Virus record (IMG/VR): IMGVR_UViG_3300048999_000192
Location: 64,001-128,000 of that record
Origin: a virus
DNA: 64,000 bases
Direction: 5' to 3' (one strand)
Shown here: positions 1 through 64,000 of the stretch, piece after piece
Layout of the letters: each line of letters starts with the position of its first letter
Position numbering within the stretch: position 1 is the first letter of the stretch
Position numbers and translations under genes: made by a program
Notes under the pieces: model-generated
Databases searched by the model: none
What the model was told of the DNA's origin: nothing
Seen by the model: only the letters and a program-made list of their open reading frames with translations

Positions 1-30
1 CACATCTTGTTCCCGAACCGAAGGACGAAC

Positions 31-792
31 ATGATCCTCAAGCGCGTCGCGGTAGGCCTGCTGGCCGTCGCTGGGCTGCTGAGCCTCACCACGGGCGTCT
101 CGTGGTCGAGCACGAGCCACACCACCCCCGCCCACGTCAGGTGCAATGCCGACTGGTACCAGAACCCCGACGAGACCACCCGCAAGCCGGTTCAGAAGCC
201 GGGCGGCCTGGAGTTCAGCGACACCGACCTGGTCCACCACAAGGTCTACGGCCTGACCGTGGAGCACCTGCACCCCGGCTCGTACTTCGCCTTCCCGGCC
301 CCGGGCCAGCCCTCGTTCTTCTCGGTCGAGGTCTCCGGCACCGACGGCGGCTATGCCACGCTCCGCTGGAACCCCAGCGCCCACAAGTGGGAGATGACGA
401 CCGGCGGCCAGTTCTACACCGCCTACACCCCGGCCGCCCTCGTGGACAAGGTCACCCCGCACAAGAGCCACACCGTGGTCTCCTTCGGTGTGGGCTTCAC
501 CGCCAATCCGCCGGGCACCGTGCACACGCTGGTCCGCTCCGTGGTGTTCAACCACCATGTCTACTCGCTGGGTTGCAAGCCGATCCACCCGAAGCCGCGC
601 CCCTGCGTGACCAAGACGGCGACCCCGCTGCACACCACCAGCCGCGAGCGCTGGTGCAAGCCGACCTACACGCACTCGCCGACGCCGACGCCCACGGAGA
701 CCGTCCCGGTCCCCACTCCGACTGAGACCGTCCCGCCGGGCGAGGCCCCCGTGCCGGTCCCGGTGAACAGCGACCTGCCGGTCACCGGCTGA
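31..792 (+). CDS. Secreted/surface protein with signal peptide, Pro/Thr-rich linker and terminal LPVTG
   Basis: ATG at 31 after AAGGA RBS; N-terminal KR plus hydrophobic stretch; PTPTETVP repeats; ends in LPVTG. Confidence 0.75.
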   Translation: MILKRVAVGLLAVAGLLSLTTGVSWSSTSHTTPAHVRCNADWYQNPDETTRKPVQKPGGLEFSDTDLVHHKVYGLTVEHLHPGSYFAFPAPGQPSFFSVEVSGTDGGYATLRWNPSAHKWEMTTGGQFYTAYTPAALVDKVTPHKSHTVVSFGVGFTANPPGTVHTLVRSVVFNHHVYSLGCKPIHPKPRPCVTKTATPLHTTSRERWCKPTYTHSPTPTPTETVPVPTPTETVPPGEAPVPVPVNSDLPVTG

Positions 793-807
793 TCTCCTGA
801 TGCGCAG

Positions 808-839
808 AGGGCCCGGCTCCTGGTGAGCCGGGCCCTTTT
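808..839 (+). terminator. Intrinsic terminator
   Basis: 12-bp stem AGGGCCCGGCTC/GAGCCGGGCCCT followed by a T run. Confidence 0.8.
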
Positions 840-856
840 GCATTGGCGTGTCGCAT

Positions 857-886
857 TTGCTCTCCCCAGAATCCTGTGAGTAGGCT
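857..886 (+). promoter_or_regulatory. Early-type sigma70/HrdB-like promoter
   Basis: TTGCTC-N18-TAGGCT; spacer resembles the other early promoters. Confidence 0.65.
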
Positions 887-894
887 CCTCCTTC

Positions 895-1419
895 ATGACC
901 GAGATCCTCCCGGCCGTTCCTGAGCTCCCCCGTACGTCCCGCTGGTGGTGGCAGCCGCTCTGGCACCGGCACCCGATCCGCTTCGCCCTCGTCGTGCTTC
1001 TGGTGGTCGCTGGCGGCGTCGCCTGGGGCCTGCCCGCCGGACTGGCGCTGCGCAGCGTGGTCTTCCCGCCCAAGCCCCCGGCCGTGGTCACTCCCGCGCC
1101 GACGACGCCCTCCCCGACCCCCACGCACACCCGCAGGCGGCGCACGTACGCCCCTCAGCCGGTCTACACGCCCCCGCCGACCTTCCACCCCACCCCGACG
1201 CCCACGAGGCCGCACACGCCCTCTCCGCGCCCCACGCACACCAAGAAGAGCTCTCCGCCGCCTCCAGACCCCTCGGTCCCCATTTGCGGCAGTACCCCGC
1301 TGCCGCCCTGTGAGCCGACACAAGGCGGCCACACGACTCCTGACGAGAAGAAGTCGACCGAACACGCCGCGTCAGCGCCTACCAAGAATTCCTGGAGCCT
1401 GCTAGCCTGGCTGCTGTGA
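895..1419 (+). CDS. Single-pass membrane protein, Pro/Thr-rich
   Basis: TM segment FALVVLLVVAGGVAWGL followed by a PT-rich region. Confidence 0.7.
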   Translation: MTEILPAVPELPRTSRWWWQPLWHRHPIRFALVVLLVVAGGVAWGLPAGLALRSVVFPPKPPAVVTPAPTTPSPTPTHTRRRRTYAPQPVYTPPPTFHPTPTPTRPHTPSPRPTHTKKSSPPPPDPSVPICGSTPLPPCEPTQGGHTTPDEKKSTEHAASAPTKNSWSLLAWLL

Positions 1420-1442
1420 CAAACTCTCCCGAAAGGACGCCG

Positions 1443-2003
1443 ATGAAGCCGATCGCCTTTCTCGACGTCGATGGCCCCTTGAACGTGTACGGGGCCGCGA
1501 AGAACAAGACCCACCTGCTCTCCCGTGAGGTCGAGATCAGGGGTCGCGCCTACCGTGTCCGACTCGACTCCGGCCATGCCGGACTGGTCAAGCAGCTCGC
1601 CGACGCGGGCTTCGAGCTGGTCTGGGGCACCCTCTGGGAGGACGCCGCCAACGATCACCTGCTGGAGCACCTCGGCCTGGCCGGTGTGCTGCCGGTGGTG
1701 CCGTTCAGCGCCGAGTACGAGATGCAGCTTGACCTGCCCGTCCCGCTCTCTCGCAAGGGCCTGAAGTTCAGCCAGCTCGACCCCTGGTGCACCAAGGCCC
1801 CCGCCGTCCTGCGGTACGCCGCCGACCGGCCGTTCGTGTGGTTCGACGACGACTTCCTCTCGTGCGATGTCGACTGGGCTCACACCCGCTCCGAGGCGGG
1901 CGTCCCCACCAAGCTGGTCCCCGTCGGCGAGGACGAGGGACTGCAGCCCACTCACATCTACGCCGCGCTCGACTGGCTGGCCGACCTGAACTCCTCGAAC
2001 TGA
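1443..2003 (+). CDS. HAD-superfamily protein (Swiss-Army-knife RNA-repair-type HAD)
   Basis: FLDVDGPLN motif I, LVWGTLW, FVWFDDD motif IV. Confidence 0.8.
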   Translation: MKPIAFLDVDGPLNVYGAAKNKTHLLSREVEIRGRAYRVRLDSGHAGLVKQLADAGFELVWGTLWEDAANDHLLEHLGLAGVLPVVPFSAEYEMQLDLPVPLSRKGLKFSQLDPWCTKAPAVLRYAADRPFVWFDDDFLSCDVDWAHTRSEAGVPTKLVPVGEDEGLQPTHIYAALDWLADLNSSN

Positions 2004-2033
2004 ATGCTCGACCCCGCACGCAAGGTGAGGACC

Positions 2034-2339
2034 ATGACGGAAGATTTCGCAAGCTGGACCAAGGGCCGCCACCGCCGGGCCACCGACGGTGAGCCGCGCA
2101 TCCAGCGGCTGGCCAACCTGGCCGTGAGGGAGGCCGACAATCCCGAGGGGCCCACGATCACCGAGCTGCGCGACGGGCTGCGCGGTGTCCGCAGGAAGCT
2201 GGAGGCCACCTCCCAGGAGGTCGACGAGGCCCTGTGGCAGGAGTGGGACCAGGGGAAGGCCCGCAAGGCGGTCGCGGGGCTGGCCGACCTCCTGGGCTAC
2301 CTGCAGGGGGCGGTGCCGCCCGCTCCCGACAACGAGTAG
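2034..2339 (+). CDS. Hypothetical protein
   Basis: ORF with GAGG RBS and high GC3. Confidence 0.65.
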   Translation: MTEDFASWTKGRHRRATDGEPRIQRLANLAVREADNPEGPTITELRDGLRGVRRKLEATSQEVDEALWQEWDQGKARKAVAGLADLLGYLQGAVPPAPDNE

Positions 2340-2402
2340 AGGCCAGGGCCGGGGCGAGTCCCCGGCCCTTAGTCTGTCTCCCCAAGGAAACCAAGGAGCG
2401 AA

Positions 2403-2603
2403 GTGAAGAACCCGTTCAAGCGCGAGGGTAAGCATCAGGCGCGAGGCAAGCATGAGCAGGGCAACCCAGCCCACCAGCCCAAGGACTGCCCTCAGGACGC
2501 CAGCAAGGCCAGCCGCCGGGCAGGCAGGCAAGGGCTGACGCACTACACCTGCACCACCTGCGGCACGACCTGGAGTGTCTCCCCGCCGCCGCCGATCGAA
2601 TAG
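2403..2603 (+). CDS. Small hypothetical protein with CxxC
   Basis: AAGGAG RBS, GTG start, CTTC motif. Confidence 0.55.
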   Translation: MKNPFKREGKHQARGKHEQGNPAHQPKDCPQDASKASRRAGRQGLTHYTCTTCGTTWSVSPPPPIE

Positions 2604-2622
2604 AACAAGTAGGACAGACTGG

Positions 2623-2652
2623 TTGCCCTACCAAGGAATCTTGGAGTAAAGT
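2623..2652 (+). promoter_or_regulatory. Early promoter with CCAAG-N4-CTTGG operator in spacer
   Basis: TTGCCC-N18-TAAAGT; CCAAGGAATCTTGG at 2631-2644. Confidence 0.75.
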
Positions 2653-2686
2653 ACCTACATCGCAACGTTCAAGAGAGGGGGCCAGG

Positions 2687-3319
2687 ATGCCCGAAGCAAT
2701 CGAAGGCCTCTGCGACACCTGCTCCAAGGTGCTGCCCGCCCGCACGATGTCGGAGTACACCGTCAGCCGTGCTGAGCGCATCGTCGAGCACGGCCTGTGC
2801 ATCTGCCTGCCCGGCGAGGGAGGCCTGGGCTACCTGGCCCCTGACACCCGCGAGATCTACCTGGAGCTCCAGCGTGAGCTGGAGGCCACCGACCCCTCGA
2901 TCCCGATCGACGAGATCGGTGAGGCCGCTGCGGCGATCGAGGCCAACAACGAGAACATCGTGAGGGTGGCCATGACCATGCCGCCTCTCATCGGCAAGCC
3001 GCCGACGACCATCGACGGCGTCGTGGTCGAGCCTGGACCGCTGCACGTGCTGACCCCCCTCGAAGAGGATGCCCAGATCGGCATCTACGTGATCGGCTCC
3101 GACGGCACGGACCCGCACGGCATCCCCGCGATCGGTGCTGGCATGCCGGAGGAGCTGTGGGGCCACACGCCGGTGCCCGCCCGCCCGCCGGACGCTCCCC
3201 CGATCGACGAGACCAAGACCCTGCCCCGTATCGGCCCGCGCGGTGTTCCCGAAGAGCCCGTGTTCCCCGTACGGCGGCAGCAGCCGACGCGCAAGCCCCG
3301 CCGGAAGCGCAAGCGCTGA
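2687..3319 (+). CDS. Hypothetical protein
   Basis: ORF directly downstream of the promoter; high GC3. Confidence 0.7.
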   Translation: MPEAIEGLCDTCSKVLPARTMSEYTVSRAERIVEHGLCICLPGEGGLGYLAPDTREIYLELQRELEATDPSIPIDEIGEAAAAIEANNENIVRVAMTMPPLIGKPPTTIDGVVVEPGPLHVLTPLEEDAQIGIYVIGSDGTDPHGIPAIGAGMPEELWGHTPVPARPPDAPPIDETKTLPRIGPRGVPEEPVFPVRRQQPTRKPRRKRKR

Positions 3320-3358
3320 CCCGTACTGCCCCGACCTCATCGCCACGAGGAGACGAGC

Positions 3359-3481
3359 ATGCAACCCCTGAAGAACCCTGGCCGCTACAAGGCCACTGCC
3401 CTGATCATCCTCATCACCATCGCCATGACGCTCGAAGTCGCCAACGGCGCGGTGTGGGCCTCCATCCTGGGGGCCCGCTGA
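3359..3481 (+). CDS. Small membrane protein (40 aa, not in ORF track)
   Basis: GAGGAG RBS; MQPLKNPGRYKATALIILITIAMTLEV...; TGATG overlap with next gene. Confidence 0.6.
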   Translation: MQPLKNPGRYKATALIILITIAMTLEVANGAVWASILGAR

Positions 3482-3702
3482 TGGCCGGGGGCAACCAGTG
3501 GCAACGCGAGATGAACAAGGTCATCCGTGAGGCCCGCAAGCAGGGCATGACGGCCGTGAAGGTCCAGAACGGCCACTGGCAGGTGACCGCCGCCGACGGC
3601 AAGCGGTCCATCCAGGTGGCCTCCACACCCGTCGGACGCGGGCTGCTGAACATCATCGCCCGGATGCGGCGTGAGCTGGACTTTGTCTGGAGAGGCCACT
3701 GA
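3481..3702 (+). CDS. HicA-like (dsRBD-fold) protein
   Basis: 73 aa; REARKQGM..VKVQNGHWQV..DGK..VASTP pattern with conserved GH. Confidence 0.6.
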   Translation: MAGGNQWQREMNKVIREARKQGMTAVKVQNGHWQVTAADGKRSIQVASTPVGRGLLNIIARMRRELDFVWRGH

Positions 3703-3771
3703 TCGGCACTCAATCCGGGCATACTCGCCATCAAGGAAACTAGGGAATCAACTCGATCTTGGAGACCTGCC

Positions 3772-4062
3772 GTGACCGCTCTGCTGCTGGACGCGCCCCC
3801 CACCCTCGTTGACCCCTTCGACCCCCTGACCGACCCCCGATTCGCCGTCCCCACCCCCAACATCGGCTCCCCGATCTACGACGCCCTCAAGCGTGAGTGG
3901 GCGCGCCGTAACGAGCGCACCGAGCGCGTCGAGAACCGTCGCCAGTCCCGCCGCCGCCGGTGGATGCGCGCCAAGTTCATGGCGCTGATCGGCAGGCACC
4001 TGCCGACGCCGCAGGAGGAGCTGGACGCCAAGATCGCCAAATTCCTGAGAGAGGTCACGTGA
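3772..4062 (+). CDS. Hypothetical protein
   Basis: GGAG RBS; coupled to next gene. Confidence 0.6.
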   Translation: MTALLLDAPPTLVDPFDPLTDPRFAVPTPNIGSPIYDALKREWARRNERTERVENRRQSRRRRWMRAKFMALIGRHLPTPQEELDAKIAKFLREVT

Positions 4063-4445
4063 TCTCCGTAATCCCCGTGCTGGACTACCGGCACCCCGCG
4101 AACGGCGAGGCGGTCCGCGTCGTCGAGAGCCGTAACCCCGAAGGCCACAGCGTCGGGGGCTATGTCGCGCTGTCGATGGACGTCCAGGATCCCTCCAGCG
4201 GTGGCATCAGCGTGCTGGAGCTCCGCTTCAAGGACTCCGTCGCCATGTACGACTTCTTCTCCGGAGCCGGGCCGGTCGGCCAGGCCATCGTGCGTCACAA
4301 CGTCGAGATCGCCAACCGGCCGGTCAACATCGTCGAGCGTGCCTTCGAGGGCACCTTCGCCGACGACCGGGCGCGGGCCGAGATCATCGTCCGTGATCTG
4401 GTCGATGCGGGCCACCTGCCCAAGAAGGCCCTGGAGGACCTGTGA
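4059..4445 (+). CDS. Hypothetical protein
   Basis: GTGA overlap, high GC3. Confidence 0.65.
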   Translation: MISVIPVLDYRHPANGEAVRVVESRNPEGHSVGGYVALSMDVQDPSSGGISVLELRFKDSVAMYDFFSGAGPVGQAIVRHNVEIANRPVNIVERAFEGTFADDRARAEIIVRDLVDAGHLPKKALEDL

Positions 4446-4798
4446 GCGATCCGATCGTCGAGCCGCACCACCTCAGTCTCGCGCCCCACGACATGCCGAA
4501 GATCACCCGCCTGCCGACCGGGCATATCGAGATCTCCCTGTACGGCACGTGGCACAACAGCAACGACCACTGGGGCGGCTACGCGCGGCTGCACATGACC
4601 GAGGCCGACCTGTACGACCTGATCCACCATCGCCTGCCCGAGGTCATGTCGAACTACTTCGAGAGCCGCGAGCCCAGGAACATCATCCTGGCCGCGCTGG
4701 ACGAGGCCAACGGGCCGGACAGCTCGCTGGACGACATGGCCAGCGCCGTGCTGGCCGCGCTGAAGAGCGCCGAGATGCTGACGGAGGGACAGGCATGA
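4442..4798 (+). CDS. Hypothetical protein
   Basis: GTGA overlap, high GC3. Confidence 0.65.
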   Translation: MSDPIVEPHHLSLAPHDMPKITRLPTGHIEISLYGTWHNSNDHWGGYARLHMTEADLYDLIHHRLPEVMSNYFESREPRNIILAALDEANGPDSSLDDMASAVLAALKSAEMLTEGQA

Positions 4799-5604
4799 CC
4801 ACCCCTCATGACAACACCCACCTGGTCTGGCGCATCCAGCGCGCCGGGGCCGAGGGCCTCGTGCTGCAGGGCCGTACGGCCATCGCCCAGACCTCGATCG
4901 TCGACCTGTACTTCCCCGACGAGGAGGAGCTGAACAACTGGCTGACCTTCACGGTGCCCTCCGCGCTGAGCCAGCGCCGCCGGGAGGACGCGGGGCCGGA
5001 CGAGGCCGCCAAGAGCGCCATCCGCCGCGCCGCCGGGAGGCTCGACCAGACGGCGACGCCGTCGGAGATCGCTGACGCGGTCGTGGAGGCCCTGAAGGAC
5101 TCCGGCCTGGTGCTGGCCCCCGTCGAGGTCGCTGCGGTCGCCACGGAGGCTCCTGAGCGTCACAAGGCCTCCCCCTTGCTCTCTCCCGCCATCGAGCCGC
5201 TCGATGACAAGCACTGCCCCGAACCGCACCCGCACAGCCAGCATCACTGGCACAACACGGTGCTGGGCGTCGACAGGATCTGTCCTGGCCTGGACGGGTA
5301 CCTGCTCCGTGGGGGCACGCTCGGCCTGTCCCAGCGCCTCGTCAACACCGAGGAGGACATCGACAAGGGCCGGTGGACCGACCCCGACGGGAACGTCTGG
5401 CGGATGACGATCAAGGGTGAGGGCCCGCCGCTGGAGGACAAGCTGGGTGACCTGTGGTCCTGGGCCGGGGGCTACACCTATCACGAGGGCTGGCCGTGGC
5501 CGCTGCTCTCCCGCAACGACCGCAGCGTGGAGGACATGAGCATGCGGACCGTCCAGAACAGCGTCGGCCCGCTGCACTACACCGATGAGGTGCTCGATGG
5601 CTGA
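4795..5604 (+). CDS. Hypothetical protein
   Basis: ATGA overlap, GGAGG RBS. Confidence 0.7.
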   Translation: MTTPHDNTHLVWRIQRAGAEGLVLQGRTAIAQTSIVDLYFPDEEELNNWLTFTVPSALSQRRREDAGPDEAAKSAIRRAAGRLDQTATPSEIADAVVEALKDSGLVLAPVEVAAVATEAPERHKASPLLSPAIEPLDDKHCPEPHPHSQHHWHNTVLGVDRICPGLDGYLLRGGTLGLSQRLVNTEEDIDKGRWTDPDGNVWRMTIKGEGPPLEDKLGDLWSWAGGYTYHEGWPWPLLSRNDRSVEDMSMRTVQNSVGPLHYTDEVLDG

Positions 5605-5815
5605 GCCGATCCGCAACGATCTCGCGCCCGCGACCAATCCCTACCTGCGCGCTGTCGAGGCGGCGTTCTGCGAGGACTGGCCGTTGGTGGTGGAGATCCT
5701 GGGGGCCAAGACCCTCTTCGAGCTCGACATGTACGCGCACGCCCTCGCTCCGCTGCTGAGCACGGTGCGCGAGATGCAGATCGCCAAGGCCAGGGAGATG
5801 CTCAGTCGTGAGTGA
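5597..5815 (+). CDS. Hypothetical protein
   Basis: GAGGTG RBS, coupled ORF. Confidence 0.6.
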   Translation: MAEPIRNDLAPATNPYLRAVEAAFCEDWPLVVEILGAKTLFELDMYAHALAPLLSTVREMQIAKAREMLSRE

Positions 5816-6080
5816 ACAGATCGAGTACTTCTACCTGCTCACCGTCGAGTGGAACGACATCGGCGCGCTGCGTCGCAGGACGTTCACCGACGTGATCTAC
5901 GAGCCTGCCGACGCCAGCCAGATGGACCTGTACTTCGCAGCGACCAAGGACGCGGAGGAGCGGTCCGAGCGCTACGAGGTCTATGACGGCAAGCCCGCTC
6001 CGAGGATGGTCGACGCCACGGTGATCTTCTGGACGTGCGTGCCGAACCGGCCCCCGCGCGAGGGCATCCAGCTCGTCTAA
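5808..6080 (+). CDS. Hypothetical protein
   Basis: Coupled ORF. Confidence 0.6.
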   Translation: MSEQIEYFYLLTVEWNDIGALRRRTFTDVIYEPADASQMDLYFAATKDAEERSERYEVYDGKPAPRMVDATVIFWTCVPNRPPREGIQLV

Positions 6081-6094
6081 ATTTCTGGTCACTA

Positions 6095-6116
6095 CTCCAA
6101 GGTTTCTTGGTATAGT
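6095..6116 (+). promoter_or_regulatory. Early promoter/operator
   Basis: CCAAG-GTTT-CTTGG (6097-6110) immediately followed by TATAGT. Confidence 0.7.
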
Positions 6117-6148
6117 GACGGCATCATCTCTCCCCGAAGGAGACATAC

Positions 6149-6793
6149 GTGGACGATTACATGGGGTCGCCCGATAAGTGGCTGCGCCTGCTGGTGTCCG
6201 GGCACAACGTGCCTAAGGCGCTCGGCGAGGAGATCATCCTGGCCACCTTCCAGCCCGACCGCCTGCACCTGAACGACAAGGTCTGGGAGCGCTACATCGC
6301 CCGCACCCTCGAACTGGAGCTGGACGAGCACGGTTGGGTCAGCGAGGAGTCGGCCAAGCTCTACCGGGCGCGCGTCGGCGGGCTGGAGCTGCACTGGATG
6401 GGCAACGAGCAGATCGGCTCCTCCTGGATCGGCGGCCCGCATGGCTGGGTCGACTGGGACGGCAAGGTCGGCTGCGGCTCCTACAACCTGGGCAAGTACC
6501 CCAGCAACGATGAGATCACCGAGGACCTGAGGCTCATCGCCGCCCGCTGGCCGAGCCTGAAGCTGTGGGTCCAGGTCGTGGACTCCGAGGGCGAGGGGCC
6601 GGTGTCGGGTGAGTGGAAGGTCGAGGGCGGCAAGGCCGAGCGGTTCAAGAACATGAACTACCGGCACGTCACGCCGAAGATCGAGCTCGATGGCCACGCT
6701 GCCGTACTGGGGATCTACCGCCCCGATCGTGAGCGTGGCGTCGAGGCGGCGGCTCTGCTGGCGGCGTACCGGCGCGTGAGGCTCGACCGGTGA
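6149..6793 (+). CDS. Hypothetical protein
   Basis: AAGGAG RBS; 214 aa. Confidence 0.7.
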   Translation: MDDYMGSPDKWLRLLVSGHNVPKALGEEIILATFQPDRLHLNDKVWERYIARTLELELDEHGWVSEESAKLYRARVGGLELHWMGNEQIGSSWIGGPHGWVDWDGKVGCGSYNLGKYPSNDEITEDLRLIAARWPSLKLWVQVVDSEGEGPVSGEWKVEGGKAERFKNMNYRHVTPKIELDGHAAVLGIYRPDRERGVEAAALLAAYRRVRLDR

Positions 6794-6885
6794 TCAAGTT
6801 CATCATCGAGTGGCGCAAGACCGCCCGGAGCCAGGGCAACAGCAACTGCGTCGAAGTGGCCATGGTGGAGGCGAACAGGTCGTGA
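6790..6885 (+). CDS. DUF397-like micro-protein (31 aa, not in ORF track)
   Basis: MIKFIIEWRKTARSQGNSNCVEVAMVEANRS; GTGA overlaps on both sides. Confidence 0.7.
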   Translation: MIKFIIEWRKTARSQGNSNCVEVAMVEANRS

Positions 6886-7268
6886 GTACCGGGGCGATGA
6901 TCGAAATCACGGGCTTCGTGCTCTACATCGGCGGTGCCCTGGTCTACGGCATCGACCTGACACGGGGGAAGACCCAGCCGACCGGCCGGTGGTTCGCGAT
7001 GTTCCTCACCACCGGCCGTGGTGCCCTCGTCCAGATCTCAGGCGAGTCATGCTGGGCGATCCACCACCTGATGGACCATGAGTTCCTCGGTGCCGCCCTG
7101 AACGGTGTGTGGATCGCCGGGCTGGTCTGGAACTACTTCAAGCACGGCGGCGGCAAGGGCCTGAAGAAGGCCGCGCTGGAGCTCGGCGAGAAGTCCCGCG
7201 CCAGGATCCAGACCCTTGTCGACAACCTGAGCCCCAGTCCCATCCCCTCCCCGGTAGGTGCGCGATGA
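6882..7268 (+). CDS. Membrane protein
   Basis: Several hydrophobic segments; GTGA-coupled. Confidence 0.65.
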   Translation: MSTGAMIEITGFVLYIGGALVYGIDLTRGKTQPTGRWFAMFLTTGRGALVQISGESCWAIHHLMDHEFLGAALNGVWIAGLVWNYFKHGGGKGLKKAALELGEKSRARIQTLVDNLSPSPIPSPVGAR

Positions 7269-7567
7269 ACGAGCACTTCTTCTACGGCCTCTTCAGCCTG
7301 ATCGGCCTTCTCTTCGTCCTCGCCGGTGCCGGTTGCGTCATCGGCTGCGCCTTCATGATCGCCCAGGGCGTGAAGAGGAGGCTGATCTTCGACATGGCCA
7401 AGCGTGCCAACCTCGCGTCGATCGTCTGGTCTGGCAGCTTCATGATCGCCTACGCGTTCGATCACGCGGCGGCCTGGGGCTACGTCAGCGCGGCCGAGTT
7501 CGTGATCTTCCTCGCGGTGCGGGTCTGGATGGTCAGCCGCGAGCGGTACACGAACTGGGACGCCTGA
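7265..7567 (+). CDS. Membrane protein (3 TM)
   Basis: Hydrophobic segments; ATGA-coupled. Confidence 0.65.
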   Translation: MNEHFFYGLFSLIGLLFVLAGAGCVIGCAFMIAQGVKRRLIFDMAKRANLASIVWSGSFMIAYAFDHAAAWGYVSAAEFVIFLAVRVWMVSRERYTNWDA

Positions 7568-7824
7568 TGGCCGACCAGCCCACCGACGCCGAGAAGGCCC
7601 TGGCGTACACCATCCTGCAGGCCTTCGACGAGGCCCCGCCCCCGTGCGTCAACGTGCCTCACCAGGGCGAGTACATCCACCTCTACACCCACGGCGTGAT
7701 CGAGGGCTGGCTGCGCACCGTGTTCGAGGACCTCGGCCTCATCAAGCCCGAAGAGGACGACTGGGCCCCCGAGGTCATAACCACTATCAACCTCCCCGAA
7801 GCCCCCAAGTCCAAGGAGGACTGA
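7567..7824 (+). CDS. Hypothetical protein
   Basis: TGATG-coupled. Confidence 0.6.
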   Translation: MADQPTDAEKALAYTILQAFDEAPPPCVNVPHQGEYIHLYTHGVIEGWLRTVFEDLGLIKPEEDDWAPEVITTINLPEAPKSKED

Positions 7825-7825
7825 C

Positions 7826-8290
7826 ATGCAGTTCACGACCCAGGAGTACGAGGCCGTCCGGGCCGAGTACCGCAAGCTGGCCAAGCAGAACTTCACCAAG
7901 GTCGGCTCGGTCTTCTCCAAGTTCAACCTGTACGTCATCGTCCCGTTCACCCTCATCCTGCCGGTGGTCGGGCTGTTCGCGAACATCATGCGGTTCCTGT
8001 GGGCGCTCCCGCTGGGCATCCTGGCCTTCTTCGTGCTCTCCCTGATCGCCAACGCCACCAAGGCGCAGAAGCTGTCGGATGAGTTCGGCGACGATGTCCT
8101 GCTGAAGAAGGTGCTCAAGGACGACGCCATCGTGGTCGACCCGATCGACATCCGGCTGCTGCTGGTCGAGGTCGGCGACACTCCGGGCACCGGGGCGGCG
8201 GCCGAGGCCGTCAACCGCCTGTCCCTCGCCACCCAGCGGTACGAGGACAGGGTGACCTCCCGCTACCGCCAGGCCCGCCGCCGGGCCTAG
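7826..8290 (+). CDS. Membrane protein (2 TM)
   Basis: GGAGG RBS; two hydrophobic helices. Confidence 0.7.
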   Translation: MQFTTQEYEAVRAEYRKLAKQNFTKVGSVFSKFNLYVIVPFTLILPVVGLFANIMRFLWALPLGILAFFVLSLIANATKAQKLSDEFGDDVLLKKVLKDDAIVVDPIDIRLLLVEVGDTPGTGAAAEAVNRLSLATQRYEDRVTSRYRQARRRA

Positions 8291-8317
8291 CTCTACCAAG
8301 GATCCTTGTAGTAAACT
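8288..8317 (+). promoter_or_regulatory. Early promoter/operator
   Basis: TAGCTC-N18-TAAACT with CCAAG-GATC-CTTGT. Confidence 0.65.
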
Positions 8318-8395
8318 GCGCGTGTTCAATCCCTGTCATAGAGGAGCCAACCGGCATGAAGCACGACCTCTCTCCCCTCTCCCTGGGAGGCTGAC

Positions 8396-8683
8396 ATGAC
8401 CGCAGTTCTCGCCATCCTCACGCTCGCCGCGTTCCTGCTGCTGTTCGCGGGCGTGGGGATGGCGATCAAGCACAAGAACGTCTTCTGGGCGCTGCCCTAC
8501 TGGATCACCGCCCTGCTGGTGCAGGGGCTGGCCGAGTTCTGCTCGGGCCACCCGTGGATCATGCTGGGGCTGGGCATCTCGGCCACCGCCCTGACGCTCG
8601 TATGGGCCGTGGCCATCGTGGTGCAGGCGCACATCCTCCAGCGGCGTTCTGAGCGCCCCCAGGAGCCTCCCCCGGCTCCTTGA
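8396..8683 (+). CDS. Membrane protein (3 TM)
   Basis: GGGAGG RBS; hydrophobic. Confidence 0.7.
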   Translation: MTAVLAILTLAAFLLLFAGVGMAIKHKNVFWALPYWITALLVQGLAEFCSGHPWIMLGLGISATALTLVWAVAIVVQAHILQRRSERPQEPPPAP

Positions 8684-8766
8684 CCCACTGAGACCTAAGG
8701 CCGTCCCATCTCCGCTCTGGGGCGGCCTCAGGCGTTCCCAGGGCCCATCCTGAAGCGATGGTGTTA

Positions 8767-8788
8767 CCAAGAAATCCTGGTGTAGAGT
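8767..8788 (+). promoter_or_regulatory. Early promoter/operator
   Basis: CCAAG-AAAT-CCTGG then TAGAGT. Confidence 0.6.
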
Positions 8789-8823
8789 CAATCCATCATC
8801 CCCCGAAGGCCAAAGGAGCCCGA

Positions 8824-9342
8824 GTGGCTGACAAGGAGCCCCAGACCCGCTGCGAGGAGTGCGAGGAGCCGCATCGCGCCGAGCAGGACGAGGACGGTCA
8901 GCTCGTGATCCTGGCGCATGAGAGCCCGTTCGGCCTGGTCGGCGAGCGTCACCCGATCTGCGAGGGCTCGCACCGGCCGCCGCTCAACCCCCGCCCCTTC
9001 CTCGTGCGCGGCAACATGCCGTTCGTCATCCGGATCGCGGAGGCCAAGAGCGCCGATGACGCCGCCCGCCAGGTCGAGCATGCCGAGGGCCACCTGAACA
9101 TCGAGTACGACGGGCTCGAAATCGAGAGCGTCGTCTCCGCCGACAAGGTCGACGACCTGGACGCCCCCGACGAGCGCCGTACGTGCCAGCGCGAAGGGTG
9201 CGGTCACCTGGTCGAGGACCACTTCGGCAACTACATGGACCGCGACGACGACGGCAAGGTCCGCAACCCCGACGCCTGCTGCCACTGGCGCTGCCCGTGC
9301 CCGCGCCCCTACACCTCGATCCTGAAGGAGCTCCTCACGTGA
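8824..9342 (+). CDS. Cys/His-rich hypothetical protein (putative Zn-binding)
   Basis: CEEC..H..C and CQREGCGH..H..CCHWRCPC. Confidence 0.6.
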   Translation: MADKEPQTRCEECEEPHRAEQDEDGQLVILAHESPFGLVGERHPICEGSHRPPLNPRPFLVRGNMPFVIRIAEAKSADDAARQVEHAEGHLNIEYDGLEIESVVSADKVDDLDAPDERRTCQREGCGHLVEDHFGNYMDRDDDGKVRNPDACCHWRCPCPRPYTSILKELLT

Positions 9343-9848
9343 CCATGACCACTGACAACACCCCGCTCAGCGCGGTGAACGCCCTGATCGGCTGGTACGC
9401 CCAGAACGTGCCCGCGCTCCAGGTGCTGGCTGCCGAGCAGGGCATCACGCTGGACGAGCTCGTGCCCAGGATCCTGAACGAAGCCATGGCCGCCAACGGG
9501 CTGGCCATGGTCGAGGTGAGTCCCGAGATCGAGCCCGGTGTGCTGCAGGTGCAGGACATCCGGCTGGAGACCGGCAGCCGCCGGATCTGGCAGGACGGCA
9601 AGGAGATCGACCTGCCCCGCCTGCAGTTCGACGTGCTGGCGCTGCTCATGCGCCGGGCAGGCCACGTGGTGCGCCGCCGGGAGGTGGCCACCGAGGTCTG
9701 GGAGGACTACCACGGCACCGTGACCAAGTCGATGGACATGCACATCTCCTGGATCCGTAAGGCTCTGGGCGATGACCCCAAGGGCCCCGGCCACTGCCGC
9801 TACATCACCACCGTGCGCGGCGTCGGCTGGAGGATCGAGCGCGGATGA
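9339..9848 (+). CDS. OmpR/PhoB-type winged-helix DNA-binding protein lacking a receiver domain
   Basis: QFDVLALLMRRAGHVVRR..EVW..TKSMDMHISWIRKALGDD..YITTVRGVGWR, a Trans_reg_C signature. Confidence 0.85.
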   Translation: MTMTTDNTPLSAVNALIGWYAQNVPALQVLAAEQGITLDELVPRILNEAMAANGLAMVEVSPEIEPGVLQVQDIRLETGSRRIWQDGKEIDLPRLQFDVLALLMRRAGHVVRRREVATEVWEDYHGTVTKSMDMHISWIRKALGDDPKGPGHCRYITTVRGVGWRIERG

Positions 9849-10132
9849 GCGGCGGCTCCTACAACTACCTGTGCCACGCCATGCGCGATGGCAACCTCTC
9901 CCAGTACGAGGGGGAGATGCAGCGGATGGCCGCGCGCCTGCGGGAGCTGGGTCATCCGGAGGCCGCCGACGGCACCGACATCGTCCTGAGCGTGCTGGAC
10001 GCCGCTGAGAGGGCCGCCATGGCCCTGGAGGACGTCTGGCACGCCGTGGAGTGGCTCGACTCGAACGACTCCGACGAGGAGGCCGTGGCCGAGGCCGTCG
10101 AGGCCTATCGAGAGAAGAGGCAGCGCCCGTGA
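9845..10132 (+). CDS. Hypothetical phage protein
   Basis: MSGGSYNYL start; coupled. Confidence 0.7.
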   Translation: MSGGSYNYLCHAMRDGNLSQYEGEMQRMAARLRELGHPEAADGTDIVLSVLDAAERAAMALEDVWHAVEWLDSNDSDEEAVAEAVEAYREKRQRP

Positions 10133-10229
10133 TCGACAAGGTGCTCAGGATCCTGATCATCGTCTGCTGTGCCCTGATGATCATCTTCACCGTCATGGCG
10201 CTGGTGGCGCAGTACACCCATACGGCCTG

Positions 10230-10514
10230 GTGAGCATGGGCAAGCACCCCACGTACGGCATCCGCGTCATGCGCACCCCGCTGGGCAGCTACTACTGGGA
10301 CGCCGAGATGGCCGACCTGAGCTTCCTGCCCCCGTACAAGCGCATCCGGCGTGACTTCCGTGACCTGCGGCACCCCGACGACGTACGCATGGTCCCCCAC
10401 CGGCACCCGAACACGCTGGAGGGGGCCGTGATGTGCGCCAGCCAGATGTCCGCAGGTCACGCTCGCAGCCTGCTCGCCGGGGATGACCCCGCCGAATGGA
10501 AGAAGGCCCGATGA
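10230..10514 (+). CDS. Hypothetical protein
   Basis: Coupled ORF. Confidence 0.55.
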   Translation: MSMGKHPTYGIRVMRTPLGSYYWDAEMADLSFLPPYKRIRRDFRDLRHPDDVRMVPHRHPNTLEGAVMCASQMSAGHARSLLAGDDPAEWKKAR

Positions 10515-11131
10515 AGCTGAGCATCCACAAGGGGTCGCCCCAGGACGACCCGCCGCTGAACCTGAGGACGGTCGTGCACGCCGAAGAGCTGAGCAACGCC
10601 TACGACGCCTACAGGGCGATCGACGAGCTCTCGCACCTGCGCGATGAGCCCGGGATCCAGTTCGTCGGCGGCGAAGGCTCCCTGGACGCGCCCGTCATGA
10701 TCATCGGCGAGGCCCCCGGCGAGGTGGAGAACGAGCAGGGCCGCCCGTTCGTCGGCCCCTCCGGCGTGCTGCTGCGCAAGCAGCTTCACCGCATCGGCCT
10801 CACCGAGTACGAGGTGTTCCTGACCAACGTGGTGAAGTACCGGCCGCCGGGCAACCGCACCCCGCTGTACTTCGAGGTCGAGCTGTCCCGCGCCTGCCTG
10901 GACGAGGAGATCCGGCTCATCCAGCCCGACCTGGTCATCCTGGCCGGGCGCACGCCGCTCTCCCTGATCCACCACAACGGCTCGATCACCGAGCACCAGG
11001 GCAAGCCGATCATGTTCGAAGAGCGGCTGTGGCTGCCGATCTTCCACCCCTCGGCCGCACTGCGGGACGACACGACCATGGAGGCCTTCCGCGCCTCCTT
11101 CGACCTGATAGGAGCGCTCATCAGTGGATGA
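10511..11131 (+). CDS. Uracil-DNA glycosylase family 4-like
   Basis: IIGEAPG, GRPFVGPSG, TNVVKYRPPGNRTP, PIFHPSAALR motifs. Confidence 0.9.
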   Translation: MKLSIHKGSPQDDPPLNLRTVVHAEELSNAYDAYRAIDELSHLRDEPGIQFVGGEGSLDAPVMIIGEAPGEVENEQGRPFVGPSGVLLRKQLHRIGLTEYEVFLTNVVKYRPPGNRTPLYFEVELSRACLDEEIRLIQPDLVILAGRTPLSLIHHNGSITEHQGKPIMFEERLWLPIFHPSAALRDDTTMEAFRASFDLIGALISG

Positions 11132-11402
11132 GGAACCCGAGGGCGGCATGACCCGGGCCGACTGGATCCGGGTGGTGTGCTGGCTGGCCTGCTGGGGCGT
11201 GGGCTTCTGGCTGCTGGAGTACGCCCGCTTCGACCATCACAACCCCCTTGGCGCACTGGCCTACCTGGTGGGCGTGGTGTGCCTGTGCGAGAGGAGCAAG
11301 CCCAATGGGACTTCGGCGCGGCCGGAGGAGTAAGCGCGGTCGGCGGGGCTTCTGGGAGTTCATCCTGGAGGTCACCTCCGAGGCGATCGACACGATCATC
11401 TG

Positions 11403-11750
11403 GTGGTCATGACAATGCATCTCAATCTCTCGGCCGGGTCGCTCCTGGCCAACGCGGGCATCCTCATCCTGCTCGTCGCGATCCTCATCCGCTACGTGCT
11501 GCAGCGCCCGCGCGGCTGGCAGTGGCCGAGCTGGGTCCAGTCGATCATCGGCCTGGTCTCCTCGGTGATGATCCTGGCGGGTGTGCGCATGGAGGGGCAG
11601 GGCTGGGACTGGTTCATCGCGGTCATGGTCGGGGTCTGGGTCCTGCTGCTCGTCTGGGACCTGATCAGGATCTGGCGTGAGCACCGCGACACCGCCGGTA
11701 CCGCCCTCGTGGAGGAGTACGAGGTCCCCCAGGATCACACCGGCTCCTGA
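11403..11750 (+). CDS. Membrane protein (3 TM)
   Basis: Hydrophobic helices; start uncertain. Confidence 0.6.
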   Translation: MVMTMHLNLSAGSLLANAGILILLVAILIRYVLQRPRGWQWPSWVQSIIGLVSSVMILAGVRMEGQGWDWFIAVMVGVWVLLLVWDLIRIWREHRDTAGTALVEEYEVPQDHTGS

Positions 11751-11762
11751 CATTCTTGGAGT

Positions 11763-11810
11763 GATGATTTTAAAATCATCTTGCTCTCCCTACAATCCTT
11801 GGAGTACAGT
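11763..11810 (+). promoter_or_regulatory. Early promoter with upstream AT-rich palindrome
   Basis: GATGATTTTAAAATCATC (perfect 18-bp palindrome) then TTGCTC-N18-TACAGT containing CTTGGAG. Confidence 0.75.
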
Positions 11811-11871
11811 CCGGTATGTCACTTCAGGATTGTGGGGAGAGCCTCTGGGCAAATCCCCCGAGAGGACCAAC

Positions 11872-12432
11872 ATGCCGACGCCTGACCGTTATGAGCTGCG
11901 CGCGGGCTCGGGGGAGACCTGGGAGGTGTGGGATCACTTCCTGCACCGGCCCATCGCTGGCTATCCGGTCGATGACTGGCCCGAGGCGACGCGGATGGTC
12001 TACCACGGCAACGCCGATCACCAGCAGGAGGTGCGGGAGGCGCATGAGCAGGCCATCGCCTACCACCTGCGCCTGTACCCGCCGCCGTCCACCCGCTACC
12101 AGGTCGTGAGCGACTGGTACGCCACCCTGGTGACGGATGAGCTGGAGGGCCGCGTGGTGGCCGAGGGCTTCAAGGGCGATGAGGGCAAGGCCCACGCCAG
12201 CGAGATCGCCGACAAGCTCAACGCCGACGACACCCGCCGGGCCGACCACGAGCGCCGCAAGGCCAGGTACGGACCTTGCCGCTCCTGGCGTATCCACTGG
12301 GCCCGCTGGCGGCCGGTCATCTCCCGCTGCACCTGGCCCGCCGACCACGTGGAGTTCACCCGCTGGCACTGCTCCGAGGACACCACCGGCCGTATCTGGC
12401 AGGTCGGCGAGCATGAGAGGAAGGAGTTCTGA
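11872..12432 (+). CDS. Hypothetical protein
   Basis: GAGAGGA RBS then ATG (MPTPDRY...). Confidence 0.65.
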   Translation: MPTPDRYELRAGSGETWEVWDHFLHRPIAGYPVDDWPEATRMVYHGNADHQQEVREAHEQAIAYHLRLYPPPSTRYQVVSDWYATLVTDELEGRVVAEGFKGDEGKAHASEIADKLNADDTRRADHERRKARYGPCRSWRIHWARWRPVISRCTWPADHVEFTRWHCSEDTTGRIWQVGEHERKEF

Positions 12433-13100
12433 TGCGGCTCACCGAGGCCGACAAGCTGCAGGCCTACACCCTGGCCATGCACCAGCTCGTGGGGGCCATG
12501 GCCAACATCCAGTCGATGGTGCGCCTGGCCAAGCAGGGCGAGATCAACCTGATGGATCCCGAGTGGCTCGAACGGCTCGACCACACTGCCAATGGCGAGC
12601 GCACCAAGGCGTCCATGAGCCCGGTGGACACCTACGCCAAGCGGCTGCGTAAAGAGGCCGTGCTCGGTCCTGTCGTCGTGAGCGAGCTCCTGGGCACCCA
12701 CCGGCGCGAGTCCACCACCCCCTTCGAGCAGCAGGGCGCACTGATCGTGGACTGCTCCTGCGGGCAGACCTACGTGGTGCCCGCCAGGGGTGATGAGTAC
12801 GGGACGCTGGAGCTCGCGCAGCGCAACCACGTCGGTGGCGTCACCTTCGAGCCGGGCAGGCACGGGGAGACCTACTGGCTGCGCGCCACCGAGAGCGGGT
12901 TCTACTCCCAGGTGAGCCTGGAGCAGTGGTGCCAGGCCGAGCGGGGCGCGGGCTTCCATCCCAAGCCCGGCTGCGGACCGACGGCGACTGGAGGCTTCTC
13001 CAGCGGTGGCCTGAGCGGCACCGCCCAGTACCCCGAGACCGTGCTGCGGCTGTGGGAGAGGGAGCAGGGGGATCTGAATGACGGTCAAGCAGGACTATGA
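12432..13100 (+). CDS. Hypothetical protein
   Basis: TGATG-coupled; AAGGAG RBS. Confidence 0.7.
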   Translation: MRLTEADKLQAYTLAMHQLVGAMANIQSMVRLAKQGEINLMDPEWLERLDHTANGERTKASMSPVDTYAKRLRKEAVLGPVVVSELLGTHRRESTTPFEQQGALIVDCSCGQTYVVPARGDEYGTLELAQRNHVGGVTFEPGRHGETYWLRATESGFYSQVSLEQWCQAERGAGFHPKPGCGPTATGGFSSGGLSGTAQYPETVLRLWEREQGDLNDGQAGL

Positions 13101-13419
13101 GCTCATGGCCCGCCAGGGCAGGGAGCTGGCGGACATCCGCGCGATGCGTAACCAGGCCACCCAGGCGCTGAACATGGAGATCGCCCGCGTCAAGCGGGTG
13201 GCCATCAGTGCGGCCGAGAGCATGATCGAGGACCTGCAGCACCTCGTCTCGATCATGAGCCATGGGGACAGCGACGCCAGGCAGGCCCGCAGTATGGCCG
13301 TCGACTACGCGATGCTCCTGGAGCGCATGGCCCGCCTGGAGGGGCTGCAGCGCGCCATGGTCGTACTGGACTCCCGCACCCCGGACGAGCTGGCCGAGAC
13401 GGGGGAGGCGAGGACGTGA
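13078..13419 (+). CDS. Coiled-coil hypothetical protein
   Basis: Helical composition; coupled. Confidence 0.6.
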   Translation: MTVKQDYELMARQGRELADIRAMRNQATQALNMEIARVKRVAISAAESMIEDLQHLVSIMSHGDSDARQARSMAVDYAMLLERMARLEGLQRAMVVLDSRTPDELAETGEART

Positions 13420-13977
13420 AGGACTTCCTCTACCGGCTGCTCATGAGCATGGCCGGTGCCACCTATGAGGAGTGGCAGGCCTACTACGCCGCCCACCCGC
13501 GCCCCGGCGACCAGGAGGGCGAGGCGTCGTGATCACCACCCTGGTCGTGATCAACGTCATCGACCTCGCGCTGATCGTCGTCCTCGTCGCCCTGCCGTTC
13601 CGGCGTGCGGCCAGGCGCGAGCGGGCGCGGGAGCGCATGCGCAAGCAGATCGGAGCCTCCCGGTGAACCTGCTCATCGCCATCCTGATCATCGCCGCCGT
13701 CGGCATCGCCTTCTCGATCTGGCTCTTCGTCGAGAACATGAGCGCCAAGCGCGAGGCCGACCGGCTCTACGCCGAGTACCAGGCGCGGATGAAGGTCCTG
13801 CTGGCCGACGTGGACGAGCACCTCGCCCGCGTCTACGCGGGGGAGAAGGTCATCCAGGGGGTCGTGGAGGAGTTCGGTCCGCCTACCCGGCCCCAGTCCC
13901 CCAAGAACAGCTCCTAGGCCCGCACAGGGCTTCTCCTGCGCGCGGAGGCCTATCCGCGCCTGACCCCGAAAGGAACC

Positions 13978-14352
13978 ATGGACATCTCCCTGCTGCTGCT
14001 GCGCACCGGCATGGCCCTGACCGTCGGCTGCTGGATCATGCTCACCTTCACGGTGATGCGGGTCATCCTGGCCGAGGAGGCCGAGAAGAAGATCAACGAG
14101 ATGGTGAGGAACTTCGGTGCGATCGACCAGATCGCCGGGGCGTTCCTGGTGGCGACGGGCCTGATCTTCGGTGCCTCCCTCGCCCGCCACGAGCAGGTCT
14201 GGATGATCGCCTCGGGCCTGGGCGGCATCCTCATGACGGCGGCCTGGATCTCGCGGCTGGCCAGCAAGTGGCGGCACCGCAACTGCACCGAGGATGAGTG
14301 TGCGGTCGAGGCCAAGGATGAGGCCGACGAAGAGGACGAACCGACCGAGTGA
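13978..14352 (+). CDS. Membrane protein (3 TM)
   Basis: AAAGGA RBS; hydrophobic helices. Confidence 0.7.
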   Translation: MDISLLLLRTGMALTVGCWIMLTFTVMRVILAEEAEKKINEMVRNFGAIDQIAGAFLVATGLIFGASLARHEQVWMIASGLGGILMTAAWISRLASKWRHRNCTEDECAVEAKDEADEEDEPTE

Positions 14353-14512
14353 CCTGGCCCTGCGAAGCCCCCGTGGAGTGATCCCGGGGGCTTCGTCACG
14401 CTCTGCACACCCGGTGTTTTCCCAGCTAGATGTGCGGGTCGCGGGCGCGCGAGAAGCCAACCATATCGGGCACGTTCTGACCTGCGCAACTCACTCTCTG
14501 TGACCTGGCTCA

Positions 14513-14572
14513 GCAATCATTTTAAAATCATTGCCAGAACCGCTTCTCTCCCCACAATCCTTGGAGTAGAGT
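14513..14572 (+). promoter_or_regulatory. Early promoter with AT-rich palindrome
   Basis: GCAATCATTTTAAAATCATTGC then ...CAATCCTTGGAG-TAGAGT. Confidence 0.7.
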
Positions 14573-14964
14573 GGTCACTACCACCCCGAAGAGATGAGGC
14601 CCCGATGGACGAGATGGCCCAGATGTACGTGGACGCTCGTGAGGCGACCACCACGGTGAACAGCGCGCTGGCCTCGGGCATGCGCAACGCCCAGAAGCCC
14701 GACAGCATCGCCAAGATGCGCGCCGCCGCCGCTGCCCTGCTCGCCCTCGCCGACGCGGCCGACGCCCGATGAGCGGCTGCCGAGGATGCACGGGCACCTG
14801 CTGCACCGGACTGGGCAGTGACCCGTGCGTCTGCCCGGACGAGGACTACACCGACGACGGCGACCAGCTCAGTCCCGACCAGCGCGCCGCCGAGGCGCGA
14901 CTGGCCCGCCGGGCCCTGGGCCTGTAGATCTCCACCCACACCCCCACGAAGCGAGGAGACCGCG

Positions 14965-15297
14965 ATGGGCAAGCGCGTGTACTGCGAGACGGAGGTCAGC
15001 CGTGTCGGCAGGACCTTGATCTGCTCGAAGGAGGCGGGCCACGACAACGGCACCAACCCCGAGGAGATCGTTCACTACGACGCCACCGCGCGCCAGCACT
15101 TCGACTACCCCGGCAAGATCCGGATCATCATCGACATCCCCGGCCTGGACGCCGACGTCGTGATCGACGAGGACGTGCCGGACAACTACGGGGCGATGAG
15201 CGAGGACGAGCGGCTGAACTACCGGGGCTACCGCGAGGAGAGCTACCGCGAGCTGATGAACGTGAGCGCCGAGTACGTCGCGCCGGGTGAGGAGTGA
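14965..15297 (+). CDS. Hypothetical protein
   Basis: GAGGAG RBS; MGKRVYCET start. Confidence 0.6.
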   Translation: MGKRVYCETEVSRVGRTLICSKEAGHDNGTNPEEIVHYDATARQHFDYPGKIRIIIDIPGLDADVVIDEDVPDNYGAMSEDERLNYRGYREESYRELMNVSAEYVAPGEE

Positions 15298-15686
15298 TCA
15301 TGAGCTCCCACATCACCCACTGCTGCTTCGAGCACGGCTGCAAGTACAGCGACGACGACTGCCCGGTGGAGACCGGGGCCAAGCGGCAGGAGCACCCCTG
15401 CGAGCAGTGCGACGAGCCCGAGCCGGGCCAGGTCCGCCGGATCGTCGTCCAGGTCACCAACCGCAAGGGCGAGTGGCAGACGGCGGTGCTGCAGACCCCG
15501 CTGGGGCGCCACGGCATCATCCGCAACACCCCGCTGGACTTCACCGAGGGCGAGGTGGAGAGCCCCTACTACGAGGCCTACCAGGGCGGCTGTGCCTACC
15601 GGAAGGCCAACCCCGACGCCGAGCTCCGCGTGATCGAGATCGTGGAGACCCCGATGCTCCACCTGACGGCCCTGGTCCTGAACTGA
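15294..15686 (+). CDS. Hypothetical protein with N-terminal Cys cluster
   Basis: HCCFEHGCKY..CPV..CEQC. Confidence 0.65.
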   Translation: MIMSSHITHCCFEHGCKYSDDDCPVETGAKRQEHPCEQCDEPEPGQVRRIVVQVTNRKGEWQTAVLQTPLGRHGIIRNTPLDFTEGEVESPYYEAYQGGCAYRKANPDAELRVIEIVETPMLHLTALVLN

Positions 15687-15730
15687 CCCTCCCAGAGCGA
15701 GCCCGGCCTCTCCCGCAGGGGCCGGGCTTC

Positions 15731-15788
15731 AATCATTTTAAAATCTTTGCTCGGATCTCTTCTCTCCCCAGAATCCTTGGAGTAGAGT
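15731..15788 (+). promoter_or_regulatory. Early promoter with AT-rich element
   Basis: AATCATTTTAAAATC ... GAATCCTTGGAG-TAGAGT, directly after a hairpin terminator. Confidence 0.7.
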
Positions 15789-15821
15789 GGGGTTATCACC
15801 CCGAAGAGCGAGGAGCCCACC

Positions 15822-16331
15822 ATGAGCCGCACCCCCACCACCACGCAGGCCACCCGCTACGCCCAGTACGCCACCGAGGTGTCCGCCGACGGCAGCCGCT
15901 ACGAGATCACCAAGGTCGGCTACACCGCCAAGCACCCGATCAACTGGATCGACGGTCTCAAGGACCGCGCCAGCGCCTGGGCCTGGGCCCGCTGCCAGGA
16001 CCTGCCGGTCGTCTACTGCGACGCCACCGACCTGGCTGACACCAACGCGATCATGGAGCTCGGTGTGGTCTTCGACCCCCAGGAGTTCGAGAAGGTCGCC
16101 TACTCCGGCTACGTCGGCTACGGCTTCTCGATGAGCGACGGCTACTACGCCCCCATCCAGTTCGAGAGCTGGGTCAAGAGCTTCCGCTCCACCGTCGCCG
16201 CCGCCCACGTCGAGCTGGCCGACGGTGACGAGTCCGGCCGCCACCACATCTGGGACGGCAACGACGCCCCCAAGTGCACCAAGCGGGCGCTGGGCACCTA
16301 CGCCGACCTCCTCTTCCGCGCCACCCGATAG
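15822..16331 (+). CDS. Hypothetical protein
   Basis: GAGGAG RBS; strongly biased codons. Confidence 0.75.
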   Translation: MSRTPTTTQATRYAQYATEVSADGSRYEITKVGYTAKHPINWIDGLKDRASAWAWARCQDLPVVYCDATDLADTNAIMELGVVFDPQEFEKVAYSGYVGYGFSMSDGYYAPIQFESWVKSFRSTVAAAHVELADGDESGRHHIWDGNDAPKCTKRALGTYADLLFRATR

Positions 16332-16387
16332 ACCGCCCGGCCCCGCCCACCCGGGCGGGGCCTCCCTGCTTCCCGAAGGAGCACACC

Positions 16388-16600
16388 ATGATCACTCGCG
16401 AGGTCGGCGGGATCACCGTCACCCGGCACGGGATCGGCAACTGGTCGATCGGCCACCCGGCCAACAACCAGATCACCGGCCTGCACGCGCTGAAGGTGGC
16501 GCACACCCTGGAGGTCCACTTGGGCATCCCCAAGGACGACGCCCGCCAGGTCGTCGCCGACATCATGGCCGAAGCCCGCCGTTCGCCCGTGGGGGTCTGA
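16388..16600 (+). CDS. Hypothetical protein
   Basis: AAGGAG RBS. Confidence 0.65.
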   Translation: MITREVGGITVTRHGIGNWSIGHPANNQITGLHALKVAHTLEVHLGIPKDDARQVVADIMAEARRSPVGV

Positions 16601-16602
16601 TC

Positions 16603-16986
16603 ATGGGCATCACCCGCATCACCGACCAGGCCTTGCGGACCGGCGACATCGGCTACGTCTACAACACCGGCCGCTGGGGCGACAAGCCTCTCGTCGAGGG
16701 CGTTCCCGCGCGGGTCGTCTCGGTCGCCCGCAAGTACGCCACCGTCGAGCTGGAGGGCAACGCCAATGCCTACAACGGCACCTTCAAGGTCGACCGGGCG
16801 GAGGGCTTCGCCACCGGCCGGGACTACCGGCGCTTCCTCACCGCGACCGAGGCCGTGCGCGAGGACCGGTTCCACGCGGCGGTCAGGGTCATGCGTCAGT
16901 ACGGCCTCGGCCAGGCCGACATCGGCGGGCGCGTCGAGCTGACCCTGGAGCAGGTCGAGGGGATCGTGGCGGCCCTGCAGGCCTGA
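16603..16986 (+). CDS. Hypothetical protein (possible SH3-like beta-barrel)
   Basis: GDIGYV..ARVVSVARKYATVEL pattern. Confidence 0.6.
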   Translation: MGITRITDQALRTGDIGYVYNTGRWGDKPLVEGVPARVVSVARKYATVELEGNANAYNGTFKVDRAEGFATGRDYRRFLTATEAVREDRFHAAVRVMRQYGLGQADIGGRVELTLEQVEGIVAALQA

Positions 16987-17002
16987 GTCCACCCGCACAC
17001 AC

Positions 17003-17037
17003 CAGAGCGCCCCTGCCATCGCGGCAGGGGCGCTCTG
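17003..17037. terminator. Bidirectional terminator between convergent units
   Basis: Perfect 15-bp stem CAGAGCGCCCCTGCC/GGCAGGGGCGCTCTG. Confidence 0.8.
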
Positions 17038-17045
17038 TGCGTCTC

Positions 17046-17324
17046 TCAGCAGTCCTCTACGTCCTGCACGAGGGTGTAGCCCGTCCGGCGCCACGGGCGG
17101 AAGCGATCGAGGCGGATGCGCGTACGGCGGCCGGGCCGGTTCTGCTCGCCCGGCTTACGGACCTGGCGCGCCTTGTTCTGGGAGACCAGCGCGTAGTCCA
17201 CCAGCTCCCCGCCGACGAACTCCGAGACGATGCCCAGCACCGTCACCTGGCGGCCGTTGGCGCGGTAGTCGTTGTCGGCCCAGACCTGGCCGGTCTTGAC
17301 CTGGGGGAGCGGGGGAGTGGTCAC
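17046..17324 (-). CDS. Hypothetical protein
   Basis: GTG start overlapping upstream stop; GQVWADND motif. Confidence 0.6.
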   Translation of the reverse strand: MTTPPLPQVKTGQVWADNDYRANGRQVTVLGIVSEFVGGELVDYALVSQNKARQVRKPGEQNRPGRRTRIRLDRFRPWRRTGYTLVQDVEDC

Positions 17325-17641
17325 GGGGCGATCCCCACGTCCCAGGAGTAGGTCTGCGGGCCGTCCTCGCCGTCGCTGGCCCACGCGACGAGGCGGGTGT
17401 ACTCCTCGGACTCACCCTGCTCGCCGTCGAGCGCGTACGGCTCGACACCCTCTGCGCTGATCTCGTGCCGCCACACGATCGGGCAGCCGGTGAGCGCCCG
17501 CACGGCCTGGTCGAGGACCCAGTTCTTGTGGTGGCTGCCGTCGATGCCGCCGTACTGGATAATCACTTCCAGGGCCTTGTCGGCGCGTGCCCGCCACTCG
17601 TCTGCGGTCAGGTCGGTGCGGAGCTCGAAGCTGTCTTCCAT
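17321..17641 (-). CDS. Hypothetical phage protein
   Basis: YGGIDGSHHKNWVLDQ..WDVGIAP; TAATG-coupled. Confidence 0.65.
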   Translation of the reverse strand: MEDSFELRTDLTADEWRARADKALEVIIQYGGIDGSHHKNWVLDQAVRALTGCPIVWRHEISAEGVEPYALDGEQGESEEYTRLVAWASDGEDGPQTYSWDVGIAP

Positions 17642-18258
17642 TACGTCTGATCTCCAGCCGTCGTCATGGTCAGGACCTGCACGAAGTCCTCGTCCCCGAG
17701 GGCCTGCAGGCGGTCGCGGAGCAGGTTGTTCTCCGCGTTGAGCTCGCTGATCACCCACTCGCGGTGGGCGTTGAGATCGCGAGTGTCGCGCAGCCGGATC
17801 CTGGCCGACTGGTACAGGCCGAGCCGGACGTGGGCCATCAGGGCGGCGTACGCGCGGTTCTTCTCGATCCGCTGGCCGGTCATGTTGGCGCTCGTCAGGT
17901 CCTCTTCCAGGCGCGCGATCGTCTGGCGCAGCCCGGCGGGCCGGTTCTCCTCGCTGCCGTGCAGCGGGCAATGGTCCTTGGGCCAGTCGTCCGCCTCCCC
18001 GGCATTGCGGTCGCACAGGCACATGGCGTCGTGGAGCTCGAAGTACATGCCCTTCCAGCTCGTGGTCCCCTCGACCTGCTCCAGGAGCTTCTGGATCCTG
18101 GAGACCTGGCCGCTGGCCTCCCGCTCCAGGCGATCGATCTGGGCGTCGCGAGAGAGCAGCTCCCGCTTGACGCTCTCGAACTCCGCACCCTCGCCGACGA
18201 GCTCCTTCAGCCAGTCGTACTGGCTCTCCAGGCGGTCGATGTCGCCCTGCCCGCTCAT
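17641..18258 (-). CDS. Coiled-coil hypothetical protein
   Basis: Coupled ORF; CLC..CPLHG. Confidence 0.65.
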   Translation of the reverse strand: MSGQGDIDRLESQYDWLKELVGEGAEFESVKRELLSRDAQIDRLEREASGQVSRIQKLLEQVEGTTSWKGMYFELHDAMCLCDRNAGEADDWPKDHCPLHGSEENRPAGLRQTIARLEEDLTSANMTGQRIEKNRAYAALMAHVRLGLYQSARIRLRDTRDLNAHREWVISELNAENNLLRDRLQALGDEDFVQVLTMTTAGDQT

Positions 18259-18695
18259 GAGTCGTTCTCCAGCTCGGCGGAGATCTTCAGGGCCTGCAGG
18301 CGGCGCACCTCGGTGTCGAGGCGCTCGAACTCCTCACGCTGCTGGTCGACGCTCAGGCCCGCGACCTTGTGGACGTTGTCGCGCTCGAAGGTGAGCCGGG
18401 CGATCTCCTCGTCCAGGGTCTCGGGGCGGCCGATGCCGCTCAGCGAGAGAGGGTCGAAGAAGCCCGCAGAGCCCCCCTGCGGCTCCGACGGCGCCTCACG
18501 GGCCTCCTTGGGCGGGACCGGGGGCGTGAAGGCCGCACGGTCGTCCTGAGCGTCGGGGAGGGGCAGCAGAGAGGCCCGGTACTGATCCAGGGCCTCGTTG
18601 ACGATGTCGGTCTGGGGGCGGCCGGTGGCGGCGGAGAAGCTCTTGAGCCACGTGACGGACTCGTACTCCAGCCGCGTCTTGTAGTCGGTGCGCAT
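18255..18695 (-). CDS. Putative ribbon-helix-helix DNA-binding protein
   Basis: YKTRLEYESVTWLKSFSAATGRPQTDIVNEALDQY fits an RHH pattern; C-terminal coiled coil. Confidence 0.55.
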   Translation of the reverse strand: MRTDYKTRLEYESVTWLKSFSAATGRPQTDIVNEALDQYRASLLPLPDAQDDRAAFTPPVPPKEAREAPSEPQGGSAGFFDPLSLSGIGRPETLDEEIARLTFERDNVHKVAGLSVDQQREEFERLDTEVRRLQALKISAELENDS

Positions 18696-18700
18696 GGGCC

Positions 18701-18832
18701 GTACGGTACCACCGTACGACGTACCTAGGTACTACCTACCCACCTACCCAACTTGGGTACTACCTACGTACGCACGGTGCTACGGTACTACCCACCCACC
18801 TACGTCCTACCGGCGTACGTGGGTAGTACCCA
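18701..18832. repeat. Iteron-like direct and inverted repeat array in divergent intergenic region
   Basis: GGTACTACC at 18728, 18756 and 18784 (28-bp period); 20-bp inverted repeat 18754-18773/18813-18832; ten GTAC. Confidence 0.8.
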
Positions 18833-18871
18833 GCCTCGCCAAGAAACCCTGGAGATGGGAGACTGCCGCGC

Positions 18872-19294
18872 ATGGCAGAGGAGATGAAGTGGTCCTACGT
18901 CGTCACAGGCGTGGGCGAAAGGTACGGCCTGAACACCTGGGGCAAGGCCGTCGAGATCGCGGGAAACCTGATCAAGGGTGGCGACGTGGTCGGCATCCAC
19001 CCTGTGCCTACTCCCGAAGCACTGGAAGAGGCAATCACCATGACCAAGCGCTACCCCGCGAAGCAGTGGACCGGTGACAACCGGGACGACGTCCAGGAGT
19101 TCATCGGCGACCGCCAGATCGAGACCGTCATGGAGCACCCGGTCTCTGGCGAGAGGATGCTCTACGTGCACACCAGCGATGGCGTGCGGGCGGTGCCCCA
19201 GGGCAGCTACCTCGTGATCATGGAGGGCTCGCTGGAGTTCTTCACGGCCGAGGACATCGAGCAGATGGCAGGCATCTCGGTCGAGGACGCCTGA
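18872..19294 (+). CDS. Hypothetical protein
   Basis: ORF with RBS. Confidence 0.6.
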   Translation: MAEEMKWSYVVTGVGERYGLNTWGKAVEIAGNLIKGGDVVGIHPVPTPEALEEAITMTKRYPAKQWTGDNRDDVQEFIGDRQIETVMEHPVSGERMLYVHTSDGVRAVPQGSYLVIMEGSLEFFTAEDIEQMAGISVEDA

Positions 19295-19295
19295 G

Positions 19296-19706
19296 GTGGG
19301 CTGGTCGCACGGGACTGACGTCTTCGACCCGGTGATCGAGCTCCTGACGGGCCAGGACAACCACTTCGGCTGGGTCATCAGCGACCCGGTGATCGAGGAG
19401 GTCGCCTACACGCTGCTCGACAAGCTCACCGGCGAGGCCGACTGGGACGACGTCGATGACAGCCTGGCCAGGTTCCAGGACTCCAAGCCCGTCGTCCGGG
19501 CGTTCAACCGGCTCGGCTGGCTGGCCCCCAACCAGTACGGCGATGACGGCCTGAGCAACATCGAGCTCCCCTGCCCCCACTGCAAGAAGCCCGTACGCGT
19601 CAACGAGTCCGGCGAGGCCGTGAAGCACGAGCCCGCCGAGGGTACATATCCCGGCCTGGTCGGCACCTGCTTCGGCTCGGGCCATCAATATCACTGGGGG
19701 TACTGA
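19296..19706 (+). CDS. Hypothetical protein with Zn ribbon
   Basis: CPHCKK..H..CFGSG. Confidence 0.65.
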   Translation: MGWSHGTDVFDPVIELLTGQDNHFGWVISDPVIEEVAYTLLDKLTGEADWDDVDDSLARFQDSKPVVRAFNRLGWLAPNQYGDDGLSNIELPCPHCKKPVRVNESGEAVKHEPAEGTYPGLVGTCFGSGHQYHWGY

Positions 19707-20014
19707 TGGCCTGGACCCGGCACGGCTACTGGTTCGGTCCGCTCCCCGAGCCGACAGAGGACCCGCCGCTGCGCGCCCGCTGCGGTGGGCCGGGCATGTG
19801 CATCGACTGCATGCGCCAGGCCTACTCCGCCACGGTCGACGAGCTCGCCCAGCGCCGCAAGCAGGTGGAGGTGCTCACCGACATCGTGCGCCCGCTGGTC
19901 CCGCTGTGGGACGCCGAGAAGCACCTGGAGCCCGAGCGGTACCGCGAGCCCCTGGACGAGCGGCTGGAGTTCTACGCCAGCGAATACGAGGACCTGAGGG
20001 GAGAGCGTAAGTGA
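19706..20014 (+). CDS. Hypothetical protein
   Basis: ARCGGPGMCIDC; coupled. Confidence 0.65.
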   Translation: MAWTRHGYWFGPLPEPTEDPPLRARCGGPGMCIDCMRQAYSATVDELAQRRKQVEVLTDIVRPLVPLWDAEKHLEPERYREPLDERLEFYASEYEDLRGERK

Positions 20015-20442
20015 CCGACCTGATCGGCCATGCCCGGCGCGAGCTGGAGCTGGCGCAGGAGAGCCCCGAGATGATCGAGGCCATCGTGAAGGTGATCGAG
20101 GCGTTCGTCACTGGCCCGCTGGTGACCGACGGCACCACCTCGGCGATGGCGGCGCAGATCATCCACCAGCTCCTCCGGCGCAGGCCCCTGACCCCTCTCA
20201 CCAACGACCCCGCCGAGTGGATCGAGCGCCTCGCCCCCAGCGGGGCCAAGATCTGGCAGAGCACGCGTACGCCCGAGGCGTTCAGCCCGGACGGCGGGAA
20301 GACCTACTGGTCGCTGGCCGAGGTCTCCCCCGAAGGCGAGCGCATCACGCGCCCCACGGCCGACAAGCCCGCCACGATGCGGCCCGCGAACATCCGCGAG
20401 GCTGCCCAGAAGATGTTCGCACAAGGAGAGGACGAAGAATGA
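20011..20442 (+). CDS. Conserved phage hypothetical protein
   Basis: HARRELE..PLTPLTNDPAEW..WQSTR..FSPDGGKTY motif pattern. Confidence 0.7.
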   Translation: MTDLIGHARRELELAQESPEMIEAIVKVIEAFVTGPLVTDGTTSAMAAQIIHQLLRRRPLTPLTNDPAEWIERLAPSGAKIWQSTRTPEAFSPDGGKTYWSLAEVSPEGERITRPTADKPATMRPANIREAAQKMFAQGEDEE

Positions 20443-20792
20443 TCGGAAAGGTACTGGTAGGTACCGCTGCCGTCTTCGGCGCCGTGGTAGCGCTGGGCAG
20501 GACGGACCGGGGCCGGGAGCTCCTGCTGGCCGCCGACGCCAGGCTGCAGGACCTGGACGCCAGGCTCAAGGCCAAGGTCGAGGAGCAGGGCGGCAACGAC
20601 GCCGCCGAGAAGCTGGAAGAGACCGTCCGCAGGGCGGCCGAGCGCGCCGCTGCCTCGCTCGGCCTGAACCTGGACGACCTGAAGGTGTACGTGCAGGGTC
20701 ACCCCGACGAGAACCCCCAGCCGGACAAGGCCGACCCGCCGCGCAAGGACGAGCACGAGGCGGACACGGAGACCGGCGGCCTCGGAGGCTGA
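20439..20792 (+). CDS. Hypothetical protein with N-terminal hydrophobic anchor
   Basis: ATGA-coupled. Confidence 0.6.
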   Translation: MIGKVLVGTAAVFGAVVALGRTDRGRELLLAADARLQDLDARLKAKVEEQGGNDAAEKLEETVRRAAERAAASLGLNLDDLKVYVQGHPDENPQPDKADPPRKDEHEADTETGGLGG

Positions 20793-20858
20793 CCGGTAGA
20801 TAACAGATTGGCCGCCTCTGGCCACATTTCTCCGGCTTTACTTGGAGCAGGTGTTACG

Positions 20859-20876
20859 CTCCAAGGAGTCTTGGAG
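20859..20876. promoter_or_regulatory. Perfect operator-like palindrome
   Basis: CTCCAAG-GAGT-CTTGGAG. Confidence 0.65.
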
Positions 20877-20958
20877 AGTGTGGCCGGGGGCGGTTCCGTC
20901 GGTGGACCCCGACGGAACATCCCGGCCGTCATCATCAACTCGATCGCGAGGTGGGCAG

Positions 20959-21309
20959 ATGAAGGGCCGGGACCAGCTCGAACAGCTCGTCAGGGATCAC
21001 ATCCCCGAGCTCGCACGCCGGGCGCGTGCGGGACTGAACTTCCGTCAGGCCGCACCCGATCAGCTCGGTGAGCTGATGGCCGACAAGATCGAGCAGGAGA
21101 TCGCCGAGCTGCGTGCGGCCGACAGCCGTGCCGAGCGCATCGACCGGCTGGCCGCCATGTACGAGCTGATCGAGCGCCTCGCCGCGCGCCAGAAGGTCAG
21201 CATGCCGGAGCTGGCCGTACGGGCCAAGGAGCTCGATCTGGACAAGGGCTCGTTCCGGCTCGGCATGGTCATGATCGGCAAGACCCCGAAGGAGGAGGAC
21301 CGTGGCTGA
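20959..21309 (+). CDS. MazG-like/PRA-PH-like NTP pyrophosphohydrolase fold (degenerate)
   Basis: LVRDHIPE..KIEQEIAEL..KGSF pattern. Confidence 0.6.
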   Translation: MKGRDQLEQLVRDHIPELARRARAGLNFRQAAPDQLGELMADKIEQEIAELRAADSRAERIDRLAAMYELIERLAARQKVSMPELAVRAKELDLDKGSFRLGMVMIGKTPKEEDRG

Positions 21310-21775
21310 AGAGCCCGACGAGATCAAGCCGATGACGCCGGAGCAGGTCGCTCTGCTGATGAAGAACCCCGAGATCCTGAAGGGTCTGCAGAAGCTGTTC
21401 GGCCGTCTCGGGCCGCCGCCGGGCATCGTCGAGGACCTGACCATGGCGACCGAGGAGGAGCGCAACCGGTTCACCGAGTGGTACCGCGAGCGCGGCCCCC
21501 GTTCCGACTGGTGCTGGAGCGACGAGGTACCCGCCCCCGACCGGCCCGTTTACACCAACCCCGCGACGGGTGACCGCTGGCACTTCGACGGCAGGCTCTA
21601 CTACGTCGACTTCGCCCCGCGTCAGCATCCCGAGCCGATGTACGACGACTTCGCCGAGGCCAAGCGGCTCACCGCCCAGCTCCTGCACGGCTACCCGCCC
21701 AAGCCCATGCTGCCCGGGTTCGTCTGCGACTGCGGGGACAAGGCCTGCAACGCCGGTCTGGTCGTGACCGACTGA
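21302..21775 (+). CDS. Hypothetical protein
   Basis: GGAGGA RBS. Confidence 0.65.
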   Translation: MAEEPDEIKPMTPEQVALLMKNPEILKGLQKLFGRLGPPPGIVEDLTMATEEERNRFTEWYRERGPRSDWCWSDEVPAPDRPVYTNPATGDRWHFDGRLYYVDFAPRQHPEPMYDDFAEAKRLTAQLLHGYPPKPMLPGFVCDCGDKACNAGLVVTD

Positions 21776-22188
21776 TGATCCGCGAGGAGAAGTTCGTCCT
21801 GTCCAAGCGCCCGTACGCCGTGGATCTCAACAGCTTCCGCGAGACCGACTGGGGCAACCAGTTCTCGATCAATGCCGTCTGGTTCCGGCGGCGGCGGAGC
21901 CAGGTCGGCCTGCCGATCCGTACGGTCGCCTGCATCGGTGATCTGTCCACCTTCGGAGTGGACCACCCCGAGACCGCCATCGACTTCATGGAGCGCTACA
22001 CCGACGGCCGGTATGGCGGCAACTGCATCGGCCGCTGGGACGGTGAGGGCTATTGGGGCGACGAGCGCCCCCACGTCCAGGCCGAGCACCTGAAGATCCT
22101 CCAGCCGATGCTGGAGAACTACCCCGAGCTGCCGCCGGGCCATGACGGCTGGTGGCGCTTCGAGACCCGCAAGGAGCTGTACGGATGA
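21775..22188 (+). CDS. Hypothetical protein
   Basis: TGATG-coupled. Confidence 0.65.
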   Translation: MIREEKFVLSKRPYAVDLNSFRETDWGNQFSINAVWFRRRRSQVGLPIRTVACIGDLSTFGVDHPETAIDFMERYTDGRYGGNCIGRWDGEGYWGDERPHVQAEHLKILQPMLENYPELPPGHDGWWRFETRKELYG

Positions 22189-22595
22189 GTCATATCCGCA
22201 TCGAGCGCGCAGCTCCGGACGGGCCGGTGCTGCGCGTCATCATGAACAGCGTCGTCTACGACGTGGCCGAGGGGCACCCGCTCGCGGAAGGCATGGTCGA
22301 GGTCCTCACCGTCGCCCCGCACCAGGGGACGCCGACCGAGACCGCCCGGCTGGCCGAGATCCGCAGGAACCATCTCTTCGAGCAGCAGATGCTCAGCGTC
22401 AAGAGGCGGGACGACTACTCCACCCAGGCCTCGGTCGACCGCGCCGACCTGCTGGCCATCCTGGACAAGGTGATGGGGATCGTCGGCGACTGGTGCGTGG
22501 AGTCCAACACCTCCGGCGGCATCGACGCGGGTGATCTGTCCTGGCGTCTGGAGGAGGCGGGCTACCCGCTCTGGGACGGCGACGACGATGAGTGA
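22185..22595 (+). CDS. Hypothetical protein
   Basis: ATGA-coupled. Confidence 0.6.
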   Translation: MSHIRIERAAPDGPVLRVIMNSVVYDVAEGHPLAEGMVEVLTVAPHQGTPTETARLAEIRRNHLFEQQMLSVKRRDDYSTQASVDRADLLAILDKVMGIVGDWCVESNTSGGIDAGDLSWRLEEAGYPLWDGDDDE

Positions 22596-22917
22596 TCTGC
22601 TCACCGAGGTCGCCTTCGCATTGACGCAGGAGCACTACCGGCGCTCCTGGCTGCAGATCGAAGCCTCCCCCGAGGATCACTCCAAGGCCATGGCCGAGGT
22701 GGCGCTGGCCACCATCGCCGACAAGCTGGAGGCACCGGACTCGGACCTGTGCGACTGCGCCTGGCTCGAAGACCGGTCGGCGTCCACGCCGCCGATCAGC
22801 CCCCGGACCGGGATCAAGATGGCCCATCACTGCGAGTGCACGGCCGTGACGGCGTCCCGCGCAGTACGGCGCGGCGCGGCGACGCTGCACGAGCAGGAGT
22901 GCAGTTGTGGCGAATGA
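22588..22917 (+). CDS. Hypothetical protein
   Basis: Coupled; CDC..HHCEC. Confidence 0.6.
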   Translation: MSDLLTEVAFALTQEHYRRSWLQIEASPEDHSKAMAEVALATIADKLEAPDSDLCDCAWLEDRSASTPPISPRTGIKMAHHCECTAVTASRAVRRGAATLHEQECSCGE

Positions 22918-23149
22918 GATCAAGGGCTGGGCGGCAACCCTGGCCGCCCTCATGCTCGAAGGCGCGATGGATCACGAGAATCACCGCGAGAAGTTCCCCG
23001 ACGAGGAGACGTTCGAGGCGGTGATGAGTGAGCTGGGGGCTATCGCTCGCCGCCTGCGCGGGCGGGGGAGTGACCTGCCGCCGGGTGCGCCCTTCCGCTG
23101 GCACGACCAGCCGACCGGAGAATGGTGGGACCGTGGCGGACCTCTGTGA
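22907..23149 (+). CDS. Hypothetical protein
   Basis: Coupled. Confidence 0.55.
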   Translation: MANEIKGWAATLAALMLEGAMDHENHREKFPDEETFEAVMSELGAIARRLRGRGSDLPPGAPFRWHDQPTGEWWDRGGPL

Positions 23150-23327
23150 AATCCCGCACCCCGATCACCCCGAGGTGCTCTGCGACAAGCCCAAGCCCTG
23201 CTACGCCTACTGCTGCAACTCCGAGCACCACCTGACGTGGAACGACCGGCCGATCCCCGGTGACAAGAGGCCTGACCCCGCGCGCATGGTCGACCTCGTG
23301 CAGACGATTCGCCGGTACAACCGCTGA
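23133..23327 (+). CDS. Small Cys/His-rich protein
   Basis: GTG start; CEIPHPDHPEVLC..CC..HH. Confidence 0.55.
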   Translation: MADLCEIPHPDHPEVLCDKPKPCYAYCCNSEHHLTWNDRPIPGDKRPDPARMVDLVQTIRRYNR

Positions 23328-23332
23328 CCCCT

Positions 23333-23368
23333 GCTGTCCCTCCCACGCTGCCTCCCCGGAAGAGGTGA
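23333..23368 (+). promoter_or_regulatory. Putative late promoter
   Basis: GCTGT-N21-GAAGAGGTGA. Confidence 0.7.
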
Positions 23369-23387
23369 GCGAGGGAGGGATCTGCAT

Positions 23388-25337
23388 ATGGGCGCAGAAG
23401 CGGTCAGGCGGCTACGCACCGCCGAGGGCCCAGAGCCCGGCGACGAGCCGACCGCTGAACCCATGCGCGCACAGCGCCGTGGACGCTCTAAGCCCTCCCG
23501 GGAGGACCTGAGGGTCCGGAACCGCACGCGACGCTCGTACGAGACGCCTCAGGCCCGTACGGCCGCCCTCCGCTGCCTCGCCTGCGGCTGCACCGGTCCC
23601 GCCGCCGACCGCTGTGCCGCCTGCGGCTCACTGGCCGTCCAGGCCAACTGGGAGACCGCCCTCGGCCACGGCACCGAGCGCCAGACCGACTGGGACGATG
23701 TCACCCAGGGCTGGAACATGGATCACGCCCGTATCCACCGGGCGATCACACTGCACCCCAGCTCCGACGTCTACGACAAGATCGAGGACCCCGACGTCCC
23801 GGACGAGGAGAAGGCCCAGCACCTGCTGAGCCACCTGCAGAACGGCGGGCGCTCCCTCGGTCGGCACTGGTCGACGGACCTGGACCACGCCAAGCGCGTC
23901 GCGCGGGACGAGGGCTGGTCGGCGATCGGCAACAACTCCTCCGACGACGAGGAGAACGAGTACAAGCTCCCGCTGTCGGTCATGGTGCACGCCAAGTTCC
24001 CCGAGCGGCACCACATCGAGACCGACCCCAGCGTGCTGGAGGAGCACCACGTCACCCCGTGGGGCGGCTCGGAGCACTTCAGCGACGAGTCCGAGGTCCC
24101 GCTGAAGCCGGACGCCAAGGTGCACGTGACGGGGCTGTCCTGGTCGACCAAGACCAACCCGCACCCCAGCGAGTGGACGACCCACCGTTACGACAAGGAC
24201 ACCGAGGCGCACGAGCAGGCGCAGGAGTCCGCGCGCCAGGAGCGCATGGACAACCTGAAGAAGAGCTTCAAGCACGAGGGCAAGCTGGCCAGCGGTGCGT
24301 TCCACGCCCAGCTCCCTCCAGATGCGCACGCGCGGGTGGTGGATGAGAGCCGCCCTGCCGGTGAGAGGGCCAAAGAGCTGCTCGACCACCTGGGCCAGGG
24401 CCACGGCAGCATCCACTGGAGCGAGGGCGCGACCAGCATGCCGCTGGGTCAGGCCAAGATGAGCGCCAACGCGCTGCACCGCAAGACGGGATCGCCAGCG
24501 ATCAGCGGGGAGCTGCGGGGGGTGACCCCCGAGGGCACGACCAAGTACGACGCGGAGCACGGCCTGTCGGGGATCAACCTGCCCATCCACGCGATGCGGT
24601 GGCAGGAGAGCGCACCCGAGCACCCGTACAAGTCGACCGAGCACGAGCACGAGTTTGGGAAGCCGATGACCCATCAGGCTCTGGTACTCGACTGTGAGGC
24701 CTGCGGCCACATGAGCCGTACGGCCTCCTCACGCTGCCGCGCCTGCGGGTCGCTCGCGCTCAAGACGGCCACCGTGCTGATGACCCAGATCGAGCGGGCC
24801 AACCCCGGCGACCAGATGCGCACCCCGCAGGGGCAGTCGGTGCACGTCAAGAAGATCCGCCCGCACGAGACCGACAACACCAAGGTCTACGTGGACACCG
24901 ACCTGGGCACCGCCGTGATGAGCCGTGGCACCGAGGTCAACCTCACCCAGGGGGAGCGCCAGCAGGAGCTCCCTAACTCGGGCAACCCCAGCGGCAACGC
25001 GGGCATGCTGCCCGGCGCCGGGCGCACACCGACGGGAGAGGGTGACGCCGGAGGCGGCGGCTACGCGGCACCACGCTGCCCGCGCGATGGCACCAAGATG
25101 GTCCAGCGCGGGAACACCTGGATCTGCCCCATCGACAACACCACCGCACCACTGTCCTCGGCTCCCGCCGGGATGCAGCCGACCAACCGCGAGACGGGCC
25201 AGATCCTGACCCGCTCGCCAGGACGCAAGCCCCCGCAGACACACCTGTGGGCCACCTATCACACAGCCGGACAGCCTCCGGCGATCGTCCGGCGGGCACG
25301 GCAGGTGCTCGACACCATGGAGGAGATTCGATCGTGA
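23388..25337 (+). CDS. Head-module polyprotein: Zn ribbons plus ADP-ribosyltransferase-like domain(s)
   Basis: CLACG/CAACG, IHRA..GRHWSTD..ESEVPL (R-S-E pattern), second degenerate copy; RTA/KTA junctions. Confidence 0.7.
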   Translation: MGAEAVRRLRTAEGPEPGDEPTAEPMRAQRRGRSKPSREDLRVRNRTRRSYETPQARTAALRCLACGCTGPAADRCAACGSLAVQANWETALGHGTERQTDWDDVTQGWNMDHARIHRAITLHPSSDVYDKIEDPDVPDEEKAQHLLSHLQNGGRSLGRHWSTDLDHAKRVARDEGWSAIGNNSSDDEENEYKLPLSVMVHAKFPERHHIETDPSVLEEHHVTPWGGSEHFSDESEVPLKPDAKVHVTGLSWSTKTNPHPSEWTTHRYDKDTEAHEQAQESARQERMDNLKKSFKHEGKLASGAFHAQLPPDAHARVVDESRPAGERAKELLDHLGQGHGSIHWSEGATSMPLGQAKMSANALHRKTGSPAISGELRGVTPEGTTKYDAEHGLSGINLPIHAMRWQESAPEHPYKSTEHEHEFGKPMTHQALVLDCEACGHMSRTASSRCRACGSLALKTATVLMTQIERANPGDQMRTPQGQSVHVKKIRPHETDNTKVYVDTDLGTAVMSRGTEVNLTQGERQQELPNSGNPSGNAGMLPGAGRTPTGEGDAGGGGYAAPRCPRDGTKMVQRGNTWICPIDNTTAPLSSAPAGMQPTNRETGQILTRSPGRKPPQTHLWATYHTAGQPPAIVRRARQVLDTMEEIRS

Positions 25338-27523
25338 ACAAGCGCGCAAGCCTTGTCCAGGCGATCACGGCGGCGGGCACCTTCCAGGAGCAGGCCGCCC
25401 TCGTCGCACGACTGGCCGAGCACGACCGCCTCGCGGTCGAGGCGGCCCGCCAGGACCGCGAGTGGGGCACGGCCGGGACCATCGTCGAGCAGACGATGAC
25501 TCCGGTCGCGGTGCACGAGCGCCACACCGCCGCCACCGACTGGATCGGCGACCTGGACACCTCGGGTGGCAACTACCACCAGGAGATCTGCGCGGAGGCC
25601 AGCCTCTGGTACGGCCGGGTCAACGCGATGGTCAAGGGCGACGGCGAGGAGTTCGCCGAGCAGGCGCGCGGCATGGCGCGGCGCACCGCCGGGAAGTACG
25701 GGGAGTCGGCCGACGCCGCCGCCCAGACCTTCCTGGACTACGTCGCGTTCCTGCGCTCCAAGGAGGCGGCCAGCGGCCTGCCCCAGATCGACCAGGAGTT
25801 CGACCCCAAGGACAACCCGGCACCGACCCCGCTGCCGACCGAGACCTTCCCGACCTTCGGGCCGGACGTCCACCCGATCAACGAGGGCGTGGACGGCCCG
25901 CGCACCGGCTCGCCGCTGATCGACGAGATCGAGGGCTACGGCGCCCCGTACGGTCAGGGCGAGGAGAAGCCGGGTGGCCACTCCACCTCCATGGACGAGT
26001 CCGGCAGCTACGCCGAGGTGCCGCTGGGCGCGCCGGGGCAGATCCCGACCGAGGAGTACAGCAAGACCTCGGCGCTGATCGACGCACCGACCGTGGCCAT
26101 CGGCTACGAGATGAACCTGGACGACTACCGGGCCGAGCTGCAGCGTCAGGCGGCGGCCCAGGCCGGTGGTGCCGCCCCTTTCGTCCGTGAGGCCAGGTCG
26201 GCCGAGGACGATGCCCGTCGCCAGGCGTACGGGGACGACGAGACCGAGGATGACAGCCCGGCCTCCAAGGAGGACGACGCGCGCCGTCAGGCGTATGAGA
26301 AGGAGGCCGCGTCCAGCCTGCCGACTCAGCACCAGGTGATCGACCCCAACAACATGCCGACGCCGGAGGCCGACACCTTCAACACCGAGGTGGCCTTCCC
26401 GCTGAACCCGGCCTTCGACAAGCAGGTCAAGAGCGAGGAGCTGCCGCCCGCCGAGAACGTGGCGCAGGCCAAGCGCCGGGCGTTCGTGGCCGGTCTGCTG
26501 GCGCGGGAGCCGAAGACCTGGTCCCCGGTCGAGCGTGCCGAGGTGGCCGACTTCCTGTCCAAGGCGGCCGGGCTCACCAAGCAGGCGGATGAGTTCTCGG
26601 CACCTCACGATGTGCCAGCTAGCGAGACGCCGGTTGGCAACTCGGCCAACACCACCCCGCAGCCTTCCTCTGGCTCCTACGCCAAGGGGCAGACCGACGG
26701 GGCGGCCGACCGTGCCGCCGGTGAGGCCCCGACCTTCTCGGACGCCTCCTCGGGCGCGAGCGACTACGTCAAGGGCTACAGCGAGGCCTACAGCGGCGCG
26801 CAGGGCGCCTCTGTGCCCCAGGACGTACCGGTCTCGATGGGCGGCGACAACGGGCAGATGCAGAACGCTGCGGACTCCCAGAACGCCGCGCAGACGGCCA
26901 TGGCGGCCAAGACGGCGACCATCAAGAGCCCGTTCAGCGGCCTGGTGCGCGAGGCGAGCCTGAGCACGCCGGACTTCGTCAAGGGCTTCAACTTCGCCCG
27001 CAACTGGAAGCCCGGCCAGCGGCTGGTCGCCACCGGCTCGGCGGAGTTCGAGGAGGGCCTGTACGCGGGCATCACCGAGCGCCCGAAGCTGCAGGCCTCC
27101 TGGGTCGTGGCGCACCGTAAGGCGGCCAAGGCCCTGAACAAGCCCGAGCTGATGAAGCGCATCAGCATCCACGAGCGCGTCACCCGCCGCTTCGCCCGCA
27201 AGAACCCCAGCGCTCTGGTGCGGGGCTTCTACGTGCAGGCGGGGACGTCCACCGACCTGCTGACCATGGGCCCTGGCGCGAGCCCGGACCCGATGGGCGG
27301 CACGCCGATCAATGGGCCCGGCACCCCGCCGCCCATGGAAGGCGGCACCGACCCGGCGCGGCCGGGTGGGCCCGCGATGTACAACGGCGCGCCGCCGTAC
27401 GGCTCGCCGGTCGCTCCGGACCCGGTGATGGGCCAGCAGGGCACGCCGGACGCCGCGCAGCGCCAGGCGGCGTTCCGCACGGTCGTCCAGGCCGAGCTCA
27501 AGAAGATGCAGGAGGCATCGTGA
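25334..27523 (+). CDS. Large acidic, Ala/Pro/Gly-rich putative internal virion protein
   Basis: GTGA-coupled; many KEA/REA/KQA/KTA/HTA motifs; EDDARRQAY duplicated. Confidence 0.7.
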   Translation: MNKRASLVQAITAAGTFQEQAALVARLAEHDRLAVEAARQDREWGTAGTIVEQTMTPVAVHERHTAATDWIGDLDTSGGNYHQEICAEASLWYGRVNAMVKGDGEEFAEQARGMARRTAGKYGESADAAAQTFLDYVAFLRSKEAASGLPQIDQEFDPKDNPAPTPLPTETFPTFGPDVHPINEGVDGPRTGSPLIDEIEGYGAPYGQGEEKPGGHSTSMDESGSYAEVPLGAPGQIPTEEYSKTSALIDAPTVAIGYEMNLDDYRAELQRQAAAQAGGAAPFVREARSAEDDARRQAYGDDETEDDSPASKEDDARRQAYEKEAASSLPTQHQVIDPNNMPTPEADTFNTEVAFPLNPAFDKQVKSEELPPAENVAQAKRRAFVAGLLAREPKTWSPVERAEVADFLSKAAGLTKQADEFSAPHDVPASETPVGNSANTTPQPSSGSYAKGQTDGAADRAAGEAPTFSDASSGASDYVKGYSEAYSGAQGASVPQDVPVSMGGDNGQMQNAADSQNAAQTAMAAKTATIKSPFSGLVREASLSTPDFVKGFNFARNWKPGQRLVATGSAEFEEGLYAGITERPKLQASWVVAHRKAAKALNKPELMKRISIHERVTRRFARKNPSALVRGFYVQAGTSTDLLTMGPGASPDPMGGTPINGPGTPPPMEGGTDPARPGGPAMYNGAPPYGSPVAPDPVMGQQGTPDAAQRQAAFRTVVQAELKKMQEAS

Positions 27524-28794
27524 CGACCGATCAGTTCGCGTCCCTGTGGACCGAGGCCTCCCGGGACGTGGAGCGCGAGAACGCGCTGCGTGCCGAGGCC
27601 CTGGCCAGTGCCAAGCTGGGCGCGGTTTGGCCCTTCTTCGCCCTGGCGCAGTCCAAGCCGGAGCTGGAGCATCGCAAGGCGCTGGCACGTGAGTCCCTGG
27701 AGGAGATCGCGGCCAGCACCGGCCTGCCGCTGGCCCGCATCGCCGAGATCATCGACCAGCACTTCACCCTGCTCGCCGAGGCCCGCATGTCCAAGCAGGC
27801 CGAGGAAGAGGAGGGCGGCCAGTGGGAGGTCGTCGACAAGGCTACGGACGCAAAGGTCGCAGGCCCTTTCGATGATCGGGAGAAGGCACAAGAGGCCATC
27901 GCGGACAACGACTCCGGGCTGCCTTCTTCCGAGCTGAAGATCGTGCCGGTGAACGAGTCCGAGGACGAGGGCGAGGAGAAAGAGGCCAGCCTCCGTCACC
28001 AGGCCATCCCCGAGGGCGAGAACATCCTGGCCGAGACGGTCAACGACGCCTCTGGTGCCTTCCCGGCCTCGGTCGAGAAGCTGCCCGAGCACGATGAGGG
28101 CCCGGACGCCAACATCCCGCCGGAGGCCTACTCCACGGTCAGCATGCCCCAGCCGGGCGACTCGGGTGCGAGCAACCCGCAGTCCATGGCGGTCAAGATC
28201 GACATGAGCGTGGCCGAGGCGCGCAAGATCATGCAGCTCGCACTCACCGGCAGTCGTAAGACCGCCGTCGGCGAGTACGTCGACCCGTCCCAGCAGCAGG
28301 GTCAGCAGGCCCCGATGCCGGACGCGCCGGAGTCGGCCACCGGGATGGACACCGGCATGCCGCCGGAGGGCCAGCCGACTCCGGGCCAGGATCCGGGTGG
28401 CCAGGTCGCCACCGACCCCTACCCGATGACCACCAAGCCCGCCCAGCAGCCTGGCGCGCCGGGCGGCGGCGGGGACATGGGCGGGGACACCGAGGGGGAC
28501 GGCGGAGACCCCGTCTCGGACCAGATCGACCAGGTCACCTCGGCGATTCGCAGGGACAACCCCGGGGTCAGCACGTCGGTCGCCAGGCGGGTCGCCCGCC
28601 AGGCCGTGGCCAAGATGCTGACGGCCGCCGGGAGCGACGGGATCGACTACACCCACCCGACGATCCCCAAGGCCGCCCCGGCGGGCGGCGAGGAGGACGA
28701 GGACGAGAGCCTGGCCGGTCACGCCGCCGAGACGGCCGGAGCCGGTGCCGCCCTGAAGGTCCTGCCCAAGGTTCTTCCGCTACTCGCCCTGTAG
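27520..28794 (+). CDS. Acidic putative head-assembly/internal protein
   Basis: GTGA-coupled; KQA, KEA and KTA motifs. Confidence 0.7.
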   Translation: MTTDQFASLWTEASRDVERENALRAEALASAKLGAVWPFFALAQSKPELEHRKALARESLEEIAASTGLPLARIAEIIDQHFTLLAEARMSKQAEEEEGGQWEVVDKATDAKVAGPFDDREKAQEAIADNDSGLPSSELKIVPVNESEDEGEEKEASLRHQAIPEGENILAETVNDASGAFPASVEKLPEHDEGPDANIPPEAYSTVSMPQPGDSGASNPQSMAVKIDMSVAEARKIMQLALTGSRKTAVGEYVDPSQQQGQQAPMPDAPESATGMDTGMPPEGQPTPGQDPGGQVATDPYPMTTKPAQQPGAPGGGGDMGGDTEGDGGDPVSDQIDQVTSAIRRDNPGVSTSVARRVARQAVAKMLTAAGSDGIDYTHPTIPKAAPAGGEEDEDESLAGHAAETAGAGAALKVLPKVLPLLAL

Positions 28795-28802
28795 GAGATG
28801 AC

Positions 28803-29291
28803 GTGCTCGACGGACTGACCGTGGCCTATGCCGGGCAGCCGGGTGACCTCCAGCCCGGGGACCGTGGTGAGGTGCTCAGCGCCGACTATCAGTACGCCCA
28901 CGTGCTTTGGCACACCGGGGCGCTGACCGGTCAGGTCCGTCTGCACGACACCGGTGATCTCGACCTGAGCCCCTCCATGGTCTCGCCGGTCGCCCGCCAT
29001 ATCGAGGCGAGCCTGGACGACTCCCTGGAGGTCGGCTCGATCGAGATCACCTCGGCCCGCCAGACCTATGACTCCTCAGGCCCGGCGGGCGTACTGGAGC
29101 AGATGTCGCTGGGCGGCCAGCTCGACCAGCTCTCCGACATCGGGGACGAGGTCTACACTCTCGTGACGAGCCGGGTCAGGACGAGCCCGTACGTCCGCAC
29201 CATCACGGCCCAGCTCGATGAAGAAGAGGCCGAAGAGGTCGTGCGGATGACCTCGGCCGCGTTGCTCCAGGGCCTGCTGGCCGAGGAGTAG
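28803..29291 (+). CDS. Hypothetical protein (head module)
   Basis: AGGAG RBS; SH3-like N-terminus. Confidence 0.65.
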   Translation: MLDGLTVAYAGQPGDLQPGDRGEVLSADYQYAHVLWHTGALTGQVRLHDTGDLDLSPSMVSPVARHIEASLDDSLEVGSIEITSARQTYDSSGPAGVLEQMSLGGQLDQLSDIGDEVYTLVTSRVRTSPYVRTITAQLDEEEAEEVVRMTSAALLQGLLAEE

Positions 29292-29315
29292 CGCCCGATC
29301 TCCCCCGGAGGACCT

Positions 29316-29471
29316 ATGACCAAGTGCATGTACGACAGCTCGATCACCTGCGGCAAGAACTGCAGCAACTGCCCCGGCGGTCGGGCGCGGGTGCAGGTCG
29401 TCCCGTATCGCAAGTCGCGCTGGAGCATCGACGCCGTCTGCGTCGAGGTGGGCGTGTTCGAGCTCCGCTAG
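29316..29471 (+). CDS. Cys-rich micro-protein with DUF397-like motif (51 aa, not in ORF track)
   Basis: GGAGG RBS; ...VPYRKSRWSIDAVCVEVGVFELR. Confidence 0.6.
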   Translation: MTKCMYDSSITCGKNCSNCPGGRARVQVVPYRKSRWSIDAVCVEVGVFELR

Positions 29472-29480
29472 GCTCGGGTC

Positions 29481-29570
29481 ATGATCGTCATCACCGAACC
29501 GTTCCGCAAGAGCGAGATCTCCTCCCAGGGCGCTGACTGCGTCGAGGTGGCTCGCGCCGAAGTACGCTGA
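29481..29570 (+). CDS. DUF397-like micro-protein (29 aa, not in ORF track)
   Basis: MIVITEPFRKSEISSQGADCVEVARAEVR; followed by a hairpin terminator. Confidence 0.6.
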   Translation: MIVITEPFRKSEISSQGADCVEVARAEVR

Positions 29571-29623
29571 CGAGCGGTTGAGCCGTCCTCCTGCCTTTGT
29601 GCCTGCGTCAGGGAGGGCGGCTC

Positions 29624-29680
29624 AATCATTTTATTTTCTTCCCCTCTGGTGTTCCACTCCAGGTTTTCTTGGAGTAACGT
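29624..29680 (+). promoter_or_regulatory. Early-type promoter/operator inside structural module
   Basis: AATCATTTTATTTTCTT; CTCCAGG-TTTT-CTTGGAG; TAACGT. Confidence 0.65.
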
Positions 29681-29707
29681 GGCTGAAGCCACGATCGAAA
29701 GGACACC

Positions 29708-30061
29708 ATGGAGACCGTTCCCCACATCGTCGACAGCCTCGCCGTCGAGCGGAAGATGGACATGGTCATCGACGTCTCCGGCCAGCCGGACGTCACCGAC
29801 ACCATGAACCGCCGCAAGGTCCTCCCGCAGAAGCTGCTCCTCACCTATCGCCAGGAGGGCCTGGACGTCCCCGTCTCCCTGTGGCACGTGATCGTGCGCG
29901 GCCCCCTCCGCCTCAGCGCGGGCACCCTGTCCAAGGTCACCACGCACGACGTCAACAGCTACTTCTGGAAGCTGGAGGCGGACGAGCTGGAGGAGCTCGA
30001 CCATCGGTTCCCGGCCTGGGTCCGGGCGCTGGTGGAGGAGTACTGGCCCGCCACCATCTGA
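29708..30061 (+). CDS. Hypothetical protein
   Basis: AAAGGA RBS. Confidence 0.7.
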   Translation: METVPHIVDSLAVERKMDMVIDVSGQPDVTDTMNRRKVLPQKLLLTYRQEGLDVPVSLWHVIVRGPLRLSAGTLSKVTTHDVNSYFWKLEADELEELDHRFPAWVRALVEEYWPATI

Positions 30062-30104
30062 GCCATCCCTGGAGATCGGCCCCCGCTACCGTCCGGCGGG
30101 GGCC

Positions 30105-30161
30105 GATCATTTTATTTTCTTCCCTCAGGTGGTTCCCTCCCCACAATCCTTGGAGTAGGGT
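30105..30161 (+). promoter_or_regulatory. Early-type promoter inside structural module
   Basis: GATCATTTTATTTTCTT ... CACAATCCTTGGAG-TAGGGT. Confidence 0.65.
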
Positions 30162-30194
30162 GGGGGTACACACCGAGAGAAGGGGCCACAAAAG

Positions 30195-30416
30195 ATGGCG
30201 AACCTGAGCCGGAAGAACTACACCGAGATCGCCGAGGCCGTCGGCATCGAGCGTCGCGCGGTGAGCGCCAGTGACCGCGAGGGCTACACCCGCGAGGAGG
30301 TCGCCGAGATGCTCGACGCGATCTCGACCCGCCTCGCCCGCGCGATGACCGGCACCAACGCCCAGTTCAACCGCCCCCGCTTCCTGGAGGCCTGTGGCGT
30401 GGAGGAGGGCAAGTGA
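30195..30416 (+). CDS. Hypothetical phage protein
   Basis: LSRKNY..IAEA..N..FNRPRFLEACG pattern. Confidence 0.7.
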   Translation: MANLSRKNYTEIAEAVGIERRAVSASDREGYTREEVAEMLDAISTRLARAMTGTNAQFNRPRFLEACGVEEGK

Positions 30417-30790
30417 GCTCCATCGTCATCGAGGTCCCCGAGGACCTGGAGACCGTCCTGGTCGAGGACCTGTTCCGCATCCAGGACGAGGACACCCGCC
30501 ACGCGATGGTGCACAAGCGGGCGAACAACCCCGACCTGTGCCCCGAGTGCCGGGCCTATGTCCAGGCGATGCGCCAGGTGATCGAGACCCGGCGGCTCTC
30601 CCCCAAGGGTCAGGCGATCGAAACGGCCGCCATCGCGCTCTACCGCCAGGAGGTCGGCTTCGAGTCCTTCGCCGCCGCCAGCCGGGTGTGGTCGTACCGT
30701 GCGGACCAGCACGAGGCCTACCGCAGCCGGGCTCGCGAGATCTTCACCCTCACCGACCCCATCTTCCCGATCTACCGCGCGGAGGACTGA
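30413..30790 (+). CDS. Hypothetical protein
   Basis: GTGA-coupled. Confidence 0.65.
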   Translation: MSSIVIEVPEDLETVLVEDLFRIQDEDTRHAMVHKRANNPDLCPECRAYVQAMRQVIETRRLSPKGQAIETAAIALYRQEVGFESFAAASRVWSYRADQHEAYRSRAREIFTLTDPIFPIYRAED

Positions 30791-30792
30791 TC

Positions 30793-31041
30793 ATGAAGAC
30801 CACCGAGACCCCCGCCCAGCGCCCGCTCCGCGAGATCGCCGCCGAGATCAAGGAGAACTGGAAGAACGTCTACTTCGGCGCGGTGCCCTACCTGGACGCC
30901 ATGGGCGGGCTGGAGGCGATCGACGGCTACTTCGGGGTCGATGACGCCCGCACGATCGTCCGCTACTTCCTCTCCAACGCCGCCACCTGGCGGGGTGAGA
31001 CCGCCCGCCGCGTCAAGGCCGAACTAAAGGCGATGCTCTGA
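30793..31041 (+). CDS. Conserved phage hypothetical protein
   Basis: RPLREIAAEIKENW..FGAVPYLDAM..YFLSNAATWRGETARRVKAELKAML. Confidence 0.75.
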   Translation: MKTTETPAQRPLREIAAEIKENWKNVYFGAVPYLDAMGGLEAIDGYFGVDDARTIVRYFLSNAATWRGETARRVKAELKAML

Positions 31042-31043
31042 TC

Positions 31044-31355
31044 ATGGAAAAGTTCCTCAAGCTCCAGCCCTCCCCGCGTGTCGACAACATCGTGGACGGC
31101 CACGAGATGACCCAGCTCCCCTACCCGTTCTTCGTCGAGCAGGACGGCACCGTCCTGCATCCCGACACCGTGCAGGCGGTGCGGGCGCTGGGCTTCCAGA
31201 CCGACCTGGCCCGGCACGAGGTCGACCTTCTCTGGGATGAGATCTGGGAGCACCCGGAGCTGGCCGTCGGCAAGTACCTGGTCTCCACTACCCCCGACGG
31301 CGGCATGGGTGTCCACACCATCGCCATCGACACCGCCGAATTCATCGGGGGGTAG
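31044..31355 (+). CDS. Hypothetical protein
   Basis: ORF, high GC3. Confidence 0.65.
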   Translation: MEKFLKLQPSPRVDNIVDGHEMTQLPYPFFVEQDGTVLHPDTVQAVRALGFQTDLARHEVDLLWDEIWEHPELAVGKYLVSTTPDGGMGVHTIAIDTAEFIGG

Positions 31356-31359
31356 CGCC

Positions 31360-31602
31360 ATGATCGAGCTGGAGATCGGGGAGGAGGTCGAGATCTACTT
31401 CGACAACTACAACCGTTACTCCGACCCCACTCTGGAGGGGATCGGCACGGTGACCAAGGTCGTCAAGGGCAGCGTGTTCATCGAGTGGCCGTCGGGACAG
31501 ATCAAGTTCTCCCGCACCTTCCAGCGCAGCCAGGACGCCTACCAGGGCCGGTTCTTCCGCAAGGCGGACCAGAACGTTCGCTTCGCCCAGCATCGCGGCT
31601 GA
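31360..31602 (+). CDS. Hypothetical protein (SH3-like)
   Basis: LEIGEEV..GTVTKV pattern. Confidence 0.6.
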   Translation: MIELEIGEEVEIYFDNYNRYSDPTLEGIGTVTKVVKGSVFIEWPSGQIKFSRTFQRSQDAYQGRFFRKADQNVRFAQHRG

Positions 31603-31605
31603 CAA

Positions 31606-31642
31606 GCTGTCCACGAGCCCCACCACACCCCGAAAGGGTGGA
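31606..31642 (+). promoter_or_regulatory. Putative late promoter (variant)
   Basis: GCTGT-N21-GAAAGGGTGGA. Confidence 0.6.
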
Positions 31643-31653
31643 GGTGGGGCTTC

Positions 31654-34600
31654 GTGCGTCCTGGGGAAGAGTCGGCTCGGTCCGACGCTGGCAAGCAGAC
31701 CGTCTGGCCGGTCGCTGTCGGCGGCGGCCTGGTGGACATGTGCGCCCACCACAAGACGATCCACGAGGGGCACTCCAACCTCGCCAACCAGATCGCCGCC
31801 CAGACCGGCCTGGCGCAGGAGGAGCACGAGGAGCTCACCCCGCACACCGGCACCTGCGTGGAGTGCAAGCGCCGCGCGGGCAAGGGCGAGCTGATGCACT
31901 CGCTCGACTCGGCGCTGCCGACCGGATATCGCAAGAAGCAGGATCAGAGCGACCGTACGCCCCGCAGGCCGTTCGAGCCGGGCAAGACCCGCACCAAGCC
32001 CCTGGAGCCCCTCCCGCCGTCTCTGAACGCCGTGCAGGCCTCCTCCGAGGAGATGCGCCCGCTGCCGGGAGCGCTCTACCACGTCACCACGGCCCGGGAC
32101 GCGGTGCTGGCCCACGGCCTGAAGAACCGCACCGAGCTCGGCCAGCAGTACGGCCACGGCCTCGGTGGCGGCCGGGACGACACGATCTCCCTGACGACCC
32201 ACCGGCCGACGGCCGAGCACCTGCTGCACTCCCTGCACGAGTACCACGACGTGCTCAACGGCAAGATCAAGCTGGCCGACCTGAAGGAGAAGGCCCGGCA
32301 GGGAGTCGGGGCCGAGAAGCCCTATGACTACATGCTGAAGGACCACGCTGACGAGGATCTCGCCGCCGCCGACAAGGGCCGGGCGATCGAGCACCGGATG
32401 CACGACCGCTCCGAGGTGGGCGAGGACTGGAAGCCCCTGGACGAGGGCATGCATGGCACCGGCCCCCAGGGGGAGTACCACCTCCACATGGCCTGGGACC
32501 GGCCGCTGGACCGCTCGGAGCTGCTCCACAAGCGTGATGACGTCTACAAGAAGTTCTCCTGGGGGCGTCAGGGCGCGGGTGGTCACCCCGACCCCCTGTT
32601 CATCGCCAACGACCCCGGCGAGTTCGTCAAGAAGGACCCGGGCCAGTTCGCCCTGATGCACGTGCGCCCTCACGAGGGAGCGCACGGGATCCAGATGAAC
32701 GACCGCACCGAGGGCACCGACGCGGGGGAGTGGCGGGCGCTGTCGGGCAAGGATCTCCACGTCGTGCACCACGAGGGCCGAGAGGCCATCACGCCCCGTA
32801 CGGCCGCCGCTGACCACCACGTCTTCTATCACGTCACGGACAATCCGAACTTCGAGCTGAGCACCACCCACCGGCCGCACCTGAACCTGGAGGGCGGTGA
32901 GGACGAGCACCGCGAGCCAGGCATCCACATGGCTGACCACGAGGGCATCAACCGCTGGATGGGCACCGGCGGGTACATCAGGCCGTACATGGTGGAGCTG
33001 CACGCCCACCCCGAGCTCGACGACCACCCCGACACCGAGCACGGCTTCGCCCGCGAGCGTTACGTCCCGGCCAAGCACTACGACAAGCTGAAGGTCCACC
33101 GCGTGATCCCGCTCGACGCCTGGGACCGCGAGCAGGGCGGTTATGGCCACATGGAGCAGTCGCTGGGCTCGGAGTACGACACCGGCGCGCCCATCGCCAG
33201 CTCACACGAGGACCGGCCCTACCGGCCCCGGACGCCCTACACCGGCCCGGACGCCCGCGAGATGACACCGGAGCAGCACCAGCACCACACCGACCGCTAC
33301 GACCGGTTCATGAGCGACCGCATCAGCCGTCAGGCCGCCTCGTATCCGATCAAGTACACCCGAATGACCCAGAACGGGTACGAGGACGTCGAGGACGAGA
33401 TCGAGGGCCCGCTGTTCCACGGCAGCCGCTCCAAGCGCCTGCAGCCGGGCGACATGATCACCAAGGGCCGCAAGACCAATCCCTGGGGCGACCAGGGCCC
33501 CAAGAGCCAGACGGTCCACTTCACCGTGCACCACGACACCGCGCGGGACTACGCCGACCAGGCGGGCGGCCACGTCTATGAGGTCGAGCCGACGGGGGAG
33601 TTCAAGCACGACTACTCCGGCGGCGACTTCAAGACCGCGCACCCGCTGCGCGTCGTGCGCATGGTGCCGCGTTCGGAGTGGGAGGCCTCCAAGGAGGCCA
33701 GCCGCCGTACGGCCATGACTCCGGAGCGCCGCGCCGAGATCGAGCGCATCCGGCAGGAGCGCAAGAACCGTCCCCGCCGCCCGGCCGGTCAGCCGCGCGC
33801 CGACGCGTTCTCGCACCTGTTCACGCCGATCCCCGAGCACGAGCTGGAGGAGCAGCGCCAGGCGCGTATGCCCAAGCCCGAGCCGATCAACGACAAGACC
33901 TACTCGATCGGCGACGTCAGCAAGCACTACGAGTGGGAGGGCTTCGACCCGTACGAGATCGAGCACCTCGTGCATCACCCGGAGCACGCCCAGTTCACCC
34001 ACGAGGACGTGCCGGTGCACAGCCTGCGCCACATCACCGAGCACGGCGAGCTCGTCAAGCCGCCGTCCTACCGCGACATCGCCGACCAGGGGGATGACGA
34101 GCAGGAGCGGCTCGGGGAGCTGGAGCGCGGGCACGACGACGGCGCCCACATCCCGCCCATCGTCGTCGTCCGCCACGGCGAGCACCACATCATCGCCGAC
34201 GGCTCCCACCGGGCGGCCATCGCGGCCGAGCGCGGCCACACCCACATCCCGGCCTTCGTCACCGAGCGGACGATCATGCCCAAGACCGGTCGCATGGGCG
34301 ATGGCGGCCCCGACCCATTCGAGCGTACGGCCGCGATGCACAACCCCAACGCCAAGGCGGGGCAGGCCGAGGACGAGTGGTACCACGGCAGCCCGCACGA
34401 CTTCGACAGCTTCAGTGACACCGGGTCAAGTAACGACACCGAGGACCACGTCAACCACTGGAACGTGCTCCTGGGCAACCACTTCACTGCGACCCACAAC
34501 GTGGCGCATGACTTCAGCCTGGGCCTGCACCACGCCTCGGACGCGAACGGCAACGACGACGCCGAGGAGCCGCTGGGCCACGTCATCCACGCCAGGCTGC

Positions 34601-36309
34601 ACATCAAGCGGCCCAAGGTCTACAAGTCCGAGCACGACATGGACCAGGAGGTCCACGAGCACGAGGTGAAGCGCGGCAACCTGCTCGACCCGCACCTGCC
34701 CGAGACGCCGCACGAGGACGCCGACGATGACGAGTGGGACGACTACTACGCCGACGCCGGGCACGCGCGGGTCTACCGGGGTGACAGCCATGGGCCCTTC
34801 GGCCCGAACGAGCCGGACCCGAACGTGGCTCACGGCTTCCACCCCAAGGCGACCGGCTGGCTGAACCACCACCCGGACAAGGAGGGCATCGCCGCCCGCC
34901 ACAAGGCCCGGCTGATCAAGCAGGGCTACGACGGCATCGTCTACGGCAATGAGTTCGAGCGGGCCGACGCCGGGGGCAAGGAGAAGTCCGCCATCGCCTT
35001 CCATCCGCATCAGGTCGAGATCACCCAGCACCACTACGGCCGCACCGGCCAGTGCCTGAACCCCGAGGAGTGCGCCCGGCAGCGCGCGGCCGACCACGAC
35101 CCGGGCCAGCTCGCGCTACCCATGGAGCACACTTCGGCCCTGACGGCGGGCGGCGTCAGCCGTCTCGCACTGCCGCTTCCGGCGGAGTGCTGGAGCCGGT
35201 ACCGCTCGACTCTGGGCGACCGTACGGCCTCCTGGGACGACGATGACGAGTGGAGCGAGGACGAGACCTTCCACTGCCCGGCGTGCGGCGAGGACCATGA
35301 GGACGAAGAGACGCGCGACAACCACATGATGGCCCATACCGACTGGGACAGGGTGCATCCCAAGCTTCCCGACACCCTGCACCGGGGCATGGCCGTCTCG
35401 CTGCCGGACGAAGTCCATGACGTCGTCCACGATGAGTCGCGGCCGTCGGCCGAGCGGGCGCAAGCGCTGGCCGACCACGTCAAGAAGCGTGGGCTGGGCA
35501 TGCACTTCACGGACGACAAGCAGCAGGCCGCGCACTACTCGCACGTCTACCACCAGCCTGGCGACACCCACGTGATCGTGCACTCGCGCAAGCCGGACAT
35601 GCATCACATCGAGACCGACCCCGGTGAGCTCGAATCCCAGCAGGTCATCGGTTATGGCCAGCACGATGACAACGAGATCCCGATTCGCTCCGGCGCGCCC
35701 GTGCACGCCACCGGGATCTCCTGGAAGCACGAGGATCCCAAGGCCGACTGGCATACGCACAACTTCGGAAGGTCCATGGAAATGACCGCGATGCGCAAGC
35801 AGGCCCACGACAGCGGTGACGGTCAGCGGATCTTCCACTGCCCGTTCTGCGGTGCTGGCCAGGTGATCGCCCGTTCGGACGGCACCACCGAGTGCGAGTT
35901 CTGCCACCAGGCCTTCACGGTCCAGGTGCAGCCGCAGTTCAACAGCTTCCCGCAGACCGACCCGACCACCGGCCTGCCGATCATGATCCCGGGCATGCCG
36001 GGCCAGATCGATGCCCCTGGCACGCCGCCAGGGGCTCCAGGAGGCGCTCTGCCGCCCGGAGCGGACGAGGAGTCGGACAACCCGTTCGCGGCCGACAGCG
36101 GTGACGAGAGCGGCCCTCCCGGGGCCGATGACGGTGGGGACGACTCCGGCGATGGCGGGGACGATAACAAGCCGGACTTCCTGAAGGGCTCCAGCTTCCG
36201 GACGGCCTCGGGCGACCTGCTCACCGAGGCGGCCTACACCCGCCACCTCGCGCTGCGCTTCTCGGCCAACCCTGAGAAGATGATCGAACTGCTGCGGAGC
36301 GGGCGATGA
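31654..36309 (+). CDS. Polyvalent polyprotein with multiple ADP-ribosyltransferase-like domains, ParB/Srx-like domain and Zn ribbons
   Basis: LYHVT..ISLT; FYHVT..GIHM; LFHGS..VHFT..VYEVEPTG..PLRVV (Arr-like); IPPIVV..ADGSHR (ParB/Srx); WYHGS..GNHFT..GYDGIVY (ART-PolyVal-like); LHRG..GMHFTD..NEIPI; CPFCG..CEFC. Confidence 0.85.
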   Translation: MRPGEESARSDAGKQTVWPVAVGGGLVDMCAHHKTIHEGHSNLANQIAAQTGLAQEEHEELTPHTGTCVECKRRAGKGELMHSLDSALPTGYRKKQDQSDRTPRRPFEPGKTRTKPLEPLPPSLNAVQASSEEMRPLPGALYHVTTARDAVLAHGLKNRTELGQQYGHGLGGGRDDTISLTTHRPTAEHLLHSLHEYHDVLNGKIKLADLKEKARQGVGAEKPYDYMLKDHADEDLAAADKGRAIEHRMHDRSEVGEDWKPLDEGMHGTGPQGEYHLHMAWDRPLDRSELLHKRDDVYKKFSWGRQGAGGHPDPLFIANDPGEFVKKDPGQFALMHVRPHEGAHGIQMNDRTEGTDAGEWRALSGKDLHVVHHEGREAITPRTAAADHHVFYHVTDNPNFELSTTHRPHLNLEGGEDEHREPGIHMADHEGINRWMGTGGYIRPYMVELHAHPELDDHPDTEHGFARERYVPAKHYDKLKVHRVIPLDAWDREQGGYGHMEQSLGSEYDTGAPIASSHEDRPYRPRTPYTGPDAREMTPEQHQHHTDRYDRFMSDRISRQAASYPIKYTRMTQNGYEDVEDEIEGPLFHGSRSKRLQPGDMITKGRKTNPWGDQGPKSQTVHFTVHHDTARDYADQAGGHVYEVEPTGEFKHDYSGGDFKTAHPLRVVRMVPRSEWEASKEASRRTAMTPERRAEIERIRQERKNRPRRPAGQPRADAFSHLFTPIPEHELEEQRQARMPKPEPINDKTYSIGDVSKHYEWEGFDPYEIEHLVHHPEHAQFTHEDVPVHSLRHITEHGELVKPPSYRDIADQGDDEQERLGELERGHDDGAHIPPIVVVRHGEHHIIADGSHRAAIAAERGHTHIPAFVTERTIMPKTGRMGDGGPDPFERTAAMHNPNAKAGQAEDEWYHGSPHDFDSFSDTGSSNDTEDHVNHWNVLLGNHFTATHNVAHDFSLGLHHASDANGNDDAEEPLGHVIHARLHIKRPKVYKSEHDMDQEVHEHEVKRGNLLDPHLPETPHEDADDDEWDDYYADAGHARVYRGDSHGPFGPNEPDPNVAHGFHPKATGWLNHHPDKEGIAARHKARLIKQGYDGIVYGNEFERADAGGKEKSAIAFHPHQVEITQHHYGRTGQCLNPEECARQRAADHDPGQLALPMEHTSALTAGGVSRLALPLPAECWSRYRSTLGDRTASWDDDDEWSEDETFHCPACGEDHEDEETRDNHMMAHTDWDRVHPKLPDTLHRGMAVSLPDEVHDVVHDESRPSAERAQALADHVKKRGLGMHFTDDKQQAAHYSHVYHQPGDTHVIVHSRKPDMHHIETDPGELESQQVIGYGQHDDNEIPIRSGAPVHATGISWKHEDPKADWHTHNFGRSMEMTAMRKQAHDSGDGQRIFHCPFCGAGQVIARSDGTTECEFCHQAFTVQVQPQFNSFPQTDPTTGLPIMIPGMPGQIDAPGTPPGAPGGALPPGADEESDNPFAADSGDESGPPGADDGGDDSGDGGDDNKPDFLKGSSFRTASGDLLTEAAYTRHLALRFSANPEKMIELLRSGR

Positions 36310-36476
36310 AGGTCTGGGTCCTGGTCGACTTCACCGGCCCCTCCGGCCAGCGGTACACCAAAGGCAGCCAGCTCACCCTCCCCAATGACACGCCCGAGCA
36401 GCAGGCCTACGTCTCGTCACTGATCCGCTACGGCATCGTGACGACGGCCAAGCCCGCGACAGGAGCCACCACGTGA
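36306..36476 (+). CDS. Small hypothetical protein (56 aa, not in ORF track)
   Basis: ATGA/GTGA-coupled between polyprotein and portal. Confidence 0.65.
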   Translation: MKVWVLVDFTGPSGQRYTKGSQLTLPNDTPEQQAYVSSLIRYGIVTTAKPATGATT

Positions 36477-38671
36477 CCGACGACTTCGCGAACCGCATCG
36501 CCGGTGTCCAGAGCGCCATGAAGGCCAAGTCCCCGTTCTCTCGTAAGCGGGCGCAGGACACCGGCACCGGCGAGGCGGCCGAGATGCGCCGCAACCGCGC
36601 CGTGAACAAGAAGGTCGCCGCCGCAGGGTCCGGCAGCGACATCTCCTTCGCTACCGGCCGCCCGAGAGATCCCCTTTTCTACTGGAAGCAAAATAACCTT
36701 CCATATGACTTCGGTAAGCATGAGGAGCTGCGGAAGGTAAGAGCATTCTGTCGCCTTCTGTACCAGACTGACTCAATTATCGGTTCGGCGATCGACATCT
36801 ACTCCAAGTGGCCGCTGATCGGCATGGAGCTGTCGTGCAAGGACCAGAAGCTGACCGACTTCTACACCAACCTTTTCGGATTCGGTGAGGACGCCGACGA
36901 CAGCTCGCTCGACTACGAGGCCTTCCTGCCCCGCGTCGGCCGGGAGTACTGGACCGTCGGTGAGGCGTGGCCATTCGCCACGTTCAACCCGATGCTCGGT
37001 GTCTGGGAGGACGAGGAGCTCCTGCAGCCGGACGACGTCGATGTCCAGCGCAGCCCGTTCCTGAAGGACCCGAGGTTCTTCATCCGGCTGCCCGAGACCA
37101 TCCGCCGCCTGATGCAGACCCGCCAGCCAGCCTGGGAATACAACAAGCTGATGCAGGCGTATCCCGAGCTGGTCAACTACACCCACGAGAACCAGCTCAT
37201 GCCGGTCTCCAACATCCTGCTGCAGCAGATCAAGTTCGAAGGCGACACGTTCAACCCGCGCGGTGTCCCGCTGCTGACCCGCGCCATGCGCCCGGTGATG
37301 CAGCAGGAGATGCTCAACGCGGCCATGGACGCCATCGCCGACCGGATGTACACCCCGCTCATCCTGGTCAAGCTCGGCGCGTCCGCCTCTGACCTGGGCA
37401 CCAACGCCCCGTGGATCCCGACCGGTGATGACCTCGCCGATTTCGAGGAGGCGCTGGACGCGGCGCTGGCCGCCGACTTCCGCGCGCTGATCTACAACTT
37501 CGCGATCGACATCGAGTCCGTGTTCGGCCGGGAGCAGATGCCCGACCTGACGCCGGACTTCGAACGACTCGAAGACAAGATCCTCCAGACGTTCGGCCTG
37601 TCCCGGACACTCCTGACCGGTGCCTCGGCCGGTGAGACCTACGCCGCCGACGCGCTGAACCGCGACCTGATCACCCAGCTCCTGACGCACTACCAGAAGC
37701 TGATCAAGCATCACTGGCGGCAGCGGGCGCTGGTCGTCGCCGAGGCCCAGGAACATTTCGACTATGACGTCCGCAATGGGAAGCGCTACGTCAAGATGGA
37801 AGAAATCCTCGAAGTCGACGAGGAGACCGGCGACGAGCGCATCATCGAGCAGCCCAAGCTGCTGATCCCCGACCTGCACATGCAGACGATGAACCTGCGG
37901 GACGAGGAGCAGGAGCGCCAGTTCATGGAGGCGCTGCGTCAGGGCGGCGTGCCGATCTCCATGAAGACCAGGGTCCGTAACCTCCCGATCGACCTGGACG
38001 AGGAGATCGAGCGCAGCCAGGAGGAGGCCGTCCAGCTCATCGTCTCCGAGGCCGAGACCCGCAAGCGTGCCTACCAGGCGCTGCGCAACAACGGCCTGCC
38101 GATCCCGGACGACCTGCGCACCGAGTTCGAGGCCCTCGCCCAGCAGGCGCAGCAGCCCAGCCCGGCACTGTCGGCTGGCCAGCCGCAGATGATCCCCCAG
38201 CTCGGCCAGGACCCGCAGGCCGCCGACACGCCCAACCTCGCCCCGACGCAGCAGGACTTCCAGAACGACCCGCAGGACGAGTCCTCGGTGATGGCCCCGG
38301 TCATCCCGATGCCGATGGCTCCCCCGGGCGGAGAGGAAGAGGGCGACGCCCGGCCGGAGGAGTCCGACGAGGAGCGCGACGGCATGCCCACCTCGGCCGT
38401 GCTCTACCGGAAGGCCCAGAGCATGCGCACGGTGGCGGCCACCCGGCACGCCGACGTGGTCGAGGCCGAGCAGAAGCTGGCCCGCGAGCAGGCCTGGGCC
38501 GAGTGGGAGGTCAATCGCGTCGAGGCCGCCGCCAACGGCACCGACATGCCCGCGACGCCGCCAGAGGACCTGACCGCCTACACGGTGCCCGCCCAGATGC
38601 GCGGCCCGATGCACATCGGCCAGCGGCGCAACCTCGATCGGGACTGGAAGGCCGCGCTCGACGACGACTGA
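36473..38671 (+). CDS. Portal protein
   Basis: 732 aa; IGSAIDIYSKWP, PRGVPLLTRA, AIADRMYTPLILVKLG motifs as recalled for cluster-C-like portals; position in head module. Confidence 0.8.
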   Translation: MTDDFANRIAGVQSAMKAKSPFSRKRAQDTGTGEAAEMRRNRAVNKKVAAAGSGSDISFATGRPRDPLFYWKQNNLPYDFGKHEELRKVRAFCRLLYQTDSIIGSAIDIYSKWPLIGMELSCKDQKLTDFYTNLFGFGEDADDSSLDYEAFLPRVGREYWTVGEAWPFATFNPMLGVWEDEELLQPDDVDVQRSPFLKDPRFFIRLPETIRRLMQTRQPAWEYNKLMQAYPELVNYTHENQLMPVSNILLQQIKFEGDTFNPRGVPLLTRAMRPVMQQEMLNAAMDAIADRMYTPLILVKLGASASDLGTNAPWIPTGDDLADFEEALDAALAADFRALIYNFAIDIESVFGREQMPDLTPDFERLEDKILQTFGLSRTLLTGASAGETYAADALNRDLITQLLTHYQKLIKHHWRQRALVVAEAQEHFDYDVRNGKRYVKMEEILEVDEETGDERIIEQPKLLIPDLHMQTMNLRDEEQERQFMEALRQGGVPISMKTRVRNLPIDLDEEIERSQEEAVQLIVSEAETRKRAYQALRNNGLPIPDDLRTEFEALAQQAQQPSPALSAGQPQMIPQLGQDPQAADTPNLAPTQQDFQNDPQDESSVMAPVIPMPMAPPGGEEEGDARPEESDEERDGMPTSAVLYRKAQSMRTVAATRHADVVEAEQKLAREQAWAEWEVNRVEAAANGTDMPATPPEDLTAYTVPAQMRGPMHIGQRRNLDRDWKAALDDD

Positions 38672-38672
38672 T

Positions 38673-38708
38673 GCTGTGCGGCCTCCCTCCTGCCATCCGA
38701 AGAGGCGA
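38673..38708 (+). promoter_or_regulatory. Putative late promoter
   Basis: GCTGT-N21-GAAGAGGCGA. Confidence 0.7.
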
Positions 38709-38719
38709 GGGAGGCTCAC

Positions 38720-41700
38720 ATGCGGATGCAGCGTACGGCCCGGCAGCACACCACGCTCCAGGCGACGGCAGGGGTCAACAGCGAGGACTACTTTGACTTC
38801 CGGCCCAAGCAGCGGGTGATGACGGCCGACGGGTACCCGGGCCGCGTCGAAGCCGTGCACGATGGCCCGCACGCCGGGAGCGAGGCGTACGAGGTCGTCC
38901 TGGACGGCGGCATGGGCGGTGGGCTGTACGCCTCCAGCCAGCTCCACGCGCTCGCTGACGACGCTCACACGGCCGCCGGGGACTACCCCGAGCTGGAGGA
39001 CGTCCTCTCCGCCCGGCCCGACCCGGCCAAGCAGGTCGTGATGGCCAAGAAGGCCGCGCGCAAGAGGGCGTCGACCCTCCCCGACGATCACCCCGACAAG
39101 GTCTACCTCCGCTTCGGCCACTGGCCGAAGAACGAGCGTTCCGCGAATGGCGTCACGGGCCACCCAGAGGACGGGGTGAGCGTCTACGACCTTGACCACA
39201 AGGGCGAGCCCATGGACCCGGACCCCAACCTCAGCCGGGGCCACGAGCATGACGAGTCTTGCGATCCGGACTGCGATCTCGATAGCTGGAACGAGGACTA
39301 CGGCAACGACACCCGCGAGGAGATGAACGGCCGGGTCTATCGCGCGGAGAAGGCGCGGGCCAACGGTCACGACTACCGGGGCGAGGTCGGCCACCTGGTC
39401 AAGGGCAAGATGACGGGCATCGGCCACGATGGTGAGCCGCTGCTGAACAACGTCAAGCGCGTCGGTGACTGGATCGACCACCGGCACATGTTCATCCCGA
39501 CGGCGAGCCCGCACCGGCTGGCCAGGGGTGAATACGACGAGGACTACGAGCCGCCGTCGTCCAAGCTGGCCACCACCCAGAACGGCACCCGGATCGACGG
39601 CCACGGTGAGGCCCCGCACGAGGTGCGCGCCAAGGACCCCAACGGCTACGACGCCAAGAGCACCGAGGGCGACCCGGACCCGCTCATGTCCAAGCCGCTG
39701 ACCAAGAAGGACGAGGTCGGCGCGCACGGGGGCGAGCTCGGCAAGGGGATGTCCGGCGTCTCCTTCGAGGGCGCGATGTCCCCCATGCAGAAGCAGAAGA
39801 TCGAGGACCGCGAGGACGCCCGGCAGGACGTGGTCGATCAGCATTCGCAGGTGAACGACGCCCGGCGCGACCGCACCGACGTCGGCGACGTCCAGCGGGT
39901 CGAGGACCCGGCGTACGCCAAGTACCTGCAGTCCCTGAACGCGCTCACCGTACGGGCCGACTGGGACGACCCGGAGCACGGCGCGGAGTGGCGGCGTCCC
40001 TGGGACGTGATGCCCGTCCACCACGACGACGGCCGCTGGCACGACCCCGAGCTGGACAAGAACTACGAGCACGACACGGCCGAGCCTGAGGCCGACGACT
40101 CCTCCACGGCCCACGCCGCGCACCTGCACCTGCCGAACCCGGAGGAGGACCCGGACGCGCTGGCCAGCCACATGGTCGACGCACACGGCTACGACCTGGA
40201 CAAGGTCAAGCAGATGATGATGGTCCACCGGCTGATGAGCGGCCAGCACGAGATGGACCACGAGACCGAGCCGGGTGGCATGGGCCTGCACCCCGACGAC
40301 TTCTCCCTCCCGCACGACCACCCGGACCGCTGGCTGGAGCACGGGTCGATCCCGGGGCCGGAGGGCGGCGTCGAGCAGGCCGGAGCCCGTGGCGACACCG
40401 GCCACGCGCTCGACAGCAGCAGGCCGTTCGAGCTCAAGCCCTGGCATATGAACTACTCGCTGAGCTCGCTGGCCGACCCGTACGCCCTGGTCGCCTCGGC
40501 CGCCCAGGACCGGGACCTGGGATTCCAGCTCACCGCCGCCTGGACCGACGTTCGCAACAAGGCCAAGCGGATCCGGTCAGAGGGCAAGGTCAGGATCACC
40601 CTGGCCAGTGACGGCCTGGTGGCTGGTGAGGTGCAGGGGGACCACCAGACGTATGAGACCGGCATCCAGCGCCTGCCCGGCTCCCGCCACGGCGTGGCCA
40701 CCTGGAGCTGCGGCTGTAAGTGGGGCGCCTACCACTGGGGCGCCAGCGACGACTTCAGCCGCTTCGCCGGTCGGATGTGCTCTCACGCCCTGGCCCTGCA
40801 GTACGAGGCCCAGAGTCGGGGGATGTTCGGCAAGACCGTCGAGGTCGACACCTCCAAGCCGGACTGGGTGCCGCCGCGCGTGGTGGTCAAGTACAACCCC
40901 GACACCGGCCACAGCGACTTCGCCAAGTCCTCCTCACTGGTCACCCCCGAGCTGTCCCCGCTGCAGATCTTCTGCGCGTACGCGGGCAACGACGGGGAGA
41001 CCGCCGACCAGATCACCTGCCTGCTGCACACGGCCGGGCTGGTCGAGGGGTACTCCAACAGCCCGTGGGGCGAGCCGATCGCCGAGGTGCCGCCCAAGCC
41101 GTACGGGGCGACCCAGCCCGCCAACAAGTGGGAGGACCCGGGCAGCGCCGGGTTCCTCGCCACGCCCGACCCCGAGGACTGGGGCGGTCTGGGGCAGAAC
41201 AACCAGATGTACTCCACGTCCAGCCTGGACGAGGCGGTGTTCGAGCCCGTCCTGGCCAGTCCCCAGGGGGCGTATGAAGATCAGGACAGTCCTGCCGATC
41301 CGGAGGGCCTGGAAGCGACCCTGCACGACACTCCCGAGCCAGCTCTTCCCGAGACCGACGGCGGCCGGGAGGACATGGTCGGCGAGCACGCCGAGGACCT
41401 CACGCCGGACGACCAGTCGATGATGACGGTCGGCAACCAGATGGGCGGGGCCGACGAGGTCCTGGACGAGACCCAGAACACCACCCCGCAGGACCTGGAC
41501 GACGTCGTGGCGCGCTTCCAGGCCTCCGCCGGGGCCAAGGCCATCATGGCCGACGCCGGGACTCCCAGCGGGCCTGCAGCGCGCGAGGGGGCCTCCGCCG
41601 CGCCCTCGGACGGCGACATCGCCGCCCACGCGCGCCAGGTGCTGGCCCTGAAGGCCTTCAGCCCGGCCGAGCAGGCCTCCCTGATCAACGAGGGCGTCGG

Positions 41701-41788
41701 GGAGCGCGCGGCCAACTTCGACAAGCTCGACATCGCCGGGACGCACTACGCCGACCTGGACGACGAGGACGACACATGGCTGAGCTGA
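38720..41788 (+). CDS. Large multi-domain head-module protein with SWIM-type Zn finger
   Basis: WSCGCKWG..CSHALA; VYLRFG..EDGVSVY module; RTA/HTA/KRA/KLA junctions; acidic C-terminus. Confidence 0.75.
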   Translation: MRMQRTARQHTTLQATAGVNSEDYFDFRPKQRVMTADGYPGRVEAVHDGPHAGSEAYEVVLDGGMGGGLYASSQLHALADDAHTAAGDYPELEDVLSARPDPAKQVVMAKKAARKRASTLPDDHPDKVYLRFGHWPKNERSANGVTGHPEDGVSVYDLDHKGEPMDPDPNLSRGHEHDESCDPDCDLDSWNEDYGNDTREEMNGRVYRAEKARANGHDYRGEVGHLVKGKMTGIGHDGEPLLNNVKRVGDWIDHRHMFIPTASPHRLARGEYDEDYEPPSSKLATTQNGTRIDGHGEAPHEVRAKDPNGYDAKSTEGDPDPLMSKPLTKKDEVGAHGGELGKGMSGVSFEGAMSPMQKQKIEDREDARQDVVDQHSQVNDARRDRTDVGDVQRVEDPAYAKYLQSLNALTVRADWDDPEHGAEWRRPWDVMPVHHDDGRWHDPELDKNYEHDTAEPEADDSSTAHAAHLHLPNPEEDPDALASHMVDAHGYDLDKVKQMMMVHRLMSGQHEMDHETEPGGMGLHPDDFSLPHDHPDRWLEHGSIPGPEGGVEQAGARGDTGHALDSSRPFELKPWHMNYSLSSLADPYALVASAAQDRDLGFQLTAAWTDVRNKAKRIRSEGKVRITLASDGLVAGEVQGDHQTYETGIQRLPGSRHGVATWSCGCKWGAYHWGASDDFSRFAGRMCSHALALQYEAQSRGMFGKTVEVDTSKPDWVPPRVVVKYNPDTGHSDFAKSSSLVTPELSPLQIFCAYAGNDGETADQITCLLHTAGLVEGYSNSPWGEPIAEVPPKPYGATQPANKWEDPGSAGFLATPDPEDWGGLGQNNQMYSTSSLDEAVFEPVLASPQGAYEDQDSPADPEGLEATLHDTPEPALPETDGGREDMVGEHAEDLTPDDQSMMTVGNQMGGADEVLDETQNTTPQDLDDVVARFQASAGAKAIMADAGTPSGPAAREGASAAPSDGDIAAHARQVLALKAFSPAEQASLINEGVGERAANFDKLDIAGTHYADLDDEDDTWLS

Positions 41789-42219
41789 CGCACGGGACCG
41801 AGGTCCCGCTGGAGCAGCTTCCCCAGGTGGTCGACGGGGTGGAGTTCACCCCGGTCACCCAGGCCGAGGTCGCCGAGCTCGACCCGTTCGGCGACGGCAA
41901 GCGCATCACGGTCGACCGGCCCGTCAACGTCAGCCAGCTCATGGACGAGATCCGCGAGGCCACCGGCGTCCAGGTGAGCATCTCGATGATCTGGCCCGAG
42001 GGGGCGGAGAAGGGCACCCTGTTCGTCTCGCCGGGGGACGCGGTCGACGGCCGCACCGTGGCGGGCAAGATCCGGACGCACGAGCCGGACGATCTGTACG
42101 GGCTCAGTGAGACCGACCGGGCCCTCGCAGAAGTGATGAATAAGGTCCGTAGTGGCAAATCGCTTACGGACGCCGAAAGGGACATGGCACTTCTGGCACT
42201 GAGCCGGAGGGGGCGGTGA
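41776..42219 (+). CDS. Hypothetical protein
   Basis: GAGG RBS; overlaps upstream gene. Confidence 0.65.
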   Translation: MAELTHGTEVPLEQLPQVVDGVEFTPVTQAEVAELDPFGDGKRITVDRPVNVSQLMDEIREATGVQVSISMIWPEGAEKGTLFVSPGDAVDGRTVAGKIRTHEPDDLYGLSETDRALAEVMNKVRSGKSLTDAERDMALLALSRRGR

Positions 42220-42221
42220 TC

Positions 42222-42257
42222 CCTGTGATTCAGGGTATGAGAGCAACGAAGAGATGA
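42222..42257 (+). promoter_or_regulatory. Putative late promoter
   Basis: CCTGT-N21-GAAGAGATGA. Confidence 0.6.
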
Positions 42258-42286
42258 GCATCTAGTCAACGTGTGAGGGGGTAAAG

Positions 42287-42454
42287 ATGCTTGGCCTGAT
42301 CCTAGTGATCATCGCTGGCCTGCTGACCATTCTCGACATGGTTCTGCGCCACCCGAACTACCGTTCCGGCGCGCCGTATTGGCTGCTCGACGTGGCGCTC
42401 CTTCTCGTCATTGTCGCGCTGCTGGTCGGCGTGAAAGTTATCCCTCTGAACTGA
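42287..42454 (+). CDS. Small 2-TM membrane protein (55 aa, holin-like; not in ORF track)
   Basis: MLGLILVIIAGLLTILDMVL..LLDVALLLVIVALLVGV. Confidence 0.6.
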   Translation: MLGLILVIIAGLLTILDMVLRHPNYRSGAPYWLLDVALLLVIVALLVGVKVIPLN

Positions 42455-42458
42455 CCCC

Positions 42459-42794
42459 ATGATTCCCGACATCCTTCTGGCGGCCGTGACCACGGCACCC
42501 ACTGGCCCGACCGGCCCCGACATCATCACCCTCCTGACGGGGGCCGGTCCGGCCGGTGTCATGCTGCTGCTCTTCGTGATGGGGCTTGTCTACTCTAAGA
42601 AGTCCTACGAGGAGCTGGCTGCCGACAGGGACTACCTGCGGGAGTCTCTGTTGAAGGAGCAGGAAGCCCACCGTGACACCCGAGAGGCGCTCATCAAGGC
42701 AGGAACGCGGGCCGACGCCGCCGTTGAGGCAGCCAACATGGCCAACAGCATTCTTGCCGGATTCCAGCGTAGGCTCCCAAGCAAGGACGACTGA
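42459..42794 (+). CDS. Membrane protein, lysis-cassette-like
   Basis: One TM followed by a coiled coil. Confidence 0.6.
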   Translation: MIPDILLAAVTTAPTGPTGPDIITLLTGAGPAGVMLLLFVMGLVYSKKSYEELAADRDYLRESLLKEQEAHRDTREALIKAGTRADAAVEAANMANSILAGFQRRLPSKDD

Positions 42795-42810
42795 CTACAG
42801 GTACCCCGAT

Positions 42811-43023
42811 ATGAAACTCTTCCACCGCAAGGACCGTACTCCGTCACCCGAAGTACGTGCTGCGGTCGAAGCCGCCGAAAAATCGGCTCTTCGGGCTCGT
42901 GCCGATCTTGAAGAGCAGGAACAAAAACTGGCAGAGTCGCGTCATATCATTGACACCATGAGGGCTCGCAACATCGCGAATCATTATGATGAGATGGTCG
43001 AGAATTACCTGAGGACACAGTGA
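42811..43023 (+). CDS. Small coiled-coil protein (lysis-cassette-associated type)
   Basis: MKLFHRK..RARNIANHYDEMV. Confidence 0.55.
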   Translation: MKLFHRKDRTPSPEVRAAVEAAEKSALRARADLEEQEQKLAESRHIIDTMRARNIANHYDEMVENYLRTQ

Positions 43024-43556
43024 TGAAAAAGAGGCTCCGGAGATCGCTCCGGAAACTGTCGTCGGGAGTACGGAGAGTCACCCGGCCGGTTTTCGCATGG
43101 GTGCAGCGTCACCCCGCCCTCACCATCGTGATCCTGTTCTTCGTTACTCTCAATGTTCGTCTCGCTACGGACTGGCAGGGCGGGTCGGAATTCACCCATC
43201 TGCATTACCGGCTGCTGCTCTGGCTCTCGATCCTTCCCGGCACGCTCGCCAGTGGCTCGTTCATCGCCATGCACCGGCCGAGCAAGTGGCTGGACAGCAC
43301 GGCGATCAATGCCTCGGGCTGGCTGATCATCGTCTTCCTGTTCTACGCCCGCTCGCTGGTCACCCTGATCACCCAGAAGACGGTGGTCTGGCGCGGCATG
43401 CCGAACGCCCTGTGGGCCATCGGCATCGTGCTGGTGATCGACTACCTGCTCATCCTGCGGCTGCTCTCGTTCATGAAGTACCGCCGGGCGTTCCGCCGCC
43501 GCCAGGCCGAGCTGGAGCGCGAACTCATCGAGCAGGGCATCGTTCCCGCAGAATGA
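43020..43556 (+). CDS. 4-TM membrane protein, holin-like
   Basis: Four hydrophobic helices, basic termini. Confidence 0.6.
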   Translation: MMKKRLRRSLRKLSSGVRRVTRPVFAWVQRHPALTIVILFFVTLNVRLATDWQGGSEFTHLHYRLLLWLSILPGTLASGSFIAMHRPSKWLDSTAINASGWLIIVFLFYARSLVTLITQKTVVWRGMPNALWAIGIVLVIDYLLILRLLSFMKYRRAFRRRQAELERELIEQGIVPAE

Positions 43557-43598
43557 TTTTAAAATCTTCTGGACCTCTCCAAGCTTCCTTGGTAGAGT
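43551..43598 (+). promoter_or_regulatory. Early-type promoter/operator inside structural module
   Basis: GAATGATTTTAAAATCTTC; CCAAG-CTTC-CTTGG; TAGAGT. Confidence 0.75.
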
Positions 43599-43637
43599 GG
43601 GGTCATCAGCAAGACCCCACGACGAGAGGTCCCGAAG

Positions 43638-44246
43638 ATGAGCTTCACCTGCGGCCACTGCTCCAGCAAGACCGACAAGATCAAGCACGAGACCGTCGCT
43701 GAGGTCTTCGCCTGCTCCCAGCGCCCCCGCACCCTCCAGAGCGTGGCCACCGGCCAGCAGGAGGTGCGCGTGCAGCCCGCCGGAACCACGGTCCGCCCGG
43801 CCGCGCCCGCCAAGAGCTCCTCGGCCATCACGGTCACCCAGGGCGTCTTGCACGAGGGCTACTTCACTGTGGTCTTCGCCGAGGACGACCGCATCACCCT
43901 GCGGGTCCGCCGCCAGCGCAGCAACGCGAAGTTCCGCCCCGGCGACCTGCTCGTCTCCTACCTGAACGGCTCGAACAACGAGGACGACTACGTCAAGTTC
44001 GCCGGGGTCGAGGAGACCAAGCAGGGCACCAGCCTGAAGGTCTGGAGGCGCTTCGCCGACAACGAGCGGCTCTCCGAGGCGCTGAAGGTCCTGGCGGGCG
44101 ACCCCCAGGCCGCCGCCAAGGCGTTCGCGGTCGAGTCCGACCACTGCTCCAAGTGCGGCCTGCTCCTGACCGTCCCCCAGGGCCCTGACAACCCCTACCG
44201 CGACCAGGGCTACGGCCCCAAGTGCGGCGCCGACATCTTCGGCTGA
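43638..44246 (+). CDS. DUF6011-like Zn-binding protein
   Basis: LNGSNNEDDY..F; CSKCGLLLT..GYGPKC. Confidence 0.7.
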   Translation: MSFTCGHCSSKTDKIKHETVAEVFACSQRPRTLQSVATGQQEVRVQPAGTTVRPAAPAKSSSAITVTQGVLHEGYFTVVFAEDDRITLRVRRQRSNAKFRPGDLLVSYLNGSNNEDDYVKFAGVEETKQGTSLKVWRRFADNERLSEALKVLAGDPQAAAKAFAVESDHCSKCGLLLTVPQGPDNPYRDQGYGPKCGADIFG

Positions 44247-44306
44247 TCCCCAAGCGGGGGCCGCCGACCGGGCGGCCCCCTTCTCCCCCGAGGAAGGACC
44301 CACCCC

Positions 44307-44711
44307 ATGTCCCACCCGACCGAGCCCGCTTACGCCGCCGCCCTGCACACCCTCTTCGACCACGTGGCCGACCTGGAGGCCTCCTGCGCGCAGGCGGGCA
44401 AGGAGGCCCTCGCGTCCGACGACCCGGCCGAGACGGCCGTACTGCAGGAGGACTTCTACCGGTTCGACGCGGCGGCCAAGGCGGTCGGCGAGGCGATCCG
44501 GCGCGTCATGCGCAACGACACCGCCCGCCGGGAGCCCGGCCTGCGTGCCGCCCAGCGGTTCGCCATCGTCAACCACCACTTCGACGTCAGCATGGCCTCC
44601 GCGCGCAAGAGGGCCGCTGCGCTCGCCGAGACGTTCTGCAACTGCGACGACCCGAACACCCCGCCCTGCATCATCGCCGGGCACTCCGCCGACCGGAAGG
44701 TCAACGCCTGA
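44307..44711 (+). CDS. Hypothetical protein
   Basis: AAGGA RBS. Confidence 0.65.
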   Translation: MSHPTEPAYAAALHTLFDHVADLEASCAQAGKEALASDDPAETAVLQEDFYRFDAAAKAVGEAIRRVMRNDTARREPGLRAAQRFAIVNHHFDVSMASARKRAAALAETFCNCDDPNTPPCIIAGHSADRKVNA

Positions 44712-44941
44712 TGAAGCCCCAGAGGACCTGCTACCGCGAGGACACCGTCAAGGAGATGCTCGCCGAGCTCGCTCCCCCGGTGCCCGGTCACCCCTCGATC
44801 CTCACCCTCGACATCGAGCGGGGGGAGTGCGCCTGGAACCCGGCGACGACCAAGGACCGGCCGATCGTCGGCCCGAAGGTGGTCACCTACATGGTGCATT
44901 CCGACGGCGGCATCGACGTGTCGACCCGGCCCGCCGGATGA
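44711..44941 (+). CDS. Hypothetical protein
   Basis: TGATG-coupled. Confidence 0.55.
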   Translation: MKPQRTCYREDTVKEMLAELAPPVPGHPSILTLDIERGECAWNPATTKDRPIVGPKVVTYMVHSDGGIDVSTRPAG

Positions 44942-45152
44942 TCATCTTCTAAGATGGGGGCATGCCTCCCATCTCCCCGATGAAGCTGTCTTTGCTCGCG
45001 CACCCCGCCGAGAAAGTGGACGGGGTGCGCTTGCGCGTCCACCTGATGGAGCAGCACGGCTGGAGCGTGGCCATGGTGCTCAGCCGTCGTTTCGACGAGG
45101 ATTACCTCCAGTCAGAACACCAGAAAGCGCACGAGACGAAGTCCTGAAGATC

Positions 45153-45368
45153 ATGAGCGTCCCCGCCGTAGACCTGTTCAACGCCGCCGTCCCGCTCGAC
45201 TACTGCGACATGTGCGGTGCCCCCGTGTTCGTCGCCGAGCTCTACAAGGGCAAGCTCGTCTGCTCGATGAGCTGCCAGACCGACGTCGACCGGCGCGTGG
45301 TGCGCCCCGACCCGGTGACCCAGACGATCGACGCCTGGTGCACCAACCTCCCGCGCCGCCTGCGCTAG
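45153..45368 (+). CDS. Small Zn-finger-like protein
   Basis: CDMCG..CSMSC. Confidence 0.55.
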   Translation: MSVPAVDLFNAAVPLDYCDMCGAPVFVAELYKGKLVCSMSCQTDVDRRVVRPDPVTQTIDAWCTNLPRRLR

Positions 45369-45373
45369 CTCTA

Positions 45374-45400
45374 CCAAGCTTCCTTGGAGTGGTCTAGACT
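45374..45400 (+). promoter_or_regulatory. Early-type promoter/operator
   Basis: CCAAG-CTTC-CTTGG then TAGACT. Confidence 0.65.
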
Positions 45401-45431
45401 GGCGGAAACCCTCTCTCCCCGAAGGAGACCC

Positions 45432-45935
45432 ATGGAGATCGCTGCGATCCCCGGATTCAGGCTGAATTCGTGGGGCAGCTCGACCTTCCCGTACTACCGC
45501 GCCACCGGCGTGATGGACGGGCAGGCGGTCGAGTTCACCTACCAGCGCGGCGTGGCCAAGCTGGAGATCGAAGGCACCAAGGTCAAGATCCGCAAGACCT
45601 ACAGCTCCCCTGACTTCGAGCCGCAGGACGACGGCGACTACCAGACCCACCTGGATTTCACCGAGCTCTCCACCCTGCTGGAGGTCATGGTCCCGGAGCT
45701 GCGCACGCGCTCGGCCGAGATCATGAGCGTCAATGGCATCGTCGAGATCAAGGACTTCCTGAGCGAGGTGTCCGCCTACGGCGCCGAGCTCTCCGAGGAG
45801 AGGCACGACGGCTGTGCCTGCTCCAGCGGGATGCGGATGGACATCGGCCCGGTCTCGACCCGCCGGTACCTGACCAACTGGGCGCACCGCCGCTGGATGG
45901 AGGAGCACGGCGACTACGCCGATCTGGATGACTAG
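45432..45935 (+). CDS. Hypothetical protein
   Basis: AAGGAG RBS. Confidence 0.65.
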   Translation: MEIAAIPGFRLNSWGSSTFPYYRATGVMDGQAVEFTYQRGVAKLEIEGTKVKIRKTYSSPDFEPQDDGDYQTHLDFTELSTLLEVMVPELRTRSAEIMSVNGIVEIKDFLSEVSAYGAELSEERHDGCACSSGMRMDIGPVSTRRYLTNWAHRRWMEEHGDYADLDD

Positions 45936-46018
45936 GTGCGTGACGTCCTGAGAGCCTTCAGGTAGCTTTGGGGGAGAGCACCGATCGACCCGCCCCCGGG
46001 TCCGGCTGTGCACCCCCA

Positions 46019-46052
46019 GAAGAGCCCCTGCCACCCCCGGCAGGGGCTCTTC
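46019..46052 (+). terminator. Hairpin terminator ending the early island
   Basis: 14-bp stem GAAGAGCCCCTGCC/GGCAGGGGCTCTTC. Confidence 0.7.
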
Positions 46053-46088
46053 GCTGTGCAGGCCCCTCTCACCCCGAGGAAGAGGTGA
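46053..46088 (+). promoter_or_regulatory. Putative late promoter
   Basis: GCTGT-N21-GAAGAGGTGA. Confidence 0.75.
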
Positions 46089-46102
46089 CAGAGGGGAAGG
46101 TC

Positions 46103-49100
46103 ATGCTGCGGAAGATCGCGACGCTGGAAACGCTGGAGGCGTACCGGGTCCCGGCGCACGCCGACGCACGCGCCCTGCGCAAGGCCGCCCACCGGGTGAG
46201 CTTCGAGTACACCCCCCGCCCGGGGTACCTCTACGTGCGTTCGCGGGCCATCAGCTCCCGGTGCAACGACAACTTCGACGAGTTCCCAGCCGAGGAGATC
46301 GCGAAGGCCTACGCGACCTTCAAGGGCAAGCCGGTGTTCGTCAACCACCACAACGACGACCACCGGCGGATGCGTGGCGTGATCATCGACGCCGCACTGC
46401 ATCAGGATCGCAACCCCGACGGCACCCCGGACACCTGGGCCGAGGTCCTGATGGAGGTCGACGCCAAGACCTTCCCCAAGCTCGCCAAGGCGATCCTGGC
46501 CGGTGAGGTCGACCGTACGAGCATGGGCTGCGACGTCCAGCTCTCGGTCTGCTCGGCGTGCGGCAACAAGGCCACCAACCCGGCGGAGTACTGCCAGCAC
46601 ATCCCGGCCATGAAGGGCCAGCGCATCTTCCGCGCCACCGCCTCCGGCCAGCGCGAGGGGCACCTGGTCCGGGAGATCTGCTACGGCCTGGGCTTCTTCG
46701 AGAACTCCCTGCTCGTCGAGGAGCCCGCCGACCCCACCGCCTACTTCCTCGGCGTGGACGACCGTGGCATGAGGGCGACGGCCACTCAGCACGGCGAAGA
46801 GCCGCCCGGATGGATCAACGACGTCAAGGACCAGGCGGATGAGCTGGCGAGCCGTAACGGCCACAGCATCTCCTGGAAGTACCGAGGCGAGCCCCAGTGG
46901 AAGAGCAGCTCGGGTTACGTCGCAGGCTGGCAGGGCGAATGCGCCAACGATGGGTGTGATGCTCCGGCCAGTCAGACCAGCCGGGCTCACACGGACAAGG
47001 TCCGCACCATCAGCATCCGCGAGGACCAGCCCGGCGAGCTGAAGGACATGATGCCGCCGTTCCTGCGGCGACGCTGCAAGGGGACCACGGTGGAGTCCAG
47101 CCGGAAGACGGCGGCCGAAGATCACTGGGCCATGCCGATCTTCCAGCACTTGAAGGACGCGCACGGCCTGGATGACGATCAGATCGCCGAGGGCATGCTC
47201 GCCGCCGGAGCCGAGCCGAACATGAACCAGGGCATCAAGCTCGACCATCTGTTCCACGCCCACAAGAACCTGCACGGCGGGGACTACCAGACACCGACCG
47301 GCGCGCAGCGGCACGGGCACACCCCCGAGGACCCGCTGATCTCCAGCGAGTTCAGGCCCTCACGCATGCAGATGAATCAGTCGGAGATCTACAACGACAA
47401 GCCCGCCTGGGGACCGAGGAGTCTCGGCCCGTACCGGATGCGGGCGGACGAATACGGCGATTTCAAGCCTCTTCGGCAGTCGCAGAACGCCAAGACGGCC
47501 GACGTCCGCCACAACCCGCAGTACGAGGGCACCCATTGCCTGATGTGCGGCGACCCGGTTCGCTGGAATTCCAACCCGGCCAAGCAGAGCCTGCCCAGCG
47601 GGGGCTGGTACCACCACGACAGCATCAAGCGCGATCACCACGCGCTCCCGGCTGACCCGGAGGCCGTGATGAACGACGTCCCTCGCCAGGACGCCCAGCG
47701 AGACCAGATCGACGCGCAGATCCGCGAGCAGTACGGCTTCGGCCCCAAGCGGCACAAGGACATGCCGCTGGACCCCTTCGTATCCGCCTACGCGCCCGAG
47801 CTGGACGAACTCGGCCCGGTCGAGGCCGCCGCCGGTCCGAAGTACCCCGACCCGGCCGATCACCCGTTCTTCAAGAAGAACCCGATCAACCATCAGCACA
47901 TCGTCGACACCTACAACGAATCCGACGAGGGCACGCGGGCGCAGGGCAAGCGCTGGTACCCCGACGCGCACATCCTGGCCAAGGCGATCGACCCCGAGGG
48001 CAACGCGGCGCGCGGCGCTGGCGTGCTGTCGGCCTACTCCCCACAGACCTCCTGGCCGGTCAACGCCATGAACGCCGCCCGGTCCCTGCAGCGTGGCAAG
48101 GCCATGCAAAAGGGCGAGGGCCAGATCATGGCCAGTCACGCCAAGAGCGCCCAGCGCATCATCGAAGGCGAGCACCACAGCGACGTCTTCAAGGGCCCCA
48201 AGATCCGGGCGTTCGCCCACCTGATCGAGCACGGCGGTGATGACCACTCCGTCGTGGTCGACCGGCACGCGCTCTCGGTGGCCATGGGCAAGCGCGTCAG
48301 CAAGGACGACCTCGCCGACGCGCCGCTGAGCACCCCGCACTACTACGGCCACGTCGAGCGGGCCTACCAGGACGCGGCCAAGCAACTGTCCGGCCAGCAC
48401 GGTGAGACGATCCACCCGCACGAGGTGCAGGCGACCACCTGGCTGCAGCAGCAGAAGCGCAACGCGGTCGACAACGAGACCGCCCGGGGCGGCCAGGGCA
48501 AGGGCCTGATCACCCGGGACAAGAACGACTGGCGCGACTGGGAGAACTACCACCAGAAGAACCACCCGGACCTGCCCAAGAGCCTGCACACCACCAACCC
48601 GCACGCCCCCAAGACCGAGGCGATGCGCAAGGGTGCGCCGTTCGCGGGCTATGAGGACTTCGCGGCGTGTGTCGCGGCCAACCAGGACAAGGACGACCCC
48701 GAGGCCTACTGCGGCTCGATCAAGCACAAGGTCGAGGGTGCCCAGCACACCGCCGCGCACAGGGTCTACGTCGACCAGGCCGAGGGCAGTCACGGCCGGA
48801 TGGTCACCTTCAGCGGCGAGGACAAGGGCGGCTACCTCAGCCGGGGCGACGGCACGTGGATGGCCGAGAACGACAACGGCTCGGTGGTGCACGAGCACCG
48901 CGACCACAAGCGGGCCCTGCGCGGCCTGGCCGATCACTACGGCCTGACCGGCGATCTCGACGTCGAGTACACACACGAGGGCACCGGGAACAGGAAGAAC
49001 TTCACCGTCCCGGGCAAGACGGCCGCGCTGAACGACGTCGTGGCCCCGCCCGAGGTCGACACGCTGCGGGATGAGGAGTGCCCGGTCTGCGGTGAGGTCG

Positions 49101-50620
49101 AGGTCTACGACGGGGAGCGGTGCCCGGTCTGCGGGTTCGTCGCGCCGCCGGAGATGTTCCGCGACCCGGACCTGGAGATGGCCAAGTCGATCGACCTGCG
49201 TCAGGACCAGCAGGCGCAGGCCGGTGACCCGGCGCCAGGCCAGGCCAACCCGGACGTGCCCGGTGGCGGCCTGGTCGACCCGTCCCAGCTCGGCGATGAC
49301 CCGCTGGCCGACCAGCTCCAGCATCCGGACCAGCTCGGCCCGAATGGCGAGATGGGCGAGCCCGGTACGCCAGGCGACGGCACGCCGGACCTGTTCTGCC
49401 CCGCCTGCGGCGAGGGCTTCGACGCGGGCCAGCCGATGACCACCGATGGTGACCCCGCCACGCTGGACGCCAGCGGCCCGGCCGAGGGCACCCCGTGCCC
49501 GAACTGCGGGATGTCCACCCTGCTCTCCCCGAACGACATGGAGGGCATGGGCATCGGCCCCGACGGCGAGCAGGCCGTCGCTGAGGAGGCCGAGGAGATG
49601 GGCGACCGGCCGATGGATGCCGGAACCCCCGAAGAGGACCCGGAGGCTCCCCAGGAGGGTGAGGGGCCGCCAGAGCAGCAAGAGGAGGAGGGGCCGCCGA
49701 CCGAGGAGGACGACGATTCCGACGAGCCTGCTGTGGACGAGGACGACCAGCCCTCGAAGAAGCGAGACGACAAGAATGCAAAGGGAGCGTCCATGAGCAA
49801 GTCCGTCGAGGCGGCGCTGGCGGCGAACACGGCCGCTGTCGGTAGCCTCATGCGCGAGCTGCGCATCGTCCGAGCGCAGAACGACCTGATCGCCAAGGCA
49901 GCCGGTCTGGAGGGCGAGTTCTCCGAGATCCGCCGTCAGGCCGACATCAACAACCCGGCCAGCCCCGTGCCGGACCCGGGCGAGCAGGCCCCGTCCGAGA
50001 CCACGGAAGAGGCGGTCACCCCTGAGGCGGCCGACGACCCGCAGCGTCCCGGCATGACCCCGGGCTCTGTCGGCGGTGTCCCGGCCGAGCAGGTCGACAC
50101 CCCGCTGCGCCCTGGCGTCACCCTCCCGGCGGCACCGGCCACCAACCTGGTCGACGTCACCGCGCCGGTCGCGGGCACCAACACCGGCGAGCTCTCGCCG
50201 GAGCAGACCCGCATCGAGACCGACGTGCGCGTGGGCGACCCGATGGCGAACGCGAACAGCGACGAGTCCAAGATGTTCCCGTGGACCATCGGTGCTCAGA
50301 ACGCCAACCGGACCATGGCCTCCATGCGTCTGGCCGAGCTGCGCATCGCGGCCAACCTCGCCCCTGCGGGCGACCGGTTCGCGCTGGCGGCCTCGATCGA
50401 GACCGACGCCAACCTCCCGGACGCCGCCCTGGCGACCGAGATCCGCACCCTGGAGGCCGTCTCCCGTACGGCCGCCCGCCAGCCGCGCCCGACCAACCTG
50501 GTCCCGCGTGCGGCGGCCACCGAAGGCCGTACGGCCCCGAGCCTGGCTCCCCAGCCGGTCGGTGCCCCGGTCGGCGGCGGCGGGTACGACGACACGGCCG
50601 ACTCCGACCTGTTCTTCTGA
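46103..50620 (+). CDS. Capsid maturation (prohead) protease fused to cargo domains, Zn ribbons and C-terminal scaffold
   Basis: GKPVFVNH, RTSMGC, FFENSLLVEEPADP protease motifs; internal RWY..SAYSPQTSW..GPKIRAF..VVDRHA..VQATTW domain; CPVCG repeats; upstream of capsid genes. Confidence 0.85.
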   Translation: MLRKIATLETLEAYRVPAHADARALRKAAHRVSFEYTPRPGYLYVRSRAISSRCNDNFDEFPAEEIAKAYATFKGKPVFVNHHNDDHRRMRGVIIDAALHQDRNPDGTPDTWAEVLMEVDAKTFPKLAKAILAGEVDRTSMGCDVQLSVCSACGNKATNPAEYCQHIPAMKGQRIFRATASGQREGHLVREICYGLGFFENSLLVEEPADPTAYFLGVDDRGMRATATQHGEEPPGWINDVKDQADELASRNGHSISWKYRGEPQWKSSSGYVAGWQGECANDGCDAPASQTSRAHTDKVRTISIREDQPGELKDMMPPFLRRRCKGTTVESSRKTAAEDHWAMPIFQHLKDAHGLDDDQIAEGMLAAGAEPNMNQGIKLDHLFHAHKNLHGGDYQTPTGAQRHGHTPEDPLISSEFRPSRMQMNQSEIYNDKPAWGPRSLGPYRMRADEYGDFKPLRQSQNAKTADVRHNPQYEGTHCLMCGDPVRWNSNPAKQSLPSGGWYHHDSIKRDHHALPADPEAVMNDVPRQDAQRDQIDAQIREQYGFGPKRHKDMPLDPFVSAYAPELDELGPVEAAAGPKYPDPADHPFFKKNPINHQHIVDTYNESDEGTRAQGKRWYPDAHILAKAIDPEGNAARGAGVLSAYSPQTSWPVNAMNAARSLQRGKAMQKGEGQIMASHAKSAQRIIEGEHHSDVFKGPKIRAFAHLIEHGGDDHSVVVDRHALSVAMGKRVSKDDLADAPLSTPHYYGHVERAYQDAAKQLSGQHGETIHPHEVQATTWLQQQKRNAVDNETARGGQGKGLITRDKNDWRDWENYHQKNHPDLPKSLHTTNPHAPKTEAMRKGAPFAGYEDFAACVAANQDKDDPEAYCGSIKHKVEGAQHTAAHRVYVDQAEGSHGRMVTFSGEDKGGYLSRGDGTWMAENDNGSVVHEHRDHKRALRGLADHYGLTGDLDVEYTHEGTGNRKNFTVPGKTAALNDVVAPPEVDTLRDEECPVCGEVEVYDGERCPVCGFVAPPEMFRDPDLEMAKSIDLRQDQQAQAGDPAPGQANPDVPGGGLVDPSQLGDDPLADQLQHPDQLGPNGEMGEPGTPGDGTPDLFCPACGEGFDAGQPMTTDGDPATLDASGPAEGTPCPNCGMSTLLSPNDMEGMGIGPDGEQAVAEEAEEMGDRPMDAGTPEEDPEAPQEGEGPPEQQEEEGPPTEEDDDSDEPAVDEDDQPSKKRDDKNAKGASMSKSVEAALAANTAAVGSLMRELRIVRAQNDLIAKAAGLEGEFSEIRRQADINNPASPVPDPGEQAPSETTEEAVTPEAADDPQRPGMTPGSVGGVPAEQVDTPLRPGVTLPAAPATNLVDVTAPVAGTNTGELSPEQTRIETDVRVGDPMANANSDESKMFPWTIGAQNANRTMASMRLAELRIAANLAPAGDRFALAASIETDANLPDAALATEIRTLEAVSRTAARQPRPTNLVPRAAATEGRTAPSLAPQPVGAPVGGGGYDDTADSDLFF

Positions 50621-50643
50621 TCGGAATCGGGTAGGAGGTCGCC

Positions 50644-50907
50644 ATGCAGAAGGTAACGATCAAGTCGGGCGCGAAGAACGTCGTGCTGCCCGACGGCAAG
50701 ATGTACCAGGCGGGCGACACTGCCGTGCTCACCGACGAGGAGGCCTCCCAGCTCACCTCGGACGTGGTCACGAACTACCTGACGGCGGCTCCGGTCGCGG
50801 CCAGCGTCGGCGATGTCGACTCCCCGCAGAACGAGGCCACCGTGATCGGCGACGTCAGCTCGGAGTACGAGTCGAACAAGCCCACCAAGGACACCACCTA
50901 CGGCTGA
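50644..50907 (+). CDS. Small head-module protein
   Basis: AGGAGG RBS. Confidence 0.7.
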   Translation: MQKVTIKSGAKNVVLPDGKMYQAGDTAVLTDEEASQLTSDVVTNYLTAAPVAASVGDVDSPQNEATVIGDVSSEYESNKPTKDTTYG

Positions 50908-50993
50908 CCCTCCGGAGGATGGTGACGCGAACGGCCCGGCGGGCTTGGGGAGAGGACCGCCGGGCCGTTTCGCATTTCCGGGGTGATCGGCTT

Positions 50994-51031
50994 GCTGTCA
51001 AAACGGCCTCCGGAGCAGCCTGAAGAGGTGA
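50994..51031 (+). promoter_or_regulatory. Putative late promoter
   Basis: GCTGT-N23-GAAGAGGTGA. Confidence 0.65.
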
Positions 51032-51104
51032 AGGAGCCCGTCTCGCATCGGACATACGAGCGGACGGCAAAGTTGTCCGATAAGAAGAGATGGGAGGTGC
51101 AGGG

Positions 51105-51644
51105 ATGCTGCGGACTCGGCTGAATAACTCGTACATCAAGCGGACGATTCGACCGCTGTACGGGTTCACTCAGGCCACGCCCCAGAGCGTCTTCCTGGAC
51201 CCGTCGTGGGATCGCTCCACGCCGATCTACCCGGGCATGGCGCTGGTCAAGACGACCGGCGACCAGGTCACGCTGTGCGGTGCAGGTTCCGGTGCGGGTG
51301 GGGTTGGCACGGCTGCCAACAACATCCCGGTCGGCCTGTGCGGCCACTACATCGGTGGCGACGGCATTGACGAGCTGCTCGACGTCGGCATGAACATGCT
51401 GGCGAACTGGGTGCTCGCCCCCGACGCTCAGTTCGAGATCCTCGCCCCGGCGTTCGACACCACGGCCGACTGGGCCGGGGCGGACAACGGCGACGGCACC
51501 GAGGACCTGATCTACGTCGCCACGGCCGCCGGATTCATCGGGAAGCTCACGCTGACCGGTGTCCACTCGCCGACGACCGCGCCGGTGGCGCGCCTCGTCA
51601 AGGCGAACTCCGCGACCAAGATCACGATTGCGGGGGTCCGATGA
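51105..51644 (+). CDS. Capsid decoration protein
   Basis: KRTIRPLYG.TQATP..IYPGM motif; immediately precedes the major capsid gene. Confidence 0.7.
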   Translation: MLRTRLNNSYIKRTIRPLYGFTQATPQSVFLDPSWDRSTPIYPGMALVKTTGDQVTLCGAGSGAGGVGTAANNIPVGLCGHYIGGDGIDELLDVGMNMLANWVLAPDAQFEILAPAFDTTADWAGADNGDGTEDLIYVATAAGFIGKLTLTGVHSPTTAPVARLVKANSATKITIAGVR

Positions 51645-52636
51645 GCAGCTACCTGATGCCGTCGGCAAACGGCAGCCTGCGCGGCAAGGTCGCGAAGAAG
51701 TCTGACGACTACGTCGGCCAGATCCTGGCGCGGCGCGAGGGTGGGGCAGGCCCCCTCTCGCACCAGGCCAAGGTCCAGAAGATGGCCATGATCCTCAACG
51801 ACGAGGTCAACGGCTTCCGCCGCCTCGGCGTCGGGATGGTGGGGCCCATCCAGCTCAAGCTGCGCTACCAGGGCATCACCCGGAACGTTCTCGTCGAGGA
51901 CGCCGTCACCCCCGGCACGCCGGTGGAGTACGACGTCTGGGACGACCTCGGCCAGGCGTACCTGATGTCGGGCACGGAGGGCGAAGTTCGCGTAACGCCC
52001 TTCGAGGGCAAGAGGATCCCGGTGCGCTTCTGGCGCATCGCGAGCCGCCCGGCGATCCGCAAGGAAGACCTCTACTACCTGCGGATCAACGCCGTCGAGC
52101 AGGCCCAGGACGAGACCAAGCAGGCCATCCTGAAGGCGGAAGACTCCCGCCTCCTGGTGCTCCTGCAGGCCGCCGTGACGGACTACGCGTCGCGCCCGGA
52201 CCACACGGTCACGCCCAACCACAACATCACCGAGGCGTCGGGCTACCTGACCCCGGGCTCGCTGTACAGCGCGGTCGCGATGACCGACATGCACGAGCTC
52301 CAGTCGGCCCGCATCCTCATCAACCCGTTCGACTTCCGCGACCTCTACCGGTGGGACATCAACGCCACCGGCTGGGCGTTCAAGGACCGGGTGGTCGCCG
52401 GTGAGACCATCACGTCGTTCGGTGAATTCCAGATCCAAAGGTCGATCATCGTCCCCCAGGGGAAGATCTTCCTGACCCCGGAGCCCAATTTCCTGGGCGT
52501 CTTCCCGGTGCTCTACTCGCTCGATGTCGAGGAGAACCACCACGTGGAAGCGTTCTGGAAGGGATGGGTCTTCGACGAGATGGTCTCCATGGCCATTCTC
52601 AACCCGCGCGGAATCGCGACCATCACCAAGTCCTGA
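51641..52636 (+). CDS. Major capsid protein
   Basis: GPIQLKLRYQGI.RNVLVED, TPFEGKR, KEDLYYLR, DLYRWDIN.TGWAFKD, LGVFPV.YSLDVEE, MAILNPRG match the Bxz1-type MCP as recalled. Confidence 0.9.
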   Translation: MSSYLMPSANGSLRGKVAKKSDDYVGQILARREGGAGPLSHQAKVQKMAMILNDEVNGFRRLGVGMVGPIQLKLRYQGITRNVLVEDAVTPGTPVEYDVWDDLGQAYLMSGTEGEVRVTPFEGKRIPVRFWRIASRPAIRKEDLYYLRINAVEQAQDETKQAILKAEDSRLLVLLQAAVTDYASRPDHTVTPNHNITEASGYLTPGSLYSAVAMTDMHELQSARILINPFDFRDLYRWDINATGWAFKDRVVAGETITSFGEFQIQRSIIVPQGKIFLTPEPNFLGVFPVLYSLDVEENHHVEAFWKGWVFDEMVSMAILNPRGIATITKS

Positions 52637-52650
52637 TTCGCGCAATTCTT

Positions 52651-52686
52651 CAGAACGGCTCCCGGCTCCTGTCGGGGGCCGTTCTG
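52651..52686 (+). terminator. Hairpin after major capsid gene
   Basis: CAGAACGGCTCCCG/CGGGGGCCGTTCTG stem. Confidence 0.6.
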
Positions 52687-52797
52687 CATGTGCGAGCAGG
52701 GTTGAGCCCAGCGAAGGGATGAGCCGGGTCACGTCCCCGTCCCCGGCCGATACGCCGCCCGTTCCGTGCACCCCCGTCGCGGGGCGGGCGGCCCCCT

Positions 52798-52833
52798 CCT
52801 GCTCGATGCGCCCTCCGGCCGCCGAAGAGGTGA
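52798..52833 (+). promoter_or_regulatory. Putative late promoter
   Basis: CCTGC-N21-GAAGAGGTGA. Confidence 0.6.
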
Positions 52834-52857
52834 GCCAGCCGTCGTAGGAGGAGACCC

Positions 52858-53640
52858 ATGCCGATCCCCAGCCATCACAACCCAGGGGATGCGGGGCACG
52901 CCGCCGACCACAACGCGATCGTTGACACGCTGACGAGCCAGGCAGGGGCGATCTCGACCCTGCAGAGCACGACCGTCGGCCTGTTCTACGTGGCGGGCGG
53001 CAACGTCACCAACATCGCCGACGGCACCACGACGTTCTCGCGCATCAACCTGCCGACCGGTGATCGTTCCAGCGCGGCCGACACCGTCCAGTACTACCAC
53101 GGATCGAACAAGATCTCCTGGTTTGACGGCTATGGGCGCTTCCGCACCAAGACCGACGACCCGACCCACGTCCCCTCTGTCATCGACTCCGCCAGCGGCC
53201 AGACGGCGAACCTGGGCGAGTGGCGCGTCAACGGCGTCCTGAAGGCCAATGTCGACGCCAACGGCAACCTGGCGGCGACCAACGTCGGCTGGGGAGCCTG
53301 GACGGCCCTCACGCTCGCCTCGGGCTACAAGCGGAACCCCGACTTCGGCAATGCCATCCAGTACCGGATCAGCAAGGCGGGCGACGAGGTCCAGCTCCGG
53401 GGCAACATCGTCAAGACGAGCGGGGCCGACTTCTCCAGCAGCCCCTCCCAGATCGCCACGCTGCCCGCCGGGCTGCCCGCCCCGCCCAGCCACGTGTACA
53501 AGGTCTGCGCTGCCCAGTTCTCCGGTACCGAGCATTCCATCCGGGCCGAGGTGCACGCGGACAAGACGCTCTGGATCTACTACGGCTACACGCCGAACTG
53601 GATCTCGATCGACGGGCTGTCCTACTCGCCGCTGTCGTAG
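52858..53640 (+). CDS. Virion fibre/minor structural protein
   Basis: GHAADHNAI N-terminus; C-terminal VQLRGNI..IATLPAG..ISIDGLSY fibre-tip-like domain. Confidence 0.65.
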   Translation: MPIPSHHNPGDAGHAADHNAIVDTLTSQAGAISTLQSTTVGLFYVAGGNVTNIADGTTTFSRINLPTGDRSSAADTVQYYHGSNKISWFDGYGRFRTKTDDPTHVPSVIDSASGQTANLGEWRVNGVLKANVDANGNLAATNVGWGAWTALTLASGYKRNPDFGNAIQYRISKAGDEVQLRGNIVKTSGADFSSSPSQIATLPAGLPAPPSHVYKVCAAQFSGTEHSIRAEVHADKTLWIYYGYTPNWISIDGLSYSPLS

Positions 53641-53666
53641 CGGGTAGCCGGGCTGAGAAGGTGTGA
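53631..53666 (+). promoter_or_regulatory. Putative late promoter (variant)
   Basis: GCTGT-N21-GAAGGTGTGA. Confidence 0.55.
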
Positions 53667-53696
53667 CAAGGACTCGATTTCCTCCAGGAGGACCCC

Positions 53697-54251
53697 ATGC
53701 AGTTCGGCGGCACGGTGATGGCTCGCAACCTGATGGACGGCCCGACCGTCCTCTCCAGCGACCCCAAGGGCACCTTCGAAGTCCGTTGGGAGGGCAGGGG
53801 CGACCGGAACGGCGGCGACATCCAGTACATCCCGGATGAGATGCTGCGCATCCCGGCGTTCGCCCGTGCGGTCAAGCTGGGCGTCATCGAGATCGCCAAC
53901 CCGGAGGAGAACCCGGAGCTGCTGTCGGCCCTGGACAAGCAGGCGGCGGCGTTCCACCGGCTCCAGGAGAAGGCCCAGGAGGACATCCGGGCCACGATCG
54001 ACGACACCAAGGGCCGGGAGATGGTGATGCTCTCCTGCGTCGGCCCCTCGGCCAAGGGTCAGGGCGAATGCGGCGAGCTCGTCTCGATGTATGAGACCGA
54101 GAAGAACGAGAACCCGCCGCTGTGCCACCGCCACACCAACCTCGCATCGGAGTTCGTGCCGGTGAACGAGGGCCAGGACGAGCGCGAAAACAAGAAGGTC
54201 CGGTGGATCCGGGGCGTCATGAGCGACACCCCCATCGGCCTGCAGGTCTAA
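53697..54251 (+). CDS. Conserved head-module protein
   Basis: AGGAGG RBS; CVGP..C..PPLCHRH. Confidence 0.7.
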   Translation: MQFGGTVMARNLMDGPTVLSSDPKGTFEVRWEGRGDRNGGDIQYIPDEMLRIPAFARAVKLGVIEIANPEENPELLSALDKQAAAFHRLQEKAQEDIRATIDDTKGREMVMLSCVGPSAKGQGECGELVSMYETEKNENPPLCHRHTNLASEFVPVNEGQDERENKKVRWIRGVMSDTPIGLQV

Positions 54252-54266
54252 GGAGGAAAGAGCCTC

Positions 54267-55262
54267 ATGTCCGACGAACGAGCGAAGCAGGACGCGGAGT
54301 TCGAGGAGGGTGCCCGGCAGGAGCCGGACGCCGCTCCCGCTGACGACCGTCCCCGCCACGTCCCCGACCCGACCGCGATGACCGGGAACCTGGACACCAG
54401 TGGCACCGGCGGCGCGGGTGGGCACTCCGAGCTGCGCAACATCGCGCCGATCTTCGACGTGGCTGAGGCTCACGACATGGCGTACGCCGCACGGGCGGTC
54501 GACCCCAACGACGACTCGGCCTCCTCGGACCACGTCACGGTCTTCACCGGCCTGTCGGTCGTGCAGGGCGACCCCGAGGGCGACCGCCAGCGGGTCACCG
54601 ACCGCGCCGCGCGGGCGCAGGAGCGCCTGAAGGACAACCCACTGGGCCGCAACCTGGACGACCGTGGCACCTACGTCCACGATCGTCGTGCGCGCGACGA
54701 GCGCGCCTGGCAGGCCTCGGTCTCGGACATGGGCCCGGCGATCGTCATCGGCCCGCAGGAGCTCGGCGAGGCCCCGGCCGCGCCCAACTCCGTCATCGAC
54801 AACCGGCCGGAGGACGAGCGCTCTCCGGAGGGCGTGCCGACTCAGGAAGGCGCGCGGGAAGAGGACGACGCCGACCGCGAGCACGAGCGTCTGGAGGCCG
54901 AGCAGGCCCAGGGCGTCCAGGAGAACCGCGAGCGGATGAACGAGCAGGAGGCGGAGCAGGCGACCGCCGACGCCGACGCTCAGGAGCCCGTCACGGTCCA
55001 GGGTGAGGACGTCCAGCCCGAGGCCCCGGAGGAGACCCCCGAGCCCGCCAGCGAGCCGGAGAGCGAGCCTGAGGCCCCCGGCCCGAAGTCGGAGGAGCCG
55101 CACGCTCCGACCTCGGACGTGAAGGCCCCGAACAAGGCCAGCTCCAAGACCGAGTGGGTCGAGTGGGCCGTGGCCTGCGGAGCCGACCGCGAGGAGGCGT
55201 CGAACATGACCCGCCTCGAACTGATCAGCAACTACTCCAAGCTCCGGCCGAACGAGAGGTAA
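54267..55262 (+). CDS. Acidic protein with C-terminal helical motif
   Basis: E/P-rich; PNKASSKTEWVEWAV..EASNMTRLELI. Confidence 0.7.
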   Translation: MSDERAKQDAEFEEGARQEPDAAPADDRPRHVPDPTAMTGNLDTSGTGGAGGHSELRNIAPIFDVAEAHDMAYAARAVDPNDDSASSDHVTVFTGLSVVQGDPEGDRQRVTDRAARAQERLKDNPLGRNLDDRGTYVHDRRARDERAWQASVSDMGPAIVIGPQELGEAPAAPNSVIDNRPEDERSPEGVPTQEGAREEDDADREHERLEAEQAQGVQENRERMNEQEAEQATADADAQEPVTVQGEDVQPEAPEETPEPASEPESEPEAPGPKSEEPHAPTSDVKAPNKASSKTEWVEWAVACGADREEASNMTRLELISNYSKLRPNER

Positions 55263-55268
55263 CGAGTC

Positions 55269-56855
55269 ATGGCGGACACTCCTGCCAGCAACGTTGACAC
55301 CGAGGGCGCATACGGCCACTCGGGCGCGGTGCCGGTCGGTACGGCGGCGACCAGTGGGAGCAACGCCGACACCGAGGGCACCACGCCGGGAGGCGCGCCG
55401 AACCCGGCGCCCCCGGCGGCGACCAACGTCGACACCTCTGGCACCAACAGCCCGAACGACCCGGCGAACTACCACCCGACCAGCGTGCTGGTGACCGGCA
55501 ACCCGGACACGGCCAGCTCGGACGGGAACATCATCCGCCAGGCCAACCCGGTCTACCGGGCCCCGGCGGCGTACGTGGCGGCGGGCACGACCGACACCAC
55601 CCGTACGGACACGCTCGGCGTGGGCCCGGCTCCGGCCGAGACCCAGAGCCTGTACGCGGGCAACCAGGACGTCACCCAGATCGGCGCGGGCACCACGGCC
55701 AAGACGGTGACCGAGAACCTGACCCTGGACCTGACCGGCCACACCCTGACCAAGGCGGGCGTCGTCCCGGCGGCCACCGTGACCGTGGTCAACAAGGGCC
55801 AGATCCTCACGGTCACCGACGAGTCGCACGTGCTCTCGGGCCTGGCCGCCTTCACCGTCACCAACAACGGTGTGACCGACCTCCCGGCCGCCGTGACGAT
55901 CAAGAAGGGTGCGACCCCGCTCGTCCAGGGCGTCGACTACACCATCGTCGGCACCGGCTCGGCGGGCACCGCGAACTACACCATCACGCCGATCGACAGC
56001 GCGACGGTCAACTCCGGTGACACCTTCCTGGTCAGCTATCACTACGGCAACGCGAAGTACTTCGCCAACGCCACGCTGACCGCGACCACGGACTACACCA
56101 AGACCTACACCGGTGACGGTCCGAGCACCGCGCTGAAGATCACCCGCGTCAACACGGCCGCCAGCACCAACGGCGACACCGTGGCGGTGACCTACAGCTA
56201 CGGCGACAACCAGTACTGGGGCTCCAACCCGCCCACCACGGTGCCGGGCGCGCCGACCATCGGGGCGGTCGCGGCCAAGAACCTCGCGGTCACGGTCAAC
56301 TGGACGGCCCCGAGCGGCAACACCGACATCACGTCCTACGTGGTCCAGTGCGTCCCGGGCTACGGCACCAAGTACGCACCGGCCAACGCCACGAAGATCG
56401 ACTTCACCCAGCTCCAGGCGGGGGTGCCGTACCAGTTCCAGGTGGCGGCGATGAACGCCCGGGGCATCGGGGCCTACTCGGCGCTGAGCTCGGCCGCGAC
56501 CCCGCGCAACGACTACGCCAACCCGACCTACAAGGTGGTCGACGAGAGCCACGTGCTGTCGGGTCTGGCCGCCTTCGCGGTGACCAACAAGGGCGTGATC
56601 GGCGACCACACCGCCGTGACGATCAAGAAGGGGGCCACCCCGCTCGTCGAGACGACGGACTACACCATCGCCTTCACCGGCGTGGGCAGCCAGCGAGTCG
56701 CGACGATCACCCCGATCGACTCGGCCACGGTCAACAGCGGGGACACCTTCCTGGTGTCGTACTCCTACGCCACCACGGACCCGCTGAACACCGTCAACCC
56801 GATCTACCTGCCGGACGGAAGCGTCAAGGCGGGCACCGGGCTGGGGCCGTCCTGA
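55269..56855 (+). CDS. Ig-like/fibronectin type III virion protein
   Basis: VPGAPTI..VTVNWTAP..YQFQVAAMNARGIG (FN3); duplicated ~77-aa Ig-like module. Confidence 0.8.
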   Translation: MADTPASNVDTEGAYGHSGAVPVGTAATSGSNADTEGTTPGGAPNPAPPAATNVDTSGTNSPNDPANYHPTSVLVTGNPDTASSDGNIIRQANPVYRAPAAYVAAGTTDTTRTDTLGVGPAPAETQSLYAGNQDVTQIGAGTTAKTVTENLTLDLTGHTLTKAGVVPAATVTVVNKGQILTVTDESHVLSGLAAFTVTNNGVTDLPAAVTIKKGATPLVQGVDYTIVGTGSAGTANYTITPIDSATVNSGDTFLVSYHYGNAKYFANATLTATTDYTKTYTGDGPSTALKITRVNTAASTNGDTVAVTYSYGDNQYWGSNPPTTVPGAPTIGAVAAKNLAVTVNWTAPSGNTDITSYVVQCVPGYGTKYAPANATKIDFTQLQAGVPYQFQVAAMNARGIGAYSALSSAATPRNDYANPTYKVVDESHVLSGLAAFAVTNKGVIGDHTAVTIKKGATPLVETTDYTIAFTGVGSQRVATITPIDSATVNSGDTFLVSYSYATTDPLNTVNPIYLPDGSVKAGTGLGPS

Positions 56856-56856
56856 C

Positions 56857-57063
56857 ATGCCCGTCACCGTTCCCGGCCATGCGTCCGAGGGGGCATCGGG
56901 GCACATCGCCGATCACAACACGATCGACGATGCCCTGACGGCCCTCTCGGCCTCGGTCGACGACCTGGACGACCGCATGCCGCCGGGCAAGATCACTGTG
57001 TCCGACACCGAGCCCTCCTCGCCCGCCGTGGGCGATCTGTGGTTCGACACCTCCGGAGCCTGA
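56857..57063 (+). CDS. Small virion protein
   Basis: GHIADHNTI motif; VSDTEPSSPAVGDLWFDT. Confidence 0.7.
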   Translation: MPVTVPGHASEGASGHIADHNTIDDALTALSASVDDLDDRMPPGKITVSDTEPSSPAVGDLWFDTSGA

Positions 57064-57067
57064 CGCG

Positions 57068-59014
57068 ATGTCCAACCTGTTCGAGACGACCTTCGAGTCC
57101 GGCAGTGACGGAGCGACGATCGTCCCGGGCAGCGAGGGCTTCGACTCCAGCACCGGCACCTGCTCCTACACGGCGCAGACGGCCGCGCACGGGCAGTACT
57201 CGGCCAAGATCGAGCCGACGGGGAACGTCGGTCACCTGCAGTGGAACGCCGGGAGCTACCTGAGCGGCGATGTGTGGGGCCGGGCCTACCTGCGGGTGGC
57301 CTCGGCCCCGGCCGACTGGTTCCACGCGATCAGCTTCTTCGACGGCGGCAGCCAGAAGGCCTCCATCGTCTTGACGGCCGATAACCGGGTGGCGCTGCGC
57401 AACTCCTCGGTGAACGTCGACCGCGTCACGACCGGCGGCGGCGCGTGGGCCCCGACCACCTGGATCCGCATCGAGTGGAAGATCAACGCTCCCACCGACG
57501 CCTTCGAGGCCTGGATCTACGCGACCGACCCGGACGGCACTACCGAGGACGCTCACATCGTCGTGCCGGGGGGCACCGGCATCCCCCAGTGGCAGTTCAT
57601 CCGGTTCGGCATCAACGCCGCCACCGGCCACCCGGTGAACGTGCTGTACGACAACCTGGCGATCAGCCAGACGGGCAAGATCGGCCCGAGCGATCCGGAC
57701 CCGGACCCCACGCCGCCCGCGCTGGTGAGCGCCTGGGTCGGCGGGGTGGACTCCAGCACGGCCCAGATCGCCTTTCAGCTCGCCAACACCACAAACGCCC
57801 AGGTGGCCTATGCGGTCGACCCCGGCACCGGTGACCCGCTGACGGGCACACCTTCGACCACCCCGACACTGGCGGTGACCAGCGAGGGATACGGGCAGCT
57901 CGCCCTGTCGGGTCTGACCGCCGACACCGACTACGTCTACGGCCTGATCGCCGATGGCGGGCTGCTGGCCGACCGGGGGCACTTCTCGACGATGCCGCGC
58001 GGGCAGGCCGACTTCATGGTGGCCTTCTCCAGCGCGCAGGCCGACGCCAGTGACCACGCGGTCTTCGACACGATCCGGGGCGAGAGTCCCAAGGTCTTCT
58101 TCCACCTCGGGGACCTGTACGCCACGACGCTGGCGACCAACGACGCCGTGGCCGCCCGCGCCAAGTACGCGGCGCAGCTCGCCGCCGGGACCGGGCGCTT
58201 CCGCCACCTGACCAAGGACGTCCCCGTCGACTACGTCTGGGGCACGGCCGACTGGGGCGGCGCGCACTCCGACGGCACCTACACGGCCGCCTCAGCCCTC
58301 CTGAGCGCCTACCAGACCGTGGTCCCCTCCTACCCCCTCATCGACGCCAACAGCGCGCTCTACCACGCTGTGACGATCGGGCGGGTCCAGTTCCTCGTGC
58401 TCGACGTCCGCTCGCGCCGGAGCACCGGGACGATCCTGGGCGCGGACCAGAAGGCCTGGCTCAAGACCCAGCTCAGCTCGACCAGCCAGCCGGTCAAGGT
58501 CATCGTCTGCCCGATCCCCTGGCGGGCCGGTACCGAGTGGGACGACGCCCCCGCCGAGCTCACCGAGCTGAACGCCTACATCACCGACAATGCCATCACC
58601 AACGTGGCCATGCTCGGGGCGGCCTATGCGGTCGCCGCCGACTCCGGCGCGAACTCCTCGGTCAACCGGGCCAACCTGCTCGCGGGCGCGCTGGACGGTA
58701 CCGGCGTGGCGGCGGCGGGGACCTGGAGTGTGGGCAACCACGCCAACGCGGCCGGAGCCGGGCAGTACGCTCTGCTCTCGGTGACCGATACCGGCACGCA
58801 CATCACTTTGACGTACTCCGGGCGGAATCAAGCTGATAGCGTCCAGGTCGGTCCGTACAACGTCGTCTTCACGATCGAGGCGAGCGACGTCCCGCAGACC
58901 AAGAAGTGGAACGGGACCGACTGGGTTCTCTTCCAGCCACGCGCCTACCTGGACAGCACATGGGAACCCGTGCCGGTGAAGTACTACGACGGGAGCGCGT
59001 GGCAGTCCCTTTGA
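57068..59014 (+). CDS. Virion protein: lectin-like N-domain plus PhoD-like metallophosphatase fold
   Basis: FFHLGDL, LDVRSRR, LGADQKAWL motifs; C-terminal KYYDGSAW. Confidence 0.7.
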   Translation: MSNLFETTFESGSDGATIVPGSEGFDSSTGTCSYTAQTAAHGQYSAKIEPTGNVGHLQWNAGSYLSGDVWGRAYLRVASAPADWFHAISFFDGGSQKASIVLTADNRVALRNSSVNVDRVTTGGGAWAPTTWIRIEWKINAPTDAFEAWIYATDPDGTTEDAHIVVPGGTGIPQWQFIRFGINAATGHPVNVLYDNLAISQTGKIGPSDPDPDPTPPALVSAWVGGVDSSTAQIAFQLANTTNAQVAYAVDPGTGDPLTGTPSTTPTLAVTSEGYGQLALSGLTADTDYVYGLIADGGLLADRGHFSTMPRGQADFMVAFSSAQADASDHAVFDTIRGESPKVFFHLGDLYATTLATNDAVAARAKYAAQLAAGTGRFRHLTKDVPVDYVWGTADWGGAHSDGTYTAASALLSAYQTVVPSYPLIDANSALYHAVTIGRVQFLVLDVRSRRSTGTILGADQKAWLKTQLSSTSQPVKVIVCPIPWRAGTEWDDAPAELTELNAYITDNAITNVAMLGAAYAVAADSGANSSVNRANLLAGALDGTGVAAAGTWSVGNHANAAGAGQYALLSVTDTGTHITLTYSGRNQADSVQVGPYNVVFTIEASDVPQTKKWNGTDWVLFQPRAYLDSTWEPVPVKYYDGSAWQSL

Positions 59015-59026
59015 TGAAGGAGCTGC

Positions 59027-59254
59027 ATGAGCATCACCGACATCCCCAGCGATGAGGACATCACCGAGATGGTCCAGGGTCTGCCCTCCTGGAATCCCCC
59101 GAAATTCGAGCTGCCGTTCAACGAACCCGACCCGGCCGAGGCCCCGGTCCAGTGGCACGAGCCGGTCCGCTCAGAGGTCACCGTCCCCGTGCAGAGCGTC
59201 ACCCTCCCCGCGATCCCCGACGGCTGGGGTGCCACCTTCGAGCTCCCGGCGTAG
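59027..59254 (+). CDS. Hypothetical protein
   Basis: AAGGAG RBS. Confidence 0.55.
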   Translation: MSITDIPSDEDITEMVQGLPSWNPPKFELPFNEPDPAEAPVQWHEPVRSEVTVPVQSVTLPAIPDGWGATFELPA

Positions 59255-59327
59255 GCTGAGCCCGCGCGTTCTCGCTGCAGTGCCCGATGACACGACCGCC
59301 GTTCCCTCGCCGGGGCGGCGGTCGTGT

Positions 59328-59363
59328 GCTGTCCGGCCCCTGGCCCGCACTCTGAAGAGGTGA
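59328..59363 (+). promoter_or_regulatory. Putative late promoter
   Basis: GCTGT-N21-GAAGAGGTGA. Confidence 0.75.
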
Positions 59364-59396
59364 AAGGGATCCACCTCTGCCCGACTGGAGTGACCT

Positions 59397-60050
59397 GTGT
59401 CGACCTCCTCACCGAAACTGCTGCTGAAGCGGCCGGACGGCACTGACCCGTTCCTGCGGCAGGACTTCGTAGACAACTGGAACAAGATCGACGCCGCGCC
59501 GGGCATCTACGTCTGCGACTCCACCACGCGCCCGAGCTGGGCCAGCGCGCAGGCGGGCCGGATGATCTTCCTGACCGACTGGAAGCAGCTCCAGTACTGG
59601 GACGGCTCGTCCTGGAACAACGAGCGCACGGCGGTCCCGTTCTTCGCCGGTGGCGCGATCTTCGACGCCACGGTGGGCAAGAACGCCACCCCGGTCTACA
59701 ACATCGTCAACATCACCACGCCGCGCCCGGCCACCTTGGCGATCATGATGTCGGCCACGGTCTCGTGCGACTCCCGGTTCACCCAGGACGTCTACTTCCG
59801 GGCCAACGTGGACGGCGGGGACCTGCTGCTGGGCGGCTACTCCGACGCCATCCGCTTCACCGGCAAGAGCGACGACAGCTCGGCCGACATGAAGATGACC
59901 GTCACCGCGCTGGCCCAGGCCACCGTCACCGCCGGATCGCACTCGCTCAAGGGCAAGTTCACCATCGGCACCTACAACACCTCGGTGATCATCCGGGGTA
60001 TCAAGACCCTGGCCTTCCTCGGGACGTACAACAGCTCCCAGGTGCTCTGA
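59397..60050 (+). CDS. Minor virion/fibre protein
   Basis: LLLKRPD..DNWNKID N-terminus; QYWDGSSW. Confidence 0.65.
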   Translation: MSTSSPKLLLKRPDGTDPFLRQDFVDNWNKIDAAPGIYVCDSTTRPSWASAQAGRMIFLTDWKQLQYWDGSSWNNERTAVPFFAGGAIFDATVGKNATPVYNIVNITTPRPATLAIMMSATVSCDSRFTQDVYFRANVDGGDLLLGGYSDAIRFTGKSDDSSADMKMTVTALAQATVTAGSHSLKGKFTIGTYNTSVIIRGIKTLAFLGTYNSSQVL

Positions 60051-60060
60051 GAGGTCCTCC

Positions 60061-60954
60061 ATGCCGATCGACGACGACCTGATCGACTGGCGGCAGCGCC
60101 GGTACGTCAGTCAGTACGACACCCCGACCATCGGCCTGATCACTCACGCCGCCGGGGTGCCGACCGATGCCGACGGCGCGGTCACGGCCGAGCTCGTCCA
60201 GCAGCACGCCGACGGCACGACGACCAACATCCGCAGCTACGCGGCCAACCGGACCGACGTCGGCACGTACGAGGTCGTGCTGCTCTCGGCGGACACAGCC
60301 ACCGCCGGGGACTACGCCCTGGAGTGGAGCTGGACCCAGTCCGCCATGGCCAACGCCTACGTCGTCTACATGGTCTTCGGCCAGGCCAACCCGGATTATG
60401 ACTTCCTGCCCGAGGACATCCGGGGCGTGGTCGACGAGGTCTACCTGCGGTTCGCCGACTGCTTCGATTCGCCCATGGGCGGCCCCAACTTGCAGACCTA
60501 CTACCAGAGCCACTACTCACGCGGCCGGATCGCCCAGCTCACCAAGATCGGTCTGGGGCGGCTGAACACGATCGCCCAGCCGCACCAGACCTACACGGTC
60601 GATGGGGTCGGCGGGACGAAGTTCCCGGTGGCGCAGTGGGGCGCCCTGCTCTCGATGGCCGGGTACGTCGAGTGCCTGAAGCACCTGTGCCGCTCCTACG
60701 TCGAGCAGCCGATGGTCCAGGGCGGCAACATCACCAGGCTGGACCGGCGGGACTACCTGCAGCGCTGGCAGTCCATCCTCCAGATGGAGGAGGACACGCT
60801 CAAGAGCGAGCTCGACACCTTCAAGCTGGCGAACATGGGCTTCGGCTCCCCGCGCGTGCTCGTGTCCGGCGGCGTGTACGGACGGTACGGGCCGACCCGT
60901 CTGGCCGGTTCTGTCGCTGCCCGCCCGAGGTACTACTACCGCTTCTACGGCTAA
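60061..60954 (+). CDS. Putative head-to-tail adaptor/neck protein
   Basis: DCFDSPMGGPNLQ, RSYVEQP, LDRRDYLQRW motifs; position after capsid genes. Confidence 0.6.
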   Translation: MPIDDDLIDWRQRRYVSQYDTPTIGLITHAAGVPTDADGAVTAELVQQHADGTTTNIRSYAANRTDVGTYEVVLLSADTATAGDYALEWSWTQSAMANAYVVYMVFGQANPDYDFLPEDIRGVVDEVYLRFADCFDSPMGGPNLQTYYQSHYSRGRIAQLTKIGLGRLNTIAQPHQTYTVDGVGGTKFPVAQWGALLSMAGYVECLKHLCRSYVEQPMVQGGNITRLDRRDYLQRWQSILQMEEDTLKSELDTFKLANMGFGSPRVLVSGGVYGRYGPTRLAGSVAARPRYYYRFYG

Positions 60955-61184
60955 TCGTCGCTCTCTGCTGCTTTGCGATCCATTTCGCGCTTCTCGGTGC
61001 GTGCTGCCATATACGACGCGAAATGGCCCTGGATATTCGCCCATACCGACATCAGGGCGATCCAGAGCACGCTGTCCTTCCAGAACAGCAAAGTGGGGAT
61101 AATCGCGATCGTCCAGACGATAACGAAGATTAGATGGAATCTGCGCAAAAAGGCAGAAACGCGGTCTTTACCGTCCTCGCTCAT
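60951..61184 (-). CDS. Small 2-TM membrane protein, inverted in structural module
   Basis: MSEDGKDRVSAFLRRFHLIFVIVWTIAIIPTLLFW..; lower GC. Confidence 0.6.
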   Translation of the reverse strand: MSEDGKDRVSAFLRRFHLIFVIVWTIAIIPTLLFWKDSVLWIALMSVWANIQGHFASYMAARTEKREMDRKAAESDD

Positions 61185-61226
61185 GCTTTGTCTATACCCA
61201 GGGATTCTTGCCAATCCCCGCCGCGC

Positions 61227-61263
61227 GCTGCCCAGATGCCAGGCTCCCCGCCGGAAGAGGTGA
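61227..61263 (+). promoter_or_regulatory. Putative late promoter
   Basis: GCTGC-N22-GAAGAGGTGA. Confidence 0.65.
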
Positions 61264-61275
61264 GGAGGTGCCGGG

Positions 61276-62235
61276 ATGACGCATAGGCCGACGGTGTACT
61301 GGTCACGCGACCGCGAGAACTGGGCGGTGACCCAGGAGCGCGACCGCCACAACCAGGTCCTGTGGGAGTACGGCGAGCTCGCCATCTTCGTCTTGCTCTG
61401 GCACCTGGAGGACTTCAACGCCGGGCTCGTCGAGCGCTGCTCGACCTGCTACCTGGCCGTCAACCCGATCGCTGAGGCGTACGGCCAGGGCGACCAGTAC
61501 CGGTGCCCCGACTGCTACGGCACCACCTTCGAGGGCGGCTACAAGGCGATCATCGTCCGGCCGACCCTGTTCTCCGACACGGACAAGGACCAGAAGGCCC
61601 ACTCGCGCGGCCAGGTCAACTCCGACGAGGTGGACATCGAATCCACCGCCGACTTCAGGATCCGTACCGGCGACTACTGCGTCCGGGCCACCGGCGACCG
61701 CTTCTACCTGCGCGTGCCCGCGCGGGTGACCTTGCGAACCGGCTTCGGGGTGCCCTGGCAGACCAACTCGGCCATCACCTACAGCCACGCCCGCGCGGTG
61801 ATCGAGGATCCGGCCGACGCCAGCTACATCATCCCGCCGGACAACGACCGCGCGCACGACATCCTCGTGGCCGTCTCACGGCTCCCGCTGAGCTACCACC
61901 AGTACGAGGACATCCGCGCCCCCCTCATCCCCGAGGACCCGGCCGACACCGGAGGAGACGACGCCGCCATGCAGGAGATCATCCAGGTGCAGGGCCCCCA
62001 GGGCCCCGCAGGCCCGGCCGGGCCGACCGGCCCGAGTGGCGGCCAGTTCGTCTTCCACCAGTCCGTCGCCGCCTCGGTCTGGACCATCAGCCACGGTATG
62101 GGCTACTTCCCGGCGGGGGTCATGGTCATCGACTCCGGCGGCACCGAGGTCGAGGGGCTCGTCTCGTACCCCGACGCCAACACCACCGTCATCACGTTCA
62201 GCGCGCCCTTCGCGGGCACCGCCTACCTGAGCTAA
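61276..62235 (+). CDS. Putative neck/head-closure protein with Zn motif and collagen-like linker
   Basis: CSTC..CPDCYGTTFEGGY; GPQGPAGPAGPTGP; WTISHGMG C-domain. Confidence 0.65.
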   Translation: MTHRPTVYWSRDRENWAVTQERDRHNQVLWEYGELAIFVLLWHLEDFNAGLVERCSTCYLAVNPIAEAYGQGDQYRCPDCYGTTFEGGYKAIIVRPTLFSDTDKDQKAHSRGQVNSDEVDIESTADFRIRTGDYCVRATGDRFYLRVPARVTLRTGFGVPWQTNSAITYSHARAVIEDPADASYIIPPDNDRAHDILVAVSRLPLSYHQYEDIRAPLIPEDPADTGGDDAAMQEIIQVQGPQGPAGPAGPTGPSGGQFVFHQSVAASVWTISHGMGYFPAGVMVIDSGGTEVEGLVSYPDANTTVITFSAPFAGTAYLS

Positions 62236-62245
62236 GGAGCCCCGC

Positions 62246-63286
62246 GTGGCCGCCAAGAAAGTCCTGGTTCCATACGACTTCAACCAGAACGAGGTCCAGA
62301 ACGCCGTCATCCAGCAGCTCGGGACCGACCCCGGCTCGCCGGTCAACGGCCAGATCTGGGTCAACACCACCGGCAATGTCCTGAAGGTCCGCATCAACGG
62401 CGCGACCATCAGCCTGGGCCGTCTGGACCAGATCAGCGTGCCGTCGGCCTCGGTCGACATGAACAGCCAGCGGATCACCGGCCTGGCCGACCCGAGCGGC
62501 AATCAGGACGCGGCCACGATGGCCTACGTCACGGCCGCCATTGCGGCCGTCGCCGGGGGTACGGAGTGGAAGCCAGAGGCCAAGCTCGCGACCGCTGCGG
62601 CCCTGGCGGCCAACACCTACAACTCGGGTGCCAAGACCCTCACCGGGAACGCCAACGGGGCTCTCACGGTCGACGGGGTGGGCGTCACGGCCGCCGACCG
62701 CATCCTGGTCAAGGACGAGGTCACCGGATCGCACAACGGCCTCTACACCGTCACGAACGCGGGCTCCGGCGGCGCGCCCTACGTCCTGACCCGGACGACC
62801 GATGCCGACTCCAGCGCCGAGCTCAACAACGGCCTGATCATCCCGATCACCTCGGGCACGGCGAACGCCAACACCCTGTGGGTCCTGACGACCACCAGCA
62901 TCACGCTGGACACCACGGCGCTGAGCTTCTCCCACATTCCGCTGGCGGGCTATACCGCCGGTACGGCGCTGACCCTGACCGGCAACCAGTTCAACGTCAC
63001 CACGGTGCCGATCGCCAACGGCGGCACCAACGCCACCTCGGCGGCCAGCGCGCGGGCGAACCTGGGCACTGTCGGCAAGTACAACACCACCGGCCCAGGT
63101 TCCAGCGGCACCGCCTGGACCGTGACCCACAACCTCGGCACCACCGAGGTGGTCTACATGCTGAGGGCGGCGAGCGGGGACGCGGAGGTCGTGGCCGACG
63201 TCGTGGTGACCGACGCCAACACCCTGACGGTCAACTTCGGCGCGAGCGTCACGTTCAGCGCCTACAAGATCGTCGTGATCGGCTGA
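62246..63286 (+). CDS. Fibre-like virion protein
   Basis: RITGLADP..QDAAT.AYV; DRILVKD..NGLY; PIANGGTNAT..ARANLG. Confidence 0.75.
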   Translation: MAAKKVLVPYDFNQNEVQNAVIQQLGTDPGSPVNGQIWVNTTGNVLKVRINGATISLGRLDQISVPSASVDMNSQRITGLADPSGNQDAATMAYVTAAIAAVAGGTEWKPEAKLATAAALAANTYNSGAKTLTGNANGALTVDGVGVTAADRILVKDEVTGSHNGLYTVTNAGSGGAPYVLTRTTDADSSAELNNGLIIPITSGTANANTLWVLTTTSITLDTTALSFSHIPLAGYTAGTALTLTGNQFNVTTVPIANGGTNATSAASARANLGTVGKYNTTGPGSSGTAWTVTHNLGTTEVVYMLRAASGDAEVVADVVVTDANTLTVNFGASVTFSAYKIVVIG

Positions 63287-63287
63287 C

Positions 63288-63788
63288 ATGGGCTCTCGAT
63301 TCGATACGCCGCTGAACCTGCTGCAGGTGGCCTCGCCGTCCAACCCGGCGGCGGGGTACTCCAAGCTGTTCTTCAAGACCGGTGACCAGCTCTTCTGGCG
63401 TAACTCCTCCGGCACGGAGAAGCAGATCACGCCACAGATCGCGTTCGCCTTTTCTTACACCGGCACGCTGGCAGTGACGACGGGCGTGCACCGCCTCTAC
63501 AACGACTCCGGCGGCACCCTGACGATTCAGGGCGTACGGATCTCGGTGGGCACTGCGCCCACAGGCTCAACGATCCTGTGCGATTTCAACATTGACGGCA
63601 CGACGATCTTCAGCACTCAGGGCAACCGTCCGTCCGTTGCGATCTCGGCCAGTCCGCCGACTTCGGGCAAGGTCACCAACTTCAACACCACCACGATTTC
63701 AAACGGCAGCTACTTCACCGTGGACATCGACCAGGTGGGCTCAACCGTGCCAGGAGCTAACCTCACTGCTCAGATTCTGTGCGGGTGA
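63288..63788 (+). CDS. Minor virion protein
   Basis: TAPTG..D.NIDGTTIFST..TVDIDQVGST.PGA.L. Confidence 0.7.
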   Translation: MGSRFDTPLNLLQVASPSNPAAGYSKLFFKTGDQLFWRNSSGTEKQITPQIAFAFSYTGTLAVTTGVHRLYNDSGGTLTIQGVRISVGTAPTGSTILCDFNIDGTTIFSTQGNRPSVAISASPPTSGKVTNFNTTTISNGSYFTVDIDQVGSTVPGANLTAQILCG

Positions 63789-63791
63789 GCC

Positions 63792-64000
63792 ATGAGGATC
63801 TCCTATGTCGGCGGAGATGCGGGGTGGGGCAACAACACCGTCACCTTCGACGTCTCTACGGACTTCGTTGTCTGGCCGACCGTGCAGCCAGGCGATTTCG
63901 CGCTGCTCGCGTGGAACTACCAGAACACGGCGACACCGACCACCCCGACGGGGTTCTCGCAGATCGACTACCAGATTCAGGGCAGCGAGGGGGCTTCGGT
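63792..64000 (+). CDS. Virion protein (5' partial, runs off window)
   Basis: MRISYVG..VQPGDFALL..TPTGF. Confidence 0.6.
   Translation, partial: MRISYVGGDAGWGNNTVTFDVSTDFVVWPTVQPGDFALLAWNYQNTATPTTPTGFSQIDYQIQGSEGAS

Follow-up and report, generated by a model that had tools for sequence, protein, structure and literature searches.

[quoted passage not shown] They are very large and combine several enzyme domains (ART-PolyVal, Arr-like, ParB, NUDIX, and GNAT); their genes lie beside portal and head genes, and their modules are heavily shuffled. The large head-module proteins analyzed here resemble them in all these respects. Their processing has been ascribed to built-in zincin-like peptidases, none of which was detected in the present locus. 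The locus also differs in that a three-residue code is common to several head proteins and in that the prohead protease is itself a polyprotein.

In T4, phiKZ, and SPN3US, internal head proteins are cleaved by the phage protease at motifs three residues long (PMC10052503). T4 gp21 (acting on IPI-III and Alt) and both phiKZ gp175 and SPN3US gp245 (each acting on ejection proteins) are head-module proteases with the same fold as the one found here (PMC10052503, PMC5694885). Each recognizes the P3 and P1 residues of a short motif, at which it trims propeptides as well as internal head proteins, and the T4 substrates include a packaged ADP-ribosyltransferase (ART), Alt. Their motifs end in Glu (L/I-x-E, S/A/G-x-E, and A-x-E), whereas a P1 Ala and a basic P3 residue are predicted here. 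In addition, more than 1200 aa of cargo and core sequence follow the present protease in one polypeptide, the major capsid protein (MCP) seems uncut, and the putative substrates are multi-module polyproteins.

Herpesvirus assemblin cuts at V/L-x-A↓S sites, the arrow marking the bond. The protease found here matches assemblin in fold, the predicted Ala↓Ser bond agrees with the assemblin sites, and assemblin is likewise produced as a fusion to scaffold sequence. The P3 residue is, however, basic here and hydrophobic there, the hosts belong to different domains of life, and herpesviruses carry no effector cargo. In MuF-toxin fusions and the Dar proteins of phage P1 (DarA, DarB, DdrB, and Hdf), effectors enter the head because they are fused to, or depend on, a carrier (a morphogenesis protein near the portal), and they are used early against host defenses (PMC12810830). 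The present locus showed no homology to MuF or Dar; the carrier families differ, and here several modules per protein are combined with a predicted cut code. The first-pass annotation had presented the locus as a candidate new system, which overstates its novelty, because both packaged multi-enzyme polyvalent proteins (PMC5512222, PMC9503650) and prohead processing of internal head proteins (PMC10052503) were already known.

Head module and cargo domains

The window, a stretch of 64,000 nucleotides (IMG/VR record IMGVR_UViG_3300048999_000192, positions 64,001 to 128,000), covers the head module of a 155-kb soil phage with a G+C content of 68%. The phage is an actinophage related to Bxz1-type mycobacteriophages, and its host is probably Streptomyces. 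The six large ORFs reported by the first-pass annotation exist as listed (A to F, Table 1). The starts at 25334 and 46103 agree with those of homologs, and the database call of ORF D begins 28 aa further downstream. A gap of 164 nt separates the end of ORF D from the portal gene, and both ORF E and ORF F are situated between that gene and the MCP gene.

Table 1. Head-module features in the window (nucleotide positions; arrows mark predicted bonds)
Feature	Position	Strand	Description
ORF A	23388..25337	+	649 aa; carrier with Zn ribbons and HIETD-type ART-like module
ORF A sites	23556, 24717, 24762		RTA↓A, RTA↓S, KTA↓T
ORF B	25334..27523	+	729 aa; conserved, putative internal head protein, family unknown
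ORF C	27520..28794	+	424 aa; acidic middle and four [KRH][TQ]A sites
ORF D	31654..36309	+	1551 aa; polyvalent cargo protein immediately 5' of portal
Arr-like ADP-ribosyltransferase module	33337..33714	+	D 562-687; between RQA↓A (33328) and RTA↓M (33706)
Putative ParB/Srx-like module	33715..34332	+	D 688-893; ends at RTA↓A (34324)
ART-PolyVal (PARP-like) module	34333..35229	+	D 894-1192; RTA↓A (34324) to RTA↓S (35221)
HIETD module	35230..35805	+	D 1193-1384; RTA↓S (35221) to KQA↓H (35797)
C-terminal head-protein module of D	35806..36309	+	conserved in relatives
Portal protein	36473..38671	+	phrog_2833, E 6e-149
ORF E	38720..41788	+	1022 aa; ortholog of Catera gp93
ORF F	46103..50620	+	1505 aa; prohead protease, variable cargo, conserved C-terminal part
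Prohead protease domain	46190..46792	+	F ~30-230; invariant His82 and Ser140 (TSMG); Cys/His insert
DUF7178 module	47894..48472	+	F 598-790; all-helical; Pfam 1e-35
ORF F sites	47105, 47492, 48746, 49016, 50465, 50528
MCP	51641..52636	+	331 aa; phrog_2522, 6e-103

As in polyvalent proteins, ORF D holds at least two unrelated effector-type domains in one polypeptide, and the phage context is that of portal and head genes. Pfam detected ART-PolyVal and Arr-ms in ORF D, and its 102 homologs (853-2715 aa) contain ART, Arr, ParB_N, NUDIX, GNAT, and 2H-phosphoesterase domains in shuffled arrangements. The Pfam Arr-ms match scored 31.4 bits (cut-off, 25), and the module folds like Arr (9iaf, Z 10.7, and 9iba, Z 9.7, at 26-34% identity; 2hw2, Z 9.8). 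D 562-687 is an Arr-like domain and not a called Arr; the rifampin resistance equivalog was rejected (NCBIfam rifampin_ARR, 20 bits where 130 are required). The ART-PolyVal fold matched PARP and tankyrase (Z 7.3-7.8). The earlier call of ART-like domains therefore stands, by Pfam and by fold, for both modules. The HIETD module, a confident AF2 domain (model residues 851-1030) with low-confidence linkers on either side, is possibly an R-S-E-type ART; no stand-alone form of it was found.

The ParB/Srx-like and HhH-GPD-like domains named by the first-pass annotation are leads at present. ESM Atlas clusters resembling D 688-893 scored 0.95-0.96, some being named ParB/Srx or containing ParB_N; the region gave no Pfam match at E < 5, and AF2 modeled it with low confidence. 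DUF7178 was modeled with a pLDDT of 90-98 and may be HhH-GPD glycosylase-like, as suggested by matches to MagIII (Z 8.2, 166 of 217 residues aligned), OGG1 (Z 7.7), AGOG (Z 7.3), and AlkA (Z 5.8), although such Z scores are common among helical domains.

The C-terminal module of ORF D consists, in order, of HDSGDG, a Zn ribbon, a Pro-rich stretch, an acidic stretch, RTA↓SG (36199), and a helical tail of 33 aa (36208-36306). It is preceded by K[QVT]A in seven of seven aligned relatives, with unrelated sequence upstream, and it occurs as a separate protein of 224-274 aa adjoining the portal in four relatives (L002, L003, L008, and L010). The idea that the polyproteins enter the prohead through Zn-ribbon or acidic ends finds partial support in this portal-adjacent module of ORF D.

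The proposal that one ORF is the prohead protease found support for ORF F in PHROG, tblastn, and fold comparisons. Its sequence matched phrog_18299 (head maturation protease, 5e-22) and, by tblastn, annotated prohead core proteases of jumbo phages (1e-8); there was no Pfam match and no PDB match by sequence or profile. The AF2 model of the domain (F37-222, pLDDT 84-94) had T4 gp21 as its best PDB match (5jbl_B, Z 9.1, rmsd 3.1, 126 residues aligned), and herpesvirus proteases gave Z 7.0-8.3 (4v08_A, Z 8.3; HCMV protease, Z 7.0). Three alignments, with 7, 121, and 65 sequences and with a Dickeya jumbo-phage protease among them, all keep His82 and Ser140, the presumed catalytic residues, unchanged. 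The modeled N-terminal domain of ORF F is thus shown to have the T4 gp21/assemblin protease fold and an invariant His/Ser pair.

An order-specific motif in head-module proteins

The first-pass annotation had proposed [KRH]-[TEQ]-A as a shared cleavage code, and all 17 tripeptides that it had located were found in place and in frame. The six ORFs contain 46 such tripeptides (16.5 ± 4.0 expected from residue shuffles), and 21 followed by Ala or Ser (2.8 expected). The excess is peculiar to these ORFs: in the remaining 142 called proteins (35.9 k aa) there was none, either for the motif (83 against 72 expected) or for the motif followed by Ala or Ser (14 against 11). In an unbiased scan, RTA was the top tripeptide (13 against 2.25 expected, p = 8e-7). 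Genome-wide ranking by protein placed ORFs B, D, A, C, and F among the top six, ORF B being the most motif-rich protein of all, so the choice of ORFs is not the source of the signal. ORF E alone was weakly enriched (3 against 1.26). The motif class was nevertheless too broad: RTA, KTA, and RQA were enriched 4.7-5.8-fold and HTA, KQA, and HQA 2-3-fold, but the Glu variants (REA, KEA, and HEA) were not. The refined motif, as read from the sequences, is [SA]-[RS]-[KR(H)]-[T>Q]-A↓[SA] with its predicted bond.

The enrichment was replicated in relatives. RTA occurs 9 times in Catera gp87, gp93, and gp94 (1.5 expected), where RTAG and RTAA are the top non-repeat tetrapeptides with free codon choice, and the corresponding counts are 12 in Phrappuccino (1.2 expected) and 9 in Myrna (1.4 expected). 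For 120 public protease-fusion homologs, ranking by independent contexts put KTA on top (97 against 31), with RTA at 76 against 42. Across homologs, the motif number does not grow with protein length (rho 0.15). In 101 D-like (ART-bearing) proteins, KTA, TAA, and RTA ranked 1, 2, and 4 of 4265 tripeptides. An order control gave 6.2 times the median for KTA (its permutations, 0.6-2.2 times) and 3.6 times for RTA (its permutations, about 1). The motif codons vary freely in Catera and the IMG/VR relatives, indicating selection on the peptide. We conclude that the motif is real, order-specific, limited to head-module proteins, conserved in position, and lineage-wide.

Motif positions and module edges

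When one module is found in different carriers, the motif is on its flanks. A copy of the Arr-like module in the carrier L003, 55% identical, lies between KTA↓A and KTA↓N, and HIETD homologs in other carriers end at HTA↓S, HTA↓A, or KTA↓H. Conserved blocks begin right after the motif Ala, and the sequence upstream is unrelated. Homology breakpoints fall close to a motif (10 aa or less) 1.5-1.7 times as often as expected (control patterns, 0.6-1.3 times), with a sharp peak of the distance at offset 0. In 52 of the 120 protease-fusion homologs a site, often in tandem, is present within 60 aa past the end of the protease domain, and in 44 of these 52 it lies 10-20 aa past the end. Sites 20-60 aa from C-termini also occur.

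In the AF2 models, D sites 559, 891, 1190, 1382, and 1516 and F sites 882 and 972 fall at domain edges or in low-confidence linkers, and the ART-PolyVal domain opens at model residue 541, next to a site at 540. F sites 335 and 464 belong to a region outside the model. Only 7 of 10 D sites are in low-pLDDT sequence, against a baseline of 44%, and the motif matches at D660 and D1418 lie within predicted folds. The upstream edge of DUF7178 has a motif in 32% of cases (14% at random), with no excess at its downstream edge. The placement at domain boundaries claimed earlier thus holds for most sites at the level of predicted edges, but some sites are inside folds and many edges have no motif. Since many joints lack a site, the notion that every domain is freed is too strong.

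Individual positions are conserved in several of the other proteins. KTA↓TVLMTQIERA in ORF A is kept in homologs as HTA, HLA, or KLA. ORF B, alignable over its full length with eight relatives (31-39% identity), has conserved sites at HTA↓ATDW (25523), [KR][EQ]A↓ASGL (25760 and 26300), and K[QKR]A↓D (26579). Conservation of ORF C is limited to the N-terminal ~88 aa. ORF E has conserved N-terminal, central, and C-terminal blocks, a variable insert, and a site at HTA↓AGDYPEL (38966), and the portal has a candidate N-terminal site, KVA↓AAG (36611-36619). The MCP and such a neighbor are elsewhere typical protease substrates or scaffold. Here, neither the MCP (56-62% identical to those of Catera, Myrna, and Phrappuccino) nor the 184-aa neighbor has a conserved site; HQA at MCP residues 40-42 is not kept, and no motif occurs in the MCP or 180-aa neighbor of Phrappuccino and Myrna.

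Proposed cleavage and alternative readings of the motif

The order-specific, lineage-wide code at joints and the gp21-fold protease in the same module make a cleavage code the best reading of the motif, as far as sequence can tell. The whole reading, namely that these are polyvalent proteins inside the capsid and that the prohead protease cuts them at Ala↓Ser in the manner of assemblin, is given a probability of about two-thirds (0.66). The large ORFs around the portal would encode capsid-internal proteins. ORF B, the C-terminal module of ORF D, and the conserved blocks of ORFs E and F would be conserved head or core components, to which interchangeable enzymes (Arr-like and PARP-like ARTs, ParB/Srx-like, and the putatively glycosylase-like DUF7178) are fused, and such fusions would make them polyvalent proteins. 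The N-terminal serine protease of ORF F would cut the large ORF products inside the prohead after the Ala of the refined motif, trimming short terminal peptides and separating some modules but not all. The pieces would be retained in the head and later accompany the DNA into the host. We infer the cutting itself, the Ala↓X bond, ORF F as the enzyme, the packaging and injection of the products, and their roles in the host. Counting against cleavage are the MCP and its 184-aa neighbor, the many module edges without a motif, the failure of motif number to increase in longer homologs, the two F sites outside the model, the modest overlap of D sites with low pLDDT, and the known members of the gp21 clade, which cut after Glu and not Ala.

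An alternative that we regard as unlikely is that the motif marks joints that stay uncut, as a docking or targeting peptide (portal, scaffold, or shell contact), a favored linker, or a recombination scar that tolerates module exchange, and that the proteins stay at full length within the head. Polyvalent proteins of the phage N4 vRNAP type are packaged without being cut (PMC5512222), some joints lack the motif, and most RTA sites in this phage have one common 9-nt word, CGTACGGCC, which could serve as microhomology for exchange. Against this, the free codon variation in relatives points to selection on the peptide, and several features resemble those of a protease site: three residues followed by a P1' Ser/Ala, tandem copies close behind the protease domain, and positions near C-termini.

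Slightly less probable is cutting by another enzyme, a host protease or an unrecognized built-in peptidase, or cutting after injection rather than in the prohead. The polyvalent literature favors built-in peptidases and allows post-injection cutting (PMC5512222), and the Glu specificity of the gp21 clade also points away from ORF F. HExxH strings are present at D340 and E510. The F protease was, however, the only peptidase family detected by Pfam, PHROGs, and NCBIfam in the six ORFs, the motif tracks F-type proteases across Mycobacterium phages and Streptomyces-linked contigs, and herpesvirus proteases, which share the fold, cleave Ala↓Ser bonds.

That the motif is a modification site, such as Thr phosphorylated by a basophilic kinase or an ADP-ribosylation target, would fit an invariant Thr beside a basic residue and the ARTs encoded in the same proteins; yet Gln, Val, or Leu substitutes for Thr at positionally conserved sites and modification offers no obvious reason for placement at joints and before conserved blocks, so that we consider it very improbable. 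A chance or compositional origin, conceivable given that Ala, Arg, and Thr are common in this G+C-rich genome and that the ORFs were picked after the motif had been seen, is refuted by the shuffles, the permutation controls, the genome-wide ranking, and four independent replications.

Motif enrichment in the head module

The window (bases 64001–128000) lies on a single contig of 155,098 bp with 68% G+C. Because a portal and a major capsid protein (MCP) are encoded alongside them, the motif-bearing ORFs, here named A to F, were assigned to the head module. The closest named phages are the Bxz1-type (cluster C) mycobacteriophages and some Gordonia and Rhodococcus phages, with identities of ~40% for the portal and 56–62% for the MCP, and a megablast search of 20 kb against GenBank phages gave no match. 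The order of the genes is common with that of the mycobacteriophage Catera: one giant protein comes first, then the portal and a few small genes, a pair of giant proteins (ORFs E and F, the counterparts of gp93 and gp94), a ~180-aa protein, and the MCP. The giant proteins flanking the well-kept MCP share just short blocks with the cluster C mycobacteriophages, so strong conservation of the shell goes along with turnover of the cargo inside it. Closer homologs of ORF F number in the hundreds and occur in soil metagenomes and on ~150–157 kb contigs of Streptomyces assemblies, making Streptomyces the likely host. One such contig is annotated as a plasmid, and these phages may be maintained outside the chromosome, as a phage-plasmid or in a carrier state.

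Coordinates of the features in the window
Feature	Position	Strand	Remark
ORF A	23388-25337	+	
ORF B	25334-27523	+	
ORF C	27520-28794	+	
ORF D	31654-36309	+	polyvalent cargo protein
ART-PolyVal domain of ORF D	34333-35229	+	
Portal	36473-38671		phrog_2833, E 6e-149
ORF E	38720-41788	+	
ORF F	46103-50620	+	prohead protease fused to variable cargo and a conserved C-terminal part
Mini-module stretch of ORF F	48605-48745	+	aa 834-880
MCP	51641-52636		phrog_2522
250-aa protein	7480-8232	-	outside the head module
9-mer CGTACGGCC, in-frame RTA	23556, 24717, 32797, 33706, 34324, 35221, 38732, 50465, 50528		
9-mer CGTACGGCC, further copies	4870/4873, 18697(-), 21213(-), 50525(-), 61478		
AT-only palindrome ATTTTAAAAT, often as the longer GATTTTAAAATGAT	11767, 14519, 15735, 43556	+	

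The first-pass annotation had proposed that the six ORFs are punctuated by [KRH][TEQ]A tripeptides. All 17 positions that it listed encode the named tripeptide in frame, and the motif class is enriched, with 46 occurrences in the six ORFs versus 16.5 ± 4.0 in residue shuffles (21 versus 2.8 when Ala or Ser follows). The other called proteins (35.9 k aa) contained 83 versus 72, or 14 versus 11 with Ala or Ser next. An unbiased scan of all tripeptides placed RTA first (13 versus 2.25). In a per-protein ranking over the whole genome, ORFs B, D, A, C, and F took five of the top six places, and thus the signal was not created by the initial choice of ORFs; the enrichment in ORF E by itself is weak. 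RTA, KTA, and RQA were enriched 4.7–5.8-fold and HTA, KQA, and HQA 2–3-fold. The Glu variants REA, KEA, and HEA, which had been included in the motif class, showed no enrichment and were dropped. [KRH][TQ]A was not enriched in a giant ORF of 1966 aa that precedes the window; this protein has two four-residue matches and ranks outside the top 22. A conserved cut site was looked for in the MCP, and none was found. The 250-aa protein outside the head module ranks fourth in the genome, with three [KRH][TQ]A (0.26 expected) including RTA/S and HQA/S (the slash denotes the predicted cut bond), and could be a further substrate or a chance case.

The motif is also enriched in other phages. In gp87, gp93, and gp94 of Catera together, RTA occurs nine times versus 1.5, and RTAG and RTAA are the top non-repeat tetrapeptides; the RTA codons vary, which places the constraint on the peptide. 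The large head proteins of the mycobacteriophages Phrappuccino and Myrna contain 12 and 9 [KRH][TQ]A[AGS] (1.2 and 1.4 expected, respectively), and the MCP and its small neighbor in these two phages contain none. Of 572 public proteins with the F protease domain, the best 120 were scanned, counting only unrelated sequence contexts; KTA ranked first with 97 contexts versus 31 from composition, and RTA had 76 versus 42. A second set, 101 public proteins related to the cargo region of ORF D, belongs to a different protein family from the F set; in it, KTA, TAA, RTA, and TAS ranked 1, 2, 4, and 8 of 4265 tripeptides. In a residue-order control, KTA stood at 6.2 times the median versus 0.6–2.2 times for its permutations, and RTA at 3.6 times versus ~1 for its permutations, which are thus at background level. 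The logo reads [SA]-[RS]-[KR(H)]-T-A followed by S or A. The number of motifs did not scale with protein length among the homologs.

Position of the motif at module joints

BLAST comparison with 13 IMG/VR loci, the portals of which are 58–66% identical, showed that modules are exchanged freely between carriers. The Arr-like module of ORF D (residues 562–687) is flanked by RQA/A and RTA/M, and a 55%-identical copy lies between KTA/A and KTA/N in the E-type carrier of another phage. The HIETD module (D 1193–1384) has RTA/S before it and KQA/H after it, and its copies in other carriers have the ends HTA/S, HTA/A, or KTA/H. No stand-alone form of this module was found among shorter proteins, and a look-up in the ESM Atlas did not help to place it (DUF3626 at 0.77). 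A 43-aa mini-module of ORF F ends at HTA/A and, in another phage, sits between RTA/M and KTA/Q. The 47-aa mini-module stretch at aa 834–880 of ORF F, which ends in DPEAYCGSIKHK, is 84% identical to a module of another actinophage carrier and 57% identical to a protein of the archaeal virus Halorubrum tailed virus 4.

The claim that the motifs fall at module breakpoints held in part: homology breaks within 10 aa of a motif are 1.5–1.7 times as frequent as expected, but only some joints carry a site. In the controls of this test, which used all pairwise alignments, seven patterns gave 0.6–1.3x, and the motif peak was sharp at offset 0. Conserved blocks start right after the motif Ala, and the sequences preceding them are unrelated. 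The C-terminal head module of ORF D has K-[QVT]-A/HDSGDG in seven of seven relatives; the B orthologs retain HTA/ATDW, [KR][EQ]A/ASGL, and K[QKR]A/D, the E orthologs H[TL]A/[AS]DDYPEL, and the A-type carriers [KH][TL]A/TVLNTQIERL. As these conserved sites vary at the second position, this position is less constrained where a site is fixed than the overall statistics show. At the upstream edge of the helical DUF7178 module (F 598–790), a motif lies within 45 aa in 32% of the homologs versus 14% at random, and no motif excess was found at its downstream edge among the homologs.

Structure models were compared with the predicted sites. The model of F 1–1200 (65 sequences) has a confident protease domain (30–230) and a confident helical DUF7178 domain (570–835). 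One of the sites 882 and 972 lies at a domain edge and the other in a linker; sites 335 and 464 fall in residues 265–515, where the model gives no usable prediction. In the model of D 352–1551 (46 sequences), the Arr-like, ART-PolyVal, and HIETD domains are confident. Site 559 falls within a brief low-confidence segment ahead of the Arr domain, site 891 is the final low-confidence residue ahead of the ART-PolyVal domain, site 1382 is the first residue past the HIETD domain, and sites 1190 and 1516 are in linkers. Sites 660 and 1418, absent from the boundary list of the first-pass annotation, are within folds. Seven of the ten D sites were modelled at or beside low-confidence stretches, which is suggestive only, with 44% of the model being low-confidence.

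The protease, its cargo, and the proposed processing

The best fold match of the N-terminal domain of ORF F was T4 gp21 (5jbl_B, Z 9.1, rmsd 3.1, 126 aligned), followed by herpesvirus proteases (Z 7.0–8.3). His82 and Ser140 (TSMG) are invariant in sequences ranging from this phage to the protease of a Dickeya jumbo phage. The domain was recognized by PHROGs, tblastn, and fold only; Pfam and PDB sequence or profile searches did not recognize it. In 52 of the 120 homologs, the end of the protease domain is followed within 60 aa (10–20 aa in 44 of them) by a site, often in tandem copies, at a position where self-release would be expected.

The Arr-like domain of ORF D scored above the Pfam cut-off and matched Arr in fold (Z 10.7); it falls outside the NCBIfam Arr equivalog. 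ORF D also bears a PARP-like ART-PolyVal domain. A fold match of the latter (9k3a_B, Z 8.0, 145 aligned) is a chain of the capsid-internal pre-ejectosome of cyanopodophage A4, the structure of which has been solved, and tblastn matched DUF7178 of ORF F to Anabaena phage A-4L; podovirus ejection proteins may thus contain modules of this kind. The ParB/Srx reading of D 688–893 is based on ESM Atlas look-alikes only, and the glycosylase reading of DUF7178 on helical fold matches (Z 7–8). The homologs bear NUDIX, GNAT, ParB_N, HNH, 2H-phosphoesterase, and LAGLIDADG domains. In several D-like polyvalent proteins, the presence of LAGLIDADG (PF14528) suggests inteins or homing endonucleases within cargo genes.

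Processing of internal head proteins by a protease is an established idea. Virion-packaged polyvalent proteins are established as well (PMC5512222, PMC9503650), and the initial designation as a new system was therefore abandoned. What appears to be undescribed in the literature searched is a lineage-wide [KR]-T-A/[SA] code common to several head proteins, the use of the motif at joints of shuffled effector modules, and a gp21-fold protease heading its own polyprotein. Nor did that literature yield a report on proteolysis or on virion proteomics of Bxz1-type phages. The predicted Ala/Ser bond resembles the sites of herpesvirus assemblin. It differs, together with its basic P3 residue, from the protease sites of T4, phiKZ, and SPN3US, which end in Glu (PMC10052503).

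On the most likely reading, the proteins would enter the assembling prohead via conserved parts, namely B itself, the module at the end of D, and the blocks at the termini of E and F; the D end module is a separate gene of 224–274 aa adjoining the portal in some relatives. The F protease would then cleave after the motif Ala. A site lies 20–62 aa from the C-terminus in five of the six ORFs, so cleavage would take short peptides off the ends, and it would also set some of the modules apart. The products would be kept in the head and enter the cell along with the DNA, like T4 Alt and internal proteins. We infer all of these steps beyond the selection of the motif and its placement at joints. A bolder reading, to which we assign a probability of only about 0.2, is that a whole actinophage clade (Bxz1-type mycobacteriophages and ~155-kb Streptomyces-linked phages) combines a T4-type prohead protease with a herpesvirus-like Ala/Ser specificity and uses [KR]-T-A/[SA] as a portable cut joint. 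Any enzyme module could then be inserted into any head-anchored carrier and still be freed in the capsid, which would account for the free exchange of ART, NUDIX, GNAT, ParB, and glycosylase-like modules between carriers.

The first-ranked rival of the most likely reading is that the motif marks a docking or recombination joint that stays uncut. Behind it comes the possibility that another protease cuts, or that cutting follows injection, and a motif serving as a modification site ranks third. A chance pattern is ruled out by the controls. If [KR]-T-A/[SA] is truly a cut code, the cargo of the mature virion could be predicted from sequence for hundreds of actinophage genomes, among them relatives of phages under consideration for use against mycobacteria in therapy. 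The code would also show how polyvalent proteins that lack a peptidase of their own are processed, link the maturation proteases of phages and herpesviruses by specificity as well as fold, and offer a simple rule for loading a phage head with foreign proteins. The presumably injected ART, NUDIX, and ParB modules would become testable as early anti-host or anti-defence factors.

DNA words in the window

Nine of the 13 RTA sites are written by the 9-mer CGTACGGCC, although CGT accounts for 9% of the Arg codons and ACG for 30% of the Thr codons. The window has 15 copies of this word, against 0.76 from dinucleotide shuffles, and the whole genome has 30, against ~7.5 from an order-3 Markov model (rank 45 of ~100,000 9-mers). 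The copies lie on both strands and in other frames, and in two places the word forms the palindrome GGCCGTACGGCC. In the relatives, the 9-mer is rare and the CGT bias only slight. Candidate causes are microhomology for module exchange, which the word may provide as it is shared by joints, a DNA-binding or modification site, and a translational pause. For the lineage as a whole, a DNA-level origin of the motif was rejected because the codons vary in the relatives, a rejection that does not extend to the 9-mer of this phage.

The AT-only palindrome occurs four times in the window versus 0.00 expected. The AT-only 10-mer has 22 counts, both strands taken together, in this 68% G+C genome, and the palindrome is probably a promoter or regulator site.

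Follow-up and report, generated by a model that had tools for sequence, protein, structure and literature searches.

The gene at 31654–36309 of the window (the whole 64,000-nucleotide stretch analysed here, positions 64,001 to 128,000 of virus record IMGVR_UViG_3300048999_000192) raises the question of what a phage gains from several ADP-ribosyltransferase (ART)-like domains in one reading frame shortly before the portal gene, and where the product would act. ADP-ribosyltransferases that enter by injection belong to the earliest weapons of a phage, and T4 Alt is, to our knowledge, the only one understood in any detail. The carrier genome is that of a 155-kb high-GC actinobacterial phage, probably of Streptomyces. 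In the cultured-phage collection, neither nucleotide nor protein queries matched anything except one Arr-like protein of the Streptomyces phage Frankenweenie, which is 49.6% identical to the Arr-like module (M3) discussed below.

As the first-pass annotation of this DNA had stated, 31654–36309 is a single uninterrupted ORF on the plus strand (as are all features given here), with 1551 codons plus stop and a product of 1551 aa from a GTG codon. Its GC3 of 0.92 and GC2 of 0.44 are as in real genes of this 68% GC genome. Several genes or a frameshift artefact can be rejected, since the frame is open throughout, the coding signal is even and there are homologues over the full length. While the database places the start at ATG 31738 (1523 aa), the GTG is the better choice because a GGAGG Shine–Dalgarno sequence lies ∼8 nt 5′ of it and the homology of relatives begins at residues 1–4. 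All motifs quoted at first pass are found in the translation (LYHVT at residue 141, ISLTT at 178, FYHVT at 391, PGIHM at 417, PPIVV at 834, DGSHR at 849, YHGS at 910, GNHFT at 941 and GYDGIVY at 1091), and the segment borders proposed then fall within a few residues of the module borders that we obtained from BLAST matches to 81 homologues. Comparison with these relatives, which are encoded on ∼150–165 kb contigs, delimits eight modules (M0–M7), and the order and number of modules differ from one homologue to another, i.e. the architecture is modular and shuffled. A contig of this lineage, 152 kb long, is part of a Streptomyces cellulosae assembly (protein MGA5598386.1). Searched against PDB sequences, the whole protein gave noise only; two scans for related loci among viral contigs, one with the full protein and one with the M1 alignment, gave no confirmed relatives; and no macrodomain was found in the genome.

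Four of the modules (M1, M2, M3 and M5) are well supported as ART-type domains and a fifth (M6) is a probable one; three of these kinds (M1, M2 and M6) are undescribed and have no Pfam or PHROG model. M1 (residues 128–385, 32035–32808) and M2 (residues 385–561, 32806–33336) correspond to the two N-terminal 'YHVT' segments for which an ART-like nature had been proposed, with AlphaFold and Foldseek as the check. M1 has no match in Pfam or PHROG; M2 has none in Pfam and none in the PDB by sequence or profile search. Foldseek against the PDB found nothing significant for either AF2 model (for M1 it listed unrelated proteins save DarT1 at rank 38), so an exhaustive structure search of 48,161 representative chains with VIA-align was needed. 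By this route the claim is supported on confident models (pLDDT of 88 and 90), with structural neighbours that are almost only ARTs, although the Foldseek half of the proposed check yielded no significant match.

The M1 model (pLDDT 88.2, pTM 0.84) has an ART fold interrupted by a ∼140-residue insert, and its best 50 representatives in VIA-align are all of ART fold. The highest scores belong to KptA (Z 8.3–8.7, rmsd 2.4–2.5 over 86–88 residues; Z 7.7–8.7 and rmsd 2.4–3.3 over 86–93 residues across 12 Tpt1/KptA entries), followed by DT (7.7), Scabin (7.5), Arr (6.2) and DarT (5.8). The best structural match is thus to the C-terminal NAD+ (ART) lobe of the RNA 2′-phosphotransferase Tpt1/KptA, and M1 begins with LYHxT where Tpt1 has YHGT. 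Unlike Tpt1/KptA, M1 has the large insert and no N-terminal RNA-binding lobe with the Tpt1 catalytic Arg/His residues, and there is no sequence-level match between them. Ten residues are invariant in 21 sequences (H143, K157, R159, E161, S179, H198, R305, D320, E359 and R361), including the β1 His of LYHVTT (H143) and the downstream candidate catalytic acid E359. A search for relatives of standalone length found one for M1 and none for M6. For M1 the Atlas pointed to PARP, present in 16% of one cluster at a score of 0.88; this lead was dropped as too weak.

M2 is modelled with similar confidence (pLDDT 90.2, pTM 0.87) as a compact divergent ART fold. Nearly all of its top VIA-align rows are ART folds, led by ParT (Z 5.6–5.9), RES (5.1), MbcT (4.8) and DT (4.4); since the maximum of 5.9 is under the comfort level of 8 of the tool, which warns that scores in this range can reflect a common arrangement, it is the almost exclusive presence of one fold among the matches that carries the ART call. 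ParT, RES and MbcT are, respectively, a Prs-ADP-ribosylating toxin, an NADase and an NAD+ phosphorylase toxin. M2 resembles them in compact size and in structure (Z 4.8–5.9 over 96–105 residues), but the Z is low, diphtheria-toxin and PARP-type matches follow within ∼1.5 units, the conserved set of M2 (YHxT, W, YxRP, E, E, RxxPxD; H393, W435, Y441, R443, E448, E468, R483 and D488) differs from theirs, and no antitoxin partner is evident. In BFVD, M2 gives mostly weak giant-virus 'ankyrin' rows, with an unnamed 1213-aa protein at E 5e-4 and a mycobacteriophage 'ADP-ribosyltransferase' at rank 17. The family is widespread, with at least 175 representative clusters at E ≤ 1e-3, and the gene neighbourhoods of two standalone M2 relatives held nothing informative. 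Profile–profile comparison with hhalign did not join M1 or M2 to other modules at useful probability; the M1–M3 score was above that of permuted controls.

Such distances bear on whether the modules are enzymes at all. They are far diverged from characterised ARTs (Z 5–9, identity 10–20%), the M1 and M2 models weakly match the cyanophage pre-ejectosome chain 9k3a_B (Z 3.2–4.2), and the pseudo-PARP domains of TASOR and PARP13 are among the structural matches. Most ART-like modules might accordingly be catalytically dead and serve as internal material of the capsid or ejection channel, or as decoys that bind, e.g., NAD-derived defence signals. However, the β1 His of YH[VG][TS] and the downstream Glu/Asp/Arg are invariant or nearly so in each family, which is the pattern expected for active sites, and Arr and ART-PolyVal, to which we turn below, are enzyme families; we give the dead-module reading a decidedly small probability.

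For M3 (residues 562–684, 33337–33705), the Arr-like segment of the first-pass annotation, Pfam Arr-ms (PF12120, the rifampin ART family) matches at 33412–33633 with 25.8 bits in the whole protein, 31.7 in the segment and 30.3 in the six-frame search, each above the gathering cut-off of 25 bits, over profile positions 1–75 of 99 only. A profile search of M3–M4 against the PDB matched only Arr (ARR-2, 9iba_A, E 0.021). M3 aligns to ARR-2 via the HG[ST] and VEPTG motifs, and it differs from Arr proteins (PF12120; PDB 2hw2, 9iba) in being embedded in a 1551-aa phage effector and in the partial span of the profile. The match suggests another explanation of the locus, namely that small-molecule chemistry is its main role: inactivation by M3 of antibiotics of the rifamycin type, or of a diffusible antiviral actinomycete metabolite, would benefit the host–phage pair, the other modules being accessory. 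Arr-family ARTs do occur in Microbacterium and Gordonia phages, for which both roles have been proposed (PMC9503650). This would account for one of the eight modules, though, on a profile match that is incomplete, and relatives duplicate and shuffle the Arr-like module like other effector modules; we hold it to be very improbable.

M5 (residues 887–1163, 34312–35142) had been called ART-PolyVal-like, and this stands by a narrow margin: PF18760 reaches 34.4 bits in the whole protein (cut-off 31.2 bits) over profile positions 10–78 of 140, and is borderline with 29.0 bits for the segment alone and 20.6 bits for one stretch in the six-frame search. One relative (P0018) scores 53.4 bits with the same profile over the stretch homologous to M5, which itself carries an acidic insert of ∼85 residues. 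The Arr-ms and ART-PolyVal matches in this gene are the sole ones in the 155-kb genome.

M6 (residues 1195–1381, 35236–35796) has no Pfam match and no PDB profile match. It is the commonest module of the family, with 119 copies in the 81 proteins, and a full and a partial paralogous copy (hmmsearch iE 7e-41 and 5e-8) lie at 23586–24500 within a 649-aa ORF (23388–25337). Its motifs are TDW, HRG, GxH[WF]T, ExEVP and SW, with spacings of 42 and 55 residues between HRG, GxH[WF]T and ExEVP. Against M5, hhalign gave a probability of 59–77 and a score of 36.8 versus 12.4 ± 2.0 for permuted columns (∼12 SD), about as strong as the score of Arr against ART-PolyVal (M5). Because of this profile–profile match and the R / T / E-x-E motif set, M6 is probably the fifth ART, of the R-S-E-like type that the first-pass annotation had seen there; its motif pattern and the link to M5 speak for that assignment, while the Pfam and PDB profile searches added nothing to it.

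It is more difficult to place M4 (residues 686–885, 33709–34308), which lies between M3 and M5 and had been read as a ParB/Srx domain. ParB/Srx domains typically show a strand, the Gly-x-x-Arg active-site motif (…ϕϕDGxHR…A), and then …IPϕ.V. The motif is present: PPIVVVRHGEHHIIADGSHRAAIAAERGHTHIPAFV, read from the M4 translation, is invariant in 13 homologues and fits this pattern. For the M4 core, PPIVVVRHGEHHIIADGSHRAA at 34153–34218, ParB_N (PF02195) is the sole Pfam match, and its 12.7 bits (E 0.14, profile positions 23–79 of 95) fall short of the gathering cut-off of 26.3 bits. Pfam gave no match at E ≤ 10 when searched with residues 680–893 (214 residues), and M4 was not picked up when the genome was scanned with ParB_N in six frames. 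Among the nearest named clusters in the Atlas, ParB_N is present in 18–21% of members. Since the score is below the cut-off, M4 is filed only as ParB/Srx-like, a weak candidate, and not as a member of the family.

The chain is framed by two further modules. M0 (residues 1–130, 31654–32043) has no match in Pfam or PHROG and occurs in 35 copies in relatives, either N-terminal or internal; its conserved C30, H33, C68 and C71 probably form a Zn site. M7 (residues 1383–1551, 35800–36306) contains both the Zn ribbon and the acidic tail that had been noted at the C-terminus, i.e. a four-Cys Zn ribbon at residues 1396–1417 followed by a Pro/Gln-rich stretch, and an acidic low-complexity stretch at about residues 1470–1506 followed by a conserved C-terminal helix. 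Pfam finds only weak Zn-ribbon matches in it. Its 40 copies in relatives, with their conserved residues, are the last module in every case, and M7 is our candidate for a virion-anchoring part. The whole protein and its segments gave no Pfam match to a metallopeptidase or another known virion-anchoring domain, none to an Alt/VIP2-type domain, and none in Pfam or PHROG to Phage_Mu_F (MuF), which leaves the protein outside the MuF / SPP1 gp7-type group.

The description as a polyvalent phage protein is borne out, and the gene lies in a head module. The accompanying statement that such a density of ARTs is unusual was overstated, because the 81 relatives as a rule have three to seven such modules each and a polyvalent protein with as many as 12 ART copies has been published (Iyer, Burroughs, Anand, de Souza and Aravind 2017, PMC5512222). 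As in those polyvalent proteins, many unrelated enzymatic domains share a polypeptide (eight modules here), the gene sits among late/packaging genes (here portal, protease domain and major head protein), ART-PolyVal is present, several ARTs occur per protein, ParB-type domains can accompany them, and delivery with DNA, proposed here, is predicted for them (PMC5512222). In contrast to them, our protein lacks a zincin metallopeptidase, a MuF domain and a portal fusion, its terminal Zn modules (probable in M0) are conserved and frame the chain, its modules are separated by a recurrent [RKH]-[TQ]-A junction, and its ARTs come from five families instead of being repeats of one. What stands out is therefore not the number of ART-type modules but their origin in five different families, a rank among relatives that is inflated by the module definitions being taken from this protein.

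Had the gene been directly upstream of the portal, as was claimed, the two would be adjacent. The portal gene is confirmed at 36473–38671 (phrog_2833, E 6e-149), but a 56-codon ORF (36306–36476) intervenes, overlapping the polyvalent stop (ATGA) and the portal start (GTGA), so that the adjacency is not strict; one relative (L006) has a 55-aa gene in the same position. The order of polyvalent gene and portal is kept in two relatives, L006 and L007, of which one has a 60% and the other a 77% identical portal and whose domain sets differ, i.e. the pre-portal position is conserved. The large pre-portal protein of the mycobacteriophage Tonenili has no similarity to the polyvalent protein and no Pfam match. 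Downstream, the head module also holds the major head protein and a 1550-aa protein (45968–50620) with a head maturation protease domain at residues 103–254 (phrog_18299, E 5e-22) and a DUF7178 match, a candidate processing enzyme. In the polyvalent protein itself, [RKH][TQ]A occurs 10 times versus 2.2 expected (P 5e-4), with 6 of the 10 on independently derived module borders, and in homologues it is enriched 4–7 times at module ends. It should be noted that [RKH]-[TQ]-A could also be no more than a conserved linker that recombination left behind.

Gene position and these motif statistics point to packaging, cleavage and injection. The protein would be produced along with the head proteins and enter the capsid, perhaps via its invariant C-terminal module M7; there may be cleavage by the head maturation protease at the [RKH]-[TQ]-A sites, and the protein or its pieces would be delivered with the phage DNA. 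In the host the modules might draw on NAD+, either to ADP-ribosylate various targets (proteins, the ends of nucleic acids and perhaps a small molecule) or to consume it, with the result that host defence and transcription would be disabled in the first minutes. Action on several targets, or manipulation of NAD+, is a reasonable inference. Precedents are the model for polyvalent proteins and T4 Alt, a packaged, protease-trimmed and injected protein (PMC5512222, PMC9503650): Alt is a head-associated ART that enters with DNA and modifies host proteins at once, as we propose here, and prohead protease processing is likewise part of our model. It differs in having a single R-S-E (Alt/VIP2) domain and an N-terminal targeting peptide, and for the protein described here packaging is a prediction.

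An enzyme that is never packaged should also be considered. Portal proximity might reflect operon history only, and a multi-enzyme made late or throughout infection could act in the producing cell like T4 ModA/ModB, with modification of host or phage components, or depletion of NAD+, as its effect. Consistent with this, neither the whole protein nor its segments gave a Pfam match to MuF or to a known capsid-targeting domain, and ARTs near packaging genes might counter immunity aimed at portal or terminase (PMC9503650). Yet the head-module position is retained among relatives with portals 60–77% identical, M7 is invariant at the C-terminus and has no enzyme-like matches, and processing within the capsid would fit the junction motifs and the head protease domain nearby. 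We think production without packaging unlikely. On balance we favour, as the probable reading, a capsid-packaged, probably processed, injected effector with five ARTs between M0 and M7 and with M4 between M3 and M5.

A stronger version, possible but in our view rather doubtful, is that of a true polyprotein, from which the head maturation protease would free, by cleavage at the junctions inside the capsid, at least five different NAD+-using enzymes and a ParB-type nuclease or NTPase; these would be co-injected, each against its own host system. On this reading M1, M2 and M6 would represent three new ART families, of which that of M2, with its at least 175 clusters, would be widespread in uncultured phages, and the 150-kb actinophage lineage would use the junction code as a signal for cargo processing in general.

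Five different ART scaffolds, each with a recognisable junction, are thus available in one natural construct, and its two confident models resemble the RNA/DNA-phosphate ADP-ribosylating Tpt1/KptA and the NAD-consuming toxins ParT, RES and MbcT. Should the modules prove inactive, the case would bound the reuse of ART folds as capsid cargo. If they are active, they would add up to three ART families beyond current domain libraries and would form a compact panel for the Streptomyces systems that a phage has to disable at entry, such as RNA polymerase, nucleotide synthesis, nucleic-acid ends and NAD-dependent defence.

Our analysis confirms that the single reading frame at 31654-36309 (+) encodes a protein carrying several ADP-ribosyltransferase (ART)-like domains, as the first-pass annotation had proposed; all the motifs quoted there are found at their positions in the translation. 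The frame starts with GTG, is preceded by GGAGG about 8 nt upstream and runs for 1551 open codons, with GC3 of 0.92 and GC2 of 0.44, values shared by real genes elsewhere in the window (∼68% GC overall). A public protein collection lists the product at 1523 aa, beginning with an internal ATG; since BLAST similarity to relatives is already present from residues 1–4, we prefer the GTG start of the first-pass annotation.

The virus record, whose bases 64001-128000 form the window, is 155,098 bp long and complete by CheckV. The portal gene (36473-38671, +; phrog_2833, E 6e-149) is preceded by a 56-codon frame (36306-36476, +) that overlaps both it and the polyvalent gene: the frame's ATG overlaps the polyvalent stop (ATGA), and its stop the portal GTG (GTGA). 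Farther downstream are a 1550-aa protein (45968-50620, +) with a head maturation protease domain (residues 103–254, phrog_18299) and the major head protein, and the polyvalent gene is therefore placed in the head module. Beside the protease domain and a DUF7178 (residues 643–827), long stretches of the 1550-aa product have no assignment; the protein could be a fusion or a polyprotein in its own right. The 1022-aa gene directly after the portal (38720-41788, +) has PHROG matches only to families without an assigned function (phrog_2940, phrog_30974); at the corresponding place in the loci of two relatives, L006 (from 15008) and L007 (from 11948), another polyvalent protein is encoded, which contains Arr-like and M6 modules.

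Among 5.8 billion proteins searched, 81 relatives were found; they are 940–2709 aa long and mostly lie on contigs of 100–165 kb. BLAST against them divides the protein into eight blocks, whose order and copy number differ between relatives: M0 (residues 1–130), M1 (128–385), M2 (385–561), M3 (557–685), M4 (686–885), M5 (886–1195), M6 (1196–1382) and M7 (1383–1551). M7 is the final module in every case, and M0 occupies the first or an internal position; each of the two shows a Cys/His arrangement of the kind expected for zinc binding, and none of their library matches is informative. The commonest module is M6, with 119 copies among the 81 proteins. It also occurs in two other genes of the same genome, as one full and one partial copy in a 649-aa frame (23388-25337, +) and as copies at 49127-51535 of the full record (G000:C1), within an open frame of 1988 aa that precedes the window; at least three proteins of this genome are therefore built from the same module pool. 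Calling this density of ART folds unusual was an overstatement, as proteins of this lineage normally contain three to seven ART-type modules. The window's protein ranks first among the relatives in the number of different module kinds, a rank biased by the definition of modules from this very protein.

The domain identities proposed earlier largely hold: four of the five ARTs are supported and the fifth is probable, while the ParB assignment is weak. Two modules are recognized by Pfam. M3 is Arr-ms (31.7 bits as a segment and 30.3 in a six-frame scan, cut-off 25), and a profile including it retrieves the solved structures of ARR-2 (E 0.021) and Arr (E 0.51). M5 is ART-PolyVal, with 34.4 bits in the whole protein versus a cut-off of 31.2 (29.0 for the segment alone); the homologous stretch of a relative reaches 53.4 bits. 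Neither family has another match in the genome.

M1 is found almost solely within such large proteins, with one standalone match. Its model from a 21-row alignment (pLDDT 88.2, pTM 0.84) did not recover the ART relationship in Foldseek; in an exhaustive structure search the best 50 rows were all ART-fold proteins. The best match is the NAD lobe of KptA/Tpt1 (Z 8.3–8.7, rmsd 2.4–2.5 over 86–88 residues), with 12 Tpt1/KptA entries at Z >= 7.7, followed by diphtheria toxin (7.7), Scabin (7.5), Arr (6.2) and DarT1 (5.8). The aligned residues range over model positions 5–247, so the predicted ART core is interrupted by an insert of ∼140 residues, for which no structural match was found. Invariant in the alignment are H143 of LYHVTT, K157, R159, E161, S179, H198, R305, D320, E359 and R361.

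M2 has no match in Pfam, PHROG or PDB sequences; an exhaustive HMMER search gave 175 representative clusters at E<=1e-3, and many of the relatives are standalone proteins of ∼180–250 aa. With its AlphaFold2 model (33 relatives in the input alignment; pLDDT 90.2, pTM 0.87) Foldseek returned nothing significant, the weak rows being nearly all ART proteins. Exhaustive structure alignment places ParT closest (Z 5.6–5.9, rmsd 3.0–3.3 over 102–104 residues), then RES (5.1), MbcT (4.8), diphtheria toxin, PARPs, Rhs ART toxins and others; these values are modest, and the aligner cautions on Z < 8. We infer an ART fold for M2 from the fact that nearly all listed neighbours among 48,161 representatives belong to the ART superfamily. 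Both ART-like models also weakly match residues ∼1418–1645 of 9k3a_B, from the cyanophage A4 pre-ejectosome (Z 4.2 and 3.2). The description of that structure does not mention an ART fold (PMC12002296), and this may be an ART-like domain of an ejection protein that has so far escaped notice.

For M6 we found no standalone relatives and no PDB profile or Pfam match. Its profile aligns with M5 over the beta-2/helix/beta-3 stretch (GxH[FW]T…A..FA…LHA; probability 59–77%), scoring 36.8 versus 12.4 ± 2.0 (maximum 17.0) for 50 column-permuted versions of M5, a signal equal in strength to that between Arr and ART-PolyVal (35.6 versus 11.1 ± 1.5 permuted). TDW, HRG, GxHWT, ExEVP and SW are conserved, and the spacing (R to T 42 residues, T to E 55) fits the R-S-E type suggested earlier; M6 is quite probably the fifth ART-like domain. 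M4 has a ParB/Srx-looking core, invariant among 13 relatives. Its sole library support is a sub-threshold ParB_N match (12.7 bits, E 0.14, profile positions 23–79 of 95); ParB_N is found on 18–21% of members of the nearest clusters in an Atlas feature search, and a ParB_N scan of the genome did not pick M4 up. We keep it tentatively as ParB/Srx-like, not as a family member.

In L006 and L007 the portal also follows the polyvalent gene. These portals share 60% (L007) and 77% (L006) identity with that of the window; the one at L006:10826-13975 (77% in its flanks) is split by a ∼340-residue intein with a LAGLIDADG domain, and LAGLIDADG_3 matches occur in several polyvalent relatives as well. A 55-aa gene (L006 10662-10829) fills the slot of the 56-codon frame; in L007 this slot is empty and the two genes overlap directly. 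The domain sets differ from that of the window (M5-M3-M0-M6-M6-M7 and M3-M4-M5-M3-M6-M7). A conserved slot is here combined with a variable payload, the pattern of polyvalent proteins.

The motif [RKH][TQ]A occurs 10 times in the protein versus 2.2 expected from shuffles (P 5e-4), and six of these sites (Ala at 384, 561, 687, 893, 1192 and 1384) fall on module borders, which were obtained from BLAST alone. HSP ends lie within ±8 residues of the ten sites 176 times versus 53 expected (P 0.002), and around many module ends of the homologues 31–55% of windows contain the motif, compared with 8% in the background. The junction might alternatively be a conserved recombination linker. Taken with the head protease domain in the same module, the motifs fit a capsid-internal polyprotein that would be cut between its domains, resembling T4 Alt and internal proteins.

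Earlier work already describes polyvalent proteins that have ART domains and ParB-type domains and lie among late genes, one with 12 ART copies (PMC5512222), and ARTs of the head module are a stated theme of PMC9503650. Five ART families in one chain, the M1, M2 and M6 families, the M0 and M7 frame and the junction motif were not found in the searched libraries or literature. Cultured phages hold no relative of the protein except an Arr-like match in Frankenweenie. The nearest by portal are Bixzunavirus-type mycobacteriophages and large Gordonia and Rhodococcus phages (38–40% identity); in one mycobacteriophage, Tonenili, the equivalent slot holds an unrelated 1095-aa protein. Near the Tonenili portal, a 751-aa 'hypothetical protein' (33543-35798) with two GNAT acetyltransferase regions looks like a polyvalent-type head-module effector, unannotated in the record. 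A 152-kb contig of the lineage is present in a Streptomyces cellulosae assembly, which suggests a host range.

We propose that the protein would be packed into the phage head and delivered together with the DNA, whereupon its modules would use NAD+ on different targets. Likeness to known enzymes gives no more than leads: M1 may act on phosphate ends of nucleic acids (Tpt1/KptA), M2 may break down NAD+ or target enzymes of nucleotide synthesis (RES/MbcT/ParT), M3 may modify a small molecule (Arr; cf. PMC9503650) and M5 may modify proteins, by analogy with the ARTs of polyvalent proteins, which were proposed to act on proteins (PMC5512222). Action on several targets, or manipulation of NAD+, would be a reasonable function for the ART modules.
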